A stretch of DNA of 64,000 nucleotides, taken from NCBI GenBank assembly GCA_017609645.1, contig JAFCDQ010000003.1, positions 221,571 through 285,570 on the forward strand, in the 5' to 3' direction. The stretch is from Candidatus Woesearchaeota archaeon. GTDB lineage: Archaea > Nanobdellota > Nanobdellia > Woesearchaeales > ARS49. The notes below the pieces were generated by a model, which saw only the letters and a list, made by a program, of their open reading frames with translations, had not been told where the DNA came from and ran no database searches. Positions 1 to 64,000 of the stretch are shown here, piece by piece. A program made the translations under genes and the position numbers. The stretch's first letter is position 1. Every line of letters begins with the position of its first letter.

Positions 1-127
1 CTTCAAATTGTTTTATTACATGTTTTGTTCTTTCTATCTTTTTTCTTACCTTCTTTGCTTTATTAAAATAATCATCAGCATTTTGTTCTAATGTCTTGTT
101 CAAGTCCAGTTCTAGTTCAATTCCCAT
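1..127 (-). CDS. 5' part of an NFACT/RqcH (Rqc2)-like protein, runs off the window start; not in ORF track
   Basis: ATG at 127 gives MGIELELDLNKTLEQNADDYFNKAKKVRKKIE, matching the LDxxxxxxxNAxxYFxKAKK coiled-coil motif of the family; open to position 1. Confidence 0.65.
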   Translation of the reverse strand, partial: MGIELELDLNKTLEQNADDYFNKAKKVRKKIERTKHVIKQFE

Positions 128-162
128 AATAAAATAGAAAAAATAAGGCTTTTTATAACTTA

Positions 163-1833
163 CTATTCTATCTTCTCTACTTTTGTTGGAAGGTCGTTAA
201 AGTGTCCTTGTTTTTCTTTCTCAGTTATTTTAGGATTTTTTCTTCTGTAAGGTTTCCTGCAATACCTGCATTCCTTTCCCTCATCATAATAAAAAAGTGG
301 TTTAACATCTTCATTAACTGCTCTTGTTATGCAATTATCATTCTCACACAAAGTATAAACGTACTTCTCTATAACCTCTCCATTAACAATTATGTTTATT
401 GTTGGTTCTGGAGAAATCAAAGCAATTTGTTTAAGTTGTCTTTCTGTTAATTCTGTCAATTCTGATTTAAAGTAAGATTTTTGATGATTTTTTGAATTAC
501 AGGCTATATAAAATTCACCTTTTAGATTTAAGATGTCAACTAAATCTTTTGCAGCATCAACTTTAAGGTGATCTATACAACTTCCTTCTTTTATTATTTT
601 AACATCTAGATTTTGTTTGTCTAATGGTTTTAAATCTCTTATAATACGATTGTTTCCTTTTTTAAGAGCTTCAGGCAACTTTGGATTAAATTCAATATGT
701 CCTTGATTTTTTTGAATTTCATAAAGGATCGCCTTCGTCATGAATATTCCATTCTCTGCTTGTTCATAAGCAATAAAATTTGGTGAAAAGAAAACCAGAT
801 GATCAATCTCTGCAACTTTGCTGTTAACAGGAAGAGGATGTAATAACAAAGTATCTGAATCATTAATTTTTTCTGAATCAATAACATATCTTTCAAGCAA
901 TTTTGTTGCTTGTTGCCGAGGATCTTTTCCTGCGAGATCTTCAAGTTTATTTAGAAATGTTTGAATTTTAGGCATCTGTTCTGAAAAATTCTTAACAGTT
1001 TTTCCTAATTCAGTCATGTAGTTTCCAAGCATTGATATGATTTTGTTTATTGTGAGTTTTTTCATTCTTTCGAATTGCGGTCTAGTCATATAATAAGCAA
1101 AACTTTTTTCTATAACATATTCTACCTTTTCTTCTCTTATCACTTTCACGTTTCTTTCTCTTAATTTACTTACCAAATCTTGCGGCATGCCTAAGAAGTC
1201 TTCTGCAGCCCATCTTATTGTTATGTTTTCAAAGTTAGATAAAGCAAGAGATAATGATCTTATTGTTCTTCCATGAGCTAAATCTCCTCCTAATCCTATT
1301 TCTAAATTATTCAAAGAAAAACCATTTTTCATATATAACGTAAATAAATCTAACAATGCTTGTGTTGGATGTTCATTTGTTCCATCCCCTCCATTGATTA
1401 CTGAAAGTGGTGAAACATCTGAAGCATATTGCGCAGCACCATCAAGTCCATTTCTTATTACTATCATATTAAAATGATTAGCAAGCATCATCACAATTGT
1501 ATCTCTTATTGATTCACTCTTCATAACGGATGTTCCTTCTGTTCCTGAAAAACCTTTTGTATAACCACCTAACTCTTTCATCGCAGTATCACATCTAAAA
1601 CTTGTTCTAGTACTATCTTCATAAAATAAAGAAGCTAACTTTTTCCCTTGCATAACATGATTCAAAGCATTTCTATAACTTATGCCATTTTTTTTATGAA
1701 ATTGGTTTTCAAATCCATGCTCTAAAATAAAAAATTGTCTAGCTTTGTTACAAAGATGCAATATATCTTCTGCATCAAAATCAGTTATTGAAACTATATC
1801 TAAATTTTTAAAATCTTTTACCATTCTCCACAC
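163..1833 (-). CDS. pyrBI: Aspartate carbamoyltransferase, fused catalytic (PyrB) and regulatory (PyrI) chains; likely start ATG at 1824
   Basis: Catalytic motifs FYEDSTRT, HPTQALLD, HGRT, MTRPQ, HPLP; C-terminal IDHL, LISPEPTINII and Zn ligands CENDNC and CRYC; GAGGTG RBS upstream of 1824. Confidence 0.93.
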   Translation of the reverse strand: MWRMVKDFKNLDIVSITDFDAEDILHLCNKARQFFILEHGFENQFHKKNGISYRNALNHVMQGKKLASLFYEDSTRTSFRCDTAMKELGGYTKGFSGTEGTSVMKSESIRDTIVMMLANHFNMIVIRNGLDGAAQYASDVSPLSVINGGDGTNEHPTQALLDLFTLYMKNGFSLNNLEIGLGGDLAHGRTIRSLSLALSNFENITIRWAAEDFLGMPQDLVSKLRERNVKVIREEKVEYVIEKSFAYYMTRPQFERMKKLTINKIISMLGNYMTELGKTVKNFSEQMPKIQTFLNKLEDLAGKDPRQQATKLLERYVIDSEKINDSDTLLLHPLPVNSKVAEIDHLVFFSPNFIAYEQAENGIFMTKAILYEIQKNQGHIEFNPKLPEALKKGNNRIIRDLKPLDKQNLDVKIIKEGSCIDHLKVDAAKDLVDILNLKGEFYIACNSKNHQKSYFKSELTELTERQLKQIALISPEPTINIIVNGEVIEKYVYTLCENDNCITRAVNEDVKPLFYYDEGKECRYCRKPYRRKNPKITEKEKQGHFNDLPTKVEKIE

Positions 1834-1957
1834 CTCTTCAAATAGAATAAAATACCATTAGAAAAAGAAAAGAAATCTTGTTTTAGTATTTTAGTCATAC
1901 TAAAAATAAAAAGAAACAAAACACCTTAAAAAAGATTTATATTCTGGAAAATGCATA

Positions 1958-2542
1958 TTATTTCTCATCAATCACGTTAGTTCCTTCTTTTACATAGCTC
2001 CCTGGCATTAATACTTTATTGCAAGCTGTCTGCACATTATTCTCAAGAACTGATCCAAATTTGTTTGTTCCAGAAGGAATTTTTTCTCCATCTTTTCTTA
2101 TGAAAATTTCAGTTTTATCAAATCTAAAATTTGCAAGTTTTGTTCCTGCGCCTAAATTACAATGCTGTCCTATAACACTGTCTCCTACATAATTAAAATG
2201 TCCTGCATTGGAATTGTCTAAAATTATGCTATGTTTTACTTCAGAAGAGCCTATTCTGCAGTTATTTCCTATGATCACTCCCCCTCTGATAAATGCATAT
2301 GGTCCAACAATAACTCCTTCTCCAATTATTATGTTTCCTTCTAATCGAGCAGGTGATTTTATCACAGAACCTTTGCCTAAAACAATATTTCCTTTAATTA
2401 TAACTCCTTCTTCAACTTCTCCTTCAATTTTACTGTCAGACAAATCTATTTTATCAAGAATTCTTAAGGCTTCCCATGGATGTTCTAATTTATCTATCTC
2501 ACTAACTAAGGAAGGAATTAATTGTTTCAAGTTTTCTTTCAT
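1958..2542 (-). CDS. Stand-alone GlmU-like left-handed beta-helix acetyltransferase domain, no nucleotidyltransferase domain
   Basis: HPW linker motif, hexapeptide repeats, GPYAFIRG, GHFNYVGDSVIG, NLGAGTKLANFRFD. Confidence 0.8.
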   Translation of the reverse strand: MKENLKQLIPSLVSEIDKLEHPWEALRILDKIDLSDSKIEGEVEEGVIIKGNIVLGKGSVIKSPARLEGNIIIGEGVIVGPYAFIRGGVIIGNNCRIGSSEVKHSIILDNSNAGHFNYVGDSVIGQHCNLGAGTKLANFRFDKTEIFIRKDGEKIPSGTNKFGSVLENNVQTACNKVLMPGSYVKEGTNVIDEK

Positions 2543-2595
2543 AATATTAATAAACATAAATTCAACAATAAAACTCTACTATAAAAACATTATCA

Positions 2596-2631
2596 ATTAA
2601 CACGCACCCCCACAGGGTGCCTAAATATTTA
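2596..2631 (+). repeat. Variant copy of dispersed hairpin repeat
   Basis: ATTAACAC-GCACCC-ccaca-GGGTGC-CTAAATATTTA; flanks match the copies at 6146, 6797 and 31601. Confidence 0.6.
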
Positions 2632-2675
2632 TTCAAAAACATACTTTTTTATTACCAAGTCAAATTCTTCTTTTC

Positions 2676-4133
2676 ATGCCTAATGAACCTATTGTAGATA
2701 TTGCTTTAAACACAATAAACAAAAACAAGCAAGCTCTATTATTTGTAAATACTAAGAGAAGTGCTGAAGCTTGTGCTGAAAAGATTAGCAAGAAAACTAA
2801 ATTTAATGAAAAACAATTAGCTGAAAAAATATTAAAAGTTCTCACTAAACCAACTAAACAATGCAGAAGATTGGCTGCAAGTATGGAAAAAGGAATTGCT
2901 TTTCATCACGCGGGCTTGCACAACAAACAAAGAGAATTGATTGAGGATTCATTCAAAGAAGGTAAAATTAAAATCATTTGTGCAACTCCTACTTTAGCAG
3001 CAGGTGTTGATTTGCCTGCGTTCAGGGCAATTATTCGTGACGTGAAAAGGTTTGGTTTTACAGGAATGGCAAATATTCCTGTTTTAGAATTTTTGCAGAT
3101 GGCAGGACGTGCTGGTCGTCCAAATTATGACGAATTTGGTGAAGCTATTGTCATGGCAAGTTCTGATGGAGAAAAAAATGCAATCATTGAACATTATTTG
3201 CAGGGAGAGCCAGAAGATATTTTTTCAAAACTTGCAGTTGAACCTGTTTTAAGAGTCTATTTACTATCATTAATTGTTTCAAAAATAGTTAGAACTCCTG
3301 AGGAAATTTTTAATTTCTTTTCAAAAACTTTTTGGGCTTTTCAATACAAAGATATGGATAAATTAAAACAAATCATTAAAAGAGTTTTAAAATTATTAGA
3401 AAAATGGCAGTTTATTCAGCTCGTCGATAAAAAATATTTCAGAGCAACAATCATAGGCAAGAGAGTTTCTGAACTTTATCTTGATCCTGCTACTGCAATT
3501 CATTTGGTTAAAGGTATTGAAAGTGCAACAGTAAATGTCAAAGATTTTGCCTGGCTGCAGTTATTATCAGATACTTTAGAAATGCGTCCGCCATTAAGAA
3601 TTAAAACAAAAGAATTTGAAGAATATGAACAATTGACATTAAAATATGAGAATGAACTTCTCCTGCCTGAACCGAGCATGTTTGACACTGAATATAATGA
3701 TTGGATGAATTCATTGAAAACAGCGTCGATGTTTCATGATTGGATTGACGAGAAAGATGAAGAATGGCTTCTTGAAAAATATGATTGTCGTCCTGGTGAA
3801 ACTCGTGCAAAATTAAATATTTGCGATTGGCTTATTTACTCGTCAGAAGAATTAGCAAGACTCCTCGCTAAAATGAATCTTATCGCTCCATTAAAAAGAT
3901 TAAGGTTAAGATTAAAGCACGGCATTAAAGAAGAATTAGTGCCTTTGATTAAATTTGAAGGTATTGGAAGAATGAGAGCAAGAAAATTGTTTAGTAAAGG
4001 AATCAAAGATGCTGGTGATGTGAAAAAAGCAAAATATGATGTCTTAAGCCAGATTTTAACTCCAAAAATATCAACTAATTTGAAAAAACAAGTAGGTCAG
4101 CCAGGAAGACCGGAATCTTTAGAAAAATTTTAA
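2676..4133 (+). CDS. hel308: Hel308/Hjm (Ski2-like) helicase lacking the whole first RecA domain; split gene or truncated remnant
   Basis: FVNTKRSAE (IV), GIAFHHAGL, ATPTLAAGVDLPA (V), QMAGRAGRP (VI), winged helix, ratchet and HhH (GIGRMRARKLF) present; no Walker A or DExH; in-frame TAA at 2622-2624 upstream. Confidence 0.85.
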   Translation: MPNEPIVDIALNTINKNKQALLFVNTKRSAEACAEKISKKTKFNEKQLAEKILKVLTKPTKQCRRLAASMEKGIAFHHAGLHNKQRELIEDSFKEGKIKIICATPTLAAGVDLPAFRAIIRDVKRFGFTGMANIPVLEFLQMAGRAGRPNYDEFGEAIVMASSDGEKNAIIEHYLQGEPEDIFSKLAVEPVLRVYLLSLIVSKIVRTPEEIFNFFSKTFWAFQYKDMDKLKQIIKRVLKLLEKWQFIQLVDKKYFRATIIGKRVSELYLDPATAIHLVKGIESATVNVKDFAWLQLLSDTLEMRPPLRIKTKEFEEYEQLTLKYENELLLPEPSMFDTEYNDWMNSLKTASMFHDWIDEKDEEWLLEKYDCRPGETRAKLNICDWLIYSSEELARLLAKMNLIAPLKRLRLRLKHGIKEELVPLIKFEGIGRMRARKLFSKGIKDAGDVKKAKYDVLSQILTPKISTNLKKQVGQPGRPESLEKF

Positions 4134-4161
4134 AAACAAACTGCATTTTTCTAACATTATT

Positions 4162-4268
4162 GCCTCCATCGTTCAGTTGGATAGGACACAGGCTTGCGGT
4201 AACTAAAATCAGCTTATCTGATTTACTGCAAATAGCCTGAGACCGGAGTTCGAATCCCCGTGGAGGCG
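4162..4268 (+). tRNA. tRNA-Arg(GCG) with a 34-nt intron (4200-4233) at canonical position 37/38
   Basis: Acceptor GCCTCCA/TGGAGGC, anticodon stem CAGGC/GCCTG, anticodon GCG at 4196-4198, TTCGAAT T-loop; BHB-like junction with TTGC/GCAA helix and 3-nt bulges. Confidence 0.93.
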
Positions 4269-4324
4269 TAACGCCCAAAAAACAGTCGACCGCAGGGAGA
4301 CATAACTAGCCACAGGCTAGGTGG

Positions 4325-4344
4325 GAATCCCCGTGGAGGCGTAA
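4325..4344 (+). repeat. Exact 20-bp direct repeat of the tRNA-Arg 3' end (att-like scar)
   Basis: GAATCCCCGTGGAGGCGTAA at 4252-4271 and 4325-4344. Confidence 0.9.
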
Positions 4345-4356
4345 AACCTTTTGAAA

Positions 4357-4560
4357 ATGAAACTCGGAAAATACAAACACTACAAAGGAAAATTCTATGA
4401 AGTAATTGGCATTGCAAAACATAGTGAAACAAAAGAAGAATTAGTAGTATACAAAGCTCTTTATGACTCAAGAGAATTATGGGTTAGACCTAAGAAAATG
4501 TTTCTTGAGAAAGTAATCATTGATGGTAAAGAAGTTTCTAGGTTTGAATTTATTGAATGA
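4357..4560 (+). CDS. DUF1653-family small protein
   Basis: GKYKHYKGKFYEVIGIAKHSET...VVY...LWVRP..MF pattern. Confidence 0.85.
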   Translation: MKLGKYKHYKGKFYEVIGIAKHSETKEELVVYKALYDSRELWVRPKKMFLEKVIIDGKEVSRFEFIE

Positions 4561-4616
4561 AAAATTTTCAAAAATAATCAGCAAAACTTAAAAACAACAA
4601 ATCTTCTTCTTGTATA

Positions 4617-5564
4617 ATGAACTTAAAAAAATACTTTGGACTTGCTCTTCTCTTAATTACTCTTCTCACTGGCTGCAATAATAATATCACAGGATTAAGC
4701 CCTTTTTCTCAGACACAAACTCAAACTCAGCAAACAAAACCCAGTATCGAGCAATTCATAAGTCCTCCAACTCCTGACGAGAATCAAATAAGTATTGGAA
4801 CTTTTAATATTCAAATTTTCGGCAAAACAAAAAGAGAAAAAGAAGATGTTGTGAATAAACTTGTTGATATTGTCGACGATTACAATATCATCGCAGTTCA
4901 GGAATTTAGGGATAAAGAACAAAAAACAATTCCTTTCTTCCTGAATAAAATTAATGAAAATAATAATTACAATGTTATCGCAAGTGAAAGACTTGGAAGA
5001 TCTAGTGCAAAAGAAAGATATGCTTTTTATTATGACAAGAATAAAATAAAATATCTTAATATTTCTTTTACTTATCCTGACGAGAATGATGTTTTTGAAA
5101 GAGAACCTTTTATTGCTTATTTCAAAACAAAAAATGGAAACTTTGATTTTCTTTTAGCAAACATTCATACTCAACCAAAAAATGCAACTAAAGAAATAAA
5201 TGCTTTAGTAGAAGTTTTCAATTACATGCAATTAAAACATCCTGATGAAAAAGATATAATTATCATCGGTGATTTTAATGCTGACGGCAGTTATTATGAT
5301 GAAGATGATTCAAAATTGCCATTAGAAAACAAGAAATATTTTTGGTCAATTCCTGACAGTTTTGATACAACTATGGCTAAATCAGATAATACTTATGACA
5401 GGATTGTTTTCTTAAAAGATAAAACTTTTGAAGATTATGCGGGTAAATCTGGTGTTGACAGGTTAGATAAAAGATATTCTTCTCTTAATGAAAAAGAATT
5501 AAAAGCAATTTCTGATCATCATCCTGTTTGGGCTTTATTCTACACAAACAAAGATTCTGACTAA
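4617..5564 (+). CDS. Secreted or lipid-anchored DNase I-like (EEP superfamily) nuclease
   Basis: Signal peptide ending LLTGC; motifs TFNIQ, AVQE, REPF, HT, GDFNAD, YDRI, SDHHPV. Confidence 0.88.
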   Translation: MNLKKYFGLALLLITLLTGCNNNITGLSPFSQTQTQTQQTKPSIEQFISPPTPDENQISIGTFNIQIFGKTKREKEDVVNKLVDIVDDYNIIAVQEFRDKEQKTIPFFLNKINENNNYNVIASERLGRSSAKERYAFYYDKNKIKYLNISFTYPDENDVFEREPFIAYFKTKNGNFDFLLANIHTQPKNATKEINALVEVFNYMQLKHPDEKDIIIIGDFNADGSYYDEDDSKLPLENKKYFWSIPDSFDTTMAKSDNTYDRIVFLKDKTFEDYAGKSGVDRLDKRYSSLNEKELKAISDHHPVWALFYTNKDSD

Positions 5565-5631
5565 ATTGTCTCACTTTTATATACTGTTTCTTAACTTTCT
5601 TTAAATATATACTTGACTTTATACTATTACT

Positions 5632-6078
5632 ATGACATCAACGCCCACTCATCCACTTGAAAGAGAAAATCCAGAAAGCATTAACAGGCTAGGTTATAAT
5701 CAACTTGGAAGAGAAACCCCAGAACTCATTGACAAGCTAGGCTCTAATTCAGACTATTCATTAGCAAACGAGTATTTTAGAAATTCTGCTAGTGAAGAGC
5801 AGGCTAAATATTTAGCAGCTGTTGATACTATGATTAGAGATGTTCTAAAAGACAACAAAAATGCAAATATTGTTTATGTTTTTGTGCCAATGCAAAATTC
5901 CTCATACAGTGCAAGTTCATATGCACCTAATCAAAATCATTCTCAAGACTCTTACTCTAATATGAAGAGCATGTATTCTGGTACAGATGCTGTTGCTTCA
6001 AAATATTCAGGTCCTTCAGCAAGTAAAGGTGGCGGTAAAGGAGCAAGCAAAGGTAAAGGTAGTTGTTCTAGTAAATAA
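5632..6078 (+). CDS. Hypothetical protein with Ser/Gly/Lys-rich low-complexity C-terminus
   Basis: 148-aa ORF with A/T-rich upstream region; no recognised domain. Confidence 0.6.
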   Translation: MTSTPTHPLERENPESINRLGYNQLGRETPELIDKLGSNSDYSLANEYFRNSASEEQAKYLAAVDTMIRDVLKDNKNANIVYVFVPMQNSSYSASSYAPNQNHSQDSYSNMKSMYSGTDAVASKYSGPSASKGGGKGASKGKGSCSSK

Positions 6079-6102
6079 GAACCGAATTAAATACCGCGAA
6101 GT

Positions 6103-6169
6103 TAAATACTTGCCCTTGGCAACTATATTCTCACTAAACACATCGACATTAATACGCACCTTGTGCCTA
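6103..6169 (+). repeat. Bipartite double-hairpin repeat, copy 1
   Basis: Block A 6103-6133 identical to 6743-6773 (31 bp; TTGCC-CTT-GGCAA hairpin); block B ACATTAATACGCACCTTGTGCCTA 6146-6169 (GCAC-CTT-GTGC hairpin). Confidence 0.92.
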
Positions 6170-6198
6170 TTTTCTCACTAAAGAATATGTGAATTTAA

Positions 6199-6693
6199 TT
6201 AACAACTAATCCCAAAATATTTCTTTAAAAAATACAACAACTCTTGATGAAATTTCTCTCCTGAATCTACTAGTTTCTGAATTTCTTCAATTGTAAAGAA
6301 TTCCATTTTTTCAACTTCTTCTGGATTTAAATTAAAAGGTCCATTATACGTTGTTTTAAAAATTCTTAAAAACTTTCTTATTCCTCTTTTATCTGAAAAA
6401 AAATCTTTTTTGAAAAGTTCTAATTCAGCTTCTACACCAAGTTCTTCTTTGTATTCTCTTAATGCTCCTTGTTCATATGTTTCTCCTTTTTGCACATGGC
6501 CTCCTGCAGAAGTGCACCAATGCTCAGGTGAAAAAGACTTATGCTTGCTTCTTTTTTGCAATGCTATTCTGCCTTTATCATCAAAAATCAATACGTGAAC
6601 AATTCTATGCAGTAATTTCTTATCATAAATATCCTGAATAGACGCAGAACCAATTACTGAATCTTCTTCATTAACTATATCTAGATATTCCAT
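6199..6693 (-). CDS. NUDIX hydrolase (IDI type 1/YfcD-like fold)
   Basis: Nudix box GGHVQKGETYEQGALREYKEELGV; LHRIVHVLIFD; LQKRS. Confidence 0.9.
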   Translation of the reverse strand: MEYLDIVNEEDSVIGSASIQDIYDKKLLHRIVHVLIFDDKGRIALQKRSKHKSFSPEHWCTSAGGHVQKGETYEQGALREYKEELGVEAELELFKKDFFSDKRGIRKFLRIFKTTYNGPFNLNPEEVEKMEFFTIEEIQKLVDSGEKFHQELLYFLKKYFGISC

Positions 6694-6742
6694 TAAAACA
6701 AGGAAAAACAGGTTATTTATTAATTTTATTTATTTTGCGAGA

Positions 6743-6827
6743 TAAATACTTGCCCTTGGCAACTATATTCTCATTAAAGTGGTTTTTTATTTAGCAACAT
6801 TAATACTGCACCTTGTGCCTAAATTTA
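6743..6827 (+). repeat. Bipartite double-hairpin repeat, copy 2 (direct repeat 640 bp from copy 1)
   Basis: Block A 6743-6773; block B ACATTAATACTGCACCTTGTGCCTAAATTTA 6797-6827. Confidence 0.92.
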
Positions 6828-6852
6828 AACTAAAAAAGTTAGAATTATTATA

Positions 6853-7800
6853 TTATTTTCTCTGCGCAGGTAACTTCCTTTCATGATATAAATCACCGAC
6901 TTGTTTCTTGAATTTCCTTAAGTTTATTTCAGCATAATCATACTGCATCATTATTTTTGCTTCAAATATAGCTCCTCTTTCAATATAATTCTTCTGTAAA
7001 CCGCTAATCAGCCAATATTTTTTATCAATTGGCTTCTTTGTGATAAAAATATAATCATGCCCGTCTTTGACTGGCCAAATACTAAGCCCTTCTGTTGTCA
7101 ATAATTCTTCTGATACTATATCATTTGAAACATCTACTAAAACATCTGTCTTAAAGCTTCTTTTCTTTGAAAACATTCGTAAAAACTTTTGAGCATTTTT
7201 TTCTAATGCGCGTTTATACTCTTTATTCAAAACAATTGTTTTCTTGCAATTCAAAGATTTTGGCACATGCTGTATAAATGGAAATTTTTTGTCAAAAGTA
7301 TGCATTAGTTTGTAATAATCATGATAACTGTATTTTTTGACTATTAAAGAAGGCTTATTGTGCATTTTGATGAAGTCTTTGACACAACAGCTAGGATAAT
7401 CATAAAGTTTGCCTGCAATCTTGTCTGCCTGTGTATGTCTGCCTTTGCCAGCTAATCTCACATATTTTTCAAATTCTTTTTTTTGTGTTCTTGTATGAAA
7501 TAAGTCATATCCTATCCAGACTCCTTTTATTCTCCATCTGATTTCATTTTTCTTTATTCCTGTAATTTCTTCAAATGTTTTAGGTCTGCTTTTCTTAAAG
7601 ATAATCCCTGCGTTATTCAGCATTTTTTCAAATCGAACAGCTTCTTGCGGTTTTTTTGGAAAAACTTTCAAAACCACATAAGTGACTGGCTTAACAGCTA
7701 AAGCAAAAAGAATTAATTTTAATTTTTCATTCATGTCAAATGCTTCATTATTTGTTGCGTAAGTAATCAAGTTTTTTTGCTCATTAAGCATTTTTTTCAC
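6853..7800 (-). CDS. Hypothetical protein (GxLYxYPxCC motif, loosely DUF483-like)
   Basis: 315-aa ORF, ATGA-coupled to the upstream gene. Confidence 0.7.
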   Translation of the reverse strand: MKKMLNEQKNLITYATNNEAFDMNEKLKLILFALAVKPVTYVVLKVFPKKPQEAVRFEKMLNNAGIIFKKSRPKTFEEITGIKKNEIRWRIKGVWIGYDLFHTRTQKKEFEKYVRLAGKGRHTQADKIAGKLYDYPSCCVKDFIKMHNKPSLIVKKYSYHDYYKLMHTFDKKFPFIQHVPKSLNCKKTIVLNKEYKRALEKNAQKFLRMFSKKRSFKTDVLVDVSNDIVSEELLTTEGLSIWPVKDGHDYIFITKKPIDKKYWLISGLQKNYIERGAIFEAKIMMQYDYAEINLRKFKKQVGDLYHERKLPAQRK

Positions 7801-8231
7801 CTTCTTAAGACTAATTCATCTCCTGCAGTCATCATTCCATTTTCTCTTTGAACAATTGCTTGAGCCAATACTTTGCCTTCAGGATTTAATAAAAATTGTA
7901 TTGTATAATCATTATGATAATCTCTTGGTTCAAAAACAAATACTTGAAAAAAATCATTTTTTTCATCAGGGATTAATTTTAATGTAAAATCTGCAAAGTT
8001 AAGGTCTGTTTTTTTAAGAGCAAGTGTGGTAAGATCGAGAGAACCGTCTTTCATCACTACTGCTCTTGTTGTTGGCACTTGTGAGAAATCTGTTTCAGGC
8101 ATTTTCACATCATTCACAACTGTTTCTTTTTGCCCATTATAGTTTTTTGGAAATTCTATTGATAATCCATGTTTTTGGCAGCCTATTAAGAATATCATCA
8201 AGACCAATATTGCTAAAAATCTCAGCTTCAT
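7797..8231 (-). CDS. Hypothetical lipoprotein-like protein
   Basis: N-terminal hydrophobic stretch ending LIGC. Confidence 0.7.
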   Translation of the reverse strand: MKLRFLAILVLMIFLIGCQKHGLSIEFPKNYNGQKETVVNDVKMPETDFSQVPTTRAVVMKDGSLDLTTLALKKTDLNFADFTLKLIPDEKNDFFQVFVFEPRDYHNDYTIQFLLNPEGKVLAQAIVQRENGMMTAGDELVLRR

Positions 8232-8386
8232 CCTGGGACCTCTTTTTAGAATAATATGTTTGTTTATTTTTTAAATGTTTCTGCAGAAACCTTTTTATAA
8301 TATATTTATTATCTCTTTTTAAAAAAGGGATATATATTATAACCAAAAAAGGGGTTTCAGTTCGTTCTCTGTTTTTTTTAGGTGTC

Positions 8387-11146
8387 TTGCTGTTCTTCTT
8401 GACTCAGATCGATTCTGCTGAAGCAATGGGTGAAGCTAATATCAGCAACTGTACTATGAATCAAACAGGCGTCACAACAATTGAAACATCTGGCACTTAC
8501 TGGGTTAATGAAACTATGATTAACACAACTCACACTAGATGTATTACTGTTGAAAGCAACAATGTTTTGCTTGACTGTAGAGGCAATAGAATTAATTCTT
8601 CTGGAACGCAGGCAATTCGTATTGAAGGCAACAATGTTACAATAAGAAATTGTTCTATTATTGGAACAACAACAGGAAGCGCAATTAGTCTTGTTGGGGG
8701 TTCAGAAAGACAAATAATTAATAATACTGTAACAGGAAATGGTCATGGCATAGGTCTTGAAGCTTCAACAAATAATTTAATTGAAAATAACAGTATTTTA
8801 AATTCGCAAGGCATGGGAATTCTTCTTGCATCTGCAGGAGGGGCAGGATCTGATAATAATAGAATAATTAATAACAACATAACAAATTGCGGATATCTCT
8901 TTAACGCGTTTGATGGTTTAATAATAAATAATTGTTCTTTTAATAATGTGTCTAATAATTTTATCAAAAATAATGCCAATAATGGTATTCAGCTTTTTAC
9001 TGGTGCTAATAATAATATTATTGACAACAATGTAATATCTGACCATCCAGATAATGGAATTTTTATTCTTAATTATAGTAATAATAACATCATCAGAGAT
9101 AATATTATCATAGGCAATGGTGATGCGGCAACAGAAGCAGGAATTAATATTAATAGCAGTTCTGCAAACAATCTTTCTTTTAATGTTATAAATCATAGTA
9201 ATTTTACTGGAATTCGTCTTTTTTCTGCAGCAAATACAATAATGTTAGGTAATAATGTGTCTAATTCATTATGGTGGGACCTTACTTTATTTGCTTCTGA
9301 AGGTGGAAGATTCAATAATAACACAGTAAATTATGATAATATTAATTTTGAAACAACTTTTAGTTTTAAAAAATATTCAGGAGATGTAAACATTAGCGGC
9401 ATGTCAACTGCACCCTCTCAAAATCCTAGAAGGAATATTGATAAATTTTTGAATATTTCAGGAACAAATTGGGTTGTAATGAATATAAGTTATCTTGCGG
9501 CAGATGTCACTAATAATGATGTTCTTCCATCAACAATTAGTTTATATCATTATAATGGTTCTGCATGGGTTGCTGTTTTTGGTGCAACTTTAACTAATAG
9601 TTTGGTTTCAGGAAATTTAACAACTTTCAGTCCTTTTGCTCTATTAGGCGCAGCAAATTGCAGTGATTTATTTAATGATACTATATTATTAGGCAATATT
9701 TTAGCGCATGGAACTTGTTTTTCTATAAATACGAGTAATATTACTTTAGATTGCAATGGTTCAAGAATTACAGGAAATAAAAGCGGTTATGGGGTTGAGA
9801 GTTTAGATAAGTTGAATATCACTATTAAAAATTGTTTGATTTATAATTTTACTGCAGGCATTTTTGTTCATAATACTTCAAACAGCAGTTTCTATAATAT
9901 CAGTGCTATCAATAATACTGAAGGCTTTAGACTTGAAGCAAATGCTTCTTTTAATAATTTGACAAACAATACTGCTAATTTAAATACGAATCTTGGTCAA
10001 GGCAGCGGAATTATTCTTGACGAGGCAGATAATAATACTTTTGAAAGGATTATTGCTAATTTTAATGACGAAGGTTTTGAACTTTGGGCAGCATCTAGTG
10101 AAAATATTTTTGTTAATTGCACTGCTTTCAATAATTCTTGGTTTGGTATTGATATTGTTGATGGTTCAAGTCTTGATAATAGTTTTTCTTTATTTAATCT
10201 GTCTCAGACTCACCTTAAACAATCTTGGGATATTCATTGTGATTCTGCTAATAATAGTTTTTATAATATTACTATAGGAAATAATAAAACAGGTTATGAT
10301 ACTAAAATTAGTACAAAGGCATATAATGGAACATTTCGTTTAACTGGATTACATCGTTTTCCTGCAAATCCTGCAAATAGATTAAATATTTCTAATTATG
10401 TTAATGTATCAAAAGCTGCTGGAACGTGGATAATTTTTAATTTTACTTATTCTGATGCAGATATTGCCAGCATTCAAGAAAATACTTTAAACATTTATAG
10501 ATATAATGGAACCTGGAATCAATTAACAAGCACAGTGGTGGCTGCATCAAATATTGTTTCTGCTAATTTAACTCAATTCAGCGCATTTGCTCCTTTTGGT
10601 CAAGAACCTGCACCACCCCCTCCTGCAGCTCAAGGAGGCGGTGGCGGAGGAGGCAGCAGCACTTGGTATGCTTATGCTAAAAAAGAAATTTGTGAATGCA
10701 TTCTTGCTAATGGAAGTCTTTATCCAAATAATTGTGAAAAACCTTTGTTAACTTCATTAGAAACTTGTGAGATGCCTCATACAGTAAATGATATGGATAA
10801 ATTTGTTGATGTATTTGAAGAAAAGTTTGACTCTGCGGAACAAGCAAAGAAGACTGATGAAGATTCTATTCCAAGCGCGGGAAAAGCTTTCTTTTCTAAA
10901 GATATTAAAGCTAGTAAAAAAGGTATATTTGGTTTGATTCTTATTATTGCTTTAGCTGCCTTGGCAATTATTTTGACGAAGGGAAAAAAAGCAACTCCTA
11001 AAGTGAAGTATGAGGAAGTTTGGACTCCTTCTGTAAAAAGTAAGTTAGCAGAATTAAAGGGTCCTGCGAAAAAGAAAATTAAGCCTCTTTGGAAACCTTG
11101 GAAGAAAAAAGAATACCAACCTTGGAATCCTTCTAAAAAAAAATAA
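8387..11146 (+). CDS. Membrane-anchored surface glycoprotein with two beta-helix (NosD/pectin-lyase-like) modules; true start probably upstream near 8339
   Basis: I.I..N.I.NN repeats, many NxS/T sequons, duplicated domain ending NLTxFSxFA, PPPP-GGGG linker, C-terminal TM and basic W/P-rich tail. Confidence 0.82.
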   Translation: MLFFLTQIDSAEAMGEANISNCTMNQTGVTTIETSGTYWVNETMINTTHTRCITVESNNVLLDCRGNRINSSGTQAIRIEGNNVTIRNCSIIGTTTGSAISLVGGSERQIINNTVTGNGHGIGLEASTNNLIENNSILNSQGMGILLASAGGAGSDNNRIINNNITNCGYLFNAFDGLIINNCSFNNVSNNFIKNNANNGIQLFTGANNNIIDNNVISDHPDNGIFILNYSNNNIIRDNIIIGNGDAATEAGININSSSANNLSFNVINHSNFTGIRLFSAANTIMLGNNVSNSLWWDLTLFASEGGRFNNNTVNYDNINFETTFSFKKYSGDVNISGMSTAPSQNPRRNIDKFLNISGTNWVVMNISYLAADVTNNDVLPSTISLYHYNGSAWVAVFGATLTNSLVSGNLTTFSPFALLGAANCSDLFNDTILLGNILAHGTCFSINTSNITLDCNGSRITGNKSGYGVESLDKLNITIKNCLIYNFTAGIFVHNTSNSSFYNISAINNTEGFRLEANASFNNLTNNTANLNTNLGQGSGIILDEADNNTFERIIANFNDEGFELWAASSENIFVNCTAFNNSWFGIDIVDGSSLDNSFSLFNLSQTHLKQSWDIHCDSANNSFYNITIGNNKTGYDTKISTKAYNGTFRLTGLHRFPANPANRLNISNYVNVSKAAGTWIIFNFTYSDADIASIQENTLNIYRYNGTWNQLTSTVVAASNIVSANLTQFSAFAPFGQEPAPPPPAAQGGGGGGGSSTWYAYAKKEICECILANGSLYPNNCEKPLLTSLETCEMPHTVNDMDKFVDVFEEKFDSAEQAKKTDEDSIPSAGKAFFSKDIKASKKGIFGLILIIALAALAIILTKGKKATPKVKYEEVWTPSVKSKLAELKGPAKKKIKPLWKPWKKKEYQPWNPSKKK

Positions 11147-11243
11147 AAAGTAGTTTAATTCTCGTAGAATGAAAAGAAAGATTTATATATGACTAGATAA
11201 TCTATATCATAAATTCATAATATTTAAAAAAAGGTGATATGGG

Positions 11244-13409
11244 ATGAAAAAAAATATCTTATTTAGTATTTCTTTTGTTATTGCTGCATTTGTGTTTTGT
11301 TTGATGTTAACGCAGAATGCAGAAGCATTAGGCGTAAATATTCCTAATTGTACTACAAATCAAACTGCCACTCATACAATTATAGGTACATCTGGAATTT
11401 ATTATGTAAATCAGACGATTACTGCAAATAGTATAGATCAAGCAAGAGTTTGTCTTTACATAAACACTAGTGATGTTTATTTAGAATGTAGAAATAACAG
11501 CCAGATTATTGGAATGGTTAATCTAACTGGTATCTGGACAAACGAAACTAATGTCACTATCCAAAATTGTTATTTAAGCAATTTCTCTGATGCTATTAAC
11601 TTAAGTTCAAGTACTAATGTAATTATTTATAATAACACTTTAGAAAATATGACTAACATTGCTATTAATGTCTTGAACTCTAATACAAGTAATTTTTCAA
11701 CAAATATAATAAATAATTGTACAGTTGGTGGAATTAATATAACTGATGTTAATACTGGAAACACAATTGAATTAAATACCTTCTATACAACAGGGACAAG
11801 TATCAATATTCGAAGAGGTACAGGCAACTCTATATTAAGCAATACATTAAATAATGGAACTGAAGGTATTGATTTATGGAATGAAATTACTGCGACAATA
11901 CTCAGTAATATTATTGGCAATTATTCAAATATAGGAATTCAAGCATTGAACTCTAATGGAACAAATATAACAAGTAATACAATTAAAAATATTACTACTA
12001 CCGGTATTTTCATAAACTTTAGTTTTAGTAATGATATTGCTAGCAATACAATATATAACGCTACGACTGCTATTTATTCAGATAGAAGCGATGATGGTTT
12101 TTTCACGAGCAACACTATACGTAATGGAACAACAGGTCTGTATTTAGTAAGAAATAATAATATGACTGTAACCAGCAATACTGCTCGTAAATTTAACATG
12201 GGTTTCAGATTTAGAAATGCAAGCAATAGTACAGCAACACTCTCTACTGCAAATAATAATAATTTTGGTTTTTACATTGACACTAATTCTGACGGCAACG
12301 CATTTAGCAGAAGTACTATTAATTTAAATGCGAACTATGGGTTATTGATTCTTGACACTTTAAGCGGAAATAATACTTTCACTGGCTTTAATTTGTCAAA
12401 TCCTTCTGCTACTGCAAGAGATATAAATATAAACGCAGGTGACAATAAATTTTATACTATTGCAGTGAGTTATAGTAACGCGACTTTTTCTGCATTAAGA
12501 ACTAATTTTAACTTCAAAAATTATAATGGAACTAAAATGAATATTAGTGCTGTTGAAGATGTATTAGTAATTGGTGACCCTGCTAACAGACAGAATATTT
12601 CAAAATATCTAAATATTACTAGACCTGCTAAGTCTGGGATGAATATTAACATTAGTTATTCTTCTGCAGATCTACTTATATCGCCTTATGTAAGTATAAA
12701 CCCAGCAGATTTGCGAGTTTGGAATTCGTCAGATAGCGCTACTTGGCAGTTTATTGGAGGTACTGTTTTTAATGTAGCGGGATTTGTTAGTGTGAATTTA
12801 ACTGGATTCAGTGAATTTGGATTATTTGCACCAACAGTCAACCTACCTCAATACAGAGGAGGATCTTCAAGCGGTGGCGGAGGCACAGGTGTTGCTGCTA
12901 TCAGTCTTGACACAAACGCAGAAGTAACTAAAAACTTAAGAAGACTTGATTACTTCAAGTTTACTAGAAAATATGAATTGCACAAATTAACTATATTAAA
13001 CATTGATACTATAACCAGAGATGTGACTTTGAAAGTAGAATCTACTCCAGTAGTATTAACAATTAAAGAAAAAGAAACTGGTAAAGTAGACGTAGATGGC
13101 AACGGATACTATGATCTTGGAATAACAGTAGAACAAATTGATACAGACACAGCATTATTAGTATTGAAAAGAATTGACGAGAAAACTTCTGACGCGCAAA
13201 GACCTACTGTAAAAGACCAGGTTACTACCCCACCTATACAGAAGGATGAAAGACCTCCTGTAAGAGAAGATTACTTTGAAGGTGTTGTTGGTAAAGAACC
13301 TGCAAAGAAGAGTAATGTCTTCTGGATCTTCATAATAGTAATTGCAGTAATTATTGTTGGTTGGATTATCTTTGAAGTAACCAAGAAAGGTAAGAAAAAG
13401 CGAAGATAA
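11244..13409 (+). CDS. Membrane-anchored beta-helix surface glycoprotein, paralog of the 8387 gene
   Basis: Signal peptide, beta-helix repeats, NLTGFSEF domain end, GGSSSGGGG linker, C-terminal TM and KKGKKKRR. Confidence 0.85.
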   Translation: MKKNILFSISFVIAAFVFCLMLTQNAEALGVNIPNCTTNQTATHTIIGTSGIYYVNQTITANSIDQARVCLYINTSDVYLECRNNSQIIGMVNLTGIWTNETNVTIQNCYLSNFSDAINLSSSTNVIIYNNTLENMTNIAINVLNSNTSNFSTNIINNCTVGGINITDVNTGNTIELNTFYTTGTSINIRRGTGNSILSNTLNNGTEGIDLWNEITATILSNIIGNYSNIGIQALNSNGTNITSNTIKNITTTGIFINFSFSNDIASNTIYNATTAIYSDRSDDGFFTSNTIRNGTTGLYLVRNNNMTVTSNTARKFNMGFRFRNASNSTATLSTANNNNFGFYIDTNSDGNAFSRSTINLNANYGLLILDTLSGNNTFTGFNLSNPSATARDININAGDNKFYTIAVSYSNATFSALRTNFNFKNYNGTKMNISAVEDVLVIGDPANRQNISKYLNITRPAKSGMNINISYSSADLLISPYVSINPADLRVWNSSDSATWQFIGGTVFNVAGFVSVNLTGFSEFGLFAPTVNLPQYRGGSSSGGGGTGVAAISLDTNAEVTKNLRRLDYFKFTRKYELHKLTILNIDTITRDVTLKVESTPVVLTIKEKETGKVDVDGNGYYDLGITVEQIDTDTALLVLKRIDEKTSDAQRPTVKDQVTTPPIQKDERPPVREDYFEGVVGKEPAKKSNVFWIFIIVIAVIIVGWIIFEVTKKGKKKRR

Positions 13410-13480
13410 ATTTATTTTTTTTTCTTTTATTTTCTAATTCTATAGTAAAGTTTTTAAATCAGGATATTATTTTACTTGTT

Positions 13481-14188
13481 ATGAAAAGAGGTATAATCAC
13501 AGCAATCATTTTTGTGTTACTTTGTTCTATTGCTTTTGCTCAGATTAACAAAGATACTACTACAATTAGATGTGGAGATGGGGTTTTGGATGATTTTGAG
13601 ATGTGTGAAAAGGGTATCAAAGGCATAGATAAGTGTGATGGTCTAGTTGAAATTTTAAATGTTGATGTTGATTGCAGGACAGAAGTTTGTGCGTGTCTTC
13701 CTTTTGTGAATTCAGGTTTTTGCGGTAATGATAGAAGAGAAGGTGTTGAGATGTGTGACGGTGCTGGAGAAGATCTTTGTTCTACTTTTGGGGACGAGAT
13801 TGGAGTGAATTTGACCTGTGATATAGATTGTTATTGTAAGATTGTTGGAGGCGTTCCTGCGAGTTATTATCCTGGTTATAATGAAACAGAAGAAGAACCA
13901 GAGGGTATGGCTGTTTGTGGAGATAAAGAGCTGCAGTTAAAAGAAGAATGCGATCCTCCTAATAGTTTATGCACTTTAGAGGATAATAGTGTAGGTGTCT
14001 GTGCTGAAGGCTGTAAGTGCAAGCCTAAAGAAAGCATAGGCATATCTGAAAAAGAAGATGAGGAAATAGACGAAGTTGAAGATAGTGAAGAAGAGGAAGA
14101 AGTTGAAGAAATAAAAGAAAAGGATTCTAAAGAAGGCCCTGGCTTTTTTGCAAGCATTTGGGCTTGGGTTAGGGATTTGTTTAGTTAA
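13481..14188 (+). CDS. Secreted Cys-rich protein with three CG(D/N)...E.C repeats (Myxococcus Cys-rich/DUF4215-like)
   Basis: Signal peptide; CGDGVLDDFEMC, CGNDRREGVEMC, CGDKELQLKEEC; acidic linker; amphipathic end GFFASIWAWVRDLFS. Confidence 0.75.
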   Translation: MKRGIITAIIFVLLCSIAFAQINKDTTTIRCGDGVLDDFEMCEKGIKGIDKCDGLVEILNVDVDCRTEVCACLPFVNSGFCGNDRREGVEMCDGAGEDLCSTFGDEIGVNLTCDIDCYCKIVGGVPASYYPGYNETEEEPEGMAVCGDKELQLKEECDPPNSLCTLEDNSVGVCAEGCKCKPKESIGISEKEDEEIDEVEDSEEEEEVEEIKEKDSKEGPGFFASIWAWVRDLFS

Positions 14189-14189
14189 A

Positions 14190-14642
14190 ATGAAAATAAA
14201 GGATTTGCCTATTTCTGATATTACTTTAAGAAAATATGAAAAGCCTTTTAATCTAAATAATAGGGAAGTTATCAAAAAGCTTTGTTTAAGTTTAGGATTG
14301 CTGCAGCCAGGTGACAGCAGGGATGTAGTGGTTGATATTTTTTTTGCTTTGATTAAAGCTAAGCATGCTATTGATTGTAAGGAAATTGAAGAGCGAGCTG
14401 CTTGGTTTAGGCAAGAAAACAAACTTGAAGTTAAAGGTGTAACACCTGCTAATATTAGACGACAGTTAAGAAGATTGAAAGAATTGATGATTATTGATAA
14501 AAAAGGAAGATTGTATTTTTTGAATGAGAATGAATCGCTTAAGAATATTTTTGAAGAAAAGATTAAAAAATTGCATATTAATCCTATTACCGAAAGAATT
14601 AAAGAATATTGCGAGCATATTGATAAAATGAGAGGAGAATAA
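14190..14642 (+). CDS. Predicted winged-helix DNA-binding protein (start at ATG 14190, not 14148)
   Basis: SLGLLQPGDSRD and TPANIRRQLRRLKELMIIDKKGRLYFL helix-turn-helix/wing pattern; ATG follows the previous stop. Confidence 0.65.
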   Translation: MKIKDLPISDITLRKYEKPFNLNNREVIKKLCLSLGLLQPGDSRDVVVDIFFALIKAKHAIDCKEIEERAAWFRQENKLEVKGVTPANIRRQLRRLKELMIIDKKGRLYFLNENESLKNIFEEKIKKLHINPITERIKEYCEHIDKMRGE

Positions 14643-14643
14643 T

Positions 14644-14814
14644 ATGATGGAGTTTAAAAAAATCAAAGGTATTTGCTTGATTGTTATTTTTTTGTTGTTT
14701 ATGTCAGGTTTGATGAGTTTTCTCGTAACAGGAGGCATTCATTGGCCTATAACTATTGCTTCTACTCTGGGATTTTTAGTGATTATCGGGTTAGTGATTA
14801 AATTCCATAAATAA
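14644..14814 (+). CDS. Small two-TM membrane protein (56 aa), not in ORF track
   Basis: MMEFKKIKGICLIVIFLLFMSGLMSFLVTGGIHWPITIASTLGFLVIIGLVIKFHK; starts 1 nt after the previous stop. Confidence 0.6.
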   Translation: MMEFKKIKGICLIVIFLLFMSGLMSFLVTGGIHWPITIASTLGFLVIIGLVIKFHK

Positions 14815-14905
14815 ATAGCTAGATATACACTTCATAACACATAAAAACTTTAAAATAAGGACTTTCTAGAACAATTAAACTAAAACAGAGGTATATAAAA
14901 ATAAA

Positions 14906-16066
14906 ATGGCTAAGAAATATTTTTTTACAAGTGAGAGTGTGACAGAAGGTCACCCTGACAAAGTTTGCGATCAAATATCTGATGCAATTTTAGATGCAAT
15001 CTATAAAGAAGATCCTCAAGCAAGGGTTGCTGTTGAATGTTTGACAAAAACTGGTTTTGTTGTTGTAGCAGGAGAAGTTAGCACAAAGACATATGTTGAT
15101 ATTCAAAAGATTGTTAGAGAAACTATTTTAGAGATTGGTTATAATAAGCCTGAGTTTGGATTCGAAGGAAGCACTTGCGGAGTTCTTGTGGCTATTTCAG
15201 AGCAATGTCCAGAAATAGCAATGGGTGTTGATGATGATAAAGGATTGTATAAAGAACAAGGCGCAGGAGATCAGGGATTAATGTTTGGTTATGCGACTAA
15301 TGAAACTCCTGAATTAATGCCTCTTCCAATCATCCTTGCACATAAATTAACTCAAAGACTTGCTAGTGCTAGGAAAAGAGGAGAAATTTGGTATATTAGA
15401 CCTGATGGAAAGTCTCAAGTTACTGTTGAATATGAAGACGGCAAGCCTACTCGTGTTGATACTGTTGTTGTCTCAACGCAACATCATCCCGATGTTGATT
15501 TAGAAACAATCAGACGTGATATGATTGAAAAAGTTATCAAGCCTATTTGTCAGGAATGGATTGATGATAAGACAAAGTATTTTATTAATCCTACTGGAAA
15601 GTTTGTTCAGGGAGGACCTGTTGCTGATGCAGGTTTGACTGGTAGGAAGATTATAGTCGATACTTATGGAGGTCATGGATCTCATGGAGGCGGTTGTTTT
15701 TCAGGAAAAGATCCTTCTAAAGTTGATCGTTCTGCTAGTTATATGGCCAGGTATATTGCAAAAAATATTGTTGCAGCAGGTCTTGCTGATAAATGTGAAA
15801 TTCAGCTTGCTTATGCGATTGGTGTTGCAGAGCCTGTTTCTATTTTAGTCAACACATTCAACACAAACAAAATTCCTGAGGATAAAATAGCTGAATTAGT
15901 GAAAAGTAATTTTAAGTTAACTCCTAAAGCAATTATTGATACTTTGAATTTAAGAAGGCCGATTTATAAAAAAACAGCAGCTTACGGCCATTTTGGCAGG
16001 AATGATCCTGATTTTACTTGGGAAAAAACAGATAAAGCTGAGGAGTTGAAAAAAGCTTTAAATTAA
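14906..16066 (+). CDS. metK: S-adenosylmethionine synthetase, bacterial/eukaryotic type
   Basis: [57 protein letters not shown]. Confidence 0.97.
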
Positions 16067-16080
16067 TTTTTTATTTCTTT

Positions 16081-18937
<2,857 letters not shown>

Positions 18938-19046
18938 ATCTCCTCTTATTTCTAATTTCCTTGTTTTCCTAGAATCATTGACATAGCTCATATATTATAG
19001 AATTCCCGCTTTCTTTAATAAATTTTCTACTGTCATCACTCTAGAA

Positions 19047-19706
19047 TTACTCAGTTTTTGCTTCTATTCCTAATTTTTTTATCTTTCTAAACAAAGTTTC
19101 AAATCTTAATCCTATTTTCTTTGCTGTTTTAGAAATATTGCCGTTATTTTCTTTCAATTTAATAGGAATATATTTTCTGTCAAAATATTCTTCTGCTTTT
19201 TTTAATGTCATCGGACTTTCTGGCAGTTCTTTCACAATATCTGCAGATAATACTGGCGCATGTTTATAGAATGCTTCTAATTTTTCTGGCGTGATGATAT
19301 CTTTGTAATTATCAAGTGTTTTCTCAATAATATTTTGCACTTCTGTTTTTTTCAAGTATTCTGCTCGGAATAATTCTTTTCTAAAATCATCTATTTTTAT
19401 TTTTAAGTCTGTTATCATTCTATGTATGCTTCTTCTGTCAACTTCTGTTACTCGAGCTACTTCTGATATGTTTCCAAAATGCGTTCTCAATAAATGAGAG
19501 ATGTATGCTTTTTTGAATGCTTTTTTTGCTTCTTTATAAGGCAGATTTGTATTAATTGCAATTTCAAGAAGAGGATTTTTCTTAAGAGCATCTGAAATAT
19601 CTACTTCAATATCAGGAATTGTTATTCCAAGATAATCCTGCATTGCTTTGTCTAATACAGGCTTTACTTGTTTTTCTAATGTTTTTTCTAATTCTTTTAC
19701 TGGCAT
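19047..19706 (-). CDS. Protein with two Fis/NtrC-type HTH modules in tandem
   Basis: YKEAKKAFKKAYI...GNISEVARVTEVDRRSIHRMI and LKKAEEYFDRKYI...GNISKTAKKIGLRFETLFRKIKKLGI. Confidence 0.82.
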   Translation of the reverse strand: MPVKELEKTLEKQVKPVLDKAMQDYLGITIPDIEVDISDALKKNPLLEIAINTNLPYKEAKKAFKKAYISHLLRTHFGNISEVARVTEVDRRSIHRMITDLKIKIDDFRKELFRAEYLKKTEVQNIIEKTLDNYKDIITPEKLEAFYKHAPVLSADIVKELPESPMTLKKAEEYFDRKYIPIKLKENNGNISKTAKKIGLRFETLFRKIKKLGIEAKTE

Positions 19707-19873
19707 AGCAGTATAAAATATAGTTTGGTATAAATAGCTTTTTATTTTATGACTTAAATTTCTCAGGTAGAGAATTTACAGAATCACCAGAAATTGCATA
19801 GTAACTTTTCAGTAGTATATTTAAGAAAGGTTTATAAAGGTCAAAAGTTGGATTATCGTGCGGAGGATATGGT

Positions 19874-20602
19874 ATGAACTCAGAAGAAAATCAAGAAAAA
19901 TCTCTTGGAGAGTACTTATTTATGAATGAATGTAACATTCTAATAAAAATAGACAATTTCCATCAAGGAAAACAAAAAAATATTGTTAGAATTACTGACA
20001 AAGTCCTGGAAGGGGAAAAACCTTATTTAGTCTTTGAAGTTATTAAAGGGGAGTCTTTAGAATATATTTTAGAACAAAACACATTATCAACTGACAAAAT
20101 TTTGAAATATTCTGCTGACATTTCAAATGGTTTGGCAGAAATGTATGCGGCAGGAGTTTGGTATCATAGAGATATTCGTCCCGCAAATATTATAATTGAT
20201 TACAATAAAGATCGTGCTGTTATTATTGATTTTGCTTTTGCCACTACCAATAAAAATGCAGTACAAATAGCTAATGCTCGTTTTGGAGCTCCTAATATTA
20301 ATGATTTACCAGCAAATGATTTTATTTCTTTAGGACAAGTTATGTATTATATGGCTACTGGCGAGCATGTTTTTTTAGAGGCAAAAAATCATTCTAGAAA
20401 TTTTATTAAAGAGAAAAATCAGATTCAAGAATTCAGGAATAAGCTTTATGGAGGTTTACTTGATTGTAATCTAGATGATTATCTTAAGAAAGTTGATAAG
20501 AAAATTTGGAATAAAGACGTCCGGGTTTTGGTGAAAATGTTTTTAAAATCAACTAATATTTTTTATCATAATGTTCTCAGTTGCTACAAAACACAGCATT
20601 GA
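19874..20602 (+). CDS. Kinase-domain paralog lacking the Gly loop and beta3 lysine (pseudokinase or fragment)
   Basis: WYHRDIRPANIII...IIDFA...RFGAP...ANDFISLGQVMYYMATGEH closely matches the downstream kinase; begins at about the alphaC helix. Confidence 0.75.
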   Translation: MNSEENQEKSLGEYLFMNECNILIKIDNFHQGKQKNIVRITDKVLEGEKPYLVFEVIKGESLEYILEQNTLSTDKILKYSADISNGLAEMYAAGVWYHRDIRPANIIIDYNKDRAVIIDFAFATTNKNAVQIANARFGAPNINDLPANDFISLGQVMYYMATGEHVFLEAKNHSRNFIKEKNQIQEFRNKLYGGLLDCNLDDYLKKVDKKIWNKDVRVLVKMFLKSTNIFYHNVLSCYKTQH

Positions 20603-20617
20603 GGGTGAGAAATAAAA

Positions 20618-22819
20618 ATGAGTTTAGAAGAAGATATCCAAGAAGAATTTGATGAAAGATTTAGTGAAGAAGATATTAATAAATTTAAAGAAAAAGAAAT
20701 ACTGCCTCAAATAGTAAATAAATATGATAAAAGATTTGATGTTGAAGATGTTATTCGTTTAATTGAAAATAATATCGCGCACATACATGCTAATCGCTAT
20801 GATAAAAGATTTGGTGCTTGGTCAATTTCCATATTATTTTCAGCTCGAATTTTTCCTCAAAAAGCAAATAAGTATAAACAAAAGGTGTTGGAAATTAAAA
20901 AATTAGTTCAGGCCAAGGTCCCTGCTGAAGCAGCTAATCAATATGAAACAAGATTTTGTTGCAAAGATATAATAAGACTGCATAAATCTAAAGTTACACC
21001 TGAAAAAGCTAAAGAATATGGGAATCGTTCTTGCGGAAAAATAATTGCTTTTGTTCAGGCAAACATTCCGCCAGAAAAAACAAATCAATATTTTCCTAAA
21101 TTATTGTATTATATGGATAAATCACCTTATTATTCTATACATTCAATTGAAGAACTCATTAAAATTGAAGAAAGCGGATTCAGTTTTTTAGATATCAATT
21201 GGTTAAATGGTGCTAAGATTTCTCCAGAGAAAGCTGCTGAATATGATGAAAAGTTAAATATCCAATGCATAATAGATTTAATTAAAAATGATATCTCTCC
21301 TGAAGTAGTTCAAAAGTATAATAGATTCTTTAGAAAACTAGATATAACTGCTAAAGACATAATTGATTTAATTAAAAAAGGAATTTCGCCAGAAAAAGCT
21401 AATGAATATGGTCCAGAATTTAGTGGAGAATTAATTGCTGAATTTTGTGAAAAAAATATTTCTGTTGAGCAAGCTAAAAAATATAAAAAAAGATTCAAAT
21501 ATGATGAAACAATATTGACATTAGTAAAAGCAGGAATGTCAATAGAGAAAGCCGAAAAATATAACCAAAAATTTTCGGATATACAGCTTAAGGCTTTGAT
21601 TAAAGCAAATATTTCTCCTGAACAAATAAAAGAATACCCTAAAATATTTGATGGTTATGACCTTATTGAATTAGTTGAAATGAACATTTCTGCTAAGCAA
21701 GCAAAAGAACATCTTACACAATATGATAAAAGATTTGGTTCTAGTATTATAAAATTAATTAAAGCAAAAGCTGAGGAGTATTATCCACGATTTAATGGAG
21801 AAGAAATAACAGAATTAACTGATAAAAGAATTTCTCCTGAAATAGCAAAAAATTATGATATTAGGTTTTTCGGAAGCGAAATTGTTAACTTAATAGAAAA
21901 CGAGATTTCTTCAAAAGAAGCTGATAAATATAACAAAAATTTTAGAGCATTTCATATAATAATTTTGCATAAATTAGGCGCGGACTATAAACTTGCTGAA
22001 AAAGAAGGATTATTCGATTTATTGGGCGACATAATTAATAATAAAGAAGTTGAAAACAATCTAGAACAATTTAAAATTTTAGGCGCAGGAGCTTCTGCAG
22101 CAGTATTGTTAAAAGAAAATATAGCATGGAAATTTTCATTAGAAATCGCTGAAGAATATGAAATATTAAAAAAGATTCAACAAAAATATAAAGGAAATCA
22201 AAAAAATGTTATCAAACTCATCAGAGAACCTAAAGAAAAAATTGCTCTTGAAATTGAATACATAAAAGGAAATTCTCTTGAAAATCTAATTAAAGAAAGC
22301 AATTCTTTATCCAGCGAGAAAGTAATAAAATATTCTTCTGACATTATGAATGGTTTAATTGAAATGCGTCAAGCAGGCATTTGGTATCATCGTGATATTC
22401 GTCCTGCTAACATCATAATTGATGAGGAAAAGGACAGAGCTGTTATTATTGATTTAGGTAAAGCAACTACTGATAAAAATGCTTTGCAAATTGACAATTC
22501 TCGTTTTGGAGCTCCTAAGATTAAAGGATTTCTTGCTAATGATTTAATTTCATTAGGGCAGGTAATTTATTATATGGCTACAGGAGAGCATATTTTTGCA
22601 GAATCTGAGAGTCAAACTAGAACTTTTAGTGATCTTCTTGAGGAAATCAATGATTATAGAAATAAAGTTTATGCAGATAAAAGTGGAGAATTGTTAAAGA
22701 AACATTTGAAGGAGATTGATGAAACAATAGAAGACAAAAAAGTAAGATATTTTATTAAAGCGTGCTTGACTTCAAAACATTATGATTATACAAAAATAAA
22801 AAGAATGTTTAAAAAATAA
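20618..22819 (+). CDS. Protein with about 16 helical repeats of about 25 aa fused to a C-terminal protein kinase domain
   Basis: Consensus ISPEKAxEYxxRFxGxxIxxLIKxx over about 20700-21975; kinase LGAGASA, AWKF, HRDIRPAN, IIDLG, NDLISLG. Confidence 0.85.
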   Translation: MSLEEDIQEEFDERFSEEDINKFKEKEILPQIVNKYDKRFDVEDVIRLIENNIAHIHANRYDKRFGAWSISILFSARIFPQKANKYKQKVLEIKKLVQAKVPAEAANQYETRFCCKDIIRLHKSKVTPEKAKEYGNRSCGKIIAFVQANIPPEKTNQYFPKLLYYMDKSPYYSIHSIEELIKIEESGFSFLDINWLNGAKISPEKAAEYDEKLNIQCIIDLIKNDISPEVVQKYNRFFRKLDITAKDIIDLIKKGISPEKANEYGPEFSGELIAEFCEKNISVEQAKKYKKRFKYDETILTLVKAGMSIEKAEKYNQKFSDIQLKALIKANISPEQIKEYPKIFDGYDLIELVEMNISAKQAKEHLTQYDKRFGSSIIKLIKAKAEEYYPRFNGEEITELTDKRISPEIAKNYDIRFFGSEIVNLIENEISSKEADKYNKNFRAFHIIILHKLGADYKLAEKEGLFDLLGDIINNKEVENNLEQFKILGAGASAAVLLKENIAWKFSLEIAEEYEILKKIQQKYKGNQKNVIKLIREPKEKIALEIEYIKGNSLENLIKESNSLSSEKVIKYSSDIMNGLIEMRQAGIWYHRDIRPANIIIDEEKDRAVIIDLGKATTDKNALQIDNSRFGAPKIKGFLANDLISLGQVIYYMATGEHIFAESESQTRTFSDLLEEINDYRNKVYADKSGELLKKHLKEIDETIEDKKVRYFIKACLTSKHYDYTKIKRMFKK

Positions 22820-22823
22820 AATC

Positions 22824-24623
22824 CTACCTAATATATCCACCTTTCTGCAAATTCCATAATCTCTTATACAATCCTTTCTGTTCGATCAATTGCTTATGTT
22901 TTCCTTGCTGGACTATTTTGCCTTTATCTAATACTATTATCTCGTCAGCCATCATGATTGTTGATAATCTGTGAGCAATGATAATTGAAGTTCTGTCTTT
23001 CATCAATCTCTGCAAATCATTTTGTATTTCATGTTCTGTTTCAGAATCAAGTGAGCTTGTAGCTTCATCTAATACAAGAACTTTCTTGTCAGCAAGAATA
23101 GCTCTGGCAATTGAAACTCTTTGCTTCTCTCCTCCTGATAATTTGACTCCTCTCTCGCCAACAATTGTATTTTCTTTTTTAGGAAATTCTTGTATAATCT
23201 TCCATAATTGTGCAAATTTCATTGCTTTCAAAACATCTTTTCTTGAAGCTTTTGGATTTGAAAATGCAATATTGTTGTAAATAGTATCATCAAATAAGAC
23301 GCATTCTTGCGGAACTATGCTTAATTCTGACCTTAATGATTCTTGTTTAAAGTCTCCGAGGTCTTTGCCGTCAATTAAAATCTTACCTGAATCAACATCA
23401 TAAAACCTGTACAATAATCTTACTAATGTTGTCTTTCCGCTTCCTGACGGCCCGACTAAAGCAATCTTCTTATCTTTAGGAATCTTTAAATTAAAATTAG
23501 TGAATATTTTTCTTTTCTTATATTTGAAATTTATATTATTGAATTCAATTGTACCTTTTTTTATTTTCAAAGTTCTTGCATCTGGGGCATCTTTTACTTC
23601 ATTTTCTATTTTCCCATACATAAATAAATCCTGAAAGTCAGCCATGGCTCTGTAATAATTTCTTATGCCATGCACAAAGCCAAATAATGGACCCATTAAA
23701 TTATTAAAAACAGTATAAATAAAAACCAAAGTACCTATTGTTATCTCCGCATTCAAGAACTTTACAACAGAATACCATACTAATGCCAAAGTGCCTAATC
23801 CTATGAGGATTCCTTGTCCGCCGTCAAGCCATCTAAAATAATTCCAATTCTTAAGCAATGCTTTTTTTGTTTTGTCTGCAAAATTCTTATAAATCTTCTT
23901 TATTCTTTTTTCTTTTCCAAAGTATTTGATTGAATCAATATTTGTAAAGACATCGCTTATGTTTGCTTTTTCTACATCTTCAGCCCTATTCACTAATATA
24001 TTTGATTCTTGCTGTAAATTATTTATTATTAAGCTGTATCCTATAAATAACATAACAAAAATTATTGAAATAAGCGCAGGAATTATTCCTATATATAATA
24101 AAGCCAAAGTTACGATTAAAAATTGAAAAAGTAAAGGAGCAAAATTAAATACTATCACATCTGTCATTCGTTCTATTGCATTTCCTCCTCTAATCACTCT
24201 GCTTATCAAAGAACCTGTTTTATGTGTTGTATGAAAATCATAAGATAAATGAATTATATGATTGAAGAATTTTCTCTTTAAATCCATCATCAATCTCGAG
24301 TCTAAATGATTTACCATGTGTATTCTTAGCCAATGCCCAACAGAATTAAACAGCATTAATCCTAAATAAACTGCTAAAATTATCATTAAAATATGCATAA
24401 ATTGCGTTAATGGCAGCAGTCCGCCAGCATATTCAGTGCCGCCGTCTATTATTTCTTTGAATAAATATCTATTTGCAGTTCTTTGTGCTTCTAAAAACAA
24501 AATTAAAATTAGCAGAACTATGAATAATAATTTATATCTTATCAATAAACTCCAATATATGCCAAAGTTGTATTTGAAGTCTATTTTCAATTTCGTTTTC
24601 TTTTGTTTTTTATCATTGCACAA
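22824..24623 (-). CDS. ABC exporter, fused permease and ATPase (MsbA/ATM1-like)
   Basis: N-terminal TM helices; GPSGSGKT, LSGGEKQR, LVLDEATSSLD, IAHRLST. Confidence 0.93.
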   Translation of the reverse strand: MCNDKKQKKTKLKIDFKYNFGIYWSLLIRYKLLFIVLLILILFLEAQRTANRYLFKEIIDGGTEYAGGLLPLTQFMHILMIILAVYLGLMLFNSVGHWLRIHMVNHLDSRLMMDLKRKFFNHIIHLSYDFHTTHKTGSLISRVIRGGNAIERMTDVIVFNFAPLLFQFLIVTLALLYIGIIPALISIIFVMLFIGYSLIINNLQQESNILVNRAEDVEKANISDVFTNIDSIKYFGKEKRIKKIYKNFADKTKKALLKNWNYFRWLDGGQGILIGLGTLALVWYSVVKFLNAEITIGTLVFIYTVFNNLMGPLFGFVHGIRNYYRAMADFQDLFMYGKIENEVKDAPDARTLKIKKGTIEFNNINFKYKKRKIFTNFNLKIPKDKKIALVGPSGSGKTTLVRLLYRFYDVDSGKILIDGKDLGDFKQESLRSELSIVPQECVLFDDTIYNNIAFSNPKASRKDVLKAMKFAQLWKIIQEFPKKENTIVGERGVKLSGGEKQRVSIARAILADKKVLVLDEATSSLDSETEHEIQNDLQRLMKDRTSIIIAHRLSTIMMADEIIVLDKGKIVQQGKHKQLIEQKGLYKRLWNLQKGGYIR

Positions 24624-24657
24624 GTTTTAAATAATTTGAAATCTTAGTTTTTTAGGT

Positions 24658-24759
24658 ATGCCCGACTATGACACCTTAGTTAATAGGCCTAAGCCTGATA
24701 GACGCCGCAAGGATTTACTAGATGATTCTGATGATACCGCCGCTTGCGAGGAAGAATAA
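24658..24759 (+). CDS. Candidate 33-aa small protein
   Basis: MPDYDTLVNRPKPDRRRKDLLDDSDDTAACEEE; TAGGT just upstream; GC higher than flanks. Confidence 0.3.
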   Translation: MPDYDTLVNRPKPDRRRKDLLDDSDDTAACEEE

Positions 24760-24876
24760 ACAAATCTTCACTCTTTTTCTTTAAAAAACACAGTTTTCAT
24801 TTATAAGTGTTTCTGTTCTTTTATGGTCAAGGGCATATACAAAAAGTTTTTATAAAAGATAATAATTTATTTTGTT

Positions 24877-25527
24877 ATGGATTTTTCAATCATATTTGAC
24901 ATGGATGGTGTATTGGTCAATACCATCCCTTATCATAGACAAGCTTGGAGATTGTTTTGTAAGAAATATAACTTTGATTTTGAAGGTAAATTAAATAATA
25001 TCCTTCCAGGCAAAACTACTGCATTTTTGTTGAATCATCTTTTCAAAAGAGAACTTCCTGAAGAAGAGCGTAAAAAATATGCTCTGGAAAAAGCAGGTTT
25101 TTACAAAAATCTTTGTTATGAAAATATGCTTTTAATCAATGGAGTAATTCCTTTTTTAGATAAAGTTAAAGAAAAGAATATTCCTGTTGCGATTGGAACT
25201 GCTGGTTCTCCTCATAATGTTAGTTTTATTATGGAGAACACTCTGTTAAAAAATTATTTTAGTGTTATTGTTGATGCTTCTCACGTGTCCAGGAGTAAGC
25301 CAGATCCTGAGGTTTTTTTAAAAGCAGCTGCAAAAATAAATGCTGATCCTAAGAAGTGTGTTGTTTTTGAGGATGCTATTGCAGGAATTCAAGCAGCAAA
25401 AAATGCTGGCATGAAAGTTATTGCTCTTGCTACAACTTATCCCAGAGAAGAATTATCTGAAGCTGATTTGATTATTAATGATTTTTCTGAGATTGATTTA
25501 GAAAAAATAAGTTCATTGTTTGAATAA
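24877..25527 (+). CDS. HAD-superfamily phosphatase (beta-PGM-like)
   Basis: IFDMDGVL, SKPDPEVF, VFEDA..GI.AA..AGM. Confidence 0.92.
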   Translation: MDFSIIFDMDGVLVNTIPYHRQAWRLFCKKYNFDFEGKLNNILPGKTTAFLLNHLFKRELPEEERKKYALEKAGFYKNLCYENMLLINGVIPFLDKVKEKNIPVAIGTAGSPHNVSFIMENTLLKNYFSVIVDASHVSRSKPDPEVFLKAAAKINADPKKCVVFEDAIAGIQAAKNAGMKVIALATTYPREELSEADLIINDFSEIDLEKISSLFE

Positions 25528-25905
25528 TTCGCTCGACAAATAATAATATCTTCCTGTGCAAGGATTGCATCTTGTTCTGCATTCTTTTTGGCAGTATTCT
25601 GGTGTTTTTTGTCCTATATATTGTACATAATCTCCTCCTATTCCATAACCGTGCTCATCTATTCTATAAGCATTTCCTTTAGTTATACAATAACAATGGC
25701 TTAAGGTCAATCCATAAGGCCCTCTATATCCTAGTTCTCCTGTCCAGCCATAACTATATCTTGGGTCATCTTTGCCTCTGATTGGATTCATTCCAATAGC
25801 AGGAGTATTTTTATCTGCTGTGAAGAACATCGCCACACTTAGCATCCCTATTAGAAATATCAAACACACACTAATTATTAATTTCTCTTCATGACCTAAT
25901 GTCAT
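25513..25905 (-). CDS. Hypothetical membrane-anchored Cys-rich protein
   Basis: N-terminal TM; CYC and CQKECRTRCNPC. Confidence 0.65.
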   Translation of the reverse strand: MTLGHEEKLIISVCLIFLIGMLSVAMFFTADKNTPAIGMNPIRGKDDPRYSYGWTGELGYRGPYGLTLSHCYCITKGNAYRIDEHGYGIGGDYVQYIGQKTPEYCQKECRTRCNPCTGRYYYLSSELFKQ

Positions 25906-26002
25906 AGAATATTGTAAGAAAATTGATTATAATAAAGCTGCGTATGTACTATATATACTATCAATAATTTTTTAAACAAAACACCACTTTAGCATATCAT
26001 AC

Positions 26003-26077
26003 GGGTCCTTAGCTCAGCCTGGCTAGAGCACTCGGCTCTTAACCGAGGGGTCGGGGGTTCGAATCCCCTAGGATCCG
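26003..26077 (+). tRNA. tRNA-Lys(CTT), no intron
   Basis: Acceptor GGGTCCT/AGGATCC, D stem GCTC/GAGC, anticodon stem CTCGG/CCGAG with CTT, TTCGAAT. Confidence 0.97.
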
Positions 26078-26101
26078 TATTTATTTTCAAAAAGAGGTCA
26101 A

Positions 26102-26662
26102 ATGAGAAAAAAGCTCAAAATCCTGTTATTCGCATCCGCATTACTTATGCTAGCAGGAGGTCTTTTTGGACCTATTTATGCTGTTTTTGTTGAACAAATA
26201 GGAGGAGATTTGCTTACAGCAGGCGGAGCATATGCTGCTTTTGCAATTGCGTCTGGTGTTTTAATTTTCTTTCTCAGCAGATGGGAAGATCATGTTAAAC
26301 ATCAAGAAAAATTAATAGTTGCAGGTTATTTTTTGAGTACAATTGGTTTCTTAGGATACTTATTCATTAAAACACCATTACATTTATTTATAGTACAAAT
26401 AATACTAGGGTTTGGGGAAGCAGTAAGTTCGCCTGCATTCGATGGTTTATATTCAAAAAATCTTCAGAAAGGAAAGTTTGCTTCTGAATGGGGCATGTGG
26501 GAATCTTTGTTTTACATCACAACAGGTGTTGCAGCCATCGCAGGTGGTTTTCTTGCTCAAGAATTTGGATTTAAAGTTTTGTTTGCGGTAATGTTTGTAT
26601 TCTCTTTATTAGGATTAATTAGTTCTCTATTTTTGCTGAAAAAGAAAAAAAGAAGAAAATAG
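26102..26662 (+). CDS. Half-size (6-TM) MFS-type transporter
   Basis: Six hydrophobic segments; degenerate MFS motif A (LSRWED...K) and FGF..LF. Confidence 0.7.
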   Translation: MRKKLKILLFASALLMLAGGLFGPIYAVFVEQIGGDLLTAGGAYAAFAIASGVLIFFLSRWEDHVKHQEKLIVAGYFLSTIGFLGYLFIKTPLHLFIVQIILGFGEAVSSPAFDGLYSKNLQKGKFASEWGMWESLFYITTGVAAIAGGFLAQEFGFKVLFAVMFVFSLLGLISSLFLLKKKKRRK

Positions 26663-26715
26663 CCACTCTTCTACATAAAAACTTATTAAAGATAGATGAT
26701 TTCTATTAGATTAAA

Positions 26716-27141
26716 ATGTCTGAAGAATCCAAACCAGAAAAAGTTCCTTTTAATATCAAAGACCTTGAAGGTATGAAAGGCAAAGAATTATTATTGAGTT
26801 CATTCAATAAGCCAGATTTTCCAGTAACTGGGTGCATATCAGAAATAATTTCATTTCATCCTTATGGCGGAAAGTTTTATCAGTTAGGTTATCTAGATAA
26901 AATAACTTATGAAGATGGTTCTATTATTACTGCTAAAAAGCCAACGGAAAATTATTTATTTTTGTTTGAGGATTTAGAACTTCCAGAAAATCAACCACCT
27001 ATTCTTAAAGGCAAAGTTACAAAATCAGAAAAGAGTGAGCTGCCTGCAACGATTACACTTGATAAACAAGTAGTTCTTTATCTGTCTGAAACTCCAACAC
27101 AGAAAGAAAAAGTAGAGTTGACTTGCCTTTTTGAGAATTAA
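26716..27141 (+). CDS. Hypothetical protein
   Basis: 141-aa ORF with upstream TATA-like sequence; no recognised domain. Confidence 0.55.
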   Translation: MSEESKPEKVPFNIKDLEGMKGKELLLSSFNKPDFPVTGCISEIISFHPYGGKFYQLGYLDKITYEDGSIITAKKPTENYLFLFEDLELPENQPPILKGKVTKSEKSELPATITLDKQVVLYLSETPTQKEKVELTCLFEN

Positions 27142-27146
27142 AATCA

Positions 27147-27488
27147 TCACAAAAATCTCACAAACTTATTCTCCTTATCAACTAGAATATTCTTTGGTTT
27201 GATTGTTTTATCACTTAATTCAAAGCCCATGATGATTATTTCATCTCCTGGTTTGATTAAATGAGCTGCAGCGCCGTTCATGCAAATTGTTCCAGAACCT
27301 TTTTCTCCTGAAATTACATAAGTATCTAATCTTGCTCCATTTGTGTTGTCAACAACTAATACTTTTTCTCCAGGCCATAAGCCTGCTTTATCCATAAGTT
27401 CTTGATCAATTGTTATACTGCCTATATAATTTAGATTTGCATCTGTTACAGTTGCTTTGTGTATTTTAGATCTTAATACTAACCTCAT
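27147..27488 (-). CDS. panD: Aspartate 1-decarboxylase, pyruvoyl-dependent bacterial type
   Basis: [12 protein letters not shown]|SITID self-cleavage site, [16 protein letters not shown]. Confidence 0.95.
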
Positions 27489-27542
27489 TTTATATTATTA
27501 GAATTATTTTGCTATTTAAACATTATTGATTTAGAATCCAGA

Positions 27543-27556
27543 GAAACCTTTATAAA
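27543..27556 (+). promoter_or_regulatory. BRE/TATA promoter of the rpl7ae operon
   Basis: GAAACC-TTTATAAA about 100 nt upstream of ATG 27653. Confidence 0.7.
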
Positions 27557-27582
27557 TAAACCTTAAATTCTAAACATTATTA

Positions 27583-27647
27583 TCCTATGAGGTTTATGAG
27601 GCCAAATATGGCTGAAATTGAGGACTAATAATTCTAGTCCTGGAGGA
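27583..27647 (+). promoter_or_regulatory. Tandem double kink-turn in the rpl7ae 5' UTR with a competing hairpin next to the RBS
   Basis: UCC-UAU-GA-GG-UU-UAU-GA-GGCC-AAAUAU-GGCU-GA-AA-UU-GA-GGA (27583-27624); alternative stem AGGACUA/UAGUCCU (27621-27641) abuts GGAGG. Confidence 0.8.
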
Positions 27648-27652
27648 AGAAA

Positions 27653-28369
27653 ATGACTGAAAATAAAGAACTTGCTTTAGAAGCTATTGAAGTTGCTAAA
27701 AATACTGGTAAGATCAAAAAGGGCATTAATGAAGCTACTAAAACACTAGAAAGAGGCACTGCAAAACTAGTTGCTTATGCTAAAGATGTGCAGCCTGCGG
27801 AAGTAGTTATGCACCTACCTGTTCTTGCAAAAGAAAAAGGAATTATTTGTATTGAAGTTCCTTCTAAAGAAGAGTTAGGAACTGCTGCGGGAATTCCAGT
27901 TCCTACAAGTGCTGTTGCTATTATTGTTGAAGGTGAAGCTAAAAAAATTATTGCACAATTAAAAGCTTCTATGACAGTAGAGAAGCCTGCAGAAAAACCT
28001 AAAGAAGAACCTAAGAAAGAAGAAAAACCTGCAGAAAAGAAAGAAGAGAAGCCTGCAGAGAAAAAGGAAGCACCAAAAAAAGAAGCTCCTAAAGAAGAAA
28101 AGAAACAAGAAAAGCCAAAAGAAAAGAAAGAAGAGAAGCCTGCAGAAAAAAAGGAAGCACCAAAAAAAGAAGCTCCTAAAGAAGAAAAACCTGCAGAAAA
28201 AAAGCCAGAACCTAAAACAGAAGAAAAACCTGCAGAGAAAAAAACAGAAGTAAAGAAAGAAGCTCCTAAAGAAGAAAAGAAAGAAGAGCCAAAAACAGAA
28301 GAAAAGCCTAAAGAAGCTCCTAAAGAAGAAAAGAAAGAAGAGCCAAAGCCTGAAGAAAAGAAAGAGTAA
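27653..28369 (+). CDS. rpl7ae: Ribosomal protein L7Ae with about 130-aa K/E/P/A-rich C-terminal extension
   Basis: [12 protein letters not shown]...RG.AKLV..A.DV.P.EVV.HLP.L..EK.I....V.SK.ELG.AAG; tail of [18 protein letters not shown] repeats. Confidence 0.95.
28034..28188 (+). repeat. 68-bp in-frame duplication (period 87 bp) in the L7Ae tail
   Basis: 28034-28101 versus 28121-28188, one mismatch. Confidence 0.85.
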
Positions 28370-28371
28370 AA

Positions 28372-28647
28372 ATGGCAGAAAGAAAAGATAATAAAAAAGG
28401 AAAACCAGAAAAATCAGCTGGTGTTAGGTTTTCTCCTGCTGTTCCTGCTAAAGTTGAAGAAATAATTGGCAGAACAGGTACAAGAGGAGAAGCTATTCAA
28501 GTCAGATGCAGAATTCTTGACGGCAGGGATAAAGATAAAGTTATGAGAAGAAATGTTAAAGGACCTATTCAAAGAGAGGATATTATTATGCTTAGAGAAA
28601 CAGAGATTGAAGCCAGACCATTAAATAAGTCTGGCAGAGGTGGCTAA
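28372..28647 (+). CDS. rps28e: Ribosomal protein S28e
   Basis: [41 protein letters not shown]. Confidence 0.95.
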
Positions 28648-28648
28648 A

Positions 28649-28816
28649 ATGTCTAAGTGTTCTTTTTGTAAAGATGATATTCCTCAAGGTACTGGAATTA
28701 TGTTTGTCAAGAAAGATGGCAAGATTTTATTTTTTTGCAGTTCTAAATGTGAACGAAATTTGTTAAAATTAAAAAGAAAAGCCCGAGAACAAAAATGGGT
28801 GGTGAAGAAAAAATGA
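28649..28816 (+). CDS. rpl24e: Ribosomal protein L24e (55 aa), not in ORF track
   Basis: MSKCSFCKDDIPQGTGIMFVKKDGKILFFCSSKCERNLLKLKRKAREQKWV. Confidence 0.95.
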   Translation: MSKCSFCKDDIPQGTGIMFVKKDGKILFFCSSKCERNLLKLKRKAREQKWVVKKK

Positions 28817-29388
28817 TGGAAAAATCTTTAGTTTTAATTAAGCCTGATGGAGTTCAGAGAGCTTTAATAGGAGATATAATTGCTAGGTTTGAAAAAGCTG
28901 GTTTCAAAGTTATTGGAATGAAGATGGTTTGGGCTGATAAAAAGCTTGCAGGAAAACATTATGCTGATGATGAAGCTTGGATGAAAAGTCTTGGCACTAA
29001 AACAAAAGCAGCTTATGAGAAAAAAGGCAAACCTCTGAAAGAAACTGCTGTTGAAGTAGGCAGAAGAATTAGAAAATTATTGATGGACTTTATTAGTATG
29101 TCTCCTTCTGTTGCTTTATGTATTGAAGGTCATGGCGCTATTGAAAAAATAAGAATTCTTGTTGGAGCTACTGCGCCTATTCTTGCTATGCCAGGCACCA
29201 TCCGAGGAGATCTTTCTTTTGATTCTTATGAGTTATCAGATGCTAGCGGCAGACCGTTACAGAATTTAATTCATGCTTCTGACAGTAAAGAAGCTGCTGA
29301 TAAAGAGATAAAAATTTGGTTTAAGAAAGAAGAGCTTCATCCTTACAAAAGAATTGATGAACCTTTATTATACAGAAAAGTTAAGTAG
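28813..29388 (+). CDS. ndk: Nucleoside diphosphate kinase, long form with internal insertion
   Basis: LIKPDGVQR, PGTIRGD, NLIHASDS; start overlaps the rpl24e stop (ATGA). Confidence 0.93.
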   Translation: MMEKSLVLIKPDGVQRALIGDIIARFEKAGFKVIGMKMVWADKKLAGKHYADDEAWMKSLGTKTKAAYEKKGKPLKETAVEVGRRIRKLLMDFISMSPSVALCIEGHGAIEKIRILVGATAPILAMPGTIRGDLSFDSYELSDASGRPLQNLIHASDSKEAADKEIKIWFKKEELHPYKRIDEPLLYRKVK

Positions 29389-29396
29389 GTGAAATA

Positions 29397-31586
29397 ATGG
29401 CTGCTGAAAAAAGTATTGATAAGATTAAAAGGCTTGCAAAAGATCCTGAGCATATCAGAAATATTGCAACTTGTGCGCATATTGACCATGGTAAAACTAC
29501 TTTCTCCGATAATCTTCTTTTCGGAGCAGGTATGATGTCTGAAGCTTTAGCAGGAAAACAATTAGCATTAGATTTTCATGAAGATGAAAAAGCTAGAGGT
29601 ATTACTATTGATTCTGCTTCTGTTAGTATGGTCCACGAGTTTGACGGTAAAGAATATTTGATTAATCTTATTGATACTCCAGGGCATGTTGATTTTGGCG
29701 GCGATGTTACTAGAGCTATGAGAGCTATTGACGGTGCTATTTTGTTAACTTGCGCTGTTGAAGGTGTTATGCCTCAGACAGAAACAGTTCTTAGACAAGC
29801 TTTGAAAGAGCGTGTCAAGCCTGTTCTTTTTATTAACAAAACTGATAGACTAATAACTCAGCAGCAATTAACTCCTGAAAAAATGCAGGAGCGTTTTGTT
29901 AAAATAATCACCGAAGTTAATACATTAATCAAAGATATTGCTCCTGAAGAATTTAAAGAGAAATGGCAGGTTAATGTTCAGGATGGAAGTGTTGCTTTTG
30001 GCAGTGCTTTTCATAATTGGGCTTTAAACATTCCATACATGCAGGAGAAAAGTATTACTTTCAAAGAAGTTTTAGATGCTTATGCTAATTCTAGCACTCC
30101 TGAAGAAGCAGGCAAGATTCTTGCAAAAAAAGCACCTATCCATGAGATTGTTTTAAACATGTGTATTAAGCATCATCCAAATCCTAAGGTAGCTCAAGAA
30201 TATAGAATTAAAAAATTGTGGCATGGTGATTTAGAAAGTAAAGATGGTAAATCTCTGCTATCTTGCGACCCTACAGGTCCTTTGTTTTATTGTCCGATTA
30301 AGATTGTTGTTGATCCTCAGGCAGGAGAGATCGCTATTGGAAGAATTTTTTCAGGCACTATGAATAAAGGAGATCATGTTTATCTTAACAGAAAAAAGAT
30401 ACCTGCGAGAATTCAGCAGATTTTTATTGTAAATGGTGCAAAAAGAGAGATTGTTGATTCTATTCCTGCAGGTAATGTTATTGGTATCGGCGGTGTTGCA
30501 ACTGCTGCAGGTGAGACAATTACTTATGAACCTTCAGAACCATTTGAAGAAATTGTTCATTTGTTCGAGCCTGTTATTACTAAAGCTATTGAAGCTACCA
30601 AACCTGCAGACCTTCCTAAACTTATTGAAGTTTTGAGAATTATTGTGAAAGAAGATCCTACATTAAAAGTTGAAATTAATGAAGAAACTGGCGAGCACTT
30701 ATTGCATGGTATGGGCGAGTTGCATCTTGAAATTATTGAAAACAGGATTAAGACAGAGAAAGGTGTTCAAGTAAAAACTAGTCCGCCTATTGTTGTTTAT
30801 AGAGAGACTGTTAGCAAGGATAGTGATATTTATGAAGGTAAAGCTCCTAATAAGCATAATAAACTTTATTTCAGGGTTGAACCTTTAGATGCTGCTGCTT
30901 ACAAAGCTATTAAGTCTGGTGAGATTAGAGAAGGCAGGAGTAAGAAAAAAGATATTGCACTCAGAGATAAGTTTGTTGAATGTGACTGGGATAGCAAAGA
31001 AGCAACTAATGTTAAAGATATTTTTAATGGAAATGTTTTTGTTGACTCTACCAGAGGTATTGTTGCTTTGCCTGAAGTTATCGACATGATTCTTGACATG
31101 TTTGAAGATGTTATGAAGTTTGGCCCTATTGCTAAAGAGCCTTGCATTAAGGTTAAAGTTGTTTTAACTGATGCAAAACTGCATGAAGACGGCATTCATA
31201 GAGGTCAAGGCCAGATGTATCCTGCTGTTCGTGATGGTATTAGAGCTGCGATGATGGGCGCTGCTCCTGTTTTATACGAGCCTTTACAGATTCATTTGAT
31301 TGAAGTTCCTGTTGATTATACAGGAGAAATCACAAAACTTGTGAGCAATAAAAGAGGACAGTTGCTTGAGATGAATCAAGAAGACACTCGAACTATGATT
31401 AAAGCTAAGATCCCTGTTGCAGAGATGCTTGGCTGGAGTAGTGATTTAAGGAGCGCTACTGCAGGCAGAGGTATTTCTAGTTTAATGGATCAGATGTTTG
31501 AGAAGCTTCCAATGGACTTGCAGAATAAGATCATTCAGCAGATTAAAACTAGAAAAGGTTTGAAAGAATCACAAGTCGGTGCATGA
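29397..31586 (+). CDS. fusA: Archaeal translation elongation factor 2
   Basis: AHIDHGKTT, RGITI, DTPGHVDFGG, NKTD, GMGELHLEI, diphthamide-loop His in HEDGIHRG. Confidence 0.97.
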   Translation: MAAEKSIDKIKRLAKDPEHIRNIATCAHIDHGKTTFSDNLLFGAGMMSEALAGKQLALDFHEDEKARGITIDSASVSMVHEFDGKEYLINLIDTPGHVDFGGDVTRAMRAIDGAILLTCAVEGVMPQTETVLRQALKERVKPVLFINKTDRLITQQQLTPEKMQERFVKIITEVNTLIKDIAPEEFKEKWQVNVQDGSVAFGSAFHNWALNIPYMQEKSITFKEVLDAYANSSTPEEAGKILAKKAPIHEIVLNMCIKHHPNPKVAQEYRIKKLWHGDLESKDGKSLLSCDPTGPLFYCPIKIVVDPQAGEIAIGRIFSGTMNKGDHVYLNRKKIPARIQQIFIVNGAKREIVDSIPAGNVIGIGGVATAAGETITYEPSEPFEEIVHLFEPVITKAIEATKPADLPKLIEVLRIIVKEDPTLKVEINEETGEHLLHGMGELHLEIIENRIKTEKGVQVKTSPPIVVYRETVSKDSDIYEGKAPNKHNKLYFRVEPLDAAAYKAIKSGEIREGRSKKKDIALRDKFVECDWDSKEATNVKDIFNGNVFVDSTRGIVALPEVIDMILDMFEDVMKFGPIAKEPCIKVKVVLTDAKLHEDGIHRGQGQMYPAVRDGIRAAMMGAAPVLYEPLQIHLIEVPVDYTGEITKLVSNKRGQLLEMNQEDTRTMIKAKIPVAEMLGWSSDLRSATAGRGISSLMDQMFEKLPMDLQNKIIQQIKTRKGLKESQVGA

Positions 31587-31600
31587 AGAAACACACTACA

Positions 31601-31630
31601 ACATTAATACGTGCCTTGTGCCTAAATTTA
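31601..31630 (+). repeat. Dispersed repeat, block B only
   Basis: ACATTAATACGTGCCTTGTGCCTAAATTTA; the 5' arm reads GTGC instead of GCAC. Confidence 0.85.
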
Positions 31631-31711
31631 ATATTTACTTTATGCTAAAGTAGTGAATTCAGAAAGTTTTTTATATTTTCTCATCTATAACTATCTTAAC
31701 ATTAAAAAAAT

Positions 31712-32725
31712 TTATTTGTATTTAAATTCTAGCTTTTTTTTTGCATGGCCCGCAGTTAATTCTCCTTTAAATACTGTAGCCCATACTTCTATTCCTGGTA
31801 AATCAATCACTTTTGATTCAATTCTTTTAAAGGAATTGTCTAAATCTCCTTTTTTATAATCTACACTCCTCTGACTTAATACTATTACCTCTACTGATGT
31901 AAGTGCAGAATCTGAAGTATTCGCTCCTAAGAAATATAATGGATAACTTAAGTTTTCAGATAAATAACTAACTTCAATAGGTTTATGCATTACATAAAAA
32001 GGAGCATTTCCATCTTGACTACAATCAAGATTAGCAACTAATCCTAAACCTTTAGCAGCAACCTCTAGTGGAAACATTTCTTCAGCCACATCCTTATTAA
32101 AATAACCGTTTCTATTTTGGCCACCCCATTCATTCCACATCATGAATTTAGACAAAGAATCAACACCATTAACATTAAATAAAGGACTTTCAGCACTTTT
32201 CAGAGAAGAAAGATGTAATTTTAAACAGACTAATTCCATTAGTTTTCCGTCGCTAATACTATACCTTCCATTAGGTAAACCAACCATTACATCAAAATAA
32301 GTATCATCTCCGCTGAAAGATAATTGATTAAAAGTCACAATCCTTCTCTTTCCACTGTGATGCTCATCATCCTTAATCAAAATCCTAGCCTGAGCAACAC
32401 CCTTATAAGGATCCTCATTATGTAGCTTATACTTTAATGAACCTCTAACATTACCTACTGGTTTTGGAGGTCTTGGAGGGGGAGCTCCACACATAATTAC
32501 ATCAGTCACTAATCCAGTCTTTCCTTCTTGAGATGCCATCACTTCCTTAATAGCATTCCCTAAATGAGAATCAAGTATTATTCTTTCTACTTCTCCTACC
32601 TTTAATTTTTTATCAACTAAATTCCACAATTTATGTTCAGTTAAGTATTTAGCTACTTCACCAAAACGTTCAACTAGAATTGGTCTAGTTGGTGTTTCAT
32701 AAAAAACAATATCTTTATCACCCAT
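31712..32725 (-). CDS. Hypothetical protein (orphan)
   Basis: 337-aa ORF, no motif recognised. Confidence 0.7.
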   Translation of the reverse strand: MGDKDIVFYETPTRPILVERFGEVAKYLTEHKLWNLVDKKLKVGEVERIILDSHLGNAIKEVMASQEGKTGLVTDVIMCGAPPPRPPKPVGNVRGSLKYKLHNEDPYKGVAQARILIKDDEHHSGKRRIVTFNQLSFSGDDTYFDVMVGLPNGRYSISDGKLMELVCLKLHLSSLKSAESPLFNVNGVDSLSKFMMWNEWGGQNRNGYFNKDVAEEMFPLEVAAKGLGLVANLDCSQDGNAPFYVMHKPIEVSYLSENLSYPLYFLGANTSDSALTSVEVIVLSQRSVDYKKGDLDNSFKRIESKVIDLPGIEVWATVFKGELTAGHAKKKLEFKYK

Positions 32726-32920
32726 AAAAAATCATCAAAAAAATATTAATAAAACCAATATATAAATGTATGTATTAAAGCTTAGACGCGGTCTACCCCA
32801 ACCTAATCCAAGGTATTGAAGATTTGACAGAAACTAGCAGGCCTTATAAACTTCTTGCAAAACAATTTAAAAATAATTTGAAAACTATTTTAAATAAATA
32901 CTCCTTTTTCTTTAAACAAA

Positions 32921-33352
32921 ATGAAAACAAACCTATGCCAATTCAAACACTTAAGCTGTTTTGGCTGTTGTGGCCATGATTGGAAAACTAAAGATCAAAT
33001 TCTTGAACAAATAAAGAAAAACACAATAAATTGGAAGAATCACAGCTTAAATAAATTCTATAAAGAAAGTGAAAAACATCTCTCAAGATGCGGCGGATGT
33101 AAAAGTCTTATACTAAAAAACAATAAAATTGTCTGCGCTCTCCACCCATTTCAAAATAAAGGCGATGATTTCAGGGATAAAAATTGTAATAAGAATTATT
33201 TTTGTCAAACATTTAAAGAATTCTTGAATTGGGATAAAAAAACACAAAATTCTTTCTTAAAATTCTTAAAAAACAAGAAAATTAGCCATCATGAATACAG
33301 CATGGGCATGGATTCTGGCAATTTTTTAGCAGAATTCACAAAATTTAAATAA
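32921..33352 (+). CDS. Cys-rich hypothetical protein, possible Zn or Fe-S binding
   Basis: CFGCCG, CGGC, CALHP, C..NYFC. Confidence 0.65.
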   Translation: MKTNLCQFKHLSCFGCCGHDWKTKDQILEQIKKNTINWKNHSLNKFYKESEKHLSRCGGCKSLILKNNKIVCALHPFQNKGDDFRDKNCNKNYFCQTFKEFLNWDKKTQNSFLKFLKNKKISHHEYSMGMDSGNFLAEFTKFK

Positions 33353-33374
33353 AATTCTCAAAAAACTCAAAACT

Positions 33375-34175
33375 ATGCAATTAGGATTAAAAGATAAAAA
33401 AATCATAGTAACTGGCGCAGCTAATGGCATTGGTAGCGCTATTTTTCAGGCTTTGTTAAAAGAAAAAGCTTTTCCTATAGGATTTGATTTTGAAGAATTA
33501 AGAAATTCTGAATTAGAAGAGAAAATTAAAGAGTATAAAATTTCAAATAATTTTGATTTTTTCCAAGCAGATGTTTGTGATGAAGAAAGATTGAATTATA
33601 TTTTTAAAACACATATTAAAGAGATAAGTGGTCTTGTTAATAATGCAGGTGTATTAGGAGGAGATGATGCACACGGAGGCAGAACTAATGCTGCGTGGGA
33701 TAAAATGCTTAATGCTCATGCAAAGTCAGCTTTTTTATTAACAGAACTATCTTATCCTAAAATGAATAATGGTTCTATAGTTAATATAGGTTCTATAGAA
33801 TTAGAAATGGCCGCTCCTGGTGTTGTTTTGTATACTGCTGCTAAAGGAGCACTTCTTGGTTTGACTGTTTCTTATTCTACTCATTTGGCTCCAAATATCA
33901 GAGTTAATATTGTTTCACCAGGAAATGTTAATACTAAAAGAAATCTTGCTCAATATAAAGAACATAAAGAATTAGTAGATGCTTTTGAAGAAAAAACGCC
34001 TCTAAAAAGAAGTGTTGAGCCAGAAGAAGTTGCTGATTTAGTATTATTTTTACTTTCAGACAAAGCGAAGGCAATTACTGGTCAAAACCATATAATCGAC
34101 TGTGGTTACACAAAGGCATTATGGGATCCTATTTGGTCCAAAAAAGATCTTAATGACGTCTATAAACAAGAATAA
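33375..34175 (+). CDS. Short-chain dehydrogenase/reductase
   Basis: TGAANGIG, NNAG, YTAAK, VNIVSPG, ITGQ...DCG. Confidence 0.92.
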   Translation: MQLGLKDKKIIVTGAANGIGSAIFQALLKEKAFPIGFDFEELRNSELEEKIKEYKISNNFDFFQADVCDEERLNYIFKTHIKEISGLVNNAGVLGGDDAHGGRTNAAWDKMLNAHAKSAFLLTELSYPKMNNGSIVNIGSIELEMAAPGVVLYTAAKGALLGLTVSYSTHLAPNIRVNIVSPGNVNTKRNLAQYKEHKELVDAFEEKTPLKRSVEPEEVADLVLFLLSDKAKAITGQNHIIDCGYTKALWDPIWSKKDLNDVYKQE

Positions 34176-34207
34176 CTATTTTTGCTTAAAATACCGCTTT
34201 TGAAACC

Positions 34208-34221
34208 AAAATGTTTATAAA
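34208..34221 (+). promoter_or_regulatory. BRE/TATA promoter of tuf-rps10
   Basis: AAAATG-TTTATAAA; GGAGG RBS before ATG 34275. Confidence 0.65.
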
Positions 34222-34274
34222 TGAATGCCCTAATTCTGAGTTAAAGATAAACAAACATATTAGGAGGGTAAAAT

Positions 34275-35567
34275 ATGGCTAAAACAAAACCACACATTAA
34301 CCTTGTATTCATTGGTCATGTAGACCATGGTAAATCTACAACCGTCGGCAGGTTACTTTTTGATTCAGGCAATATTGACGAGCAAGCTATTAGAAAGTTA
34401 AAGGAAAAAGCTGAAGAGCTTGGTAAAGGCGGATTTGAGTTCGCTTTTGTTATGGATAACTTGAAAGAAGAGAGAGAAAGAGGAGTCACTATTGACTTAG
34501 CTCACAAGAAATTCGAGTCTGACAAGTATGATTTCACAATTATTGACGCACCTGGTCACAGGGACTTTATTAAGAACATGATCACTGGCGCAAGCCAAGC
34601 TGATGCCGCTGTTCTTGTTGTTTCTGGTAATGCTAGTGACGGTGTACAAGCTCAAACTAAAGAGCACGCATTTCTGGCAAAGACTCTTGGTGTTAGTCAA
34701 ATTATCGTAGCTGTTAATAAGATGGATATGGTAAAGTATGATGAAAAGAGATTTGAAGAAGTTAAAAAACAAGTTTCTGATCTATTGAAGATGGTTGGTT
34801 ATAAAATTGAAGAAATCCAATTTCTTCCAATTGCAGCTCTTCCAGGAGATAATCTTGCTAAGAAATCTGAGAATTTTGGATGGTTTAAAGGTCCAACTCT
34901 TTTAGAGGCTATTAACAACTTGAAAGAACCTGAAAAGCCAACTGAGCTTCCTTTAAGACTTCCTATCCAGGATGTTTACAAGATCTCTGGTATTGGAACT
35001 GTTCCTGTAGGAAGAGTCGAAACAGGTGTTATGAAGGTAGGTCAAAAGATTACTGTTGTTCCTGCTAGAGAAGGCAAAGGTGTTACAGGAGAAGTTAAGA
35101 GTATTGAGATGCACCATGAACAATTACAGCAAGCAGAGCCTGGTGATAATATTGGATTTAATGTCAGAGGCATTGAGCAAAAGGATATTGCAAGAGGAGA
35201 TGTTATCGGTAGTGCTGATAATGTTCCAACTATTGCAACTGAGTTCACAGCCAGAATGATTATTTTAAATCATCCAACTGTTGTGACTGTTGGCTACACT
35301 CCTGTGTTCCATATTCACACTGCTCAGATTGCATGTCAAATTACTGAGATTATCAGAAAGATAAATCCTGCTACTGGTGAAACTCTTGAAGAAAAGCCAG
35401 ACTTTGTTAAGAATGGTGATGCTTGCGAAGTAAGGATTAGACCTACATCTGCTTTGGTTATTGAAAAGCAGTCTGAAATTCCTCAACTGGCTAGATTCGC
35501 TGTGCGTGATTCTGGTCAGACAGTCGCTGCCGGTATGTGCATCGATTTAGTAAAGAAAGACATATAA
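34275..35567 (+). CDS. tuf: Archaeal translation elongation factor 1-alpha
   Basis: [46 protein letters not shown]. Confidence 0.98.
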
Positions 35568-35600
35568 AATAAATTTTTTATTTTATTTTGATAGGTTAAA

Positions 35601-35912
35601 ATGCAAAAGGCAAGAATTAAGTTAGCTAGTATCGACATTAACAAGTTAAACCAAACTTGTGACTTTATTACTAATATAGCTGAAAAAACAGGTGTTGAGA
35701 TTCGCGGTCCAATTCCTTTGCCTACTAAAAAATTAAAGGTTACAACTAGACGTTCTCCTTGCGGCAATGGTGCCGAGACTTTTGAAAGATTTGAGATGAG
35801 AATTCATAAGAGATTAATAGATTTAGGACTTGATGAAAGAGCATTAAGATTAGTTATGAGAGTACCTATACCTGAGGGTTTGAATATTGAGATTGAGATG
35901 ATCGATGTTTAA
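35601..35912 (+). CDS. rps10: Ribosomal protein S10 (uS10)
   Basis: [42 protein letters not shown]. Confidence 0.97.
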
Positions 35913-35950
35913 GAATTCTAATTATTAATACCAATTCAAACCCGAACGAC

Positions 35951-36096
35951 CAGAAAATTCGTAAGAATTTTCGCTGCCTGAAGGTCTTAATATTGAAATA
36001 GAAATTATTGATGTGTCAAAAACCACCAGTCATAAACTAGTTGCATATCGCGTGGTTTTTGACGCTCAGAATTCCACGAAATGTGGATTTTCGAGC
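35951..36096 (+). other. Hairpin-rich element carrying a recoded second copy of the rps10 3' end
   Basis: GAAAATTC-GTAA-GAATTTTC (35953-35972); [13 protein letters not shown] codons at 35977-36015; perfect 12-bp inverted repeat 36015-36026/36052-36063; related hairpin 36064-36096. Confidence 0.8.
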
Positions 36097-36174
36097 AGAT
36101 GAGTGGAATTATGTTGTTTAATTATATTCTTGAGATTCATTAAATTTAAATACCTCTTATAAAAATGATTTCTT

Positions 36175-37305
36175 ATGGATAATATAGAAGAATCTGAACA
36201 AATAAAACCTAAAAAGAGATATCATTTTGACAAAATTCTATTCATAATTCTTTTAATTCTTGTTGCTTTATTTGTTAGAAAATATATTGCTTCTCAAAGT
36301 ACTGAACTTTTGCCTGATAAAACTGAAGAAATTACTAGTATAATAAATTTAGATGATGTTGCTGAAGATATCAGTATTGAAGACAGGGAAATTAATGTTG
36401 ATGTCATTCATCATAAAGATTGTTTTAAGTGTTTTGCTACTGAACACGTTTTAGATTATTTAATTAAGAAAGGTTTGAATTTAACTATTAAAGAAAATTA
36501 TATTCAGGATTCTGAGGAATATGCAGAACTTGTTGAAAAATTAGGTATTACTAAGCTTCCTGTTGTCGTATTAAGTGGAAACTTAAAAGGTTTGGATAAT
36601 ATTTTAACTGTCTTTGAAAAAAGAGATGAGTATCTTATTTTTGAAGCTGCAGAACCTGCTTTCTATTACATTCCGTCTAAAAAATTCATTGGTTATGTTG
36701 ACTTGATTTATTTGAAAGATAAAGAGTGTAAAGTTTGTTCTAAATTAGGAGCTTTTATTGAAGATATGGATACTAAAATGGGCGTTACTTTTACTGAGAA
36801 AAAAGCAGTTTATCCTGATTCAAAAGAAGGTAAAGAACTTATCAAAAAATATAATATAAAGAAAGTGCCTTCTTTAATATTCACGAGAGAATTACTGGAA
36901 TATTCTTATATTGCTAAAAGCTGGGATAAGATTGGAAGTATTGAAAGTGACGGAGCACTAGTTTTAAGGGAGATTACTCCTCCTTATAAAAATCCTCAGA
37001 CAGGTGAGGTAGAAGGTATTGTTGACGTCACTGTTTTGATTGATTCTTCATGCACTGATTGTTTAGATATTGCAAAAGTAGTAGAACAAGTAAAAACAAA
37101 GTATAAGCTTGTTTTTGGCATTTCAAAAACTGTTGATGTTAAGTCTGAAGAAGGCAAAGAACTTATCAAAAAATACAGTATAGAAAAAGCTCCTACTTTC
37201 ATTTTCTCAGACAATGCTAAACTTTATCCTGGTTTGATGATGGAGTGGGAGAAAAAACTGGGAGTTTTAGCTGAAGACGGTAAATTTGTTTTTACGAAGA
37301 TTTAA
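36175..37305 (+). CDS. Membrane-anchored protein with three thioredoxin-like domains
   Basis: N-terminal TM; CFKC, CKVC and CTDC each followed by ELIxKYxIxKxP. Confidence 0.78.
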   Translation: MDNIEESEQIKPKKRYHFDKILFIILLILVALFVRKYIASQSTELLPDKTEEITSIINLDDVAEDISIEDREINVDVIHHKDCFKCFATEHVLDYLIKKGLNLTIKENYIQDSEEYAELVEKLGITKLPVVVLSGNLKGLDNILTVFEKRDEYLIFEAAEPAFYYIPSKKFIGYVDLIYLKDKECKVCSKLGAFIEDMDTKMGVTFTEKKAVYPDSKEGKELIKKYNIKKVPSLIFTRELLEYSYIAKSWDKIGSIESDGALVLREITPPYKNPQTGEVEGIVDVTVLIDSSCTDCLDIAKVVEQVKTKYKLVFGISKTVDVKSEEGKELIKKYSIEKAPTFIFSDNAKLYPGLMMEWEKKLGVLAEDGKFVFTKI

Positions 37306-37454
37306 TTTTCACTAACTTCGTCTAACAAATCTTCTGCAGTATTTTCCAAATCCTCAACAACAGCAGGTTTGCTGCAATATGGACACAATTCAGGGTAATT
37401 GAATTTGTGGAACTTATATTTGCATGCATTGCATCTGTATTTTATTTTTTCCAA
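37302..37454 (-). CDS. Small zinc-ribbon protein (50 aa, TTG start), not in ORF track
   Basis: MEKIKYRCNACKYKFHKFNYPELCPYCSKPAVVEDLENTAEDLLDEVSEN; AGGTGAT RBS. Confidence 0.7.
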   Translation of the reverse strand: MEKIKYRCNACKYKFHKFNYPELCPYCSKPAVVEDLENTAEDLLDEVSEN

Positions 37455-37519
37455 ACATATCACCTGTCTTATAGTCTGAGCATATAGAAAATAATATTTA
37501 AATGTTGCGGCTATTTTTT

Positions 37520-38152
37520 TTACTCAAAAACAATCCTAACATCTACTGCTTTGCATGTTCTGTCAGCACAGATTAAAGGATTAATGTCTAATTCTGTTAT
37601 TTCAGGTTTATCTTTTGCGAGTTTTGATAAAGAAAGTATAGAATCTATTAAGATTTTTTTATTGGCTTTCGGAAGGCATCTAAAGCCTTCAAGTATTTTT
37701 TTGTTTTTCAAAGAAGTTATCATAGCTTCTGCATTTTTTCTGTTGATAGGGCATACTCTAAATTGTACATCTTGTATTAACTCTACAAATACGCCTCCAA
37801 TACCGAATACTATTACGTGTCCAAATGATTTATCTTTTTTTAACCCTAATAACAATTCTATGCCAGGCATATACTCTTGTACAAAATATTTGCATTTAGG
37901 AATTTTAAATTTATTTTTTATTTTATCAAAATCTTTCAATACCTTGAGCAAGTGTTCTTTATTAACTACTTTAACTACGCCTCCTGTTTCTGTCTTATGG
38001 AGTATTTTTTCAGATGAAAGTTTCAAAATTAATGGAAATTTTTTACAATAACCTAGAACTTGTTTTTTTGTTGCAAATTCTTTTGAATCTGCAGTTTTTA
38101 TATACTTTTTAACAAAGTTTAAAGCTTCTAATCCTACTAATACTTTGGACAT
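37520..38152 (-). CDS. ADP-forming acyl-CoA synthetase beta subunit (ATP-grasp)
   Basis: FPLILK...ILHKTETGGV, VQEY, ELLLG...FGHVIVFGIGGVFVELIQD, ELDINPL. Confidence 0.88.
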   Translation of the reverse strand: MSKVLVGLEALNFVKKYIKTADSKEFATKKQVLGYCKKFPLILKLSSEKILHKTETGGVVKVVNKEHLLKVLKDFDKIKNKFKIPKCKYFVQEYMPGIELLLGLKKDKSFGHVIVFGIGGVFVELIQDVQFRVCPINRKNAEAMITSLKNKKILEGFRCLPKANKKILIDSILSLSKLAKDKPEITELDINPLICADRTCKAVDVRIVFE

Positions 38153-39321
38153 TTTTGAAGTATGATTCCTCCTAGTATAAAAAATATCACTAATAAGATT
38201 AATGCTGCAGTATAATTGTAAAGCACAACCAATCCTCCGAATGCTGCTGGCCCGATTATTCCTGAAAACTTGCTTGTAAACTCAGAGAAACCAAAGAATT
38301 CTCCTACTTTCTTTTTTGGTGTTAAATCAAGTAATAATGGTCTTATACATGTTATTGTAGCACCCCATCCAACTCCTCCAATCAATCCTGCAAGTAAAAA
38401 TGTTGTGAAATTGCTTACAAAGATCAACAGCGTAATGACAAGAATCCATAAGATAACTGATATTGTTAATGCTTTTTTTGCCCCTATTTTGTCGCTTAGC
38501 TTTCCAAAATAAATCGCCCCTAATATTGCAGTTATAGAGAATAGACAGAAAACAATCATATATTGTGGAACCGTAAGATTAATTTGCACCCTGCCGTATA
38601 AATAAAGAAATACTATTGCTGCATTGACTGCATTCATTATTAAGAACGTGCTTATCAAATAGTATACCAAGCCTTTGTATTTTTTCAGATGTAAAACAGT
38701 CATCTTGACTTGTTTTACTGCTTCTTTAAATTTAGCTCTTTTGCATTTTGTTTTTTTTTCTTTAATTAAGAAAAAGGTTATTAGTGAGAAAAATAAAAAG
38801 AATGCTGCTGTTAAGAAGAACATTGATTTTATTCCTTTTATTGTTTCCCAACCTAAGATTGAAAGTACTATCGCTGCTGCGCCTATGCTTAGAAAGTTTC
38901 CTGCATATCCAAAGCCAACTCCTATTCCTGAGATTTTGCCATATTCTTTTCTTGCGCCCAGCCTTGGAAGTATTGCATTATATGTTGTTAATGCTGCATG
39001 ATATGCAAAGTTTGCTAAGCCGCCTAATAATAATGCACCTATTAGATGTGTAAATGGTACGAGAAATGTTGCACCTACACATATTAATGTGAATAATATT
39101 ACAAAAGGCATTCTTTTTCTTATGATGTCTGAGTACGCGCCTATAAATGGTACAAACAATGCTACAAACAGCATTGATATTCCAAATACTAATCCTATTT
39201 GAAATTCATTTCCATCTAGAAATACTTTGATATATAGTGGGAAAAAGAATGTTACAAATAATGAACTAAATCCTGTATTTGCTAAGTCATAAATAGACCA
39301 TCCAAACATCTCTTTTTTCAT
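38137..39321 (-). CDS. MFS transporter (UMF1/Atg22-like), 12 TM
   Basis: WSIYDLANTGF, GAYSD...R, SGIGVGFGY.G, GKLSDKIG.KK, FFGFSEF. Confidence 0.88.
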   Translation of the reverse strand: MKKEMFGWSIYDLANTGFSSLFVTFFFPLYIKVFLDGNEFQIGLVFGISMLFVALFVPFIGAYSDIIRKRMPFVILFTLICVGATFLVPFTHLIGALLLGGLANFAYHAALTTYNAILPRLGARKEYGKISGIGVGFGYAGNFLSIGAAAIVLSILGWETIKGIKSMFFLTAAFFLFFSLITFFLIKEKKTKCKRAKFKEAVKQVKMTVLHLKKYKGLVYYLISTFLIMNAVNAAIVFLYLYGRVQINLTVPQYMIVFCLFSITAILGAIYFGKLSDKIGAKKALTISVILWILVITLLIFVSNFTTFLLAGLIGGVGWGATITCIRPLLLDLTPKKKVGEFFGFSEFTSKFSGIIGPAAFGGLVVLYNYTAALILLVIFFILGGIILQKCPKY

Positions 39322-39498
39322 AGTTATACAAATAGTAGATGGATTTTATAAAATTTTGGTAAAATGATATCTATATATTCTGCGCCAAAAAGGCGCACTT
39401 TAGTTTAATCAAAGAACCTAAATTTCCTTCTCAAAACCATATCACTTTCCCACAATAGTGAATAAACCATTTATACTCATAAGTATAAATACTAAACC

Positions 39499-40095
39499 AT
39501 GTCAGCTTTTGCTATATCAAAATGGTTTATCTGGCCTTTGCTTAGAATTTTTATTAGAAAAATTGACGGTATCAAAAACATTCCTAAAGGCCCTTGTGTT
39601 GTTGTATGCAATCATGCGAGTTTAATTGACGGGGTAATTCTCACATTTTTGTTTGCTTGGCATAAAAAAAGATTAAGGTCTATTCTTACAAAAAAACATT
39701 TCAATAATTGGTTTTGGAATTTAGTATTAGTTAAATGGGGGAAAGCAATAAGAGTTAATGGTTCTGTTCATGAAGCTATCAAAGCATTGAAAAAAGGAGA
39801 TTATATAGTGATTTTTCCAGAAGGTAAAAGAACTTATACAGGCAAAATTGGAAAAGTAAAACATACTGGTTCAGGAATGTTAGCGTTACTGACAAAAAAA
39901 TCAATTCTGCCTGTTGCCATGAATACTTTTAATTGGTGGAACAGACATCATAAATTTCCAAATTTCAAGAGAAATATTAAAATAATTATAGGCAAACCTA
40001 AGAAATATAATTTAAAATCTACAAAAGCTAATGCAAAGAAAGTAACTGACGCTGTCATGAAAGAGGTGAAGAAGTTAAAATGCATGATTTCCTGA
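39499..40095 (+). CDS. plsC: 1-acyl-sn-glycerol-3-phosphate acyltransferase family (PlsC-like)
   Basis: NHASLID (HxxxxD) and FPEGKRT motifs. Confidence 0.85.
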   Translation: MSAFAISKWFIWPLLRIFIRKIDGIKNIPKGPCVVVCNHASLIDGVILTFLFAWHKKRLRSILTKKHFNNWFWNLVLVKWGKAIRVNGSVHEAIKALKKGDYIVIFPEGKRTYTGKIGKVKHTGSGMLALLTKKSILPVAMNTFNWWNRHHKFPNFKRNIKIIIGKPKKYNLKSTKANAKKVTDAVMKEVKKLKCMIS

Positions 40096-41528
40096 ATATT
40101 GAACAATTAACTAGTCTGACTTTTGAAGACATTGAAGCGATGCAGAATATTAAATTTAGGGCAGCTGCGCATCATCTTCTTCCAAGAACTAAATTTTATA
40201 AAGAATTGTTCAAAAAATATAAAGTAGATTTCAAAAAAATTAATGGCGTCGAAGATTGGCTAAAACAAGGTCTTCCTTTAATTAAAAAATCTGTTTATAT
40301 GAAGCGTTTCAAGGATTTTATTGTCAAGCCTGATTTAAATAGTCATTTGAAATATCTTGCAGGTCTTCATCAATTTGGAAAAATTACAAGCACTATCGGG
40401 GATGTTATTAAAAAAAATGCTAAAGAAAATTTAATGCAGTATTATCATCCTAAGATGATTTTGTTTAGTACAGGAACTGAAAGCGGCATGCCAACTCCTG
40501 TGATGATTACTGCTATTCAAAAACAAAAGATTTTGCCAGAGCTTATGAAGATAATTTATCAGATTACTCCTGAATTAAAAACAAAAACCGCTATGAATTT
40601 ATTTCCTTACGGCCCGCATCTTGCTTGGCACAGTACGCATATTGGTTTTGAAGTTGCAGCAGATCTTAATTTATGCACTGCTGCCGGCGGAGCAATGCGG
40701 ACTGAAAATCTTGTAAAATTAGCAAATGACACAAAGCCTAATATTTTTGCAGGTATGTCTTCTTATTTAAGGCAAAGATTTTTGCCAGAATGTAAAAAAC
40801 AAAAGATTAAGCTTCCTGAGAAAGTTATTTTCATTAATGGCGCTTCTAAGATGCTTGAGGCTGAAAGAGATGATATTAATAAAATGGCTAAAAAACTTGG
40901 TGTGAAGAATTGTTTAGTTCTTGATTGTTTTGGCGCTAGTGAATTAAAAGAAGATATTATGCCTGAGTGCATGCCTGGCTCAGGTTTTCATCATATTGCA
41001 CCTTTATCTAATATAATTAAGACAGTTAGTTTCAAAAGAGCTGAAAAAGATTATATTCATGATTGGGAGTTTGCGGATGAAGGTTATGCTGCGAATTGGA
41101 ATATTGATGGGGGAGGTACTTTATTGCAGGGTTATGTTCTTGGTGATAAATTTTCAGGGATTTTAAAGAAAAGATGCCCGCAGTGTTATCTTAACGTTGT
41201 CAGAATAAAAAGTATTGATAGAATCCGTGATGTTGAAGCGCAATTATCACTTTTTGGTTTTGTTGAAGCAAAAGTTAAAGGAACAAGAATTAATCTTTCT
41301 GCTCTTAGAAACAAACTTTTATCTCAAAAAAATATTAAAGAAGTGCAAATCGTCGCTGAAAAAGATAAATTAACAATTTTTATTGTTCCTGAAACAAGCA
41401 GAGTTGCTTTGCAAAAAGTTAAGCAAGTTCTAAAAGCATTAGAAGTTACCCCTCAAATTAAAACAGTTAAAATGAAAAATTTACTGACAGATAAGATAAA
41501 GTTTGAAGGCATCATAATTAAATCTTAA
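40080..41528 (+). CDS. Adenylate-forming CoA ligase, phenylacetate-CoA ligase (PaaK)-like
   Basis: FSTGTESG.P loop, NLFPYGPH, FGASE, LGD; overlaps the plsC 3' end. Confidence 0.72.
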   Translation: MHDFLNIEQLTSLTFEDIEAMQNIKFRAAAHHLLPRTKFYKELFKKYKVDFKKINGVEDWLKQGLPLIKKSVYMKRFKDFIVKPDLNSHLKYLAGLHQFGKITSTIGDVIKKNAKENLMQYYHPKMILFSTGTESGMPTPVMITAIQKQKILPELMKIIYQITPELKTKTAMNLFPYGPHLAWHSTHIGFEVAADLNLCTAAGGAMRTENLVKLANDTKPNIFAGMSSYLRQRFLPECKKQKIKLPEKVIFINGASKMLEAERDDINKMAKKLGVKNCLVLDCFGASELKEDIMPECMPGSGFHHIAPLSNIIKTVSFKRAEKDYIHDWEFADEGYAANWNIDGGGTLLQGYVLGDKFSGILKKRCPQCYLNVVRIKSIDRIRDVEAQLSLFGFVEAKVKGTRINLSALRNKLLSQKNIKEVQIVAEKDKLTIFIVPETSRVALQKVKQVLKALEVTPQIKTVKMKNLLTDKIKFEGIIIKS

Positions 41529-41582
41529 CTTTTCTGAAGTAGTTAACAATGTTTATAAAATAATCTTCTCACTATATTTACT

Positions 41583-42137
41583 ATGGGGTGGAAAGATACT
41601 TTTGACAAGTTGAAATTGCAGTTTATTAATACAAAGAGCGCTTTTCTTGAATTGAACAAAGAAAAAGGCATTACTAATGCGTTCATATTCTTGGTCATTC
41701 TTATCATTGCTTATAAAATCATCAGTTATGCCGCTGTTTATGTTTTATCAGCAGTTTTGAAGTTAAAGTCTTTTCAAGTGCCTGTGTATGATTTCACAGA
41801 TCATTTCATTTCTTTTATTTATATGATTGTAGGCAGTTTCTTGATTGTTTTGCTGCTTCATGCATTTATCAAATGGTTCAAAGGTAAAGCTAATCTCGCC
41901 AGTACTTATAAAATCTTTATTTACAGTATCTGGCCTTATCTGCTATTAAGACCTATTCCTATTGTTGGAAGGCTTGCAGAAGCTCTTTCATTGTTTTTTT
42001 ACATCGTAGGCGTTTGTTATATTCATAAATTAAAGCCTATTCCTGCTTTTTTCACTTTTTTCATTCCTTTAGCTTTAATTGGAGCGCTTATTTTTTATTT
42101 GTCACTCAAATCAATTTATTTGTTTGGAGGAGTCTAA
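41583..42137 (+). CDS. Yip1-like membrane protein
   Basis: About five TM segments; KGKANLASTYKIFIYS..P pattern. Confidence 0.65.
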   Translation: MGWKDTFDKLKLQFINTKSAFLELNKEKGITNAFIFLVILIIAYKIISYAAVYVLSAVLKLKSFQVPVYDFTDHFISFIYMIVGSFLIVLLLHAFIKWFKGKANLASTYKIFIYSIWPYLLLRPIPIVGRLAEALSLFFYIVGVCYIHKLKPIPAFFTFFIPLALIGALIFYLSLKSIYLFGGV

Positions 42138-42548
42138 ATGGGTTTTATAGGAGTTATTTTATCAGGTTTGTTGCTTGCAATCATAGCAACTGCATTCATG
42201 GTATTGCTTAACTCTGGCATAATTCATTTAGTTACTTTGTTTTTAGAATTCAAAAATATTACTTACAAAAAATCTTTTTTCTTTGCGTTTTTCGTCGGTA
42301 TTTTTAATCTTGCATTATCCTTGCTTGTTATTCCGTTCAAGAATTTTGTGCTGATATTGCAAATTATTGGCTTGATTGCTTTTGTTTTCATTAATTATTT
42401 TATTGCTTCAAAGATTTATGAAAAAGAATCAAAAAAACAAAGAATGCTGCTTGTTGCTGTTTTGCTGATATTTTCAATTGCGATTAATTTTTTGATTACT
42501 TTTTTGATTACTATTTTGTTTAAATCTTTAAGGTTTGGTTTGGTTTAA
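42138..42548 (+). CDS. Hypothetical membrane protein (4 TM)
   Basis: Almost entirely hydrophobic; starts immediately after the previous stop. Confidence 0.65.
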   Translation: MGFIGVILSGLLLAIIATAFMVLLNSGIIHLVTLFLEFKNITYKKSFFFAFFVGIFNLALSLLVIPFKNFVLILQIIGLIAFVFINYFIASKIYEKESKKQRMLLVAVLLIFSIAINFLITFLITILFKSLRFGLV

Positions 42549-42564
42549 ATTTCATTTTCTTCTT

Positions 42565-42680
42565 TTTTGCTGCCTTTTCATGAACTTACAACTTTTTTTT
42601 GCTTTCAGCAACAGGGGGTTGCCCCCTTCGGGGATGTTGCTATTCAATTAACTCTGCAATCAAGTGAATTGGCAGCAAAA
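42565..42680. ncRNA. Candidate structured RNA or REP/MITE-like element
   Basis: Outer inverted repeat TTTTGCTGCC/GGCAGCAAAA; inner AGCAACA/TGTTGCT enclosing GGGGGTTGCCCCCTTCGGGGA. Confidence 0.45.
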
Positions 42681-42736
42681 GAAAAAGTTTTTTTGACATC
42701 TTTTTTCCGTCGATTTCTTTATAAAGAAAAAAAACC

Positions 42737-42750
42737 AAAACATTTATAAA
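42737..42750 (+). promoter_or_regulatory. BRE/TATA promoter of the giant-protein operon
   Basis: AAAACA-TTTATAAA; G-rich RBS before ATG 42796. Confidence 0.6.
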
Positions 42751-42795
42751 TGATAATTAGTTTTATTCCTTAAGCATTTAAAAAAGGGGGATTAG

Positions 42796-45333
42796 ATGAA
42801 ATACACTAATTTAGTGATAATTTTAGTTGCGTTAGGTTTCTTATTTTCCTGTGTCAGCGCTCCAACAAGCCTTGTAAGTTATGATGAATATGAAGAAATT
42901 TTAAAGTATAATGAATCAATTTCTAATGAAGATTTTATTGAAGCAGATGAACCTTATGTTCCTTCTTTTGAAACAGAAGAAGCAAATGATCCTTTTAGAA
43001 CAGCCGCTACAGTTGCTGTTAATGATTGTTTTAAAGCTTCAGCAGTTGGAGCAGCAGGTGATGAATTTATTTTACAAAATAGTGTGATTTTTGCAGGAAC
43101 AGGTGATTGTGTTATTCTTGACTTACATGACATTATTTTTGATTGTGATGGATATACTATTCTTGGAAATCCAGGAGTGTCGGATGATGGAATTTATGTG
43201 AATAATAAGTTTAATGTTACTATTCAAAACTGCACTATTGAAGATTTTGCAAATACTAACGATACAGGCGGCGGTGTCTATGATTTTTCTTATGGAATTG
43301 TTGTTGGAAGAGCTGCGGGAAACGTAACTATTTTGAATACTGTTATTAGCGGCATTGATCCCCCTAATCCTCCAGGCATAACTGGAGCTGGCGGAGGAGG
43401 GGTCAGGTTTAATTCTCAATGGTCCTGTTTTCCTGCTTATTTGAATATAACAAATCTTACTGTTGTTACTAGTAACAATGGCGTTAGAATTGGTTCTCAA
43501 ACTCTTGCTTGTCCTGGTCCTGTTCCTGGTTTTATTCAAGGCCCTTTCTGGACTCGTGATAGTAATTTTTCTGGAAATACTTATTTTCAATATGTTGCTT
43601 ATAATACAGAAGGAAATCATATTATTGATAATACTGTTTTCCGTGCTGGAGAAGATAGGTCTGTTCAGATTACAGGTAATCGCAGTCTTTTTGCTACAAA
43701 TGGCCATATGATAGAAAATATTTCAATTACAAATTGCACTTTTTTTGAAGGTTTTAATCGTTCTGATATTTTTATTGAAAGAGCTTACAATGTTTCTATT
43801 GTGAATAATTCTATTTACAAGAATATTTTCATTACTAATGCCACAAATATCTCAATTGTCAACAATACTTTCACTGAGAATGATACTGCTAATAGAAGTT
43901 ATAACAGCATTTATGTTAATATTATTGAAAATCTTACAATTCTTAAAAATCTTAACGTGCCTGAAATGTTTGATTTAAATGATTTAACAAGGGCATTTAT
44001 CAGACATAATACTTTTACAAATAATGGTTTAATCAGAATTCAAGAATCTGTTGCAGGCACTAACGCTAATGTTGTTATTGAAAATAATAATTTTTCTGAT
44101 ATGAGTATTCAAGGCCAGACAGCAGGAGGCATATCTTATTCTGGAGGCAATGCCAATATCAGCTTTAATAATTTTCTTAGAGGTATTATGTATTCTATTG
44201 AAATTGTTGGTGCCGGAAATAGGATTGTAGGAAATCAAATTAATGATACAAGAGGCATTGTTTTCAAAGTTAAAGGAGATACTAATCAGTTCATTAATAA
44301 TTCTGTTTATAATCATACTGGCACTGTTTTTTGGATTAACGGAACAAGCAATATATTTTTCAGAAATGATTTGGTTTTTATATTGAAATATGTGAACACT
44401 TCTTTGAATTATGATGCAAAAGGTCCTTTTTCTCAAGTTCCTGAAGGCAGTATTGGTTTCTTGTTATTAAGAAATATTAATACCAATATAACCCGCAACA
44501 CAATAGGAATTCTCAATCCTTTGGCTTTGATTAATGGAGTTTTTGGCATTAAAACAGCCAATACTACTAAAGGAGTTTTAGCAAATCTCGCAGTATTAAC
44601 TCAAAATATTTTGATTGTCAATAATACTTTTGGCTTAGCAAGTGTTTCAGATTTTGGCCCTAAAACTGCCATTGATTTAACTAGTTCGTTTAATGGCATA
44701 ATTGAAAACAATACTGTGCGTAATTGTGAACATGAAGGTATTGTGATTAATGCAGGCCAGGATAATAATTTAACTACTAATAACATCACCCAACTTAACT
44801 GGAATCGTGTTCCGTATTATGCTGAAAATGCTGTTAAGATTTTCAGGTCATTCAATAACAGGTTAACGAATAACACAATAATTAATTATGACACTGGAAT
44901 TTTTTGTTATAATTCTACATTTGATACTTTTAAAAATAATGATATTAATTTCAGTTCAAGGCAGGGAATTTTCTCATTTCAATGTTTGAATACAACTTTA
45001 TCTTCTAATGTGATTTTTAATGCAACATCTGGAATTAAGCTGTTTTTCAGTAATTTAACTTCTTTGATTAGAAATACTGTTAATCAAACAAAAATTGGTT
45101 TTGATTTTAATTATGCATTCAATAATACTGCAAGTAATAACATTCAGGAAAATTCTACTATTGGTTTGAATCTTGACTTATTTAGCGGGAATAATACTTT
45201 CAATAATAATGATTTTACTAAAAATACTGATGTCGATGTGTTGTATGATATGTTTGCTAAGACTAACACAGGAGCAGGTAATAATTACGCAACAAGCAGG
45301 TCAGAGAATTATGCTTCAGGAAATTTAATATAA
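42796..45333 (+). CDS. Secreted or lipid-anchored long beta-helix (NosD/pectin-lyase-like) protein
   Basis: Signal ending LFSC; about 750 aa of Asn/Ile/Thr beta-helix repeats with many sequons; no C-terminal TM. Confidence 0.82.
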   Translation: MKYTNLVIILVALGFLFSCVSAPTSLVSYDEYEEILKYNESISNEDFIEADEPYVPSFETEEANDPFRTAATVAVNDCFKASAVGAAGDEFILQNSVIFAGTGDCVILDLHDIIFDCDGYTILGNPGVSDDGIYVNNKFNVTIQNCTIEDFANTNDTGGGVYDFSYGIVVGRAAGNVTILNTVISGIDPPNPPGITGAGGGGVRFNSQWSCFPAYLNITNLTVVTSNNGVRIGSQTLACPGPVPGFIQGPFWTRDSNFSGNTYFQYVAYNTEGNHIIDNTVFRAGEDRSVQITGNRSLFATNGHMIENISITNCTFFEGFNRSDIFIERAYNVSIVNNSIYKNIFITNATNISIVNNTFTENDTANRSYNSIYVNIIENLTILKNLNVPEMFDLNDLTRAFIRHNTFTNNGLIRIQESVAGTNANVVIENNNFSDMSIQGQTAGGISYSGGNANISFNNFLRGIMYSIEIVGAGNRIVGNQINDTRGIVFKVKGDTNQFINNSVYNHTGTVFWINGTSNIFFRNDLVFILKYVNTSLNYDAKGPFSQVPEGSIGFLLLRNINTNITRNTIGILNPLALINGVFGIKTANTTKGVLANLAVLTQNILIVNNTFGLASVSDFGPKTAIDLTSSFNGIIENNTVRNCEHEGIVINAGQDNNLTTNNITQLNWNRVPYYAENAVKIFRSFNNRLTNNTIINYDTGIFCYNSTFDTFKNNDINFSSRQGIFSFQCLNTTLSSNVIFNATSGIKLFFSNLTSLIRNTVNQTKIGFDFNYAFNNTASNNIQENSTIGLNLDLFSGNNTFNNNDFTKNTDVDVLYDMFAKTNTGAGNNYATSRSENYASGNLI

Positions 45334-48300
45334 ATGACAAAAATATTTAAAAAAGGGGGGTTATTGTTTTTCTTCTTATTACTCACAGCCATCTCTGTCT
45401 CTGCAATTACAGATACTGTGTTTAGTGATATTGATGGAGATGGTGATCTTGATATTTATTTAGAAACAGTAATTGAAAATAATGCAGGTGTTTTTTATAA
45501 TAGAACAAATGCTAGCGGCATTCCTTTGTTTAATGATTTAATTAAAGGCCATTTTGTTGATTTTAACGGAGATGGCAGGGAAGATTTGTATATTGTTCGT
45601 GACAACGCTGTTAATCAGCTTTATTTGAGAAATGCTTCTGTTAGTAATTGGAATTTTACAAATTATACTAATTCAGTTATTGGCCAAAGATTAAGAGGAA
45701 AAGCAGGAAGTCCTGTTGCTGCTGTTTTTGCTGACTTCACTAATGATGGTAATATTGATGCTTTTGTTAATGGAGAATTATGGCTTACAACTACTACTAA
45801 TTTTGATTTTAATGCCACAAACAGGTCTAATGTTGATGAAATGCCTAATTTAGTTTGGGTTAAAGCTAAAGATGTTAATTTAGATAATCTAACCGATATT
45901 ATTGGAACAACGGCAATTGGAAAAATGGTTGTTTATTTAAGCTTAGGAGATACAAATAATGATGAGGCTCCTGAATTTTATCCTGCAGAAGTTGATATAG
46001 GTTTGAGTTTTGAACAAAATATTTCATTTGTTGAAGTTGGAAATATTGAAACAGGTCTTGCTTATAACAGCAGTTTGAATTATTATCCGTTTGTGAACGA
46101 TACTCCTCCTTTTGTTCTTGATAAGTTCGAGGATTTTTATTTAGTTAAAGAAAATGAAACAAATGTTCTTTATACACAGCTTTGGCCTCAGCTTCCTGAA
46201 AAGTTTTCTACAATTAACACAAGTGATTTTTATCTTCCTCAATTATTTAATTTGCGACCAACTAGTGTTAATGATTCTAGGAATGGAAGTATGGCGATTA
46301 TGGCTGATTTTGACAATAACACTTTTGTGGATATCTTAGTTGCTAATCATGATAATGAAAGTTTGATTATGTTAAGAAATGGTTCTAGTTGGTCACAGGA
46401 ATTTGTTGATAGCCAAGCTAGATTCAACACAACTACAAATATCAAACTTATTGAAACTGTTGATTTGAATAATGATGGTGAACTTGATTTTGCAATTATT
46501 GATCCGCAAGAAATTAGTTTGCAACAACTTCCTGTTTCTGGTTCTAGTGATGTGAGTATTCCTGCTGGTGAACCCTGCACTCTTGATCCCTTGAATACTT
46601 TTGGTGATACAGAAGTAGAAGATTTTACTGAAATGGAAGAATTTGCTGAAGGAGCAGCAATTCCAAGTCTTACTTTTGAAGAAGAAACAGCACCTTTGAC
46701 TTCAGGTTATCCTGAGGTAAATATTAATTTTCCAACTCATGAAGAATTTTCAGCTAATCCTCCTGCTCTTGCAGAAATAGAAGGAGATTCTATTGGTTAT
46801 GTTACTGAGCAAGAAGATGGAACTTGTACTGAAACAATTGATGGTGGAGAATATGATGTTGACGCAGGAACTAAAGAATTAAACGATGGTGAAATTAATA
46901 AAGAACCTAGTCCGCCTCCTCCTGTTGTTGTTGGCCCTCCTACTATAGGAGGCCCTGGTGGTAGAATTAACGTTATTCAATTCAAAATAATTTGTTGTGA
47001 CCCTAAGACAGGAACTTTTGAAGAGTTTATGCTAACTCAAGAATTTAAAGAAGTTTTAGGAAGTGTTTTTACTGGCATCCAACCGCCTGCTGAAATGCCT
47101 TTGCCGCCTGGCGGAATTTTGCTTGAAGCACAGCAAAGTTTTGGTGATAATTGTGTCCAAGTTGGCGAGAATTATGTGTTGCAAGGACAAGGCGGTCCTA
47201 GTATTGAGAATTGGATGTCTGCTCAGCTTGCTTGTATGCCTAAGATAACTGAAAGAGAACCTCCTGAATTTTTTGATGAAATTCCTGGAGATTTTGAAGA
47301 TGAAGAAGTTCGTAAGCCCAAGCCAAGAATCACAAGAACTGGCTTAGAATGTATTTGCCCTCCTGAAATAACATATTGTGATGACGATATTTGCGGCGAT
47401 ATTAATTCTTTTTGTACTGGTGAACAAATTAGTGTTGGTCCTTGTGGGGGTTGTGGCGTCAAGCCGGCTGCTCAAGTTACAAAGATTTTGAGAGATATTA
47501 TTTTGCCTCAGCAAGCTACTTTTGATGCAGAGCATTTGAAATGGGAACCTCCTAGTGATAAGATTGGTCCTATTAAACCAAAAACAAAACCTCCTGTTCC
47601 AGAAGCTCCTACTAAGATGAGCACTACTCCTAAACCTCCTAATTTAATGATTGAAGAAGTTTTTGTTTGGAAAATTTCATATCCTGAAGAAGAACCTATC
47701 GCTGCGGTTGCTGCTGAGACTGCTTTAACTGCTGATTCCATTTCTGTTGAAATGAGTGAGTTAGCAGAAGATATTATTTCGCCAGAAGTAGCTGTTACAG
47801 AAGTTAGTGCTGTTAGTATTACTGGCGCCGCTATTTCTGATATTGTGCAAGAAGAAAGAACAATTGTAAATGAAGTTACTGATATTGAAATCAGTCCAAT
47901 TTTATTTGAAAAAGAAAACTTAGTTGTTGTTGATAATACTCCTCTTGATTTAAGGGTGTTTATGCCTAGTGAAGAAGATGAACTTAATGATTTGATTGAT
48001 CTTGTTACTGTTGATGAAGCGGATTTGTTAAGTGATAAAGATCTTGAACAAGTTAAGTCTGAATTAAGAAAATTAGGTATGGAATTATTGCATGAGCAAA
48101 ATGATTTGCATTCTGTTAGTTTGATTTGTTTAACAGAGTTAAAAACTAAACTTGATGATGTTTCTGAGAAAGAAGGTTTGATTCCTCCTGGTAAGGCAGA
48201 TGCTGCTATTAATGATATTTCTGATGTTCTTGTTAACAGCGCATCTAGTTTAGATATTGCTAATTCTAAAGATAAATTAACTGCAAGTATTGGTGTTGTT

Positions 48301-51300
48301 GAGAATTATGTTAATGAAGTCAAGCCATATAATGATCTGAAAGATACTTTGAACAGCTTTAAGGCAAAATCCGAACTTTCTGGGCAGTTTAATTATGATT
48401 CTTTTATGAAATTAAGTGAAATTAAAGAATTAACAAATGATTTGTATGATGAAGATTTGAATAATGATTTAGAAAAGTTAAATGATTTGATTTTTGCTAA
48501 CAAAGTTGATGATGCTAAAGGATCGTTGAAAAAGTTTGCTGAAAAGTATGAAGATGTTTTGTTAAATCATTACAGCAAAAAGATTGATAGTTCAATTGCT
48601 GACTTTAAAGATGCAGTTGCTTTTGCTGATTATGAACAGCTTATTTCAGCATCTAGTGCTATTAGTGATTTTGTTGATAAGAATCAAGGCAATAATAAGA
48701 TTGCTAGATTATTGCAGGGTATCGAAAGCGATATGTTGAACAAAAATGATATTAGCAATAAATTAGTTAGTTTAAGCGAGCTTATTTCTTCTGATGCTAC
48801 GGAGATTCCTGAACTTAATGACGGCTTGATGAGGTTAGGTGAAAAGCTAAATGATAATGATATTCAAGGCGTTCTTGATGAAGTTTCTGGAATGAAAAAG
48901 CAGGCCAAGAATTCTTGTTTTATTAGTGACGGCCAGCCAATTGTTTATGAGTATTTCACCCAGGATTTCGAGTTAGCAAATAAGCAGATTCAGGAAAAGA
49001 TGAAAAAAGCTAGTGAGACTGTTTCTGAGTTATATACAATTGTTGCCAAGCTAATGGGCCAGGTTGATGATGAAGATGAGGATTATGATTTATCAGATCT
49101 TAAGTTCGAGATGTATGACAAAATCAAAGAAAGCAGTTCATTCTTCTTTTTCAAGAATCAGTATTTTGAAGATTTGAAGTTATTGTTCAAGTTATCTCCT
49201 GTTTATTCTTATATGAAAGATTTGAGAACTGCTATTTTTTCAGTTTCTGAAGAACTTAATAGTTTAGATGTTGTTAAGCCAGAGCAGATTGATTATTATA
49301 ATGACCGGCTTGATAAGATCATGGCAGGCATTAATTCTTTGCGTGCTGTTTTGTTAAGCCAGTCTGGTAAAAATATTGATTTAGCTTTATCTCCTTATTT
49401 CACAGGAGCTATTGATGAAGGAACTCTTGATGTCAGAGTGTCTGACAGAGCTCATGCATTGACTGCTGAGATCATGGATAAAGTTGATAATGATGTTCCT
49501 GTTAGTGATGCAGCTCGTGCTGCAAATATTCTTGCTGAAACTTTTGAAAAAGAAATTCCTGAAGTTAAAGATTTAACAGAGCCTTCTTTTGAAAAGTATG
49601 AAGAAAAAGAGAAAATTGCTGAAGCTAAAGATTTGCTTGAGAAAGAGTTGAAACAAGATGAGTTTAGTAAAGAACAAGCAAAGATTGCTGATATTAAGAA
49701 AGAGATTTTTGCAAAGACAGAAGAGAGGAAGTTAGCTGATGAGTTAGCTGCTGTTTCTGATAAAATTACAGACGTTAGTGTTAAAGAAACGCTTGCTGAA
49801 GAAGTTGCTGAAGAAGAAAAGGCAGAGGAAGAAAAAGCTGAGCCAGAAGAAAAGAAGAAAAAGAAAGAAGAAGAGAAATTTAGTAAAGAAGAAAAGCTTG
49901 CTATGGAGAAATTCTATAACAAAGGTATGTATGCGTTTAAGAATGAAGATTATAAAGATGCGATTAAGAATTTTGGAGAGTATTTGCGGATTAATCCTTT
50001 GAATGCAGATGTGTTATGGCATACTGCTGATTCTTTGAAAAATGTTGAAGAGAATTATTTAAGCACAAAAACTGCTGAAGCTGTTGAGAAAGTTAAGGAT
50101 TGGAAAGAGTTTGTTCAAACTTTAGAAGAAATCGAAGGAACTCCTGAAGAAAAGGTTTCTAAGTTTGTTTCAGAAGTTCAGGAAAAGGTTGAAGCTCCTT
50201 CGTCTAGGTTTATTGAGCCTGCTGCTTATGTTTTGCTTGACATGACTGACTGCTTTACAGAACCTTTGCAGGAGTTTGTTGTTGAAGGTAAGATTTACAA
50301 TTTCTATGGTGTTAAAGAAGAAGTTGATGAACAAGGAGCAGTGAAATACTTTATTGAAGCTACTCCTAATGATAAAATTGAGACTGTTACATTCGAGATT
50401 CCTGAATTGATTAGTACTTTGAAAGAGCAGATTGGTTTTTGTAAAGTTGATGAAACAGAAGAAGAAAAGAAACCTCCTAAACCTACGCCGACAAATGATG
50501 ATTTTGCTCAGGCTTTGGCTAATGATCAAGCTAGGAAGTCTACTTCTCCAGATGGAGAAGAACAAGTTTGTATGGAAGTTGAATCTGATGTTTCTGCTTT
50601 GTCTAGTGTGATTGATGTTCAAAAAACTACAGCAGAAGTTTGCGCTCCTTATGATGATGTTGCTGCATTAAGTGACTTTAAAGAACCTGACAAAGAGATT
50701 AAACTATTTGAAGAGATGAAATTCCCAACTCTTGAGCCTGACTTTGAATTATTAAAACAAAGTAATGTTCGTGAGAATTTGTATGATATTTATAGAATAA
50801 CTCAGGTGCTAAATATTGTTGGTGATTATCAGCTTGATTCTGGCGAGAGTAAGTTGTTTGTTCTTGGTGATAATCTCTTTGAAACTGTGAAAGTTAGGAG
50901 AAAAGTTAGCAGAAAATTCCTTAATACCTTAGAAAAAATGGATTATACACCTCCTCCTAAATGTTCTTTCAAAGGAGGATCAGCAACTTGCACTCAATTT
51001 GATCAATGCGTTGTTATTAAAGGCAAATTAACTTGCTCTAAAAGTTTTTCAGAAAAAGATTGTACAGAAGTTGAAGGGAAATGGATTTGTGAAGGTTATA
51101 ATGAATGCAAAAAAGAAGGTGAAGAAATAATTTGTGAGCAAAGACTAAAAGAAGACTGCATTTTTGGCAGAGATGCGGAAGGTAATATTGTTGTCGAACA
51201 GTGCGAAGGTTTTGAAGAAGGTGAATGTAAGATTAATGATGAAAGTGAAATTGAATGTGAATCTTCAAGTGTAGAAATTCCTAGTGATTGTGAAAGAGTA

Positions 51301-52107
51301 GGATTAGGAGATGAAGAATACAACTTAATATGCGCTGGTTTTGCAGGTGCTTCTTGCAAAATGCTTGATTCTGGACAAGTTTACTGCAAAGAAAGCGGAA
51401 AACTTCCTGAAGGTTGTGCTGTAATAAAAAGTAAATTTGTTTGCGAAGATCCTGTTTTGCAGGAAACATTAAAAGATTGTGTTATTGAAGAAAAAACAGG
51501 TGAATTTTCTTGTGGTGAAGGAGATCTTGAATGGTTTTTTGATAATAGCACATTAAAGAGCAGACCTAAGCCTAAATTTTCTGAAAGACCTGGAGAAGAT
51601 TGTGTTTATGTTGATGATAAATTTATTTGCGGTGAAGGTCTTCCTGAAATGAGAAATATTCCTCATGGTTGTGTTTTAGTGAATGATGAGCTTGATTGTT
51701 ATTATGATCCTAAGATTCAAGAAGGCTGTGCGTATAAAGATGGCGTTTTGGAATGTGAAGGTTATGAAAGAGGCGCTTGTGGCTTTAAAACTGATGAAGA
51801 AGGCGATGAGCAATTTAGTTGTGTAAAAGTTGATGTTGTTGAATTTGAAGAAGGCTGCACTATTAGTGGTTGTGAAGGTTATTCTGCTAGTGAATGTGGC
51901 TTTAGTAATGGTGAATATGTTTGTGAAAGTGCTGAAAAGCAGAATTTTCCAGAAGGTTGTGATTTTGATTCAGATAATGGCAAGATATTATGTGGCTCTG
52001 CTGAGCTTGATTTGCCTGAAGATTGCGTTGCAACTAGTGAAGGAATCAAATGCAACAGTAAGAATTGTTATTACAAATTAGGAAAGTTAGTTTGCGAAAA
52101 TGGCTAA
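45334..52107 (+). CDS. Giant secreted protein (2257 aa): FG-GAP repeats, Pro/Cys-rich region, acidic helical stalk, TPR motif, C-terminal Cys-hairpin repeats
   Basis: Signal peptide; DIDGDGDLDIY, DFNGDGREDLY, DFTNDGNIDAF, DFDNNTFVDIL, DLNNDGELDFA; FYNKGMYAFKNEDYKDAIKNFGEYLRINP; repeated (E/D)GCxxxxxxxxC. Confidence 0.85.
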   Translation: MTKIFKKGGLLFFFLLLTAISVSAITDTVFSDIDGDGDLDIYLETVIENNAGVFYNRTNASGIPLFNDLIKGHFVDFNGDGREDLYIVRDNAVNQLYLRNASVSNWNFTNYTNSVIGQRLRGKAGSPVAAVFADFTNDGNIDAFVNGELWLTTTTNFDFNATNRSNVDEMPNLVWVKAKDVNLDNLTDIIGTTAIGKMVVYLSLGDTNNDEAPEFYPAEVDIGLSFEQNISFVEVGNIETGLAYNSSLNYYPFVNDTPPFVLDKFEDFYLVKENETNVLYTQLWPQLPEKFSTINTSDFYLPQLFNLRPTSVNDSRNGSMAIMADFDNNTFVDILVANHDNESLIMLRNGSSWSQEFVDSQARFNTTTNIKLIETVDLNNDGELDFAIIDPQEISLQQLPVSGSSDVSIPAGEPCTLDPLNTFGDTEVEDFTEMEEFAEGAAIPSLTFEEETAPLTSGYPEVNINFPTHEEFSANPPALAEIEGDSIGYVTEQEDGTCTETIDGGEYDVDAGTKELNDGEINKEPSPPPPVVVGPPTIGGPGGRINVIQFKIICCDPKTGTFEEFMLTQEFKEVLGSVFTGIQPPAEMPLPPGGILLEAQQSFGDNCVQVGENYVLQGQGGPSIENWMSAQLACMPKITEREPPEFFDEIPGDFEDEEVRKPKPRITRTGLECICPPEITYCDDDICGDINSFCTGEQISVGPCGGCGVKPAAQVTKILRDIILPQQATFDAEHLKWEPPSDKIGPIKPKTKPPVPEAPTKMSTTPKPPNLMIEEVFVWKISYPEEEPIAAVAAETALTADSISVEMSELAEDIISPEVAVTEVSAVSITGAAISDIVQEERTIVNEVTDIEISPILFEKENLVVVDNTPLDLRVFMPSEEDELNDLIDLVTVDEADLLSDKDLEQVKSELRKLGMELLHEQNDLHSVSLICLTELKTKLDDVSEKEGLIPPGKADAAINDISDVLVNSASSLDIANSKDKLTASIGVVENYVNEVKPYNDLKDTLNSFKAKSELSGQFNYDSFMKLSEIKELTNDLYDEDLNNDLEKLNDLIFANKVDDAKGSLKKFAEKYEDVLLNHYSKKIDSSIADFKDAVAFADYEQLISASSAISDFVDKNQGNNKIARLLQGIESDMLNKNDISNKLVSLSELISSDATEIPELNDGLMRLGEKLNDNDIQGVLDEVSGMKKQAKNSCFISDGQPIVYEYFTQDFELANKQIQEKMKKASETVSELYTIVAKLMGQVDDEDEDYDLSDLKFEMYDKIKESSSFFFFKNQYFEDLKLLFKLSPVYSYMKDLRTAIFSVSEELNSLDVVKPEQIDYYNDRLDKIMAGINSLRAVLLSQSGKNIDLALSPYFTGAIDEGTLDVRVSDRAHALTAEIMDKVDNDVPVSDAARAANILAETFEKEIPEVKDLTEPSFEKYEEKEKIAEAKDLLEKELKQDEFSKEQAKIADIKKEIFAKTEERKLADELAAVSDKITDVSVKETLAEEVAEEEKAEEEKAEPEEKKKKKEEEKFSKEEKLAMEKFYNKGMYAFKNEDYKDAIKNFGEYLRINPLNADVLWHTADSLKNVEENYLSTKTAEAVEKVKDWKEFVQTLEEIEGTPEEKVSKFVSEVQEKVEAPSSRFIEPAAYVLLDMTDCFTEPLQEFVVEGKIYNFYGVKEEVDEQGAVKYFIEATPNDKIETVTFEIPELISTLKEQIGFCKVDETEEEKKPPKPTPTNDDFAQALANDQARKSTSPDGEEQVCMEVESDVSALSSVIDVQKTTAEVCAPYDDVAALSDFKEPDKEIKLFEEMKFPTLEPDFELLKQSNVRENLYDIYRITQVLNIVGDYQLDSGESKLFVLGDNLFETVKVRRKVSRKFLNTLEKMDYTPPPKCSFKGGSATCTQFDQCVVIKGKLTCSKSFSEKDCTEVEGKWICEGYNECKKEGEEIICEQRLKEDCIFGRDAEGNIVVEQCEGFEEGECKINDESEIECESSSVEIPSDCERVGLGDEEYNLICAGFAGASCKMLDSGQVYCKESGKLPEGCAVIKSKFVCEDPVLQETLKDCVIEEKTGEFSCGEGDLEWFFDNSTLKSRPKPKFSERPGEDCVYVDDKFICGEGLPEMRNIPHGCVLVNDELDCYYDPKIQEGCAYKDGVLECEGYERGACGFKTDEEGDEQFSCVKVDVVEFEEGCTISGCEGYSASECGFSNGEYVCESAEKQNFPEGCDFDSDNGKILCGSAELDLPEDCVATSEGIKCNSKNCYYKLGKLVCENG

Positions 52108-55100
52108 AAGATTAAATAAATTAATGGCATTATTGACGGTGTTTTTGTTAGTCTTGAATCCATTAATTGTTAGCGCGCAGGATAGTAAAGCCTTTGAGAA
52201 AGATAATCCTAACAAGCTTGATGCTGTTGTTGATAATTTAAAAATCAGCGGTAAAAAAGTATTGTTCGATAGTGCGGCTGCTTTAAAGAATGAATTGATA
52301 GATGTTAATACTGATTTTGTGACTGATTTAGTCAGCCAGGGTTATGATATTGTTGTTGATGATACGCCTTTATCAACTGATGCTATTGCTGCTTTAGTTA
52401 ATGATGCTTCTCAAGATTATATTGTTGATGAACTTCCTTATCCTGATATTCGACTTGCTTTTGACGATATTTCTTTGCTTAGTGCAGAAGGAGACCTATT
52501 AAATTTAGCTTTAGCTGAGTTCAGGGAAAAATGTTCTGGAAAAGCTTTTGATAACCTTAAAGAATTAGAAAAATCTGACGCAACTCTTGGTGAAGTTGTA
52601 AAAGAAATTGCAGATATCAAAGCTCCTGGCTGTGATGCGGCTTCTTTGAATAAGATTCTAATAAAAATTCATGAACAGCAAAAGGCAGAAAGAAAATTTG
52701 TCAAAAGACCTAAATATGATCCTTCTAGACCAAAGCAAGAACCTATTGGTGGTGTTATTGATTATGTTCAATGGGGCAACTCCTTAACAACCCAAACATT
52801 TGATTTTAAGCAAGATATTGAATCTTTATTTTCTGATGAAGAAAGAGAGAAATTAACTTCAGGCGAAGGTTTGCTTGACGAAGTTTATTCTTTACATAGT
52901 TATGTGAATAATCTCAAAGTTAATACTTTAGTTACTGAGATTAATAGTTTGTTTGAAGAAAGGTTTGGTCAGGAACAAAAGCCTGCTGATTGGGAAAGTT
53001 TAGATGCAAAAATTAGTGCTAAGATTGAAGAATTAAAAGGGTTAGATTCAGAATTAGCAGAAGATTTCAAGAAATATCATGAAGATTATTTGAAGTCAGA
53101 TGAGATGAATGTGTATTACACTGAATTAAATGATATTGTTGACAAAATGAATTCTCCTTCTTATGCAACTAGTAAGTTTAATAGTGATAAAACTCGTGTT
53201 AAGCAATTGCTTGATACTTTAAAAGAAGAGGATTCTTTAAGCGAAGATGCTGAGAGTTCTTATTTGAATTTCTTAAGTAATTTTAATCCTAATGCTAAGA
53301 ATCTTGCGCATGATAAGTTGAATGATAAGATGCAGAAAGCTAGTGAAGGTTATACTGATGATAAGAATTCTTTGCGAGAACTTATTGGTTTGGTTGAAGA
53401 ATTAGAGCCTATTGTTCCTTTAGAAGAGAAAAAAGGTACTGCTGAATTAACTGCGGTTCTTACAACCATGGTTGGTGATGCTCCTCATAATGATGGAGAG
53501 CCTTTGCCTGCTGAAGTTAATGGTGCTGTTTTGAGTTTGATTGATAAAACTAATTCAGAAGCTAATTTTGTTAGTGTTGGCAGAGCATTTGGTTTAGAAA
53601 TGCTTAATAAAAACTTTGACCCTTCTGATTTGAATAAACCTTCTCCTGAACAATTATCTAGAATGGTTTACTTTAGAGAAGAAGCCAAAGCTACTAATTT
53701 GTTTGAGAAATTGTTTATTAAGAGTCAGATTGCTAACAGTATTATTGAGAAGAAATTATCTTTATCTGAAATTTCTCAGAAAGTCATTGATAGAAAATTA
53801 AAGAATAATAATGATGCTGGTTGTAATTTTGCTGCGGGTTTAATTTCAGGCTTGTCATTAATTGCTGGCGCTAATACTGAATTGCTTGATGAGTTTGAGT
53901 GTGAGAAAGTTAATGTTCTTGAGCCTTTTATGTTGTCTGAGAATATTGTTACTGCTATGCCTCCTCGTGATCCTATTGATTTTAACAGGCCTTTTATGAA
54001 AGGAGATCCTGTTGCGCCTCTTGTTCCTTTTGCTATTGGCATGACTGATTTGTTAAGATGTCCTGATATTGATAACGATGATGTTTGTGATAAAATTGAT
54101 CCAAATCTTGAACAGCCAATGCATATTCCTGCCGAAGATGAAGCTCCTCCTGGTGTTCCTAAAGAAGAAGAACCTGAGGAAGTTCCTCCTGTTCCTAAAA
54201 AAGAAGAAGAACCTGAAAGTCCAGAAGATGTTCCAGTTAGTGAAGATCCTAATACTGGCGAGGCTGATGTTGATCCTGATATTTTAGATGAAGCTATTGA
54301 AAAAGAACCGCCTGAGGAAGAAGAGCCAATTCCTGATTGGATTGTTGAAGAAGTTGGTGTTGCTGCAAGATTAATAAAAGAAGACGAAGAACAATTTGGT
54401 GCTGGTAAACAAGGTGCTGAAGTTAATGAAAAATTATTTGATGATCTTGTTGGCAGGGTGTTTAAGATTCCTCAGTTTAGTATGGACGAGAAAAAGATTG
54501 ATTATAAAGGTCCTAAGCCTGCATTTGAAGGTGCATTTAATTCTTTTTATGGTGCTATTAATCAGATTCCATTTTATTATGGTACTAACTACAAAGCTTT
54601 AGAATATCATTTGAAAGATTCTGGAGGAGGTGCTAAAGCTCCTTCTGGTAAAACAGGGCAGAAGATTGTTACAGAGCCTGTTGCTGTTGCTCCATCACAA
54701 CCAGTTAGTATTGGTAATGTCGCAGGTATTGATAAAATTACAGGAGCTCAATTTATTGGTCCGCAGCCTAAACTTGGCGGACCTGGTGCTGAAATTGATT
54801 GTTCTACTCCCCCCACTGCTGTTGTAGAAAAAGCCATGGCAGAGTATCAATCTATGCAACAAGTTGTTGATAATGCAGAAGCTGCTTATAGACGTGGGGA
54901 AATGAGTGAAGCTGAAGTAAAAGAACAAAAAGCATTACTGGATGGTTTACTTCAAAATATAGCCCAGAACATTGAAAACGCATTTGAAGAGTATCTGAAT
55001 GCTGAAGGTGATTGTGTTTTATATCAAACAGGCACTACCAAGTTAAAAGAAGAAAATCTTATTACTTATCAAGCTGTTAAGGGATATGTCAAGCCTGACA

Positions 55101-58100
55101 GTCAAGCAGATTACGATCATCAAAAGCGAGCTCAGTTTATTCATGATTTGCTTAGACCTGCTTTTTGTGCTATGCAAGGAGAAATTCAGAGATCTGCTCA
55201 GGCTCAATCTAATCTTGCGAATAATCCTACAGTTAGAGAAAGTATTCAAAATGCTCTAGATACCGCTGAAGATAAAAATGGAGATAACAAAATAGACCTA
55301 AAAGATATTGATATTGATCAAGTTATTGGAAATATTGAAGATGCTTTAGGTGAAGGACTAGATACTGAAGGTTTGTTAAATCTTGAAACATTAAGAGAGA
55401 ATAAACAGCTTAATAATTTAATTGCCAGAATGCTACAAGCTGCTATAGATAAAGAGTTAGATAAATTTGCTGAAGAAGCAAATAATAATGCTCAAGCTGC
55501 TGCTGCTAAGCAAAAAGAGATTTGTGAAGATAAAGGAGGAGGTCCTGTCGGACAGTATATGGGAACTTTTGGTTTCTTAGGTTCTGCTGGCGCTATTGTT
55601 GCAAAAATAGGTATTGGCGAGGAATTGTATTCTCCTGCAAATGTTTTCTATTCTCTTGCTAGTTTAAGATTATCTGCTCAATCTATTCAGACTTTAACTG
55701 AGGAATATAAAGAACATAAAGCGAATTTAGAAAATAAGGAAAGATATGTCAGGATTAATGGTCTTGCATTATTGCATAATGTTGGTTATGGTCCTGCGCT
55801 TTTGCCTCCGGAATGTGGAGGTAAAGCTAGTGTAAGTACTGGAATGCCTGCTAGTAATGAAGATGAAGAAACTGAAGAAGGAGAAGAGGAAGAAGAGACT
55901 GAAGAAGGTGAAGAAGAAATTGGTTTTGTTAGAGAAGGTCTTGGTTGGGGTGAAGGAACTGCAACTACAGGAGGAACTCTTGACTTAGAAAAACCAACAC
56001 CTAGTGGACCGCTTGGTAAAACTAGAGCGGCTACTAGAGAAATGTGTAAAGATCCTGCTGAAAAATTAATTGATAATATTCTTGAGAACTTTAAAGCACA
56101 ACAAAAAAGTGTTGATAAAACTATTGAATCTTATAAAAATCAGATTAGTTCTGAGATTAAAAGACAAGGTCTAGCGTTATCTTTTGCTGTTAATAATTTA
56201 GGAAAAATTAAGTCTAAGATTGATAAAGTTATTCAAGACTTAAATGGTAAAATTAGTGCTGCAAAATCTTTCGCTGCTTTTATGGGTTGTGAAGCTTCTT
56301 CAATGCCTGCAGAAGGAGAAGGTGAAGGAGAGGGTATTGGATTGCCGTCTCTGGGTATGCAAGAAGAAGTTATGGTCTTGCCTGGTGTTGGACTTTCTGG
56401 TGTTTCAGGTACTGGTTTTGTTTCTGGTATTAATGCAATCACAGGAGCTATTCCAATTGACCCTGGTGCTGCAGGTATTGATGTTATGGCCGCTCCTGCT
56501 GCGCCAAATGGAGCTGGTGCTCCTGAACCTGCAGGCGGTGGCGCAGCTGCAGGTATTTCAGGTCAATTAGCTGTTTTTGAAAAATTAAGTAATCAAGAGC
56601 ATGGTCTTGCTGTGTTTGATTATGATATTACTTTAAATAAAAAAGAACCAGTTGCTAAGTTAGGTAAAAATTATAAGATGGGTACGTTTCTTTGTGGAAA
56701 TGCAGTAAGTGCTCTGGGCGCTGCTGAAGCTGCAAAGAATGCGTTGGCAAGTTATAAAGCTGCGTTAGGTAGTTTGTTCCGTGAATTACAGTCGCATAGT
56801 ATGTTTGAGCAAGAGTTGTCTCTTAGAACTTTTGAAAGTTTAGGTTTAGATCATTTAGATTCTGCTATGGCTGCTTTGAATAAGTTTGCTTCTAAATTTT
56901 ATGGCGCTGCTAATAAAGCAGTCGGTGGTTTTTACAGTTTAGGTCAATTTTGGGCTTATGCTAGTGAATTTGAAATGAGTTATTCTGTTCAACATCATAA
57001 TAATTTCCATGCTGACTTTAGTGTTGCTCCACCTCCAGAATGTGTTTGGGTAGAAACAGGAGGTCCTTTTACTCCTTTGCCAACTTCAACTGGTGAAGTA
57101 ATGGTTATTGGTCGATCTCATCAAACAGTTCCTGCTGGTACAGGTGCTGTTATTGCAGATGTTTCTGGAAAACAAGTATTTACTCCTAGTCCTGCTAGAG
57201 CATTGCGTTTTACTGAAGAAACAATAATTACTGTTCCAGGTACACTAGACTGTCCTATGTGTGAACAAGCTAGAAAAGATGCAGAAGCTGTTCAAAATGC
57301 AAAGAAGCTATTGAGTGTGGCTGCTGCAGAGGGTTATTCTGTTGCTTCAATTATTCAAATGATTCTTTCTGGTAAGATGAAAGGCGACAGTGCGCTTGAA
57401 GGTTTAAATCTTGGTCCTTTGAAATATGATTCTGATTATAATAAATTAAGTGCTAAAGATAAACAAGCAGTTCTTGATGAATTAAGAGATTTATTTAGTT
57501 TTTGTGATGGTTCTGCTGAAGAGCCTGACTTTTGTGACGGTGTTAGGGATATGATTGATTACTTTGAAGGATTGTTAAAAATAAATAATATTAATGAAAA
57601 GTTAACAGAGGATTTGAAGAATGCTGGTGAGGAAAAGAGAAAGCTTGGTGAGAAGTTAGAAGAATTAAAAGAAAAGATTGATGCTAAGCAGGATTATTTG
57701 AAAGAACTGCAGGATAAACTTAAGAAAGTTAAAGAAAAAATTATTGATAATGTTGACCAGCTTGGTGGTCAAGCAGAAGTTCAGAAGTTTAAGAAAGATG
57801 TTGAAAAGTTTGCTGCTGAATTTGAGCAATGTAAGTCTCAAACTAGGACTCCTTCTGAGTGTGTTAAAGAATTAAAAGTTAAGATTAATAGTAAAGCGTT
57901 TGATAATTGTAATAAAGAAGATTCTGAATGTAATAAGATGCTTGAGGATTTGAAGTCTGATCTTGAGCAGATGAAAGATCTCAGTGGAATGATTGATTCT
58001 GAGAATAAAGATTTGAAAGAATTGAATTCTGAATATTCTGAGGTTAATGTTGAGTTTAATGTTGCTAATGTTAAAGAAGGTGATTTGTCAAAGAGTGCTT

Positions 58101-61100
58101 ATGATAGAGCAAAAGAAAGTATGTTAGAGCTTAAAGAAACATTGCCTAAAGTTTTAACAGCTTATGCTGACAAGAGTATTAAAGATTATGGTAAATGGGC
58201 TACTGCTTGGAATGAAGTTAAAGATAAAAGAAAAGTTGGTTTAAAAGCTAGTGTTGTTCAATTGCTTGGAGCTGCTAGCGGCAGTAAAGAAGATATTGAA
58301 GATGCTATGAAGAGGTTAAAGACTATCGACGGTATTGATGAAATTATGAAATCTGATGATTTAAAGAAATTAACTAATGCTATGGAAAATCCTTCTGGAG
58401 ATAATTTAAAAGACTTTATTGATGCTTTAAAAGATACTAAAAAAGCTGTTGATGGCGAGTTAAAAGACTTACAAAAGCAGGCTAATGATTTGCGTGCCAG
58501 GGTGATTGCGCAGAAAGCTATGGAAATTGTGGGCGGCTTACTTCCTGGTTTCGGAATTGAAAAAGCAGATCCTGTTTTAGGATTTAAATTAGGAGAGTTT
58601 GATAATGCTGTTACTCAATTAAAAAACACTAGAACTGCTTTGTTTGGCGCTATTCCTAATATTTTAAGCCAGATTGATGAAGAAGATGAAAGAAAAGATG
58701 TTCTTGAAAAATTTAAAGGATTAAGAGATGAATTTAAAGATTTGAAAAATGAAAGAGATTCTGTTTCAAAAGAAATGGATGAAATTAAAAACGAAATGAA
58801 TCAGATTGCTGATACTGAAAGTCCTATGTATAAAGAATTAGAAGCAAAGTTTAAGAGTTTAGATGTAAAATTTAAAGAATTAGATACTGCCTGGAAAGGT
58901 ATTGATGGAGCTTATAAAAATGCAGTAATTGCTGACGCTACAACTACTTTAATGCAAAAGATGCAGACAGCAGAAGCTGATGATCCTCTTTATGTTTATG
59001 TAATTATTAAGGACTATATTACCCGTCTTGATCCTGAATTAGATGCTGATCAGATTAAACAAGTATTACAGCCATTAATTGATATATTAAATAAAAAGAA
59101 TTATTTAGATCAGACAGATGATAAAAGTTATGAAGATTCTATTAAAAAATTCTTTGATGAAGAGACAAGTTGGCTTAAAGATATTGATCCTGAGCTAAGA
59201 GATAAAATTATGTCTGTTGCTGGTGAATTAGGTGAACAGGCTCTTGCTGACAGAAAGTTTGCTTCTGCTTCAGTTTTAATTGCTCAGATTGAAATGTTTG
59301 ATCCTAAGAATGTTGATGGTTTGAATAATTTCATGAACGAAATTAAAAATGCTATGGCACAGGGCTTCTCTTTTTATGATACGCCTGAGTTAATGAATTT
59401 GATTTATAATGGTCTTGCTGTTTCTTATGATGTTTTTTGGGATTTGCAAGGAAAAGAAGTAGACTCTAGCGTAATTTATAATAGGATAAGTGAGTTCCAC
59501 TTAGGCCAAAAATTCTTAGAAAAGGTTGCAGGAATTTCTGGTCAGTTATTATTTTTAAACTCGAACATGAGGCATGATGGTATAATCCCTACTTTAGAAG
59601 AAGCAAAAGAAAAAGGAATGGCAGATCTTGAGAAGATTGGAATTATTTATATGGATGCTGCTGGTCTAAAGAAAGAACTTGCTGCGCTTAAAAAATTAAT
59701 GAGTGAGATGGATCCTATTACTCGTGCTATGAAAATGGCTTTGTTATACACTAAACAAGGTGAATTATTAAGATTGTGTGATAATGCTTTAAAGGTCACG
59801 ACAACTCAAGCAGAGTTTGATGAAGTTGATAAAGTTATTTCTTCTATCTTAGTTGGTTTAGATAAGTCTGATCCTTTTATTAAAAATGAAGTTGATAAAA
59901 TATTAGACACTAGAAGAAAAAAATTTGCAGATTCTATCAAAAAGCCGTCTGAATTAACTAATGTCCAGAATGATTTGACTAATAAAATTGAATTATTAGG
60001 AAATGAAATGTTTAAAACTAAAATAGAAATAAAACTTGAGAAGAAAAAGCTTAAAGGTTTAGGTTTAGATTCAGCTTCCGAAGAAGCTATGAGTTTAAGA
60101 GAAAAAATAACTGCTTTAGAAGATACTTATGAAATGCTTTCTGATGATTTAAATTTCTGGAAAGAACAATCAGTTAAAGTAAACAAGGACTTGGATAATT
60201 ATAAAAAGGACCTTCAAGACGAAAAAGAATTTGATTCTCAAGCTAAGAATGAAGTTAAAGTTGCTAGTATTTCTCAAAAAAGAAGCGAGATTAATAACAT
60301 AGAAGAGCACGAGTCGTATAAAAAAGCTCGTCGCGAGGGTATAGGAAACATTAAAGAATTAGATAAAGATGGCCAAAAAGATCTCACAAGTTTGACTGGT
60401 AAATTATTGCTTGATTTAGAAGCACTTAATCATGATATTGATGCTGCGTTTAAAGGAACTGCTAAAGGGTCAAAAGAGTCAGCGATTGCTAGTTCTTTTG
60501 ATTTAAGTGACAAACTTGGTAAGAGAACTGCTATTATGAATAAATTGACTGAGATTTATAGTAAGATTAAGCCAGATCATGCGTTAGGAATGTCAAAAGA
60601 AAGTCAAAAATACCTCGATAACTTGCATAAATTCCAGCAGCTTGCTTCTTTGCTTGATAAGATTGATCCTGATAGAGTTGCTGAGCATAATTATGTTACA
60701 GGCGGCATAAGTGATGATCGTAAATTAGAACAATATGCTAAAGCTGCTTTTGATGAACTTAAACAAAATAATGATTTCTCAAGTATTTATCTTGCTATAG
60801 CTACTGAAGGAGATCCTGTTAAGGCTTGGGCTGAAATACTGAACAAAGATCTTCGTAAGATGCTAGATCTTAACGAAAGAAGCGAAGCTTGGAGTGGTTG
60901 GGGTTCAACGGAAAATAGATTAAGAGGCTTGCAAGAGCAAACTAAAGATCATACTTTTTTACTTCAAGCTCTTGCTCAAAGCGGTCTTGCACAAGACTAT
61001 CCTTTTTTCAAACTCGTTCTTGAGAATTCAGAAAAAATCAATATGATGTTTGAAGTTCTTTATAAAGATTCTATAGCAGATAATTTTGCTTTAGATGAAA

Positions 61101-64000: not shown

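Follow-up and report, generated by a model that had tools for sequence, protein, structure and literature searches.

Two tandem hairpin arrays surround a single NUDIX gene

Why does a single gene of this archaeon stand between two near-identical copies of a hairpin-bearing sequence, and are these copies sites for moving it? The window, the whole stretch of 64,000 nt analyzed here, lies on contig C2 of a 1.125-Mb assembly (four contigs, 32% GC, completeness of approximately 90%) from a DPANN-like archaeon, with archaeal genes such as Hel308, EF-2 and orc1/cdc6. The hairpin TTGCC-CTT-GGCAA is present at positions 6110-6122 of this window and, offset by exactly 640 nt, at positions 6750-6762, and a second hairpin, GCAC-CTT-GTGC, is present at 6156-6166 and 6808-6818. 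A block of 31 nt is identical at 6103-6133 and 6743-6773, and the two copies share 95% identity over 39 nt. Two copies of the 24-mer TTGCCCTTGGCAACTATATTCTCA, which surrounds the first hairpin, are present in the window, compared to 0.00 expected from 100 shuffles. A first-pass annotation of this DNA had reported these paired copies, and its coordinates, the 640-nt offset and the 31-nt identical block all match the sequence. As it had also described, only one open reading frame lies between the copies, the 164-aa NUDIX gene, plus 46 nt upstream of this gene. Its description of each copy as a bipartite element was incorrect: both blocks are homologous copies of one unit of approximately 45 nt (family D1 of the repeat finder), and each copy is thus a tandem array of two units, spanning 6100-6185 and 6740-6835, respectively.

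In the first array, unit 1 (6100-6143, plus strand) is composed of the 5' flank GTTAAATAC, the TTGCC hairpin, the 3' flank CTATATTCTCACTAAAC and a 4-nt linker (nhmmer E=2.7e-9, covariance model 57.4 bits). Unit 2 (6144-6185, plus strand; nhmmer E=1e-9) carries the GCAC hairpin between CGACATTAATAC and CTATTTTCTCACTAAAG and ends 13 nt from the stop codon of the NUDIX hydrolase gene, which is encoded on the minus strand at 6199-6693 (Pfam PF00293, E=1.4e-22). A TATA-like AT stretch lies outside the repeat, at 6694-6739, as judged against the promoter geometry of the genome. In the second array, unit 1 (6737-6779, plus strand; nhmmer E=3e-11, covariance model 65.2 bits) presents the TTGCC hairpin between GAGATAAATAC and CTATATTCTCATTAAAG, and unit 2 (6794-6835, plus strand; nhmmer E=4.7e-4, covariance model 37.5 bits) the GCAC hairpin between GCAACATTAATAC(T) and CTAAATTTAAACTAAAAAAG. 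These two units are separated by a T-rich insert, TGGTTTTTTATTTA (6780-6793, plus strand), which is also found after a GTGCC unit at C1:440.5k and, as a close variant, after a unit at C1:443.5k. The second array ends 18 nt from the stop codon of a DUF483-like gene (6853-7800, minus strand).

The unit recurs at 15 intergenic loci of the genome

The two copies around the NUDIX gene are not the only ones. Using a census that combined a regular expression, an nhmmer profile and a covariance model, we observed approximately 35 units at 15 intergenic loci of the genome, in arrays of one to six units. Two further loci lie in the window. The first is a single unit at 31598-31637 (plus strand), which starts 12 nt past the stop codon of EF-2 and whose GTGC-CTT-GTGC hairpin (31611-31621) contains two G-T pairs. 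The second, at 2596-2631 (plus strand), is a variant unit with a 6-bp stem and a 5-nt loop (AACAC-GCACCC-CCACA-GGGTGC-CTAAATATTT), located between a 199-aa hexapeptide-repeat gene and a Hel308-like gene. Over the genome, the genes that flank the arrays are mostly housekeeping genes, including EF-2, FtsZ, rpS15, primase, Mre11 and dTMP kinase.

The first-pass annotation had also proposed a search of the genome and its relatives for both blocks, and units were recovered in this genome only. The pattern AATAC-N4-5-CTT-N4-5-CTATWTT gave 25 matches here. In each of 40 relatives and of 400 genomes from the order it matched 0-2 times, as often as the reversed pattern used as a control. The covariance model of the unit had no match in 25 relatives, and exact-pattern scans of JGI metagenome contigs and viral contigs returned no unit. 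Two relatives of the same genus, G001 and G002, were used for comparison with this genome (G000); they are the nearest of the genomes compared, with a protein identity of only about 55-64%, and an exact-protein look-up for close strains of this archaeon gave no match. The family is absent from G002 altogether. A tRNA or a known RNA family was rejected as the identity of the units, as neither ARAGORN nor Rfam (gathering and E-value modes) found anything there; the only Rfam match was a chance-level CRISPR-DR7 outside the units (20.5 bits, for a gathering score of 37).

Stem pairing is maintained across units

The consensus unit consists of CGACATTAATAC, a GC-rich stem of 4-5 bp, the loop CTT, the complementary stem, CTATATTTTAATTAAAC and a linker of 4-5 nt. 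The palindrome extends into the flanks, since in ATA-C-[stem]...[stem]-C-TAT three additional A-T pairs form beyond a C.C mismatch. All units share the loop, the closing C-G pair and the flanks; the stems vary, with 10 stem types observed (TTGCC, GCAC, GCGC, TGAGC, GTGCC, GCACC, TGCGC, GCGTC, GTGTC and GTGC). In a set of 33 units, picked by overall similarity and with three mis-registered rows corrected by eye, perfect stems of at least 4 bp were present in approximately 29; the remainder had G-T pairs or, for one unit, two A-C mismatches. In an ungapped alignment of the 17 units with five-pair stems, 100% of the cells were paired, four of the five pairs had changed on both sides and no shuffled or slid control came near this level, although these 17 units had been preselected for perfect stems and the figure from the 33 units is therefore fairer. 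Units with near-identical flanks can also carry compensating stems, such as GCAC/GTGC and GCGC/GCGC at C1:338921 and 443407, or TTGCC/GGCAA and GTGCC/GGCAC at C2:228315 and C1:440528. The similarity of the flanks tracks neither the stem type nor the distance between units, suggesting that units are reshuffled between arrays. Taken together, covarying stems under a fixed loop and fixed flanks confirm that the hairpins noticed at the NUDIX locus are a real and selected feature.

We favor, with a probability of roughly 55%, the reading that the two copies are arrays of a lineage-private, REP/BIME-like hairpin repeat, which acts at the DNA level, whose pairing is under selection and which happens to flank the NUDIX gene. 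The hairpin itself would be recognized or selected, probably not in mRNA but on DNA that is single-stranded or extruded while it is being replicated or repaired. Units would be copied beside existing units or into nearby spacers; this would build the arrays, and recombination or gene conversion would shuffle their members. Two arrays that occupy both spacers around the NUDIX gene would then account for its bracketing, which could stem from recombination between arrays.

Unit orientation follows the chromosome and not transcription

All 10 loci of C1 are on the minus strand, all five loci of C2 are on the plus strand, and neighboring units are always head-to-tail. The 15 loci comprise four convergent, seven tandem and two divergent spacers, as well as two contig ends; in the seven tandem spacers, units are co-oriented with the genes in four cases and anti-oriented in three. 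Since the strand is fixed for each contig and gene directions are mixed, orientation follows the chromosome rather than transcription. The idea of a folded recognition site, which the first-pass annotation had put forward, is retained in part: an orientation independent of transcription is what one would expect if the site is read on folded DNA and not on mRNA, but a dedicated cassette system is unsupported.

This orientation also weighs on a possible role at the transcript level, in which each unit, as a hairpin followed by a U-rich tract, would end or stabilize neighboring transcripts (as stacked archaeal terminators or 3'-end protectors) or would be a small RNA gene. The arrays fill whole spacers, and at 10 of the 14 loci examined a stop codon and an array edge are 6-27 nt apart. 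Also consistent with this role, TATATTTT is present 3' of each hairpin, three units have a T6 insert, three units have G-T pairs on the written strand and a consensus scan calls the TTGCC hairpins terminator-like (3 found compared to 0.7 expected). However, the hairpins flagged in this way do not follow the genes in their orientation, and in three of the seven tandem spacers and both divergent ones, the units lie antisense to the genes beside them or upstream of these. Moreover, the unit with A-C mismatches would form G-U pairs only on the opposite strand, the stems are short, the folding of whole arrays is unremarkable (z from -0.5 to -2.1), and the units have neither a match in Rfam nor a consistent promoter geometry with respect to downstream genes. 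Finally, all the relatives lack the family and yet must end the same transcripts. We consider a role in transcripts to be rather unlikely. Hairpin arrays unrelated to this family are nevertheless present in at least one orthologous spacer of G001 (dTMP kinase), which suggests that such spacers tolerate or need hairpins; a functional need of this kind, for example at RNA 3' ends, would count against the REP-like repeat that we favor. A portable promoter was considered separately and rejected, as TATA elements of the genome start 35-26 nt before the ATG and units lie 9, 44, 273 and 387 nt from divergent genes.

The loci are also restricted in position, being confined to C1:213-580k and C2:224-316k (approximately 460 kb). 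No unit was found on C4 or in C1:0-213k, which form 437 contiguous kb, as an overlap of 82 nt joins the end of C4 to the start of C1. Such a distribution of one-way units could reflect a DNA-binding protein that would recognize the flanks and the extruded hairpin and mark a chromosomal domain or the direction of replication, by analogy with Ter, KOPS and parS. With the coding-strand effect removed, the units are on the T/G-rich strand of both contigs, and orc1/cdc6 lies 30 kb before the first array, both of which are in line with a mark of polarity. By contrast, an agreement of strand composition over two contigs represents one bit only, and replication polarity could not be read from the skew, as one strand is A/C-rich over 804 kb of C4 and C1 with no change of sign even at orc1/cdc6 (C1:183.7k), again after removal of the coding-strand effect. 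Tandem arrays of up to six units with different stems, absent in every relative, would also be odd for an essential site, and no known binding protein is a candidate. A chromosome-structuring or polarity function therefore appears very unlikely to us.

The family resembles small palindromic repeats without belonging to the five classes compared

The REP-like repeat that we favor was compared with known systems. Like REP/BIME elements, the units are short, GC-rich, extragenic stem-loops, often near gene 3' ends, which are repeated in one genome, specific to a lineage and kept paired by compensating changes; at approximately 35, they are few for a REP family. Head-to-tail tandem clusters of REPs and REPs with 5-bp stems are on record, and what defines a REP is a GTAG or CGTC tetranucleotide, conserved at one palindrome end (PMC3733652). 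Unlike REPs, the present units have no such tag: their stems are flanked in all units by AATAC and CTAT (ATAG and GTAT on the other strand), and GTAG occurs only in a few linkers. They also differ from REPs by their many stems under one loop and one pair of flanks and by their archaeal host, and from BIMEs, in which orientation alternates, by being all direct.

The enzymes associated with such repeats were then searched for. A six-frame search of the 1.125-Mb assembly for Y1/HUH transposases (PF01797) gave no match, with positive controls matched in six genomes; since the assembly is approximately 90% complete, this absence is not absolute. Unlike REPIN-RAYT systems, the assembly thus presents no match to a RAYT gene, which belongs to the same Pfam family. 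For TnpB (PF07282), only a 17-bit match below the cut-off was obtained. The absence of RAYT/Y1, of TnpB and of the GTAG/CGTC tag leaves the mobilization of a REP-like repeat unaccounted for, and its low copy number and its restriction to one chromosomal domain, which is not obvious for a purely selfish element, also argue against the reading that we favor.

Like the units, the ends of IS200/IS605 elements and of their non-autonomous derivatives (PATEs) lack terminal inverted repeats and target duplications; their recognition as small hairpins on single-stranded DNA and their strand-specific orientation, tied to the lagging-strand template, may also be shared. Unlike IS200/IS605 elements, with their TnpA (Y1) and TnpB, the family has no distinct left and right ends and its units are tandem and of identical architecture. 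MITEs, which carry terminal inverted repeats and target-site duplications, differ as well, because the flanks of the outermost units are whole and the arrays show neither inverted termini nor a duplicated flank. Integron attC sites are recombination sites on folded strands, in which structure outweighs sequence, orientation with respect to replication matters and two sites can bound one gene; the units may share these traits. An attC site, however, measures 57-141 bp, has R''/L''-L'/R' boxes and extrahelical bases, and is present once per cassette, in co-oriented cassettes beside intI, attI and Pc. The present units measure 45 nt, form single hairpins of 11-13 nt and occur one to six per site over 460 kb among housekeeping genes; the genes between sites are of mixed orientation and include FtsZ, and no integron integrase was found. 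A CRISPR array was rejected because the units abut with linkers of 4-5 nt and their variable part is the stem itself. As the family lacks features that define each of REP-RAYT systems, attC sites, IS200/IS605 elements, MITEs and CRISPR arrays, we place the family among the small palindromic repeats, as a member of none of these classes.

Small palindromic repeats of archaea include the MJRE elements of Methanocaldococcus jannaschii and the Sulfolobus MITEs, which are lineage-specific, non-coding, hairpin-forming repeats of archaeal spacers with no encoded transposase; Rfam showed no sequence similarity between such repeats and the units. Small hairpin repeats are well studied in bacteria (REP/REPIN and RAYT) and, to our knowledge, there are few descriptions of them in archaea and none in DPANN lineages. 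The traits that set this family apart are its many covarying stems under a fixed loop and fixed flanks, its co-orientation over hundreds of kb irrespective of transcription and the lack of a known mobilizing enzyme.

Arrays tend to adjoin lineage-specific genes

Gene order was compared with G001 and G002 using reciprocal best hits; G002 was rebuilt completely and G001 for the most part, without its last 15 or more contigs. An association of the repeats with variable gene content, which the cassette idea implied, was recovered in this comparison, since arrays tend to adjoin lineage-specific genes. Seven of the nine testable loci abut genes that the same-genus relatives lack at that spot. Besides the NUDIX locus, these are the variant unit between Hel308 and the hexapeptide-repeat gene, the latter missing from this position in G002; the EF-2 unit, which marks the left border of an insertion of genes between EF-2 and tuf that starts with a 337-aa gene (EF-2 and tuf are adjacent in G002); two arrays that separate the primase gene, genes of 96 aa and 187 aa and a Toprim gene; an array between rpS15 and a 132-aa gene; and arrays beside a Ham1 ITPase gene and a second NUDIX gene. 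Compared with G002, arrays are present in 3 of 53 insertion islands and in 1 of 234 collinear junctions (Fisher p=0.02), and compared with G001 in 3 of 41 islands and 1 of 273 junctions (p=0.008). When spacers of at least 30 nt are taken as the unit of counting, this enrichment becomes weak (approximately 3% compared to 1%) and is not significant. We regard the link between arrays and lineage-specific genes as a lead and not as proof. An enrichment beside lineage-specific genes is not predicted if the REP-like repeat is a neutral filler of spacers.

From this link, the arrays could be seen as joints for the insertion, excision or exchange of segments, the NUDIX gene being one of them, with folded strands recognized by some enzyme. 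The uniform orientation of the units fits sites used on one strand, and synteny with G002 is broken at the array that ends C1. Nevertheless, arrays and new genes may simply share permissive spacers, given the per-spacer figure. Most islands have an array inside them or at a single edge, the gene order around two arrays is unchanged in a relative, with no inserted gene in these spacers, and the inserted genes are of mixed orientation and native composition. One of these two arrays appears as a pure insertion between the same gene pair, the spacer measuring 192 nt here and 12 nt in G002, which supports the REP-like repeat. Because the relatives are so distant in protein sequence, many changes have accumulated and insertions are indistinguishable from deletions.

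The first-pass annotation had gone further, with a cassette-like system whose recombinase would be encoded elsewhere and could be looked for near other copies. We found no evidence of dedicated machinery of this kind. The NUDIX locus is the only one at which a single gene is bracketed on both sides, and the other arrays stand alone between housekeeping genes. The known hairpin-dependent transposases are not encoded in this approximately 90%-complete genome, as described above, and the only tyrosine recombinase is a single XerA-like gene at 166.8k of C4, a contig with no units, and not near any array. Without a Y1/HUH transposase, TnpB, an integron integrase or an Rfam match, and with housekeeping genes as neighbors, an integron-like cassette system is not supported, and the lack of these enzymes also weighs against arrays as joints in general.

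The history of the NUDIX locus itself was compatible with only a part of what had been anticipated, namely relatives without the gene in which one repeat is left. The NUDIX gene is at this site in neither same-genus relative, but G002 keeps no repeat there: a convergent gene lies only 3 nt past its DUF483 gene, with no NUDIX gene and no repeat. Orthology between p148 and this G002 gene of 162 aa would have made the site a clean empty one and was rejected, as BLASTP detected no significant similarity; the stretch from DUF483 to the EEP nuclease is therefore a variable region and not a clean empty site, which again argues against joints. G001 possesses a NUDIX orthologue (47% identity) in another context, in the same broad neighborhood: it lies approximately 5 kb from the orthologue of the C2:220921 gene, which is 6.5 kb from the NUDIX gene here. 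G001 also has unrelated hairpin arrays upstream of its own NUDIX gene. A recent horizontal origin of the window gene was rejected, because its composition (GC 0.297, GC3 0.182) matches that of its neighbors and its best outside relatives are only 46-49% identical and taxonomically mixed, with Nanoarchaeia MAGs among the nearest. A paralogous duplication of the NUDIX gene together with its repeats was rejected as well, since the two array-adjacent NUDIX genes are unrelated in sequence and the window gene has no close paralogue.

Overall, we judge it unlikely that the arrays are joints between exchanged segments. It is less likely still that they belong to an undescribed gene-moving route of DPANN archaea, with replication-oriented folded-strand sites and an enzyme unrelated to integron integrases and Y1 transposases; the segments moved would then include the NUDIX gene, the second NUDIX gene, the Ham1 ITPase and Toprim genes, and others. 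Such a route would explain both the seven of nine arrays abutting genes that relatives lack and a genome larger than others of the genus. Should closer strains confirm the link with lineage-specific genes, arrays would mark how these reduced genomes gain genes. If this link fails, the REP-like family that we favor would still offer a clear example of a DNA or RNA hairpin under selection within a repeat, and would be of practical use as a marker for strain typing and for breaks in assemblies of this lineage.

Near-identical arrays, with a shared part of approximately 88 nt, lie at the ends of C1 and C2. Their outer flanks differ, and the shared part therefore does not show that the two ends are adjacent as a single overlapping array. 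These similar end arrays may be a second case of arrays placed around a segment, as expected of joints.

Repeat families in a relative

Some spacers of G001, a same-genus relative of the genome under study (G000), contain hairpin repeats of their own. Upstream of its NUDIX orthologue, within a non-coding stretch of about 700 nt 5' of the gene, we observed four tandem units of about 55 nt with the hairpin CCTCTTG-N7-CAAGAG (locus L049:1204-1417, G001 contig C15). These units have no sequence kinship with the main hairpin family of G000. On contig C43 of G001 (1100-1230), two tandem units have the form ATCACCTCTTTTTCCC-[covarying stem]-TTCG-[stem']-GGTTTCT, and their CACCTC is similar to the anti-Shine-Dalgarno sequence. 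A single homologous hairpin, CCTCGCAAACGTC-TTTCGG-GACGTTTGCAGGG, was found in G000 outside the window (C1:~440540-440600), where it directly adjoins the 440k array of the main hairpin family. These homologous hairpins of the two genomes are a second hairpin family, conserved in the genus. Moreover, the G001 spacer orthologous to the G000 spacer with a four-unit array at C1:417k carries two hairpins, CCAGTC...GACTGG and CCACCAATC...GATTGGTGG, whose stems covary and whose loop is CAATAGA in both (G001 contig C22:7350-7480). The same orthologous spacer is occupied by a different repeat family in G001.

Arrays at contig ends

Outside the window, arrays of the main hairpin family lie at or beside the ends of two G000 contigs (C1:579521-579717 and C2:315953-316064). 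They have about 88 identical bases in common, comprising a GTGTC/GACGC unit and a TTGCC unit, and their outer flanks differ. The assembly breaks at these ends were probably caused by the family itself, and the two arrays may flank an unassembled segment. Also outside the window, most of the 5.4-kb contig C3 is taken up by a PEP synthase-like ORF of 1192 aa (C3:1004-4582) containing an inserted region which, judged by eye, has an intein-like appearance.

Strand composition and gene content

After removal of the coding-strand effect, the same strand stays A/C-rich, with an AT skew of up to 0.24, across all of C4 and C1, which together form 804 contiguous kb. No change in skew sign was detected along these 804 kb, including at orc1/cdc6 (C1:183.7k); over C1:450-580k the skew declines to about 0, and on C2, the contig that holds the window (C2:221571-285570), the sign is reversed. 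Bidirectional replication of a chromosome does not usually give such a pattern.

At 1.125 Mb (90% completeness), G000 is much larger than G001 (about 0.8 Mb, 89%) and the second relative, G002 (0.56 Mb, 82%). Just 42-48% of the G000 ORFs with a length of 80 aa or more find a reciprocal best hit in these relatives. Between EF-2 and tuf, G000 has three genes of 337, 143 and 266 aa (window 31586-34275; C2:253156-255845), G001 has the 143-aa gene only, and in G002 EF-2 and tuf are adjacent. The Hel308-like gene beside the variant hairpin unit (window 2676-4133, 485 aa) is without the first motor domain. With about 503 aa, its G002 orthologue (75% identity) is of the same length; the genus has therefore kept the short form, which does not reflect a recent truncation at the hairpin.

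What the first reader, a model, noticed from the sequence alone, without database searches (positions are those of the whole stretch)
27583..27655. Tandem double kink-turn in the rpl7ae leader, wired to a possible RBS switch
Seen: a UAUGAGG direct repeat gives two stacked kink-turns, each with a UAU bulge and tandem G.A/A.G pairs, closed by UCC/GGA and capped by CC-AAAUAU-GG. The 3' strand of the outer kink (GAGGA) is also the 5' arm of a 7-bp hairpin AGGACUA/UAGUCCU ending at the GGAGG RBS. If the kink forms, the freed UCC (27638-27640) can pair with GGA (27645-27647). The TATA position puts the transcript start just before the element. Known: L7Ae binds kink-turns and represses its own mRNA through a 5' UTR kink-turn in Sulfolobus. 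Inference: a two-site, possibly cooperative autoregulatory switch for this operon.
Basis: partly seen in the sequence, partly recalled or inferred. Interest (0 to 1): 0.68.

Follow-up and report, generated by a model that had tools for sequence, protein, structure and literature searches.

The report
Double kink-turn leader of L7Ae gene
The messenger RNA for ribosomal protein L7Ae in this tiny Woesearchaeota archaeon starts with two linked copies of the RNA kink that L7Ae binds, plus a competing hairpin. This is a conserved, two-site version of a known self-regulation device; binding and regulation have not been tested.

Summary
Window 27583-27624 reads UCC-UAU-GA-GGUU-UAU-GA-[GGCC AAAUAU GGCU]-GA-AAUU-GA-GGA. 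That is two same-sense kink-turns in which the non-canonical helix of the outer one is the canonical helix of the inner one.

- **Conservation.** A covariance model built only from other genera finds this site as the sole significant hit in the 1.1-Mb genome. It finds one hit per genome in 109 of 301 sampled genomes of the phylum, all in the same order (Woesearchaeales by record titles).
- **K-turn signature.** In 84 leaders all four GA dinucleotides and both bulge-final U are invariant, and the helices covary.
- **Position.** A TATA box ends 22-24 nt upstream in most relatives (26 nt here), so the module sits at the mRNA 5' end.
- **Competing hairpin.** A downstream hairpin that uses the outer 3' strand (GAGG) is present in nearly all parsed leaders. 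A UUCU motif follows in 71 of 76.

The best reading is L7Ae autoregulation through a double kink-turn whose formation melts the hairpin. Predicted Shine-Dalgarno masking is modest, and in this window it comes from coding-sequence pairing.

Published euryarchaeal l7ae leaders carry the same double 5' strand but are described as single k-turns. I rate this a new variant of a known kind.

The parts
27549..27556 (+). TATA box TTTATAAA of the rpl7ae operon promoter; the inferred transcript start is about 27579-27582
   Evidence: Sequence. The same YTTATAWA box ends 22-24 nt before the first C-helix nucleotide in 59 of 69 relatives and 20-26 nt in 67 of 69; here it is 26 nt. The start site is inferred from the usual archaeal TATA-to-start spacing and was not mapped.
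27583..27585 (+). Outer kink-turn, C helix 5' strand (UCC)
   Evidence: Pairs with GGA 27622-24. The family consensus is ACC/GGN. Pair counts in 82 distinct leaders: pair 2 C:G 75, U:G 3, U:A 2; pair 3 C:G 75, U:G 4; pair 1 A:U 30, U:A 13.
27586..27588 (+). Outer 3-nt bulge UAU
   Evidence: L3 is U in 78 of 78 aligned leaders and L2 is A in 63 of 80.
27589..27590 (+). Outer GA (1b, 2b), sheared partners of G27620 and A27621
   Evidence: G in 78 of 78 and A in 79 of 79 aligned leaders.
27591..27594 (+). Shared helix 5' strand GGUU: the NC helix of the outer turn and the C helix of the inner turn
   Evidence: Pairs with AAUU 27616-19. Relatives mostly have 2 nt here: 61 have 2+2 and 10 have 3+2. 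Only this genus has 4+4. The model aligns the extra bases as a symmetric 2-nt insertion on each strand.
27595..27597 (+). Inner 3-nt bulge UAU
   Evidence: L3 is U in 82 of 83 aligned leaders and L2 is A in 76 of 83.
27598..27599 (+). Inner GA (1b, 2b)
   Evidence: Invariant in 82 of 82 aligned leaders.
27600..27613 (+). Inner NC stem-loop GGCC-AAAUAU-GGCU
   Evidence: The stem pairs covary strongly. For example, one pair shows C:G 43, G:C 25, A:U 5 and U:A 5. The helix is 90% paired overall.
27614..27615 (+). Inner GA (2n, 1n), part of a box-D-like CUGA
   Evidence: Invariant in 83 of 83 aligned leaders.
27616..27619 (+). Shared helix 3' strand AAUU
   Evidence: The pair next to the inner bulge covaries: U:A 50, U:G 18, C:G 10.
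27620..27621 (+). Outer GA (2n, 1n)
   Evidence: G in 83 of 84 and A in 82 of 82 aligned leaders.
27622..27624 (+). Outer C helix 3' strand GGA. Together with the preceding GA it forms the SD-like word GAGG.
   Evidence: GG in 82 of 82 and 81 of 83 aligned leaders. In the published Methanomicrobiales leaders read here, the homologous GA-GGU lies just before the AUG; that it is their SD is my reading.
27621..27641 (+). Competing hairpin AGGACUA-AUAAUUC-UAGUCCU, mutually exclusive with the outer kink-turn
   Evidence: It forms in the MFE of the leader and folds alone at -8.6 kcal/mol. An equivalent hairpin whose 5' arm contains GAGG is predicted in nearly all of the 76 parsed relatives, with very different arm sequences.
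27632..27635 (+). Conserved UUCU motif; role unexplained
   Evidence: Present within 30 nt after the module in 71 of 76 leaders (shuffles: mean 13, maximum 22). It lies 5-8 nt after GGN in 54 of them. Depending on the leader it sits in the loop or in the 3' arm.
27642..27646 (+). Shine-Dalgarno GGAGG of rpl7ae
   Evidence: Sequence; it lies 6 nt before the AUG. A GGAGG-like word sits before the start codon in most relatives.
27653..28369 (+). rpl7ae coding sequence (238 aa). It has an L7Ae domain at residues 10-99 and a long Lys/Glu/Pro-rich repeat tail. rps28e, rpl24e, ndk and an ORF that looks like aEF-2 (not searched) follow.
   Evidence: Pfam PF01248, E 1e-25; the downstream genes match PF01200, PF01246 and PF00334.

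Best explanation
Window 27583-27624 is a double kink-turn at the very 5' end of the rpl7ae-rps28e-rpl24e-ndk mRNA. I read it as the autoregulatory binding site for L7Ae.

**Shown here**
- Two standard k-turn signatures (3-nt bulge ending in U, then tandem G.A/A.G) lie in the same sense.
- They are joined so that the NC helix of the outer turn is the C helix of the inner turn.
- This architecture is conserved with covariation in an order of DPANN archaea (Woesearchaeales by record titles), once per genome and always in front of l7ae in the loci checked.
- The 3' strand of the outer turn (GAGG) is also the 5' arm of a conserved downstream hairpin, so the two folds exclude each other.

**Inferred**
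- When L7Ae is scarce, the hairpin forms, the outer turn is open and the SD next to the hairpin is free, so the operon is translated.
- When free L7Ae rises, one copy binds the inner turn. In this genus its C helix (GGUU/AAUU) does not overlap the hairpin.
- A second copy then captures GAGG into the outer turn and melts the hairpin.
- The released pyrimidine-rich arm and the SD refold, with each other in most relatives and with the early coding region in this window, and initiation falls.

**My odds**
- L7Ae binds here and feeds back negatively: about 0.7.
- Two copies bind: about 0.55.
- The output is SD masking through the freed arm: about 0.35.
For: - **Uniqueness.** Model R1 was built from other genera. 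It finds only this site in the own genome (29.2 bits) and in the window with filters off.
- **Distribution.** R1 finds 84 hits in 100 l7ae loci, one per locus and upstream of the gene. It also finds hits in 109 of 301 sampled genomes of the phylum, all in the same order, with a single hit in 107 of them.
- **Covariation.** 84.7% of cells are paired against 65.9% in shuffles. There are 150 double-change cells against 47, and 0 of 500 shuffles reach the observed values. Slid controls give 27-58% paired.
- **K-turn signature.** All four GA dinucleotides and both L3 = U are invariant.
- **Promoter spacing.** TATA spacing is 22-24 nt in 59 of 69 leaders.
- **Competing hairpin.** It is predicted in nearly all of the 76 parsed relatives.
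- **Energetics.** The nearest-neighbour cost of switching in this window is +7.1 kcal/mol. From my own knowledge, L7Ae binds k-turns at picomolar to nanomolar affinity, which would cover this cost.
- **SD accessibility.** With GAGG sequestered, predicted SD accessibility falls in 59 of 76 leaders. It is 0.40 against 0.59 for a control that keeps GAGG. The SD's predicted partner is the freed leader arm in 52 of 76.
- **Precedents.** L7Ae binds and represses through a k-turn in its own 5' UTR (PMC5539422; PMC6298567). Two L7Ae copies bind an overlapping double K-turn in RNase P RNA (PMC5499556). Two tandem K-loops gave 9-fold stronger repression than one in engineered mRNAs (PMC3711428).
Against: - The transcript start and any regulation are therefore inferred.
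- The SD is 18 nt downstream of the module and is not part of it, unlike the published cases.
- In this window the freed arm abuts the SD and cannot pair with it well (probability 0.03). The predicted masking relies on a weak helix with G.U pairs to the coding region.
- The accessibility shift across the family is modest (about 0.2), the leaders are phylogenetically related, and the p-values therefore overstate support.
- In some relatives the SD lies 40-120 nt from the module.
- The shared helix has 6 pairs here, 4 in most relatives and 3 in RNase P, so a fixed fold-back geometry is not conserved.
- The outer C helix is only 3 bp.
Confidence: 0.65

Rival explanations
1. Only one of the two kink-turns is a functional L7Ae site. 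The second pair of GA dinucleotides merely extends or tunes the helix, so the element is the ordinary single-k-turn autoregulator.
For: Some relatives have lost a clean outer turn but keep the inner box-C/D-like turn and the hairpin. Examples are L011, L017 and L041, where the model matches weakly or only over positions 9-35. L015 has a single turn. The published work reads the homologous euryarchaeal leaders as single k-turns and solved a 1:1 k-turn complex (PMC6298567).
Against: Both turns keep the full signature in about 80 leaders: a 3-nt bulge, L3 = U invariant, and GA invariant on both strands. The symmetric 2+2 insertion in this genus preserves both turns. Two L7Ae copies do occupy the analogous overlapping module in RNase P RNA (PMC5499556).
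Confidence: 0.15
2. L7Ae binds the module, but the output is not SD masking. Possible outputs are protection or exposure of the mRNA 5' end to decay, co-transcriptional effects, or a loading platform for L7Ae.
For: The module sits within a few nucleotides of the inferred 5' end. The SD lies at variable and sometimes long distance, 11-106 nt. The UUCU motif keeps a fixed distance from the module rather than from the SD. The predicted accessibility change is modest.
Against: All characterised L7Ae and L30e feedback loops act on translation or splicing through occlusion (PMC5539422, PMC6298567). A hairpin arm complementary to both GAGG and the SD is what a translational relay needs. 5'-end protection would give positive rather than negative feedback.
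Confidence: 0.15
3. The element is a separate small RNA gene (box C/D-like or another k-turn RNA) that happens to lie upstream of rpl7ae, and is not an mRNA leader.
For: The inner turn reads like box C (UGAUGA in most relatives) plus box D (CUGA). It has its own strong TATA box. A few relatives have AT-rich stretches between the module and the gene that could be second promoters.
Against: In this window only 28 nt separate the module from the AUG, and there is no second promoter or terminator. There are no guide regions and no C'/D' boxes. No Rfam family matches. The element is strictly linked to l7ae in every genome checked, once per genome.
Confidence: 0.03

Closest known systems
L7Ae translational autoregulation through a k-turn in the l7ae 5' UTR (Sulfolobus acidocaldarius, Daume et al. 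2017, PMC5539422; Archaeoglobus fulgidus structure and probing, Huang, Ashraf & Lilley 2019, PMC6298567)
   Same: It precedes the same gene, lies in the 5' leader directly after a TATA box, and carries a k-turn signature (3-nt bulge plus tandem G.A). The C helix is short, so the fold should need the protein. The 3' strand GA-GG is SD-like. The published alignment itself contains the same double 5' strand (NAU-GA-NN-GAU-GA) in at least 24 of 121 leaders. In the Methanomicrobiales, Methanocella and Archaeoglobales leaders I read, it contains the full double module.
   Different: The published model is one k-turn with the SD built into its helix. Here there are two linked turns with a well-formed covarying inner stem-loop. 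The GAGG strand is not the SD, which lies 18 nt further on. A conserved competing hairpin and a UUCU motif are interposed. The outer -1b:-1n pair is C:G, whereas none of the six published leaders has C:G there.
Double K-turn module of euryarchaeal RNase P RNA helix P12 (Lai et al. 2017, PMC5499556)
   Same: Both have two same-sense k-turns in which the NC helix of the first is the C helix of the second. In RNase P RNA the module binds two L7Ae copies without steric clash. That paper explicitly called for a search for other RNAs with this module.
   Different: The context is an mRNA leader rather than a catalytic RNA. The shared helix has 6 pairs here and 4 in most relatives, against 3 in P12. 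The model built from the leaders does not hit this genome's own RNase P RNA. The presumed role is regulatory rather than architectural.
Engineered mRNA OFF switches with tandem K-turn or K-loop motifs in the 5' UTR (Endo et al. 2013, PMC3711428)
   Same: Both use more than one L7Ae site close to the mRNA 5' end. In the engineered system, two K-loops gave 9-fold stronger repression than one.
   Different: Those motifs are separate hairpins in series in eukaryotic, cap-dependent mRNAs. Here the two turns share a helix and are coupled to a competing hairpin in an SD-led archaeal mRNA.

Membership tests
L7Ae autoregulatory 5'-UTR k-turn (Daume 2017; Huang 2019) | Lies in the 5' untranslated leader of the l7ae mRNA | tested here: met
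   The module ends 28 nt before the AUG of an ORF with a Pfam L7Ae domain. A conserved TATA box lies 20-26 nt upstream in 67 of 69 relatives.
L7Ae autoregulatory 5'-UTR k-turn (Daume 2017; Huang 2019) | Standard k-turn signature: C helix, 3-nt bulge, tandem sheared G.A/A.G, NC helix | tested here: met
   Present twice. GA and L3 = U are invariant in 84 leaders and the helices covary.
L7Ae autoregulatory 5'-UTR k-turn (Daume 2017; Huang 2019) | The SD is incorporated in, or immediately adjoins, the k-turn helices, so that binding occludes it | tested here: not met
   GGAGG 27642-46 lies 18 nt past the module, and in relatives 11-106 nt. Only an indirect relay through the hairpin arm is possible, and the predicted effect is modest.
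L7Ae autoregulatory 5'-UTR k-turn (Daume 2017; Huang 2019) | L7Ae binds the leader and lowers translation | not testable with these tools
   This needs a gel shift, probing or a reporter assay.
Double K-turn module (Lai et al. 2017) | [quoted passage not shown] | tested here: met
   Helix 27591-94/27616-19, together with the outer G.A pairs, is flanked by the outer GA pairs on one side and the inner bulge on the other. The same layout occurs in 76-84 relatives.
Double K-turn module (Lai et al. 2017) | Very short shared helix (three pairs in RNase P RNA) | tested here: not met
   There are six pairs here (2 G.A plus 4) and four in 61 relatives.
Double K-turn module (Lai et al. 2017) | Occupied by two L7Ae copies | not testable with these tools
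   This needs native mass spectrometry or a gel shift with single-turn mutants.
Archaeal box C/D sRNA | Boxes C and D plus C' and D', with 10-12-nt guide regions between them | tested here: not met
   The motifs are nested (b-strand, b-strand, hairpin, n-strand, n-strand) and there are no guide spacers. No Rfam C/D family comes near its threshold.

The most novel reading that the evidence does not exclude
The double kink-turn, not the single k-turn in the literature, may be the ancestral and general form of the l7ae autoregulatory leader across Archaea, from Methanomicrobiales, Methanocellales, Archaeoglobales and Thermococcales to DPANN. In most lineages its 3' strand GA-NN-GA-GG is itself the Shine-Dalgarno sequence. 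In Woesearchaeales that strand would have become a decoy SD: L7Ae capture of the decoy frees an anti-SD arm (and the UUCU motif) that then silences the real SD downstream. This would be a protein-driven three-part relay with two-site, threshold-like dose sensing.
Probability: 0.35. Interest if true: 0.72.

Novelty: new variant of a known kind. Interest (0 to 1): 0.56.

Why it matters
L7Ae is shared by the ribosome, box C/D and H/ACA particles and RNase P, so its free level must be controlled. The known control device is described as one k-turn that hides the ribosome binding site.

This finding shows a two-site, helix-sharing version that is conserved with covariation in an order of DPANN archaea. 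It is coupled to a mutually exclusive hairpin, which makes it a protein-operated two-state RNA.

It also gives a second natural context for the double K-turn module, so far reported only in RNase P RNA, whose discoverers asked for further examples. The published euryarchaeal leaders may also deserve re-reading as double sites.

In practice, the element offers compact natural parts of about 42 nt for steeper L7Ae-based synthetic switches. It also provides a clean test system for cooperativity between adjacent k-turns.

Tried and rejected
- **Rfam.** A search of 27000-28500 at E up to 10 found only chance-level hits and no family for this leader.
- **Plain MFE folding.** The z-score is -1.2, which is uninformative for G.A motifs.
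- **First TATA regular expression.** It was wrong and was corrected.
- **Mimicry of RNase P RNA.** I asked whether the leader mimics this genome's own RNase P P12. The RNase P RNA was found and P12 has a GAUGA...AGA k-turn region. However, the leader model does not hit it, so there is no close sequence mimicry.
- **Other genome hits.** None is significant. The best in the genome is E 1.35. The best other hit in the window, 49138-49165, is antisense inside a 2257-aa ORF and is taken as chance.
- **UUCU pairing.** I tested UUCU as a partner of the 3' spacer (GAAU/AUUC). There is no consistent covariation when the spacer changes (inspection). An H-type pseudoknot is sterically implausible with zero-length loops.
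- **Extension of the outer C helix.** Pairing of the mRNA 5' end with bases after GGN is not consistent across leaders.
- **Protein tail versus spacer length.** There is no consistent link between the long L7Ae tail and spacer length beyond this genus.
- **Intrinsic terminator.** This reading of the hairpin is rejected because no U-tract follows it.

Full report
**1. What is in the sequence**

The ORF at 27653-28369 (+) encodes a 238-aa protein with a Pfam L7Ae domain (PF01248, E 1e-25). It is followed by rps28e, rpl24e, ndk and a 729-aa ORF that looks like aEF-2 (not searched). A divergent panD lies upstream.

- UCC(27583-85)-UAU-GA-GGUU-UAU-GA-GGCC-AAAUAU-GGCU-GA-AAUU-GA-GGA(27622-24)
- then the hairpin AGGACUA/UAGUCCU (27621-27/27635-41)
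- then GGAGG (27642-46) and AUG (27653).

Each UAU bulge is followed by GA facing a GA on the other strand. The four pairs GGUU/AAUU, together with the outer G.A pairs, are at once the non-canonical helix of the outer turn and the canonical helix of the inner turn.

Ordinary free-energy folding does not flag the region (z -1.2). It predicts the inner stem and the downstream hairpin. This is expected, because nearest-neighbour models do not credit sheared G.A pairs.

**2. Is it more than chance?**

I collected l7ae loci from 60 relatives in the same order (extended) and 80 named genome records. The record titles that carry a DPANN name identify the group as Woesearchaeota/Nanoarchaeota.

Almost every leader shows the same plan: TTTATAAA, then about 23 nt, then ACC-NAU-GA-NN-NAU-GA-[stem-loop]-(C)UGA-NN-GA-GGN.

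- A rule-based parse found the double module in 79 of 116 non-redundant leaders, 76 after removing doubtful parses. The spacers are 2+2 nt in 61 leaders, 3+2 in 10, and 4+4 only in the window's own genus.
- A covariance model (R1) built from 17 leaders, none from this genus, returns 27583-27624 as the only significant hit in the whole 1.1-Mb genome (29.2 bits, E 0.0016; the next hit is E 1.35). In the window with filters off it gives E 9e-5.
- The model aligns the window's element end to end. The extra bases appear as a symmetric 2-nt insertion on each strand of the shared helix.
- R1 hits 84 of 100 l7ae loci, once each and always just upstream of the gene.
- It hits 109 of 301 sampled genomes of the phylum, all in the same family or order, with a single hit in 107 of them.

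On the 84-sequence alignment:
- 84.7% of cells are standard pairs, against 65.9% after shuffling.
- 150 cells carry changes on both sides, against 47.
- The covariation score is 0.50 against 0.19, and 0 of 500 shuffles reach the observed values.
- Sliding the partners by 1-3 columns drops pairing to 27-58%.
- The 3b.3n positions are often non-Watson-Crick, as is usual in k-turns.
- All four GA dinucleotides and the last bulge base (U) of both turns are invariant among aligned leaders. The outer -1b:-1n pair is C:G in 75 of 79 aligned distinct leaders.

Model hits are selected for these features, so the real test is the fraction of independent loci that have them and the uniqueness of the hit per genome.

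**3. Position on the transcript**

The promoter box ends 22-24 nt before the first C-helix base in 59 of 69 leaders and 20-26 nt in 67 of 69; in the window it is 26 nt. With the usual archaeal TATA-to-start spacing (general knowledge), transcription starts within a few nucleotides of the module, at about 27579-27582 here.

This is an inference.

**4. The competing hairpin and UUCU**

In nearly all of the 76 parsed leaders, the segment beginning at the outer n-strand folds into a hairpin whose 5' arm contains GAGG. The arm often also includes the spacer and the base after it. The rest of both arms differs widely between genera. The outer k-turn and this hairpin therefore exclude each other, and that exclusivity is conserved.

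In the window the nearest-neighbour cost of imposing the k-turn helices is +7.1 kcal/mol (-21.1 to -14.0). This figure does not count the G.A pairs or the protein. From my own knowledge, L7Ae binds k-turns at picomolar to nanomolar affinity, which would cover it.

In this genus the inner turn's C helix (27591-94/27616-19) does not overlap the hairpin. One L7Ae could therefore bind first, and a second could then trigger the switch. This ordering is inference.

It follows the module in 71 of 76 leaders, against a mean of 13 and a maximum of 22 in 500 shuffles. It lies 5-8 nt after GGN in 54 of them. It falls in the hairpin loop in some leaders and in the 3' arm in others, so its conservation is not explained by the hairpin alone. 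I could not find a covarying partner. It can pair with GAGGR or with the SD, so it may be a second anti-SD. That remains open.

**5. Does the switch reach the ribosome binding site?**

I compared the predicted unpaired probability of the SD in three states:
- the full leader,
- the leader with the module made unavailable,
- a control lacking the 5' part but keeping GAGG.

Accessibility is lower in the 'bound' state in 59 of 76 leaders. The means are 0.53 for the full leader, 0.59 for the control and 0.40 for the bound state. In the bound state the SD's partner is the freed leader arm in 52 of 76 leaders.

This direction fits a relay: GAGG is an SD look-alike, the arm is complementary to both, and L7Ae decides which one it pairs with. 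However, the effect is modest, the sequences are related, and the method cannot model the protein.

In the window itself the arm abuts the SD. The predicted drop (0.50 to 0.30) comes from a weak helix between 27635-27649 and early codons of the coding sequence. I therefore rate the output step as the weakest part of the model.

**6. Comparison with what is known**

Daume et al. 2017 showed that L7Ae binds its own 5' UTR and represses translation. They also proposed k-turn strands in many archaeal leaders by manual inspection (PMC5539422). Huang, Ashraf and Lilley 2019 solved the A. fulgidus complex. They showed that the leader is unstructured without protein and that the SD becomes part of the C helix (PMC6298567). 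Both papers describe a single k-turn.

Lai et al. 2017 described an overlapping 'double K-turn' in RNase P RNA P12. In it, the NC helix of KT2 is the C helix of KT3, the shared helix has three pairs, and two L7Ae copies bind. They asked for other examples (PMC5499556).

I found no paper describing a double k-turn in an l7ae leader.

Reading Daume's own supplementary alignment and primer list shows the same double 5' strand, as an exact ungapped string, in at least 24 of 121 published leaders. Examples:
- Archaeoglobus fulgidus: CCGAUGAAUGAUGA
- Thermococcales: CAGAUGAACGAUGA
- Methanosarcina: ACCUAUGAUUGAUGA

Methanomicrobiales carry the full module. Mhun_1601 reads CU-GAU-GA-GU-GAU-GA-[stem-loop]-U-GA-AU-GA-GGU followed directly by the AUG. 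Memar_0721, Mpet_2104 and Methanocella LRC145 are similar. I read their 3' strand GA-NN-GA-GG(U) as the SD itself.

So the double layout is probably old and widespread, and the Woesearchaeal form is a derived variant. It has a well-developed inner stem-loop, its SD-like strand is demoted to a decoy, and it has gained a hairpin, a UUCU motif and a new SD. Other Nanoarchaeota leaders in my sample have a short K-loop, AAACC-AAU-GA-UAG-GA-GGUUU, with the SD in the 3' strand right before the AUG. That is the direct-occlusion form.

Earlier notes of this scan reached similar readings in other genomes. I treated them as leads and checked the euryarchaeal claim only against the published alignment.

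**7. Verdict**

- The interpretation as a two-site L7Ae feedback element with a competing hairpin is well motivated but biochemically untested.
- It is a new variant of a known kind, of moderate to good interest.

Noticed in passing
window 27632-27635; relatives L002-L130: A UUCU word lies at a near-fixed distance (5-8 nt) after the module in 71 of 76 leaders (shuffle mean 13). It sits in the loop of the competing hairpin in some leaders and in its 3' arm in others. No covarying partner was found.
   Followed up: partly
window 27975-28369: In this genus L7Ae carries a C-terminal tail of about 130 aa made of Lys/Glu/Pro/Ala repeats (PAEKK-like; 87-nt period, 3.3 copies). Proteins are 207-238 aa in the genus against about 105-130 aa in most relatives. 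The same genus alone has the longer 4+4 shared helix.
   Followed up: partly
L100, L105, L109, L114, L117, L121, L123, L127, L128 (leaders just before the AUG): Other Nanoarchaeota have a much shorter l7ae leader, AAACC-AAU-GA-UAG-GA-GGUUU. It is a single K-loop whose 3' strand is the GGAGG ribosome binding site.
   Followed up: partly
Published alignment, Daume et al. 2017 Text S1 (PMC5539422): At least 24 of 121 published l7ae leaders hold the double 5' strand NAU-GA-NN-GAU-GA. Methanomicrobiales, Methanocella and Archaeoglobales show the full double module with the SD as its 3' strand. The papers describe a single k-turn.
   Followed up: partly
L060 (about 50-nt insert in the competing hairpin); L010, L013, L076 (inserts of 20-60 nt in the inner stem-loop): Several relatives carry structured, partly palindromic insertions inside loops of the leader while keeping all k-turn signature bases.
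   Followed up: no
window 27147-27488 (-): An aspartate 1-decarboxylase (panD, Pfam E 3e-44) is divergently transcribed from rpl7ae. This is a biosynthetic gene in a small (1.1 Mb) DPANN genome.
   Followed up: no
G000:C1:242602-242927 (L131 1501-1826): The genome's RNase P RNA scores 135 bits. Its P12 region has a GAUGA...AGA k-turn-like stretch and a large insertion, and it is not matched by the leader model.
   Followed up: partly

Follow-up and report, generated by a model that had tools for sequence, protein, structure and literature searches.

Positions 35871-35976 of the window, the 64,000-nt stretch of DNA from a Candidatus Woesearchaeota archaeon that was analysed here, probably form (estimated probability about 0.6) a structured, protein-less cassette of ~100 nt that replaces the 3' end of the ribosomal protein gene rps10 and spreads between related lineages by recombination. 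The gene possesses two tails, a translated one that would have arrived with the cassette (tail A) and a displaced one downstream (tail B), with two helices (S1 and S2) between their starts.

The rps10 locus carries two differently spelled tails

The source genome (1.13 Mb, 32% G+C, four contigs), which similar public sequences assign to the Woesearchaeota/Nanoarchaeia (DPANN), encodes EF-1alpha (34275-35567) directly upstream of rps10, and the S10 protein of the window is 72-91% identical to S10 in 37 of 41 related genomes. The repeat finder aligned 35871-35915 with 35977-36021 at 76% identity and a spacing of 106. Compared codon by codon in the window, the two tails differ at 9 of 39 bases; eight of these differences are silent and one changes ATG to ATT. 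The second, silently recoded tail that the original prediction had read at 35977-36015 is therefore real. As it had also stated, this copy lacks a start codon and reads on to a TGA at 36100-36102, and an in-frame stop lies 5 codons upstream of it. The features of the locus are the following:

35601..35912, + strand: rps10 (ribosomal protein S10, 103 aa), the working gene, ending in tail A (ORF list)
35871..35875, + strand: first CCTGA, shared core and putative left edge of the cassette (enrichment of the Pro codon CCT; helix S1 opens at the next base)
35871..35912, + strand: tail A, the translated last 13 codons and stop, probably cassette-borne, foreign spelling (block comparison with genomes G011 and G002)
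35876..35885, + strand: 5' strand of S1, GGGTTTGAAT, tail A codons 2-5 (perfect pairing with 35934-35943)
35913..35933, + strand: AT-rich spacer past the stop, its start resembling the native 3' flank (..TTCTA..) (22-locus alignment)
35934..35943, + strand: arm, the 3' strand of S1, ATTCAAACCC, reverse complement of tail A codons 2-5 (covariation is seen for tail A but not for tail B)
35944..35976, + strand: linker GAACGA and hairpin S2 with its conserved base (fixed flanks CCAG...CGCTG across loci)
35977..36015, + strand: tail B, the displaced, untranslated tail, opening with the second CCTGA, its 3' two-thirds native-like (comparison with G002)
36016..36115, + strand: module B, a separate 100-nt two-hairpin repeat (three further copies in the genome; RNA fold z-score -3.6)
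36116..36121, + strand: GTT TAA, what is left of the native final codon and stop, running on into the native 3' flank (match to the G002 empty site)

Hairpin S2 consists of CCA, a stem strand at 35953-35960, the loop GTAA, the second stem strand at 35965-35972 and then GCTG, which confirms the first of the two predicted hairpins, including its loop. Empty sites, that is, rps10 ends without the cassette, likewise open with TTCT after the stop. According to the ORF list, no open reading frame fits inside the 106-nt unit. No tRNA was detected in 35850-36200, and no Rfam 15 family reached its gathering score there. Neither a third copy of the tail nor a large element was found elsewhere in the source genome. 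A genome-wide scan for duplicated gene tails gave four matches against none in a reversed-peptide control, and rps10 is the only protein-gene end among them: two of the others are antisense frames of TPR repeat genes, hence spurious, and one is the 3' end of a tRNA-Ser.

Tail A is functional and tail B decays

In 22/22 loci tail A is undamaged and conforms to the consensus, and all damage across loci is confined to tail B. The stop of tail B has been lost in the window and at L045 and L036, an early stop has appeared at L039, two codons have been deleted at L042/L044, and missense changes include M>I three times, V>F, I>T and I>N. The same-genus genome G001 has kept only a decayed relic of S2 and tail B, whose local alignment score is 40 against 24.7 +/- 4.3 for shuffled sequences (1 of 500 shuffles scoring as high). 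Since damage strikes tail B only, this tail is dispensable and under relaxed constraint, and we consider it to be an untranslated relic. Most tail B copies can be read as uninterrupted coding sequences with their own stop. Readthrough, frameshifting or independent translation of tail B was considered and rejected on account of the spacing between the tails, which can be 0, 1 or 2 mod 3, the in-frame stop 4-5 codons upstream and the lack of a start; an S10 protein ending in the tail B of the window would carry the peptide ...IEIEIIDVSKTTSHK.

The spelling of the two tails bears on their origin. Over 20 loci, the bases that differ between A and B fall 144 times in synonymous and 10 times in non-synonymous codon pairs, for an expected synonymous share of 18% under random change (binomial P about 1e-92; the 20 loci are not phylogenetically independent, so that this and the other counts across loci overstate significance). 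It had been argued from the window that a neutral duplication would not diverge at silent sites only, and the larger set bears this out: judging from these codon pairs, the silent-only divergence cannot date from the stage at which tail B was a neutral relic. Between species of the same genus, 67-76 of the 312 bases of rps10 differ, nearly all of them silently, which corresponds to 8-10 per 39 nt, and the A-B distance matches this per-site distance between congeneric species.

Comparing both tails with those of related genomes, as had been proposed in order to recognize the ancestral one, was informative in the window. Tail A differs at only 3/39 bases from G011, a genome of another genus, against 6-14 differences in the remaining 39-nt blocks of the gene, and at 10/39 bases from the same-genus G002. 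Tail B differs from G002 at 6/39 bases, and over codons 5-13 at just 2/27. When all loci were taken together, tail B was not significantly closer than tail A to the closest empty relative (11 vs 8, p = 0.65), since most relatives are 12-27% diverged and saturated at silent sites. The within-genus size of the A-B distance and the affinities to G011 and G002 make the tails look drawn from two related lineages, and we propose that they are such lineages' gene ends, each shaped by selection before they were juxtaposed. Within loci, the C-terminal residues (MME, MLE, DV or DS) agree between A and B.

Helices S1 and S2 are conserved through compensatory changes

The original prediction did not contain the 10-bp pairing of tail A (35876-35885) with 35934-35943, in which GGGTTTGAAT pairs perfectly with ATTCAAACCC in the window. 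In general, the 8-10 nt that precede GAA(T)GG are the reverse complement of positions 5-12 of tail A (R GGN YTN A). Across 21 distinct loci, 159/168 cells of this helix hold standard pairs, and both sides change at four variable positions, where the pairs are G-C 13 times and A-T 5 times, A-T 12 and T-A 8 times, C-G 8 and T-A 13 times and, at the fourth, T-A, C-G, G-C or A-T. At the same positions the arm would pair with tail B in only 8-14 of the 21 loci. The complementarity begins immediately 3' of CCTGA, which itself takes no part in it. As for S2, its foot CCAG...CGCTG is fixed; above it, at least 9 distinct perfect stems occur across loci, and the loops are unrelated to one another. The compensatory changes in S1 and S2 indicate that the unit is a structured entity, in which the arm and the silent positions of tail A evolve together and both helices are evidently maintained. 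This evidence is comparative, not thermodynamic, the fold of the window unit having a modest z-score of -2.0 against shuffles. The helices could serve as an RNA structure of the 3'-UTR or as a folded single-strand substrate of recombination.

Other readings of these elements were discarded. The arm is not a diverged direct copy of the upstream Val-Pro codons, as it tracks the Gly-Leu codons of tail A as their complement. Neither a pairing between the arm and tail B nor one between the starts of A and B (11/20, manual count) showed co-variation, and the CUGA/AUGAU motifs suggestive of a hammerhead, a C/D box or a K-turn stem from the coding sequence only.

Four intergenic hairpins of the source genome carry the flanks of S2 (GAGACCAG-stem-CGCTGCCTC), often followed by a T run and without tails, all four being placed 25-45 nt ahead of an opposite-strand start codon. 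A similar motif is present in antisense in the intron of tRNA-His(GUG). These hairpins and the intron motif suggest that S2 may stem from a general hairpin family of the source lineage.

The cassette recurs in DPANN archaea with a patchy distribution

We searched for further loci with a junction pattern combining the hairpin foot and the tail, CGCTGCCNGARGGNYTNAAYATHGARAT. It was found in 10 contigs among one genome per species (185,579 species), all of them DPANN MAGs, and in 15 metagenome contigs, and gave no match in 2.9 million viral contigs. Two further variants, L075 and L083 (GGTCAG..CGTTG and GCCAAC..CGCACTG), were identified among the relatives of one carrier, G421. One match to the pattern, G344/L032, lies outside rps10 and is due to chance.

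The layout is thereby seen in about 27 independent Woesearchaeota/DPANN assemblies: tail A, stop, AT-rich spacer, arm, CCAG...CGCTG hairpin and tail B. This order is constant wherever upstream sequence exists, with tail A ending in (I/L/V/M)(E|DV|DS)* and a spacer of 20-35 nt, past which the consensus reads (a/g)(t/a)CC(C/T)GAA(T)GG-C(C/T)(A/G)G-stem-loop-stem-C(C)GCTG, then the second CCTGARGG tail. The A-to-B spacing ranges from 79 to 174 nt. At L055 the unit occurs in tandem, and at L038 and L050 another 55-75 nt are nested within the hairpin loop. No locus has a large element between the tails, and no enzyme gene is conserved downstream of the cassette across loci, where only host synteny is seen.

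The distribution is patchy. The strict junction is present in 2/401 genomes of the order, which belong to two different families, and the cassette in 4 of about 24 relatives of G421. In these relatives, as far as checked, GAATGGYCAG..CGYTG occurs once per genome, at rps10. On the S10 tree carriers adjoin empty relatives, and between 3 (counting well-supported branches only) and 6 gains or losses are needed. Together with the mostly intact tail B, this patchiness indicates turnover of the cassette, rather than old vertical descent.

Empty sites and a near-isogenic pair suggest transfer as a short patch

In the same-genus genome G002 (L003), rps10 ends in an empty site, ...GATGTGTAA|TTCTAAGATTCATTAATTTTAAAT, followed by the downstream gene that is found at 36175-37305 of the window. 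In the window the native junction, GTTTAA|TTATATTCTTGAGATTCATTAAATTTAAAT, is reached only from 36116 on, and the remnant region reads GTTTAATTATATTCTTGAGATTCATTAA, compared with GTGTAATTCTAAGATTCATTAA at the empty site of G002.

One event could be dated by comparing the filled loci L053/L048 with the empty G006. Over the 1400 nt upstream of the tail, only 17 differences were counted (1.2%). Tail A of L053/L048 differs from the G006 tail at 8-9/36 bases, and the last 1-7 bases ahead of tail A differ too. Their tail B differs from G006 at 4/12 bases in codons 1-4 and at 2/27 in codons 5-13. The filled allele is thus best described as a foreign patch of about 125 nt that ends within homologous sequence, reaching from a few bases ahead of tail A to a point within tail B 12 nt past the second CCTGA; these ends are deduced from a handful of differences, and the dating from a single near-isogenic filled/empty pair. 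The patch looks like a short product of homologous recombination with a cassette-bearing relative. Since the G006 tail is not a chimera of A and B, G006 represents a true empty site and not a deletion product. Past the stop, G006 is rearranged and L048 retains the NUDIX gene typical of the family, which is unrelated to the cassette.

Module B is a separate repeat

The perfect 12-bp inverted repeat (36015-36026/36052-36063) and the second, 'related' hairpin (about 36067-36092) had been taken as flanks of the duplicated tail. Both exist, and both belong to module B instead of the tail-duplicating unit. Module B has four copies in the genome in all, the other three being C1:362661-362779 (76%-alignable) and the weaker C1:514031-514193 and C1:95460-95567. 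In the window it sits between the last Val codon of tail B (GTG, 36013-36015) and the native GTT TAA (36116-36121), which explains why tail B lacks a stop. Once module B is removed, tail B becomes continuous with the native downstream flank, showing that tail B is the resident tail. As cassettes elsewhere come without module B, it is more likely that the cassette came first and that module B landed later, harmlessly, in a dead tail. The opposite order is possible, in which module B came first and the cassette then restored the gene end. The 'repair' of rps10 put forward in the original prediction corresponds to this second order, and is thus just one of two possible sequences of events in the window.

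A model for the cassette and its alternatives

The preferred reading, a tail-replacement cassette carried by recombination, would work as follows. The cassette would comprise tail A after CCTGA, the stop, ~20 nt of 3' flank, the arm, the linker, S2 and GCTG-CCTGA, S2 abutting the second CCTGA and the displaced resident tail, which would decay slowly. It would be transferred as a short recombination patch, with homology provided on the left by the body of rps10 and on the right by tail B, and at each transfer the incoming tail B would recombine with the working tail of the new host. Tail B would thereby be refreshed, gaining the host C-terminal residues and preserving its stop. If tail B is re-made per transfer, it is expected to read as coding, to carry host residues and to differ from tail A almost only silently. 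As a complete tail and stop are supplied, S10 would remain unchanged and the cassette would be tolerable in an essential gene at little cost. We infer both recombination as the general route and the refreshment of tail B. Plain recombination does not explain the upkeep of S1 and S2 or the persistence and spread of the allele. In addition, 20/22 A tails and 23/24 B tails use CCT for the Pro codon, as opposed to 18/37 empty sites (P = 0.0016 and 8e-5), and the following Glu codon is GAG in 14/22 A tails versus 6/37 empty sites, the 8/24 of the B tails not differing significantly from empty sites. The excess of CCT on both sides and the start of S1 right after CCTGA would fit site-specific exchange better than plain homologous recombination.

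This brings in an alternative that we judge unlikely overall, in which the unit would be a site-specific miniature mobile element, excised and inserted at the 5-nt CCTGA core, perhaps by way of a small circle or a folded single strand with S1 and S2 on either side of the core, by a host enzyme acting in trans such as a tyrosine recombinase, with recombination patches being secondary. CCTGA at both edges of nearly all loci, S1 opening at the base that follows it, the invariant foot of S2 under a variable stem and loop, a Glu codon past the core that is cassette-like in A and native-like in B, and the one tyrosine recombinase encoded in the genome, at C4:166854-167348, all favor such an element. 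A circular form would join …CGCTGCCTGA to GGGTTTG… (the GGGTTTGAAT side). However, the foreign stretch of L048/L053 overshoots the second CCTGA at one end and starts 1-7 nt before the first at the other, every genome checked has just one copy of the GAATGG..CGYTG unit, whose ends lack inverted repeats, and the Y1 HUH transposase of IS200/IS605 and PATE/REP elements (TnpA/RAYT, PF01797) is absent from the source genome (90% complete). The original prediction of a small mobile element that carries its own rps10 3' end is accordingly upheld in part: the empty congeneric site, the recurrence, the decay of tail B alone and the foreign patch agree with it, while the 'targeting' by an enzyme would be a further assumption and the datable event resembles a homologous-recombination patch. 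Integration of a larger virus or plasmid, with the tails as attL and attR and the interior since deleted, is very improbable. Elements that integrate at gene 3' ends do bring a replacement end and leave the old one downstream, and the tyrosine recombinase would be at hand, but about 27 lineages have retained one and the same interior of 55-130 nt with its co-varying S1 and S2, and independent deletions would have left differing remnants. The lack of any locus with its element still in place and of viral contigs with the junction also argues against a scar, as do the tails themselves, which share only about 5-8 identical bases and no extended att core.

The compensatory changes, which imply that some structure is under selection, the many tail B copies still intact with a stop, and MFE folds in which the starts of A and B come close in a three-way junction could also be read as an old duplication kept for an RNA function. 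The tails and helices would then be a conserved device in the rps10 3'-UTR, acting on stability, termination or regulation, with vertical descent and frequent loss, and tail B would be conserved as part of the RNA or used after processing (splicing or bypassing). We regard this as quite doubtful, given that nonsense, indel and missense damage strikes tail B alone down to the relic of G001, that the A-to-B spacing keeps no frame and no start codon precedes B, that the A-start/B-start pairing shows no co-variation, that a species-level relative lives without the cassette, and that the fold z-score is only -2.0. A bulge-helix-bulge, the motif of archaeal introns with two 3-nt bulges on opposite strands of a 4-bp helix, was not found when the folds of 22 loci were searched manually for in-register splice pairs, the unpaired stretches flanking the same end of the helices. 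For the alternative C-terminus made by RNA processing or recombination, which had also been predicted, we obtained no support, tail B moreover being dispensable in several lineages. Finally, as the window comes from a metagenome-assembled genome, a co-assembly of two strains, the objection anticipated at the outset, or a chance repeat had to be considered. The chances of such an artefact are negligible in view of the recurrence of the layout in assemblies from different studies, the lineage-specific co-variation and the empty reversed-tail control.

Beyond the recombination-borne cassette, we tentatively raise a further possibility, which seems less probable than that reading. These units may form an undescribed class of protein-less, self-folding 'tail-replacement' elements, in which S1 and S2 would frame a short core and a host enzyme would handle an intermediate, either circular or single-stranded and folded, and actively bring it into the final codons of essential genes, the re-spelled end keeping the insertion harmless.

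Comparison with known systems

Prophage e14 and phage 21 at E. coli icd, as well as islands in tRNA genes, integrate at a gene's 3' end and bring along a substitute for it. The logic of the rps10 cassette appears to match such 3'-end replacement by incoming DNA. In both cases, the gene survives because the incoming DNA brings a similar but re-spelled 3' end, and the resident end stays behind downstream, untranslated. The identical core at both junctions of such elements may have a counterpart in CCTGA, which stands at both edges in nearly all loci but has only 5 nt and belongs to conserved codons. The e14/icd elements, however, are kilobases long with their own integrase, whereas the rps10 unit has about 100 nt, no ORF and an internal helix, S1, in which an antisense arm pairs with the tail copy, and the only event that could be dated looks like arrival in a homologous-recombination patch.

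Paquin, Laforest and Lang reportedly described in 1994 a hybrid atp6 gene of Allomyces in which a mobile endonuclease ORF came with a C-terminal duplication. Such fungal mitochondrial elements share with the cassette a foreign recoded C-terminus, a native pseudo-end downstream and spread between related genomes. Conversion is driven there by a homing endonuclease gene, whereas no nuclease gene lies in or near the rps10 cassette.

MITEs and REP-like repeats are also small, non-coding and hairpin-forming, and the S2-like hairpins at four intergenic sites and the four-copy module B resemble them. MITEs have terminal inverted repeats and many dispersed copies, whereas the rps10 unit ends in CCTGAGGG... 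and ...CGCTG with the S1 and S2 repeats internal, is single-copy at one codon of one gene, and carries coding sequence. IS200/IS605-derived elements have subterminal hairpins and insert 3' of a fixed short target without duplicating it. In the rps10 unit S2 is subterminal and the unit follows CCTGA, which may or may not amount to the same thing, as a second CCTGA comes after the unit and the L048 patch extends past it. A diversity-generating retroelement, which alters only adenines of its template repeat and has a reverse transcriptase nearby, does not account for the differences, which comprise all kinds of third-position change with the peptide kept, and no ORF is adjacent. The L048/L053 patch, with its ends in homologous sequence, is what short-patch gene conversion of an indel allele would produce, but neither the upkeep of two co-varying helices nor recurrence at a single codon in different families would be expected of an ordinary indel. 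We found no description of such cassettes in the literature. A paper on Rep-Arvir (PMC13107129) proved irrelevant, its subject being replication-origin hairpins.

Significance

It is unexpected that genomes of ~1 Mb, thought to be streamlined, should carry a gene-free insert of ~100 bases in the final codons of a ribosomal gene that is both essential and highly conserved, at the same codon from one DPANN family to another and with two helices maintained by compensatory changes. The cassettes account for 'recoded duplicate' gene ends, which could otherwise be mistaken for pseudogenes, frameshifts or assembly errors. Should S1 and S2 act as an RNA device, the mRNA of a ribosomal protein could acquire a 3'-UTR module by transfer of the cassette. 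If the cassettes are active elements, they would represent a new, minimal kind of mobile DNA that targets gene ends, as well as a marker of recombination between uncultured lineages.

Genomic context and variants of the rps10 cassette

The rps10 cassette consists of gene tail A, the stop codon, a spacer, an arm and the hairpin S2, and is followed by the displaced tail B. We compared an empty site (L006, genome G006) with the filled loci L048 and L053; the empty and filled lineages are near-identical, differing by 1.2% upstream. All similarity is lost exactly past the rps10 stop codon, and the genes that follow are the family-typical NUDIX gene, retained in L048, versus different genes in G006. 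The end of rps10 is a synteny breakpoint.

Variants of the cassette were found at other loci. On the metagenome contig Ga0209211_10045143 (L055:1844-2060), the unit is in tandem: a stretch of about 110 nt that spans the tail, the spacer, the arm and the beginning of S2 is present twice at ~98% identity. The second copy continues into another structured region, which is larger (CCGCCAGTCACAGACTGGCGG...) and similar to part of module B, the two-hairpin repeat described below. At L050 and L038 (the latter being the contig of G029), the S2 loop contains an extra 55-75 nt of nested hairpins, indicating that this loop tolerates or attracts secondary insertions.

Hairpin families in the genome

Module B, which lies within the displaced rps10 tail, belongs to a family of four two-hairpin repeats of 100-160 nt, with TCAAAAACCACC..GGTGGTTTTTGA as the first hairpin and AATTCCAC..GTGGAATT as the second. 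No obvious target duplication was observed at these four copies in the genome:

Window 36016-36115, module B copy
C1:362661-362779, module B copy
C1:514031-514193, module B copy
C1:95460-95567, module B copy

A family of intergenic hairpins, in which constant GAGACCAG and CGCTGCCTC enclose a stem-loop-stem, was also found in this genome:

C1:303362, minus strand, fixed-flank hairpin
C1:61395, minus strand, fixed-flank hairpin
C1:55662, minus strand, fixed-flank hairpin
C4:18882, plus strand, fixed-flank hairpin

These hairpins are usually followed by a T run, and each lies upstream of an opposite-strand start codon located 25-45 nt away. An 81-aa frame terminates within the C4 copy (...KEAARK*).

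tRNA genes

ARAGORN, run with introns allowed on all contigs of the genome, reported introns in 28 of 43 tRNA calls, part of which are doubtful (e.g., introns of 367 and 897 nt), and several introns occupy non-canonical positions. The 44-nt intron of tRNA-His GUG (C1:51112-51227, minus strand) includes GGCAGCG-TCAAAC-AAAG-TTTGA-CTGGC, the antisense of the S2 flank motif, which overlaps the 5' splice site. This occurrence may be due to chance (an estimated ~0.08 expected) or may mean that tRNA introns and the hairpin family are connected.

Outside the window, at C1:294882-295045, the last ~30 nt of tRNA-Ser(GCU), corresponding to the T arm and the acceptor 3' strand, recur 75 nt downstream, and the two copies differ in how the acceptor is spelled (CACTGGCGTCA versus CGCCGGCGTA). 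They are separated by a stretch containing the hairpin ACAAAAACC-AAAA-GGTTTTTGT, and the leader and trailer of the tRNA are mutually complementary (AGAAAAATTCACCC / GGGTGAATTTTTCT). This end repeat resembles a tRNA version of the rps10-type gene-tail duplication, in which the last 13 codons recur as a silently re-spelled copy.

Follow-up and report, generated by a model that had tools for sequence, protein, structure and literature searches.

By comparing sequences, predicted structures and gene order across related genomes, we tentatively define a locus encoding a PlsC-like acyltransferase (AT), a PaaK-fold ligase and an MFS transporter as a module for salvage and re-acylation of acyl chains in a lipid-auxotrophic archaeon of the Woesearchaeota (DPANN). 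We hold this sequence-based assignment with about even confidence, and the module would most likely be a functional analogue, not an orthologue, of the bacterial LplT/Aas system. In the proposed mechanism, the ligase would adenylate a carboxylic acid that is most likely a fatty acid and comes from outside or from a host, and the acyl group would be passed on as acyl-CoA, or possibly handed over directly as the acyl-adenylate; acyl-CoA is proposed as the carrier because acyl carrier protein (ACP) was not found. The membrane-peripheral and translationally coupled AT would transfer the acyl group to a free hydroxyl of a glycerolipid-type acceptor, with a scavenged lysolipid favored over lysophosphatidic acid (LPA), and the divergent MFS transporter would deliver either the lysolipid or the acid into or through the membrane. 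In this scheme, acid, acyl carrier, acceptor and transporter cargo are all inferred.

Direct support is available for the folds, the catalytic motifs, the coupling of the genes, the conservation of the module, the non-detection of genes for making acyl chains and lipid backbones, and the association of AT homologues with glycerol 3-phosphate (G3P) metabolism in relatives. The features of the locus are listed in Table 1 by their positions in the analyzed window, which is the whole 64,000-nt stretch of DNA. Both structural statements of the initial annotation hold: the AT and ligase ORFs overlap by 16 nt with exact coordinates, and they diverge from the genes of an MFS transporter and the beta subunit of an ADP-forming acyl-CoA synthetase (ACD), each of which is now identified by Pfam profiles.

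Table 1. Features of the candidate salvage locus and its flanks (window positions)
Feature	Position	Strand	Basis or remark
PlsC-like acyltransferase (AT), 198 aa	39499-40095	+	LPLAT/AGPAT superfamily; PF01553 match
Divergent PaaK-fold ANL-superfamily ligase, 482 aa	40080-41528	+	predicted fold and family profile
AT/ligase overlap, 16 nt	40080-40095	+	read directly from sequence
MFS transporter, Atg22/UMF1-like, 394 aa	38137-39321	-	MFS_1 E=1e-38; ATG22 E=3.3e-26
ACD beta subunit (ADP-forming acyl-CoA synthetase, ATP-grasp_5), 210 aa	37520-38152	-	PF13549 E=2.2e-46
AT-MFS divergent intergenic region, 177 bp	39322-39498	no strand	read directly from sequence
Yip1-domain protein	41583-42137		downstream of ligase
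Small membrane protein	42138-42548		downstream of ligase

The ligase ATG at 40080 lies within the last AT codons, the AT stop codon occupies 40093-40095, and a Shine-Dalgarno-like GAGGTGA is located ~11 nt 5' of the ligase ATG. This overlap of stop and start suggests that the two genes are translationally coupled. On the other strand, the ACD beta gene overlaps the 3' end of the MFS gene, also by 16 nt. The AT-MFS intergenic region contains a TATA-like box TTTTATAAAA (39345-39354) on the MFS side, ~25 nt upstream of the start codon, and a TTTATA on the AT side, about 25-30 nt 5' of the AT ATG, both of which are putative promoter elements judged by the typical archaeal TATA spacing; a hairpin GCGCC-AAAAA-GGCGC is found between them at 39383-39397. 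The two downstream genes were considered as parts of the module and rejected, as they are not kept with it in relatives. The small membrane protein was found again only in a genome of the same genus, where it is 1.9 kb from the ligase, the Yip1-domain protein was not found again, and the Yip1 gene has a TATA-like box of its own.

Conservation of the module was assessed in 25 genomes, namely the genome that carries the window (G000) and 24 relatives of its family. Searches detected AT in 13 of these genomes, the ligase in 14, MFS in 15, and all three in 11. The order of MFS diverging from AT and ligase is kept in G000 and at least 10 relatives, with overlaps of 4-23 nt at the same AT-ligase junction. 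Pairs of AT and ligase, or of ligase and MFS, are seen again in three further families of the order Woesearchaeales. Among these distant homologues, AT precedes the ligase (24% identity) in G266 with another MFS gene 0.9 kb away, the ligase precedes AT in G036, and the ligase adjoins MFS in G098. The link between AT and ligase is the tightest and the most widely kept at the locus, and the related genomes in this comparison are not independent samples. One could regard the genes as chance neighbors, or one of them as decaying, as might be read from the truncated ligase of some relatives: in G006 and similar genomes the entire C-terminal ANL subdomain is absent from the ligase, and it was not found elsewhere in G006. 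This reading has a negligible probability and is effectively refuted, since adjacency and overlap are maintained in at least 13 genomes of at least four families, at 24-75% protein identity and with invariant catalytic residues.

Two observations in the same order connect AT homologues with acyl activation and glycerolipid synthesis. An 826-aa protein of G025 (L046:4421-6901) carries fused AMP-binding, PP-binding and Acyltransferase domains, and its domain composition makes it a Rosetta-stone protein that connects acyl activation with an AT of this kind. In addition, AT(-AT)-GpsA operons occur at 14 of 22 GpsA loci, which come from many families of Woesearchaeales. One such AT-AT-GpsA operon, in G033, follows thiolase, SDR, ACAD and ETF genes, and another AT paralogue of that genome is flanked by a CTP_transf_1-type cytidylyltransferase match on one side and by a CDP-alcohol phosphatidyltransferase gene on the other. 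These operons, together with the fusion of ligase, carrier and AT, tie the AT family to glycerolipid acylation.

AT itself is a member of the LPLAT/AGPAT superfamily, with the HX4D box, the PEGxR motif, the proline of motif IV and a PlsC-type alpha/beta fold. It matches Pfam PF01553 with E=3.9e-20 and 72.4 bits (cut-off 23). The initial annotation had reported an intact HxxxxD/FPEG acyltransferase, in agreement with an alignment of 21 family members in which the catalytic residues are invariant or nearly so: H39 and D44 of the HX4D box NHASLID, P107, E108 and G109 of FPEGKR (residues 106-111, in the context FPEGKRT) and Pro138 of motif IV are invariant, and R111 is present in at least 90%. An amphipathic helix forms the N-terminus. 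The AlphaFold2 model (pLDDT 86.8) has the Thermotoga maritima PlsC structure 5kym as its top Foldseek match (E=6e-10, TM 0.73), followed by PatA, GPAT and LpxM; 5kym is also the best PDB match by sequence, with E=5e-10 for AT alone and 3.6e-21 with the family profile. The nearest relatives by both fold and sequence are glycerolipid acyltransferases.

The more specific label of a bacterial-type PlsC, if taken strictly as an LPA acyltransferase, is not supported. The arginine of PlsC motif II binds glycerol-phosphate in PlsB/PlsC. Motif II is deleted in AT, where the module ATs of its own family (f1) read IRV-NGS, and the arginine of IRV is not conserved, being replaced in relatives that read IKE or IPT. 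The motif (IPxDR) is kept in one positional group of the GpsA-linked paralogues ('prox') and in a bacterial PlsC, and the other group ('dist') has IPV and a longer loop at this site. Without motif II, AT is not supported as a strict LPA acyltransferase; it scores 55.3 bits with the PlsC model TIGR00530 (cut-off 102.95), and Aas-type models score about equally. The phylogeny suggested by the initial annotation could be built for AT but gave no placement in either GpsA-linked clade: the module ATs form a third lineage outside both, and long bacterial and Aas branches leave the root of the tree uncertain. AT could accordingly be assigned to neither the GPAT-like nor the LPAAT-like paralogue of the AT-AT-GpsA operons. 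Loss of motif II, combined with a position outside the GpsA-linked clades, means that the acceptor may not be a phospholipid precursor.

By its two-domain fold and the core motifs A3, A5, A7, A8 and A10, the second enzyme is a PaaK-type member of the ANL superfamily; the initial annotation had called it a PaaK-like ligase. At the level of sequence it is very divergent within the PaaK-fold enzymes, and the curated models for PF00501 and PaaK do not recognize it. Searches against Pfam gave zero matches, PF00501 included, and the NCBIfam matches cover the N-terminal part only, the best being FlxY of flexirubin pigment synthesis (32 bits, cut-off 520), with the PaaK equivalog at 17.3 bits (cut-off 700). 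A single-sequence phmmer search links the ligase to proteins with AMP-binding and AMP-binding_C_2 domains, the family profile matches PaaK 4r1l with E=3e-69, and the AlphaFold model (pLDDT 89) matches PaaK1 2y27 and BT_0428 4rvn with TM 0.71/0.79, E~1e-22 and 17% identity. The P-loop reads FSTGTESGMPTP and has one extra residue, which is acidic (GTESG). Further features are FGASE (E288), GD (D356), the hinge region KVKGTRINL and Lys474; residues 366-369 form a CPxC zinc-knuckle, and a helical segment is inserted at about 85-125. Among 48 ligase homologues, G132, E288, D356 and R381 are invariant and K474 is present in at least 90%.

The substrate is less constrained. A family signature, NLFPYxPHLAW, replaces the glycine-rich stretch that lines the pocket of PaaK, so that neither a fatty nor an aryl acid is established and aryl specificity cannot be transferred from PaaK. 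The strict ligase family is almost confined to one Woesearchaeales family. The nearest clade outside it comprises 80 loci at 30-34% identity, mostly from Thor- and Hermodarchaeota with a few bacteria, and no AT, MFS or ACD gene was found within 6 kb of them. The neighbors kept at these loci (thermosome, radical SAM, AIR-synthase-like and DUF169 genes) are uninformative, and substrate inference from the wider family failed. The protein atlas returned only generic AMP-binding and Atg22-like clusters.

The module could serve a different chemistry, in which the MFS transporter imports a small aryl, branched or hydroxy acid, the ligase activates it, and AT attaches it by an ester bond to an acceptor other than a membrane lipid, for example a glycolipid, polysaccharide or small metabolite, or the anchor of a surface protein. 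We consider this unlikely. According to the structure titles, the solved PaaK-type relatives with known substrates (PaaK, 2-hydroxyisobutyryl-CoA ligase, NatL2, AjiA1 and ClxA) use small acids, either aromatic or branched, and not fatty acids with long chains, and NatL2 and AjiA1 make esters without CoA. These relatives, the FlxY match, the lack of motif II in AT and its position outside the GpsA-linked clades are the points in favor of this alternative. These points are weighed against a ligase pocket motif unlike that of PaaK, the glycerolipid acyltransferases that are nearest to AT, and the observation that pigment, polyketide and glycosyltransferase genes were found beside the module in none of the relatives examined.

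The gene content of the genome is consistent with the preferred reading of acyl-chain salvage. G000 is the 1.1-Mb, 90% complete genome of a symbiont-type archaeon of Woesearchaeota type (DPANN), and its archaeal origin is supported by a score of 1442 bits with the archaeal SSU model versus 1094 with the bacterial one. Most DPANN archaea lack lipid synthesis, and few co-cultures have been analyzed. The search for plsY, gpsA and fatty-acid genes proposed in the initial annotation found none of them in G000, although at 90% completeness negative searches are not proof of absence. Specifically, no match was obtained in G000 for thiolase, ACAD, ETF, desaturase or GpsA, and genes of fatty-acid synthesis or beta-oxidation were not detected. 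PcrB/GGGPS, GGPP synthase, CarS/CdsA and CDP-alcohol transferase were not found in this genome either, and its sole UbiA-family ORF was rejected as a DGGGPS because it resembles decaprenyl-phosphate phosphoribosyltransferase. G000-G006 yielded no canonical AMP-binding enzyme (PF00501), G1P dehydrogenase or polyprenyl synthase, and neither PlsY nor a PP-binding/ACP protein was found in any of five module-bearing genomes. Within its lineage, AT seems to be the sole acyl or alkyl transferase directed at lipids.

Alternatively, AT could be a true G3P/LPA acyltransferase that uses ligase-made acyl-CoA for phosphatidate synthesis of the de novo type on salvaged building blocks, as a reduced version of the AT-AT-GpsA operons. 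Membership in the same family as the GpsA-linked paralogues (30% identity) is consistent with this, as are the CarS/CdsA-like and CDP-alcohol phosphatidyltransferase genes, which serve to attach head groups, kept in three relatives (G009, G013 and G017) and GpsA homologues in two (G017 and G407). We nevertheless judge it distinctly unlikely, given that G000 holds a single AT, that PlsY and GpsA, which would supply LPA, as well as CarS/CdsA and the CDP-alcohol transferase were not found in this 90% complete genome, that motif II is deleted, and that the module ATs are nested in neither GpsA-linked clade.

The initial annotation had proposed uptake, activation and transfer of scavenged acyl chains. 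Part of this proposal stands, in view of the conserved and partly translationally coupled module, the lack of detected acyl-chain synthesis or ACP, and the GpsA-associated AT paralogues; a PlsC in the strict sense is not supported, and a substrate cannot be carried over from PaaK, the pocket motif of which differs. If the host is archaeal, its ether lipids would offer no obvious site for re-acylation, which counts against salvage. The small acids used by the PaaK relatives, the lost motif II, an MFS transporter unlike LplT and the truncated ligase of G006 and similar genomes weigh against it as well.

The ACD genes adjacent to the module raise a further alternative. The alpha subunit (Succ_CoA_lig, E=8.7e-54) is encoded in G000 at G000:C2:208700-209107, 52 kb from the beta subunit. 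A role in carboxylate and CoA-ester energy metabolism, in which MFS moves acids for ACD, the ligase balances the acyl-CoA pool and AT is a passenger, would explain why the ACD beta gene overlaps the MFS gene and why ACD alpha lies directly downstream of the ligase, overlapping the 3' end of that gene, in six genomes that represent five genera (G006, G013, G017, G182, G407 and G020). In the same direction, ACD presence tracks the ligase in 12 of 14 genomes of the family (f1), and G012 keeps MFS between divergent ACD beta and ACD alpha genes without AT or ligase. Such a role is nevertheless very unlikely: a futile cycle would result if the AMP-forming ligase and the ADP-forming synthetase shared one acid, the module and the ACD pair are unlinked in G004, G008 and G009, the ligase occurs without detected ACD in G003, G010 and G036, the AT-ligase link is tighter and more widely kept than the ACD link, and the genomes in its favor are related and do not count independently. 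The divergent ACD pair stands alone in G004, G008, G009 and G037; with G012 keeping only ACD and MFS, ACD was down-weighted as a functional partner. The ACD beta link looks like a single ancestral insertion into the divergent ACD pair and not a pathway step, and ACD beta is probably tied to the module by synteny for historical or regulatory reasons. Since MFS stays with ACD in G012 without AT and ligase, its cargo may be related to ACD, i.e. organic acids.

The three-gene module provides a compact, cloneable candidate for lipid salvage and bears on how DPANN archaea acquire and tailor their membranes. If AT re-acylates lysolipids with fatty acids activated by the ligase, an archaeon would possess ester lipids by salvage and not by synthesis, the substrate range of the PaaK family would be widened, and the module would serve as a genetic marker for lipid-dependent symbiosis in environmental genomes. 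If the acceptor is not a lipid, a new archaeal acylation pathway would be defined instead. A stronger version, possible but doubtful in our view, is that this family, in which pathways for archaeal ether lipids and for fatty acids were both undetected, may maintain ester-linked phospholipids of bacterial type by pure salvage, using a minimal Lands-cycle-like machine of transporter, PaaK-fold activating enzyme and PlsC relative lacking motif II that re-acylates partner-derived lysolipids. A DPANN lineage would then have mixed membranes, or depend on bacteria as hosts or as a source of lipids, and the machine would be a new, independently assembled counterpart of LplT/Aas.

Comparison with known systems places the module among several partial relatives. 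The ligase shares with PaaK (2Y27/4R1L) the two-domain fold, the P-loop, (Y/F)GxxE, GD, the KxKG hinge and the C-terminal lysine, and with BT_0428 the Cys/His positions including the CPxC knuckle; it differs from PaaK by the low identity (17%), the extra insertion, the acidic P-loop residue, the pocket motif and the absence of paa genes. T. maritima PlsC (5KYM), a 1-acyl-sn-glycerol-3-phosphate acyltransferase, is the best sequence and fold match of AT at 23-24% identity, with HX4D, EGxR and the motif IV proline in common. Unlike 5KYM with its two-helix membrane motif, AT has a single short N-terminal helix; it also has the deletion over motif II, and no G3P pathway partners were found in its 90% complete genome. 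PlsC and GpsA homologues of DPANN and Woesearchaeota have been surveyed previously (PMC6431249, PMC5059525). In comparison with the AT-AT-GpsA operons of Woesearchaeales, AT is single-copy, coupled to ligase and MFS genes, and located in genomes without fatty-acid genes. The tri-domain protein of G025, from the same order, directly joins acyl activation and a PlsC-like AT, but its adenylation domain is canonical and FadD-like, its carrier domain is in cis, and its AT domain is only weakly similar to the module AT (E=8.6e-4).

The closest functional parallel is the lplT-aas operon of E. coli, which provides lysophospholipid transport and re-acylation (PMC11416262); the module draws on the same three superfamilies but on other branches of them. 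Orthology with it was rejected: alignment is limited to the AT domains (26% identity over 136 aa, pairwise E=5e-10), whereas the LplT-MFS and Aas-ligase comparisons are non-significant, with a best BLASTP E-value of 0.084 between MFS and E. coli LplT. The module MFS is Atg22/UMF1-like, unlike LplT, the ligase has the PaaK fold, unlike FadD and Aas, and LplT/Aas uses ACP, which was not detected in the five module genomes. AT and ligase are encoded by separate overlapping genes and not by a single fused protein, in an archaeon without an outer membrane. Nevertheless, NCBIfam Aas models match AT, the motif II arginine is absent from the AT domain of Aas as it is from AT, and in both systems adjacent genes encode a transporter of the MFS type, an acyltransferase of the PlsC type and an adenylating enzyme of the ANL superfamily.

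Both open reading frames of the acyltransferase-ligase pair (P0001 and P0002) lie precisely where the initial annotation placed them, divergent from an MFS transporter (P0003) and the beta subunit of an ADP-forming acyl-CoA synthetase (ACD; P0004). By direct sequence reading, the ligase ATG sits within the final acyltransferase codons (16-nt overlap), with GAGGTGA ~11 nt upstream; the MFS 3' end and the ACD beta gene also share 16 nt. Between the divergent genes, both start codons are preceded by a TATA-like box at a distance of ~25 nt, and a perfect hairpin may act as a regulator site or as an RNA element. The genome (G000; 1.125 Mb in 4 contigs, ~31% GC, 90% complete) is assigned to a Woesearchaeota-type DPANN archaeon, as had been assumed, based on its SSU rRNA (1442 bits with the archaeal versus 1094 bits with the bacterial model) and on the named homologues of P0001 and P0002, which are 'Candidatus Woesearchaeota archaeon' entries. 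A housekeeping block and a tRNA-Lys gene confirm ordinary archaeal chromosomal surroundings. A protein with several thioredoxin-like domains is encoded near the module, as are its homologues in six relatives (L014-L019). On the other side, a beta-helix protein is followed by giant ORFs resembling the very large surface proteins that DPANN symbionts typically encode.

Features of the acyltransferase-ligase module and its surroundings (window coordinates)
Feature	Position	Strand	Size	Remarks
tRNA-Lys(CTT)	26002-26078			
NDK, EF-2, EF-1alpha, ribosomal protein S10	28795-35912			Housekeeping block
FabG-like short-chain dehydrogenase	33375-34175			adh_short_C2, E=8e-49
Thioredoxin-like protein	36175-37305		376 aa	Several thioredoxin-like domains
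ACD beta subunit P0004	37520-38152	-		ATP-grasp_5 protein
MFS transporter P0003	38137-39321	-		MFS_1 and ATG22 profiles
MFS/acyltransferase intergenic region	39322-39498		177 bp	TATA-like boxes and hairpin, read from sequence
Hairpin	39383-39397			GCGCC-AAAAA-GGCGC
Acyltransferase P0001	39499-40095	+	198 aa	Pfam Acyltransferase PF01553, E=3.9e-20
Ligase P0002	40080-41528	+	482 aa	No Pfam family matched
Beta-helix protein (845 aa, Beta_helix/NosD), then giant ORFs	42796-64000			Strongly positive GC skew
Giant ORF	45334-52107		2257 aa	
Giant ORF	52100 past window end		at least 3967 aa	

The acyltransferase carries the motifs NHASLID (HX4D) and FPEGKRT; all 21 family members compared retain H39, D44, P107, E108, G109 and P138, with R111 almost as conserved. 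Among solved structures, sequence searches single out only Thermotoga maritima PlsC 5KYM (E=5e-10 for P0001 by itself, 3.6e-21 when the family profile is used), which is also the best superposition of the AlphaFold model (pLDDT 86.8; TM 0.73), with PatA, GPAT and LpxM well behind. For P0001, called a bacterial-type PlsC in the initial annotation, a strict PlsC identity is not supported: TIGR00530 scores 55 bits where its cut-off requires 103, with Aas-type models scoring about equally, and when aligned with paralogues and sequences from bacteria, the module acyltransferases of the own family (f1) show a deletion across PlsC motif II, reading IRV-NGS there without a conserved Arg. The same position is IPxDR in the proximal GpsA-linked paralogues and a bacterial PlsC, and IPV with a longer loop in the distal paralogues; E. 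coli Aas also lacks the Arg. This residue helps bind glycerol-phosphate according to established mutational work on PlsB/PlsC, and Aas acylates lysophospholipids rather than lysophosphatidic acid (LPA).

Elsewhere in the order Woesearchaeales, GpsA was found in 105 of 401 sampled genomes, a tally that includes ten unpublished genomes, and in 14 of the 22 GpsA loci examined (the set including L022, L024 and L026-L039) one to three co-oriented acyltransferase genes immediately precede GpsA (AT-AT-GpsA), across many families. In G033 this operon is preceded by ETF alpha/beta, acyl-CoA dehydrogenase, SDR and thiolase genes; a fatty-acid desaturase gene lies near it in G039. These operons firmly link the family to predicted G3P ester-lipid chemistry. 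A phylogeny, as envisaged in the initial annotation, resolves two positional paralogue clades (support 99/91 and 96/91). The ligase-linked acyltransferases fall outside both, and the P0001 lineage is a separate, specialised branch.

The family's GpsA association is what a reduced de novo phosphatidate synthesis would call for, a reading that we consider quite unlikely given the gene inventory. A genome search of the kind proposed in the initial annotation detected no PlsY, PcrB/GGGPS or PP-binding/ACP genes in five module-bearing genomes. In the 90% complete G000, GpsA was not found, and a tblastn search using the proteins of a relative gave no match for thiolase, acyl-CoA dehydrogenase, ETF or desaturase. 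CarS/CdsA and CDP-alcohol phosphatidyltransferase were not found in G000 and are present in G009, G013 and G017; canonical AMP-binding enzyme, G1P dehydrogenase and polyprenyl synthase were not found in G000-G006. The FabG-like dehydrogenase is the sole G000 match (28% identity) to the G033 fatty-acid cluster proteins. The only UbiA-family gene of G000 (L135:3150-4013, contig C1), adjoined by an aromatic amino acid transporter-like gene, was rejected as a DGGGP synthase owing to its closer resemblance to decaprenyl-phosphate phosphoribosyltransferase (197 versus 34 bits). As far as this assembly shows, G000 is predicted to lack the means of producing acyl chains, isoprenoid chains and both glycerol-phosphate backbones, and no lipid-directed transferase or acyl-activating enzyme other than P0001 and P0002 was detected in it.

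The ligase has few relatives: a search without word-index prefilter retrieved only 144 at E<=0.001 among 1.84 billion representatives, and its NCBIfam matches, to FlxY and a PaaK model, cover the N-terminus only and fall far under cut-offs. The more distant of these relatives bear AMP-binding and AMP-binding_C_2 domains, the family profile (48 sequences) matches Bacteroides thetaiotaomicron PaaK at E=3e-69, and the AlphaFold model (pLDDT 89) superposes on PaaK1 and BT_0428 (TM 0.71/0.79, 17% identity). All 48 homologues have the adenylation residues G132 (P-loop), E288 (FGASE), D356 (GD) and R381, and at least 90% of them also keep Lys474. A predicted PaaK-type fold with the chemistry acid + ATP -> acyl-AMP is therefore well supported, the putative substrate being no part of this claim. 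P0002 shares a CPxC knuckle with BT_0428 and differs from PaaK by an additional acidic P-loop residue (GTESG), a helical insertion at ~85-125, and the family signature NLFPYxPHLAW in place of the pocket-lining glycine-rich segment. Some relatives have a shortened ligase of ~393 aa (L017:6724-7908 in G006:C1; also P0027 and P0275), which stops where ACD alpha starts and lacks the C-terminal ANL subdomain bearing the catalytic Lys; no separate C-terminal piece was found elsewhere in the 100% complete G006.

Among 25 f1 genomes (G000 and 24 others), the acyltransferase occurs in 13, the ligase in 14, the transporter in 15 and all three in 11, with conserved gene order and acyltransferase-ligase overlaps of 4-23 nt; in G001 the pair lies at a contig end. 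The f1 tallies, including that for ACD, count the unpublished G011, whose locus L007 entered one synteny check only. In the 401-genome sample, which includes the unpublished G155 and G231, close ligase homologues are confined to f1 (6/7, own genome aside) and f13; no conclusion rests solely on unpublished genomes, and none of the loci selected for examination comes from one. Distant homologues repeat the pairings: acyltransferase followed by ligase (24% identity) in G266 (f90), where a further MFS gene lies 0.9 kb upstream, ligase followed by acyltransferase in G036 (f13), and a ligase divergent from a P0003-like transporter in G098 (f75). In G025 (f2), one 826-aa protein (L046:4421-6901, G025:C14) joins AMP-binding, PP-binding and PlsC-like Acyltransferase domains; a FabH-like ketosynthase is encoded 1 kb upstream. 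Divergent from the G036 pair is a serine hydrolase (PF06821, L023:5680-6228), possibly a deacylase partner in a deacylation/re-acylation cycle. Although related genomes are non-independent samples, the synteny and overlaps, the repeated pairings and the G025 fusion make a functional link far more likely than chance, and mere accidental adjacency is scarcely credible.

The ACD genes flank the module in G006, G013, G017, G182, G407 and G020 (ACDbeta<-MFS, divergent from AT->ligase->ACDalpha), with alpha overlapping the ligase, an arrangement that could place the module in carboxylate/CoA metabolism. We regard this as improbable. The ACD alpha gene lies 52 kb away in G000, and G004, G008, G009 and G037 have the two ACD genes as a divergent pair by themselves, apart from the module. 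In G012 (C23:210-3011) ACDbeta<-MFS is divergent from ACDalpha, so the transporter remains with ACD where acyltransferase and ligase are missing. The simplest reading is that the divergent module was inserted once, in an ancestor, into the divergent ACD gene pair, and we treat ACD as tied to it probably by history or regulation.

On balance, we propose, at about an even chance of being right, that the module serves acyl-chain salvage by activation and re-acylation. The ligase would adenylate a carboxylic acid acquired by scavenging, with a fatty acid as the probable substrate, and deliver it as acyl-CoA, the carrier suggested because ACP was not found, or hand it over directly as the adenylate. 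The coupled acyltransferase would then esterify a glycerolipid-type acceptor, for which a scavenged lysolipid is a better candidate than LPA since motif II and the G3P pathway are missing, and the transporter may supply the acid or the lysolipid. Against salvage stand the G006-type ligases without their C-terminal subdomain and the ether lipids of an archaeal host, if such it is, which offer no obvious re-acylation site. Known PaaK relatives, moreover, act on small acids, which would fit a pair that attaches a small acid to an acceptor other than a lipid, an alternative that we rate unlikely. A non-exhaustive literature search returned no ligase-coupled acyltransferase module; PlsC and GpsA homologues of DPANN/Woesearchaeota appeared there only at survey level (PMC6431249, PMC5059525). 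The bacterial LplT/Aas system carries out salvage of this kind (PMC11416262); the same overall function is proposed here, whereas the parts are not orthologous.

Follow-up and report, generated by a model that had tools for sequence, protein, structure and literature searches.

The archaeal DNA considered here, a stretch of 64,000 nucleotides referred to as the window, ends in three adjacent genes that encode very large proteins with signal-peptide-like N-termini. An earlier note had proposed that the three products form one host-contact machine. This raises the question of whether all three belong to a single structure at the cell surface, or whether the largest, the product of gene 3, has a different fate.

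The operon and its first two genes

The window covers positions 221571-285570 of C2, a contig of 316 kb without Ns, in a genome of 1.125 Mb in 4 contigs. The three open reading frames are co-directional on the plus strand, and the third remains open at the window end (Table 1). Genes 1 and 2 abut at 45331-45336, where TAA is followed directly by ATG, and genes 2 and 3 overlap by 8 nt at 52100-52107 (ATGGCTAA). Coordinates and junction letters are exactly as the earlier note had given them, and the translational coupling of the three genes is real. Gene 3, said there to encode at least 3967 aa, was followed into the contig; its stop lies at window-equivalent 69358 (C2:290928), which gives a full length of 5,752 aa. 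The size of at least 21 kb proposed for the operon stands as a lower bound, the full unit being 26.6 kb. The gene downstream of gene 3 is convergent and has no family match.

Table 1. Features of the three-gene locus, with positions counted in the window
Feature	Position	Strand	Description
Upstream intergenic region	42549..42795	+	Two TATA-like boxes and an SD-like site, read from the sequence; candidate sole promoter
Gene 1	42796..45333	+	845 aa; predicted signal peptide, lipobox-like LFSC (Cys19), right-handed beta-helix
Gene 2	45334..52107	+	2,257 aa; begins directly past the gene 1 stop; ends ...KLVCENG
Gene 2 Cys-rich repeat region	50962..52095	+	aa 1877-2254; 38 Cys, spacing ~9 residues
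Gene 3, in-window part	52100..64000	+	aa 1-3967 of 5,752; predicted signal peptide aa 1-26 (VSA, then QD)
Gly/Ala-rich block of gene 3	61337..62209	+	aa 3080-3370; helical, weakly hydrophobic, net basic (+17)
Start of conserved SF2 ATPase module	63839..64000	+	Gene 3 aa 3914-4829; module runs on to window-equivalent 66586

The spacer before gene 1 is AT-rich and 247 nt long. Two TATA-like boxes (TTTATAAA) occupy 42718-42725 and 42743-42750, and a Shine-Dalgarno-like AGGGGGA stands directly before the gene 1 ATG, at 42785-42791. Together with the convergent gene downstream, these elements make a single candidate promoter for the three genes plausible. A hairpin at ~42608-42640 was considered as a regulatory element and set aside, its stability being no better than that of shuffles (z = -0.94).

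At the N-terminus, each of the three proteins combines a basic n-region with a strongly hydrophobic h-region (Kyte-Doolittle 2.1-2.4) and a small-residue cleavage motif, which is the lipobox-like LFSC in gene 1, VSA followed by I in gene 2 and VSA followed by Q in gene 3. Judged by hydrophobicity and cleavage motif only, the signal peptides that the earlier note had assigned to each giant are found in 3/3. No hydrophobic C-terminal segment is present in any of the 3, full-length gene 3 included, and the absence of a C-terminal anchor noted before is thus borne out. These features suggest that the proteins are exported. Tat export of gene 3 was also weighed and discarded: the N-terminus has KR and no twin-arginine motif, and AglB would still have access to Tat substrates.

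A DPANN-type source, as had been proposed, agrees with the archaeal markers (aEF-2, aEF-1alpha, L7Ae and uS10 of archaeal/eukaryotic type), with the small genome (1.1 Mb, 32% G+C), and with the named genomes that carry relatives of gene 3, which are Ca. Woesearchaeota only. It is hardly credible that the locus is an assembly chimera or a pseudogene that is not expressed. The assembly is of metagenome type, and in tetranucleotide usage the operon correlates with the genome at 0.953, under the 5th percentile for random chunks (0.970), but other giant genes of the genome correlate similarly or lower (0.86-0.97). The locus lies inside the contig, 7-25 kb from the genes for EF-2, EF-1alpha and gyrB, and the gene 3 frame is open over 17,259 nt; an open frame of 17 kb at 32% G+C cannot have arisen by chance. 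In addition, the strong register-specific selection on sequons described below points to a gene that is translated and functional. Comparison of tetranucleotide and codon usage was dropped as an assembly check; it is not discriminating, as a different Woesearchaeote locus correlates almost equally.

Gene 1 matches Pfam Beta_helix (PF13229) at E 4.7e-19 in four stretches (69 bits vs a cut-off of 25.9) and NosD at E 7.7e-9 (35.7 bits vs 23.6), and the beta-helix recognized earlier is therefore above cut-off in both families. The protein is rich in N-X-S/T sequons (43 vs 19.8 expected). It is probably a glycosylated, lipid-anchored surface protein. In relatives, gene 1 has only weak beta-helix matches.

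Gene 2 begins with the signal peptide and an FG-GAP head (aa ~27-420), continues with a Pro/Cys-rich linker and a long acidic helical region, and ends in the Cys-rich repeats, which match no family. FG-GAP had been claimed for this protein and is upheld by FG-GAP_3 (PF13517; E 2.4e-18; 66.9 bits vs a cut-off of 26.9; two stretches, the best at aa 76-145). TPR had been claimed also and is not upheld: TPR_1, TPR_2 and TPR_16 reach 15.8-16.1 bits against cut-offs of 27-33, with a single repeat at aa 1527-1567. Sequons number 19 in aa 1-500, where 6.9 are expected, and 1 in aa 501-2257, where 7.8 are expected. A word-indexed homolog search with aa 501-2257 among 5.8 billion proteins returned only the query itself.

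Searches with Pfam, NCBIfam, PHROGs and PADLOC on the three proteins gave sub-threshold matches only, apart from Beta_helix/NosD and FG-GAP. The three have no BLASTP-level paralogs within the genome, whose remaining giants are not related to them. As orphans, genes 1 and 2 are linked to gene 3 by the coupling alone.

Sequons and cysteines in the gene 3 protein

Gene 3 has no N-X-S/T sequon (X not P) in 5,752 aa, where 30.6 are expected and where none of 2,000 shuffles had fewer than 15. Adjacent registers are normal, with 32 N-[ST] (31.7 expected) and 35 N-x-x-[ST] (31.6 expected). Correction by other polar X-x-[ST] pairs lowers the expectation to 28 (P ~7e-13). Each half of the protein is sequon-free, with 0 vs 15.6 in the N-terminal half and 0 vs 15.0 in the C-terminal half.

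Across the genome, the ratio of observed to expected sequons is 0.98 for proteins without a hydrophobic N-terminus and 1.42 for signal-peptide-like proteins. Long cytoplasmic proteins, including SMC, have a pooled ratio of 0.84, and SMC alone has 4 sequons vs 6.7 expected. Compositional or helical bias as the cause of the depletion is ruled out by the register and cytoplasmic coiled-coil controls. The two most depleted proteins genome-wide are gene 3 and a giant of 5,099 aa located 4.3 kb downstream (0 vs 21.4), and six other giants of the genome have about a twofold enrichment (e.g. 290 vs 132.8). It should be pointed out that the sequon-free neighbour has three strong C-terminal TM helices, and therefore a lack of sequons does not by itself imply release.

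The genome encodes STT3/AglB. By the combination of export, sequons and AglB in the genome, gene 1 and the gene 2 head are of the AglB-substrate type and gene 3 is not. The gene 3 protein presumably carries no glycans. The three genes fall in opposite glycosylation classes, gene 1 being sequon-rich, gene 2 mixed and gene 3 sequon-free. This argues for different fates of the three proteins rather than parts of one surface fibre.

The same depletion is found in relatives of the ATPase module of gene 3 (see below). In putative archaeal-type members the observed and expected counts are 0/23.8 (L027), 1/20.2 (P0006), 0/17.4 (L017) and 0/9.1 (L039), and putative archaeal-type family members combined have 1 sequon vs ~101 expected. 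In contrast, a bacterial homolog, which has MreB, MurB and RuvC genes as neighbours, is not depleted (47 vs 40.8). The contrast between putative archaeal and bacterial members within one protein family is a natural, built-in control, and it makes the glycosylation-avoidance argument testable.

Cysteines are distributed unevenly. The N-terminal half of gene 3 is acidic and has 24 Cys, and the last 3,002 residues (aa 2751-5752) have 1 Cys vs 34.7 expected (P ~3e-14). The change from the Cys-bearing to the Cys-free part falls upstream of the Gly/Ala-rich block. The sole Cys of aa 2751-5752 is the final residue of the protein, and a C-terminal Cys recurs in relatives; genes 2 and 3 both carry one.

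The ATPase module and its relatives

No Pfam family was found in the in-window part of gene 3, and aa 1833-2235 give weak SMC-type coiled-coil matches only. The description of the protein as simply a huge coiled coil does not hold, as the C-terminal half contains a conserved SF2 ATPase and probably a HopA1-family domain.

The ATPase module, with boundaries at ~3914-4829 set by phmmer, has Walker A LAGGKTTT at aa 4070 and DEIH at ~aa 4185. No other region of the operon has homologs, neither genes 1 and 2 nor the N-terminal half of gene 3. An exhaustive HMMER search found 9 relatives, and a word-indexed search with aa 3950-4750 recovered only the query. The relatives are rare (~10), and most are giants from Woesearchaeota or from bacteria with small genomes. 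A genome collection could be scanned with a 4-sequence alignment, and the module occurs in 2/401 genomes of the phylum as well as in bacteria. Motifs I, II, III, V and VI (GGKT, DE, MTGT, GTxGTN and Q..GR..R..G) are kept across relatives of 25-33% identity, from which it follows that the ATPase is under selection and requires ATP.

What kind of ATPase this might be is suggested by structural modelling. For the module, AF2 gives a structure of only moderate quality (pLDDT 61, pTM 0.53; TM-scores 0.3-0.45). In Foldseek against the PDB the top 20 matches are SecA/SecA2 (E 8e-8 to 6e-5, at TM-scores of 0.3-0.39), followed by RIG-I/MDA5 and Hef. In a viral library the top matches are DUF3638 giants of giant viruses (E 5e-9, TMq 0.41-0.45, ~870 aligned columns). 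Within the limits of a model of pLDDT 61, the module has the fold-level features of SecA: two RecA-like domains, SF2 motifs, an insertion between motifs II and III and a helical scaffold. The insertion is 230 aa (161 in real SecA), the motif spacings are 114/230/190 vs 126/161/168 in true SecA, and a 46-residue helix directly follows the second RecA-like domain.

Sequence comparisons do not reach these families. PF07517 (SecA_DEAD) has no match at E<=1 when the whole genome is searched in six frames, whereas the true SecA of the bacterial genome G418 was recovered at 2e-112, and Pfam scans of gene 3 show no SecA family. With hhalign the 8-sequence module alignment scores a probability of 0.07 against the G418 SecA, a single-sequence template of low sensitivity. 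DUF3638/DUF3645 profiles have no match at E<=10 in any of the 8 members, and PDB sequence searches with the module, its profile and the gene 3 C-terminal 922 aa returned nothing. At sequence level only DEAD (E 0.0066) and ResIII (E 0.075) give a signal, both within the first of the two RecA-like domains.

These two signals, and the place of RIG-I/MDA5 and Hef next after SecA in the ranking, would fit a nucleic-acid helicase of the RIG-I/Hef/ResIII type, in which case the giants would be polyvalent proteins that a virus or mobile element delivers along with DNA or RNA. The patchy spread, 2/401 genomes of the phylum and bacteria, also suggests horizontal mobility. This explanation is improbable. 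SecA/SecA2 occupy PDB ranks 1-20 and motif III (MTGT) is SecA-like, PHROGs and PADLOC give no match, no integrase, capsid or conjugation gene adjoins the locus, and the handling of DNA does not account for the signal peptide or for sequon avoidance.

Nearer the C-terminus, aa 5325-5422 match HopA1 (PF17914) at E 0.015 but fall short of the cut-off, with 15.6 bits where 22.7 are required. An overlapping stretch, aa 5329-5502, can be aligned with P0010 over its HopA1 region (BLASTP E 1e-4). On this basis the C-terminal half probably carries a HopA1-family domain. P0010 itself has HopA1 (Pfam E 1.6e-16) and APH, and P0006 has a signal peptide, then 3,184 aa without a hydrophobic segment, and contains the ATPase module, PP2C and a kinase. 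PP2C, kinase, APH and HopA1 in the relatives may represent effector-type cargo.

The earlier note had looked to conservation of the three-gene order in other DPANN. The order is not conserved anywhere: no orthologs of the three genes are found in 40 relatives, two congeners included, and genes 1, 2 and the gene 3 N-terminal half have no homolog at any module-bearing locus. What does recur, in G041, L039 and G194, is a signal-peptide giant that overlaps the ATPase-bearing giant (in G194 the module match is at the Walker-A region only). These overlapping giants are all sequon-poor. G041 has five of them, with observed/expected sequons of 0/15.8, 3/41.7, 1/20.2, 0/7.5 and 2/30.6.

Can all three proteins then form one extracellular host-contact fibre, with the ATPase-like module a relic and sequons lost because glycans would disturb coiled-coil packing? 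Three tightly coupled signal-peptide proteins, a beta-helix combined with an adhesion-type FG-GAP domain, the largely helical gene 3 with its weak SMC-like matches, and C-terminal Cys of genes 2 and 3 that could make an inter-subunit disulfide would all suit such a fibre. It is nevertheless quite unlikely, as Walker A, DE, motifs III and V and the motif VI arginines are invariant or nearly so at 25-33% identity, which is unexpected in a relic, and PP2C, kinase, APH and HopA1 in relatives have no obvious extracellular role. Moreover, the cytoplasmic coiled-coil SMC is not sequon-free (4 vs 6.7), the genome's other surface giants are sequon-enriched, and the three-gene order is unconserved. Of the single host-contact machine, the coupling and the recurrence of giant pairs remain in favour; the unconserved order, the opposite sequon classes and the ATPase in gene 3 speak against it.

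A candidate translocated effector and systems it resembles

The best reading is that gene 3 encodes a modular giant effector and not a surface fibre. To the full proposal, that the protein is exported by Sec, is free of glycans and disulfides, and has an enzymatic C-terminal half that is translocated into a host cell, we give slightly less than an even chance. Gene 3 would be exported N-terminus first via the archaeal Sec pathway and kept free of N-glycans, with its C-terminal 3,000 residues also free of disulfides. This state would let the C-terminal half, in the order Gly-rich amphipathic block, SF2 ATPase of SecA/DUF3638-like fold and probable HopA1-family domain, cross a second membrane into the host cell, where alone, in the cytoplasm, ATP would be available for the ATPase. 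The co-translated partners, a glycosylated beta-helix lipoprotein (gene 1) and a disulfide-rich stalk that bears a glycosylated FG-GAP head (gene 2), most likely remain outside and would provide attachment. What the sequence shows are the coupled ORFs, the signal-peptide-like N-termini, the lack of TM-grade segments, the sequon and Cys statistics with their controls, the ATPase motifs and the fold matches; export, freedom from glycans, entry into a host and a joint role of the three proteins are inferences.

The Gly/Ala-rich block is a candidate membrane-inserting region. It has 14% G and 13% A, with GxxxG at 1.4 per 100 aa vs 0.4 elsewhere. Its maximum 19-residue Kyte-Doolittle value is 1.33, and past the signal peptide no 19-residue window of gene 3 exceeds 1.5 (maximum 1.47). 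The bacterial homolog has a block at the equivalent relative position with values up to 1.93, which is TM-grade. A single-sequence AF2 model of aa 3030-3450 is unusable (pLDDT 38.9).

A rival explanation is that the block spans the producer membrane, leaving a ~3,050-aa N-terminal ectodomain outside and the ATPase half in the producer cytoplasm, where the ATPase would drive some other substrate out of the cell, either through the giant or along it. Nanohaloarchaeal giants share this layout of signal peptide, ectodomain, TM domain and cytoplasmic ATPase (PMC10266531). Producer cytoplasm supplies the ATP that the ATPase requires, and TM-grade helices are seen ahead of the module in the corresponding block of the bacterial homolog. 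In gene 3 this block carries a net basic charge, as for a cytoplasmic flank, and 24/24 N-terminal-half Cys precede it. Such anchoring is unlikely, although it accounts for several features. It leaves unexplained why the C-terminal half has 0 sequons vs 15.0, because nothing would favour the loss of sequons from a cytoplasmic domain, and cytoplasmic proteins are neutral (0.98; long ones 0.84). The single Cys of the C-terminal half also speaks against it, as do windows of at most 1.33 in the block, where several candidate helices bear Asp, Glu or Lys. In P0006, the module lies behind a cleavable-type signal peptide without any hydrophobic segment.

Two observations concern topology in general. 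The N-terminal half of gene 3, which is outside on the effector model, is sequon-free as well, and an extra assumption is needed; possibly the whole chain is threaded, or glycans would block assembly. In the bacterial homolog, with its TM-grade block, the ATPase is probably in the producer's cytoplasm, and the archaeal proteins might share this topology.

Little is understood about how DPANN archaea attach to their hosts or how they feed on and manipulate them, and we know of no demonstrated effector delivery system in archaea. The locus is a concrete effector candidate, a predicted secreted protein of 5,752 aa with a conserved ATPase and effector-type domains. The combination of a signal peptide, no sequons and few Cys parts candidate ‘delivered’ from ‘worn’ giants in the source genome; the same contrast is found once more, in G194, and the combination can be applied to other AglB-encoding archaeal genomes.

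Perhaps, as a long shot, DPANN hold an unrecognized class of translocated giant effectors, marked by a Sec signal peptide, total sequon avoidance and near-total Cys avoidance, in which a SecA-like cargo motor works inside the host. A SecA/DUF3638-like ATPase is unexpected in archaea, which to our knowledge do not possess SecA. If the class exists, the motor could dock on the host Sec channel, because archaeal hosts have SecYE-beta without SecA, and it could either draw the remaining giant inwards or move polypeptides of the host outwards, to the parasite. The conserved C-terminal Cys could then be a covalent tether to the partner giant or to lipid.

Several known systems bear comparison. The SPEARE giants of Nanohaloarchaeota, of 5,000-9,400 aa (Hamm et al., 2019; re-examined in La Cono et al., 2023, PMC10266531), have a Sec signal peptide, an ectodomain of ~75 Ig-like domains and beta-propellers, and a TM domain; their ATPase is described as VirB4/TraG-like and a second VirB4 gene lies downstream (PMC10266531). 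Shared with gene 3 are the DPANN source, the size, the N-terminal Sec signal peptide, a huge outer N-terminal part with an ATPase far downstream, the lineage-specific presence and absence, and a proposed role in subjugating the host. However, compared by description, gene 3 is not of the SPEARE type: its N-terminal half matches no family (no Ig, no WD40), its block is below TM grade where SPEARE has a clear TM domain, its ATPase is SF2 (SecA/DUF3638-like) and not VirB4, and the downstream gene is convergent. We know of no report of sequon or Cys avoidance in the SPEARE proteins.

The likeness to SecA/SecA2 lies in the order of motifs I, II, III (MTGT), V and VI, the large II-III insertion and the helix after domain 2. 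The module differs in having no sequence-level membership (SecA_DEAD none, hhalign 0.07; TM-scores 0.3-0.39), and it lies behind a signal peptide in a predicted secreted archaeal giant, whereas SecA is soluble and cytoplasmic. The DUF3638 giants of klosneuvirus-type giant viruses, which go under the name ‘ubiquitinyl hydrolase 1’, are the best structural matches of the viral library, and there too the domain lies within a very large protein. The similarity is at fold level only, with no Pfam DUF3638/DUF3645 signal in the 8 family members, and the matched structures are predicted, uncharacterized and from a different domain of life. We know of no signal peptide in these giants.

With the bacterial MARTX-type and polymorphic toxins gene 3 shares the plan of one secreted giant with variable effector-type domains (kinase, PP2C, HopA1-family and APH in relatives), modular cargo that is swapped between relatives, and a putative membrane-inserting region before the cargo. 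RTX-type repeats, an autoprocessing protease domain and type I secretion genes were not found, export would be by Sec, and the organism is archaeal; the likeness is one of logic, not homology. Lastly, genome type, signal peptides, giant size and coupling recall the sequon-rich surface giants of DPANN. Gene 1 and the gene 2 head belong with these, and gene 3 represents the opposite extreme (0 vs 30.6).

Three coupled genes and their setting

The three reading frames described in an earlier note on this DNA are found where it placed them (Table), and in each the N-terminus, judged by hand, resembles a Sec signal peptide; gene 1 also carries a lipobox-like LFSC there. Gene 1 ends with TAA immediately 5′ of the gene 2 ATG, and genes 2 and 3 overlap by 8 nt with the common sequence ATGGCTAA. 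Extension of the contig places the gene 3 stop at window-equivalent 69358, and the next gene downstream is convergent. With its three genes the unit is thus 26.6 kb long, so that the coupling behind the proposed operon of at least 21 kb is real and its full extent greater. A C-terminal anchor is absent from all three proteins, full-length gene 3 included.

The 247-nt AT-rich spacer 5′ of gene 1 contains two TTTATAAA boxes, and an AGGGGGA site lies immediately 5′ of the ATG. The intergenic region also has a G+C-rich double hairpin (GCAACAGGGGGTTGC / CCCCTTCGGGG); the folding energy of its surrounding 111 nt is ordinary (z = -0.94). Directly upstream of the operon are a Yip1-domain membrane protein (Pfam E 5.6e-8) and then a 136-aa orphan. 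The window corresponds to C2:221571-285570 in a genome of four contigs totalling 1.125 Mb (~32% G+C), of which ~184 kb is occupied by ORFs of at least 900 aa. The source organism is archaeal, as seen from the aEF-2, aEF-1alpha, L7Ae and archaeal-type uS10 genes 7-15 kb upstream.

The beta-helix proposed for gene 1 is borne out and is right-handed (Pfam Beta_helix E 4.7e-19). In gene 2 the FG-GAP head holds (E 2.4e-18), but the TPR matches fall below threshold; its C-terminus (aa 1877-2254) has 38 Cys at ~9-residue spacing. Gene 3 has no Pfam family match. Its description as a coiled-coil protein finds weak SMC-like matches alone, but leaves out a conserved SF2 ATPase at aa ~3914-4829, here termed the module. 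The note also proposed checking whether the three-gene order is conserved: 40 relatives, made up of 2 congeners, 22 members of the same family and 16 of the same order, contain no ortholog of any of the genes, and gene 1 gives short beta-helix matches alone there. Paralogs within the genome are absent, and gene 2 beyond the FG-GAP head has zero matches among 5.8 billion proteins.

Locations, lengths and sequon counts of the features (sequon, N-X(not P)-S/T)
Feature	Location	Length (aa)	Sequons, observed / expected
Yip1-domain protein	window 41583-42137
Double hairpin	window 42608-42640
Gene 1	window 42796-45333	845	43 / 19.8
Gene 2	window 45334-52107	2,257
Gene 2, aa 1-500			19 / 6.9
Gene 2, aa 501-2257			1 / 7.8
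Gene 2, C-terminal Cys codon	window 52093-52095
Gene 3	window 52100 to window-equivalent 69358	5,752	0 / 30.6
Gene 3, aa 1-3000			0 / 15.6
Gene 3, aa 3001-5752			0 / 15.0
Gene 3, last codon (Cys)	window-equivalent 69353-69355
Ser/Thr kinase	L002:1345-2481 (+)
Sir2-family protein	L002:2484-3317 (-)
Second sequon-free giant	L002:4451-19750 (G000 C2:295250-310549)	5,099	0 / 21.4
Relative, L027		at least 4,937	0 / 23.8
Relative P0006, genome G041		3,184	1 / 20.2
Relative, L017		at least 4,244	0 / 17.4
Relative, L039		at least 1,492	0 / 9.1
Bacterial homolog	L041:4547-22126; also L029, L022	5,859	47 / 40.8
Five giants, NC_groundwater_1849	JACRKG010000054.1, 22025 to ~78000 (L019, L020, L015, L021)	1,362, 5,214, 3,184, 1,267, ~6,862
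Giant (length and count) with its upstream 831-aa partner, genome G194	G194:C43:5281-31633 (L032/L033)	7,978	0 / 37.1

The ATPase module and its relatives

Searched exhaustively with HMMER, gene 3 aa 3960-5159 yields nine relatives, several of which are giants of 1,726 to 7,844 aa. When all ORFs of the retrieved loci are compared by phmmer, the module is the sole region in common, and the sequence outside it is unique to each protein. Among named genomes, the module is carried by two MAGs of Ca. Woesearchaeota and by one labelled "bacterium"; within the phylum of the window, 2/401 genomes have the module. The bacterial locus is set amid MreB, MurB and RuvC genes, in a 0.7 Mb genome with its own canonical SecA.

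The module alignment contains the complete SF2 motif set, F.LAGGKT[ST]T, DE[IVA][HQ], MTGT, GGTxGTN and Q..GR..R..G. An AF2 model from an 8-sequence alignment is of moderate quality (pLDDT 61, pTM 0.53). With this model Foldseek ranks SecA or SecA2 at positions 1-20 against the PDB (E 8e-8 to 6e-5); RIG-I/MDA5 and Hef come next. TM-scores are low at 0.3-0.39. In a library of viral structures, the model comes closest to the DUF3638 giants ("ubiquitinyl hydrolase 1") from klosneuvirus-type viruses (E 5e-9, TMq 0.41-0.45). At the sequence level there are sub-threshold DEAD and ResIII matches alone. A Pfam SecA_DEAD search has zero matches, and an hhalign comparison with a true SecA is negative. 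The motif spacing of the module, 114/230/190, resembles that of a real SecA (126/161/168), down to a long insert that separates motifs II and III. As the modelled fold is SecA/DUF3638-like yet no SecA match is found in the sequence, the module is named an SF2 ATPase and not a SecA family member.

Giants recur in other genomes. Ca. Woesearchaeota NC_groundwater_1849 has five co-directional, mostly overlapping signal-peptide giants, all near sequon-free. Cysteine is very abundant in the first two, at 80 and 124 residues, alongside a Kazal-like match, and the last has an FHA domain. The upstream neighbour of the G194 giant is an 831-aa signal-peptide protein, with which it shares an 80-nt overlap. 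The giant contains a single strong TM helix at ~aa 6321 and seven Cys pairs of CxxC type; its module match is limited to the Walker-A region. The bacterial homolog, complete on an 845-kb metagenome contig, has an N-terminus (…YSFGLIQIPVIVGL…) resembling the signal of a type IV pilin or pseudopilin; behind it come a Cys-rich region, a Gly/Ala block of TM grade and the module. It is possibly a giant, pilin-like protein from a CPR-like bacterium with a small genome.

Depletion of sequons and cysteine

Gene 3 is devoid of the sequon of AglB N-glycosylation over its whole length, and the depletion is register-specific: N-[ST] occurs 32 times (31.7 expected) and N-x-x-[ST] 35 times (31.6 expected). 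Correction by other polar X-x-[ST] pairs still leaves an expectation of 28 (P ~7e-13). The genome has an STT3/AglB gene. Genome-wide, signal-peptide-like proteins are sequon-enriched (observed/expected 1.42) and those without a hydrophobic N-terminus neutral (0.98); long cytoplasmic proteins, SMC included, have a pooled ratio of 0.84. Giants of this genome form two classes, six approximately twofold enriched (e.g. a 7,662-aa protein, 290 vs 132.8 expected) and two wholly sequon-free (among these giants are C1:261965-284953, C1:446222-461673, C1:562790-570502 and C4:168240-174611). The sequon-free pair are the most depleted proteins in the whole genome: gene 3 and a secreted giant 4.3 kb downstream, outside the window.

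This second giant ends in three strong TM helices (aa 5022-5093). It also contains two kinase-like regions that score below threshold, a MopE metal-binding motif, a Cys-rich stretch and a match to lipase-type alpha/beta-hydrolases. Between the two lie a Hanks-type Ser/Thr kinase (Pfam E 1e-37), a Sir2-family protein and two orphan genes. Together with genes 1-3 it may constitute a 46-kb host-interaction island.

Summed over gene 3 and the relatives at L027, P0006, L017 and L039, there is 1 sequon where ~101 are expected; several of the metagenomic relatives have no taxonomic label. Coupled partner giants are depleted as well, in G041 (0/15.8, 3/41.7, 0/7.5 and 2/30.6), L039 (2/17.6) and G194, where an ordinary surface protein adjoining the sequon-free giant has 28 vs 11.6 expected. 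The bacterial homolog, L040 (32 vs 34.3 expected) and L026 are undepleted. No account of such avoidance was found in the literature searched.

Cysteine is also distributed unevenly. Gene 3 has 24 Cys in aa 1-2750 and 1 in aa 2751-5752, where 34.7 are expected (P ~3e-14), and that one is the final residue. Cys is also found among the last four residues of gene 2, of P0006, of P0008/L039, which has no other Cys, of P0010, with 3 Cys in its 4,221 aa, and of two G041 partner giants; the background is 15/219 signal-peptide-like ORFs. Endings at the gene 3, gene 2, L015, L017, L020 and L039 gene ends are ...LAEC, ...VCENG, ...DVCS, ...KACA, ...DICD, ...EACVG and ...EICK. The terminal Cys is conserved in otherwise Cys-poor giants and could serve in a disulfide, thioester or lipid link. 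In P0006 and the G041 1,267-aa protein, the predicted mature N-terminus also has Cys at +1.

Topology and possible delivery

Past the signal peptide, no 19-residue window of gene 3 exceeds Kyte-Doolittle 1.5. A Gly/Ala-rich, net basic and GxxxG-enriched block (aa 3080-3370) reaches at most 1.33; AF2 yields no usable model of it. P0006 has a signal peptide and thereafter zero hydrophobic segments across 3,184 aa that include the module, PP2C and kinase domains. Past its module, P0010 has HopA1 (E 1.6e-16), APH and DUF5715 domains. Gene 3 aa 5329-5502 aligns with the HopA1 region (E 1e-4), and its own HopA1 Pfam match over these residues is weak (E 0.015).

Because gene 3 combines a signal peptide, no stop-transfer segment and sequon avoidance over the ATPase, we infer from its sequence that the module leaves the cytoplasm of the producer and encounters the oligosaccharyltransferase. 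A conserved ATPase requires ATP. Delivery into another cell is the simplest way to reconcile an exported ATPase with this need, and we tentatively give it nearly an even chance. Another cell would receive the gene 3 product, avoidance of glycans and disulfides would keep the chain translocation-competent, and genes 1-3 would act as attachment partners plus one delivered giant.

The earlier note saw one host-contact machine made of a beta-helix tether, an FG-GAP/TPR adhesin-scaffold and a huge coiled-coil protein. That the three genes cooperate is probable, given the recurrence of a coupled signal-peptide partner at G041, L039 and G194, but on the delivery reading they would not be three adhesins. 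That the giants form a single fibre is quite improbable, and retains some weight because of the tight gene coupling and the C-terminal Cys common to genes 2 and 3.

The main rival to delivery, though unlikely, is an anchored topology in which the motor stays in the cytoplasm of the producer. It leaves unexplained the sequon-free, Cys-free C-half of gene 3, as well as P0006, but is consistent with the bacterial homolog, which has TM-grade helices in the block equivalent to gene 3 aa 3080-3370. The model for such a topology is provided by the SPEARE proteins, giant surface proteins of Nanohaloarchaeota with a proposed role in host subjugation (PMC10266531).
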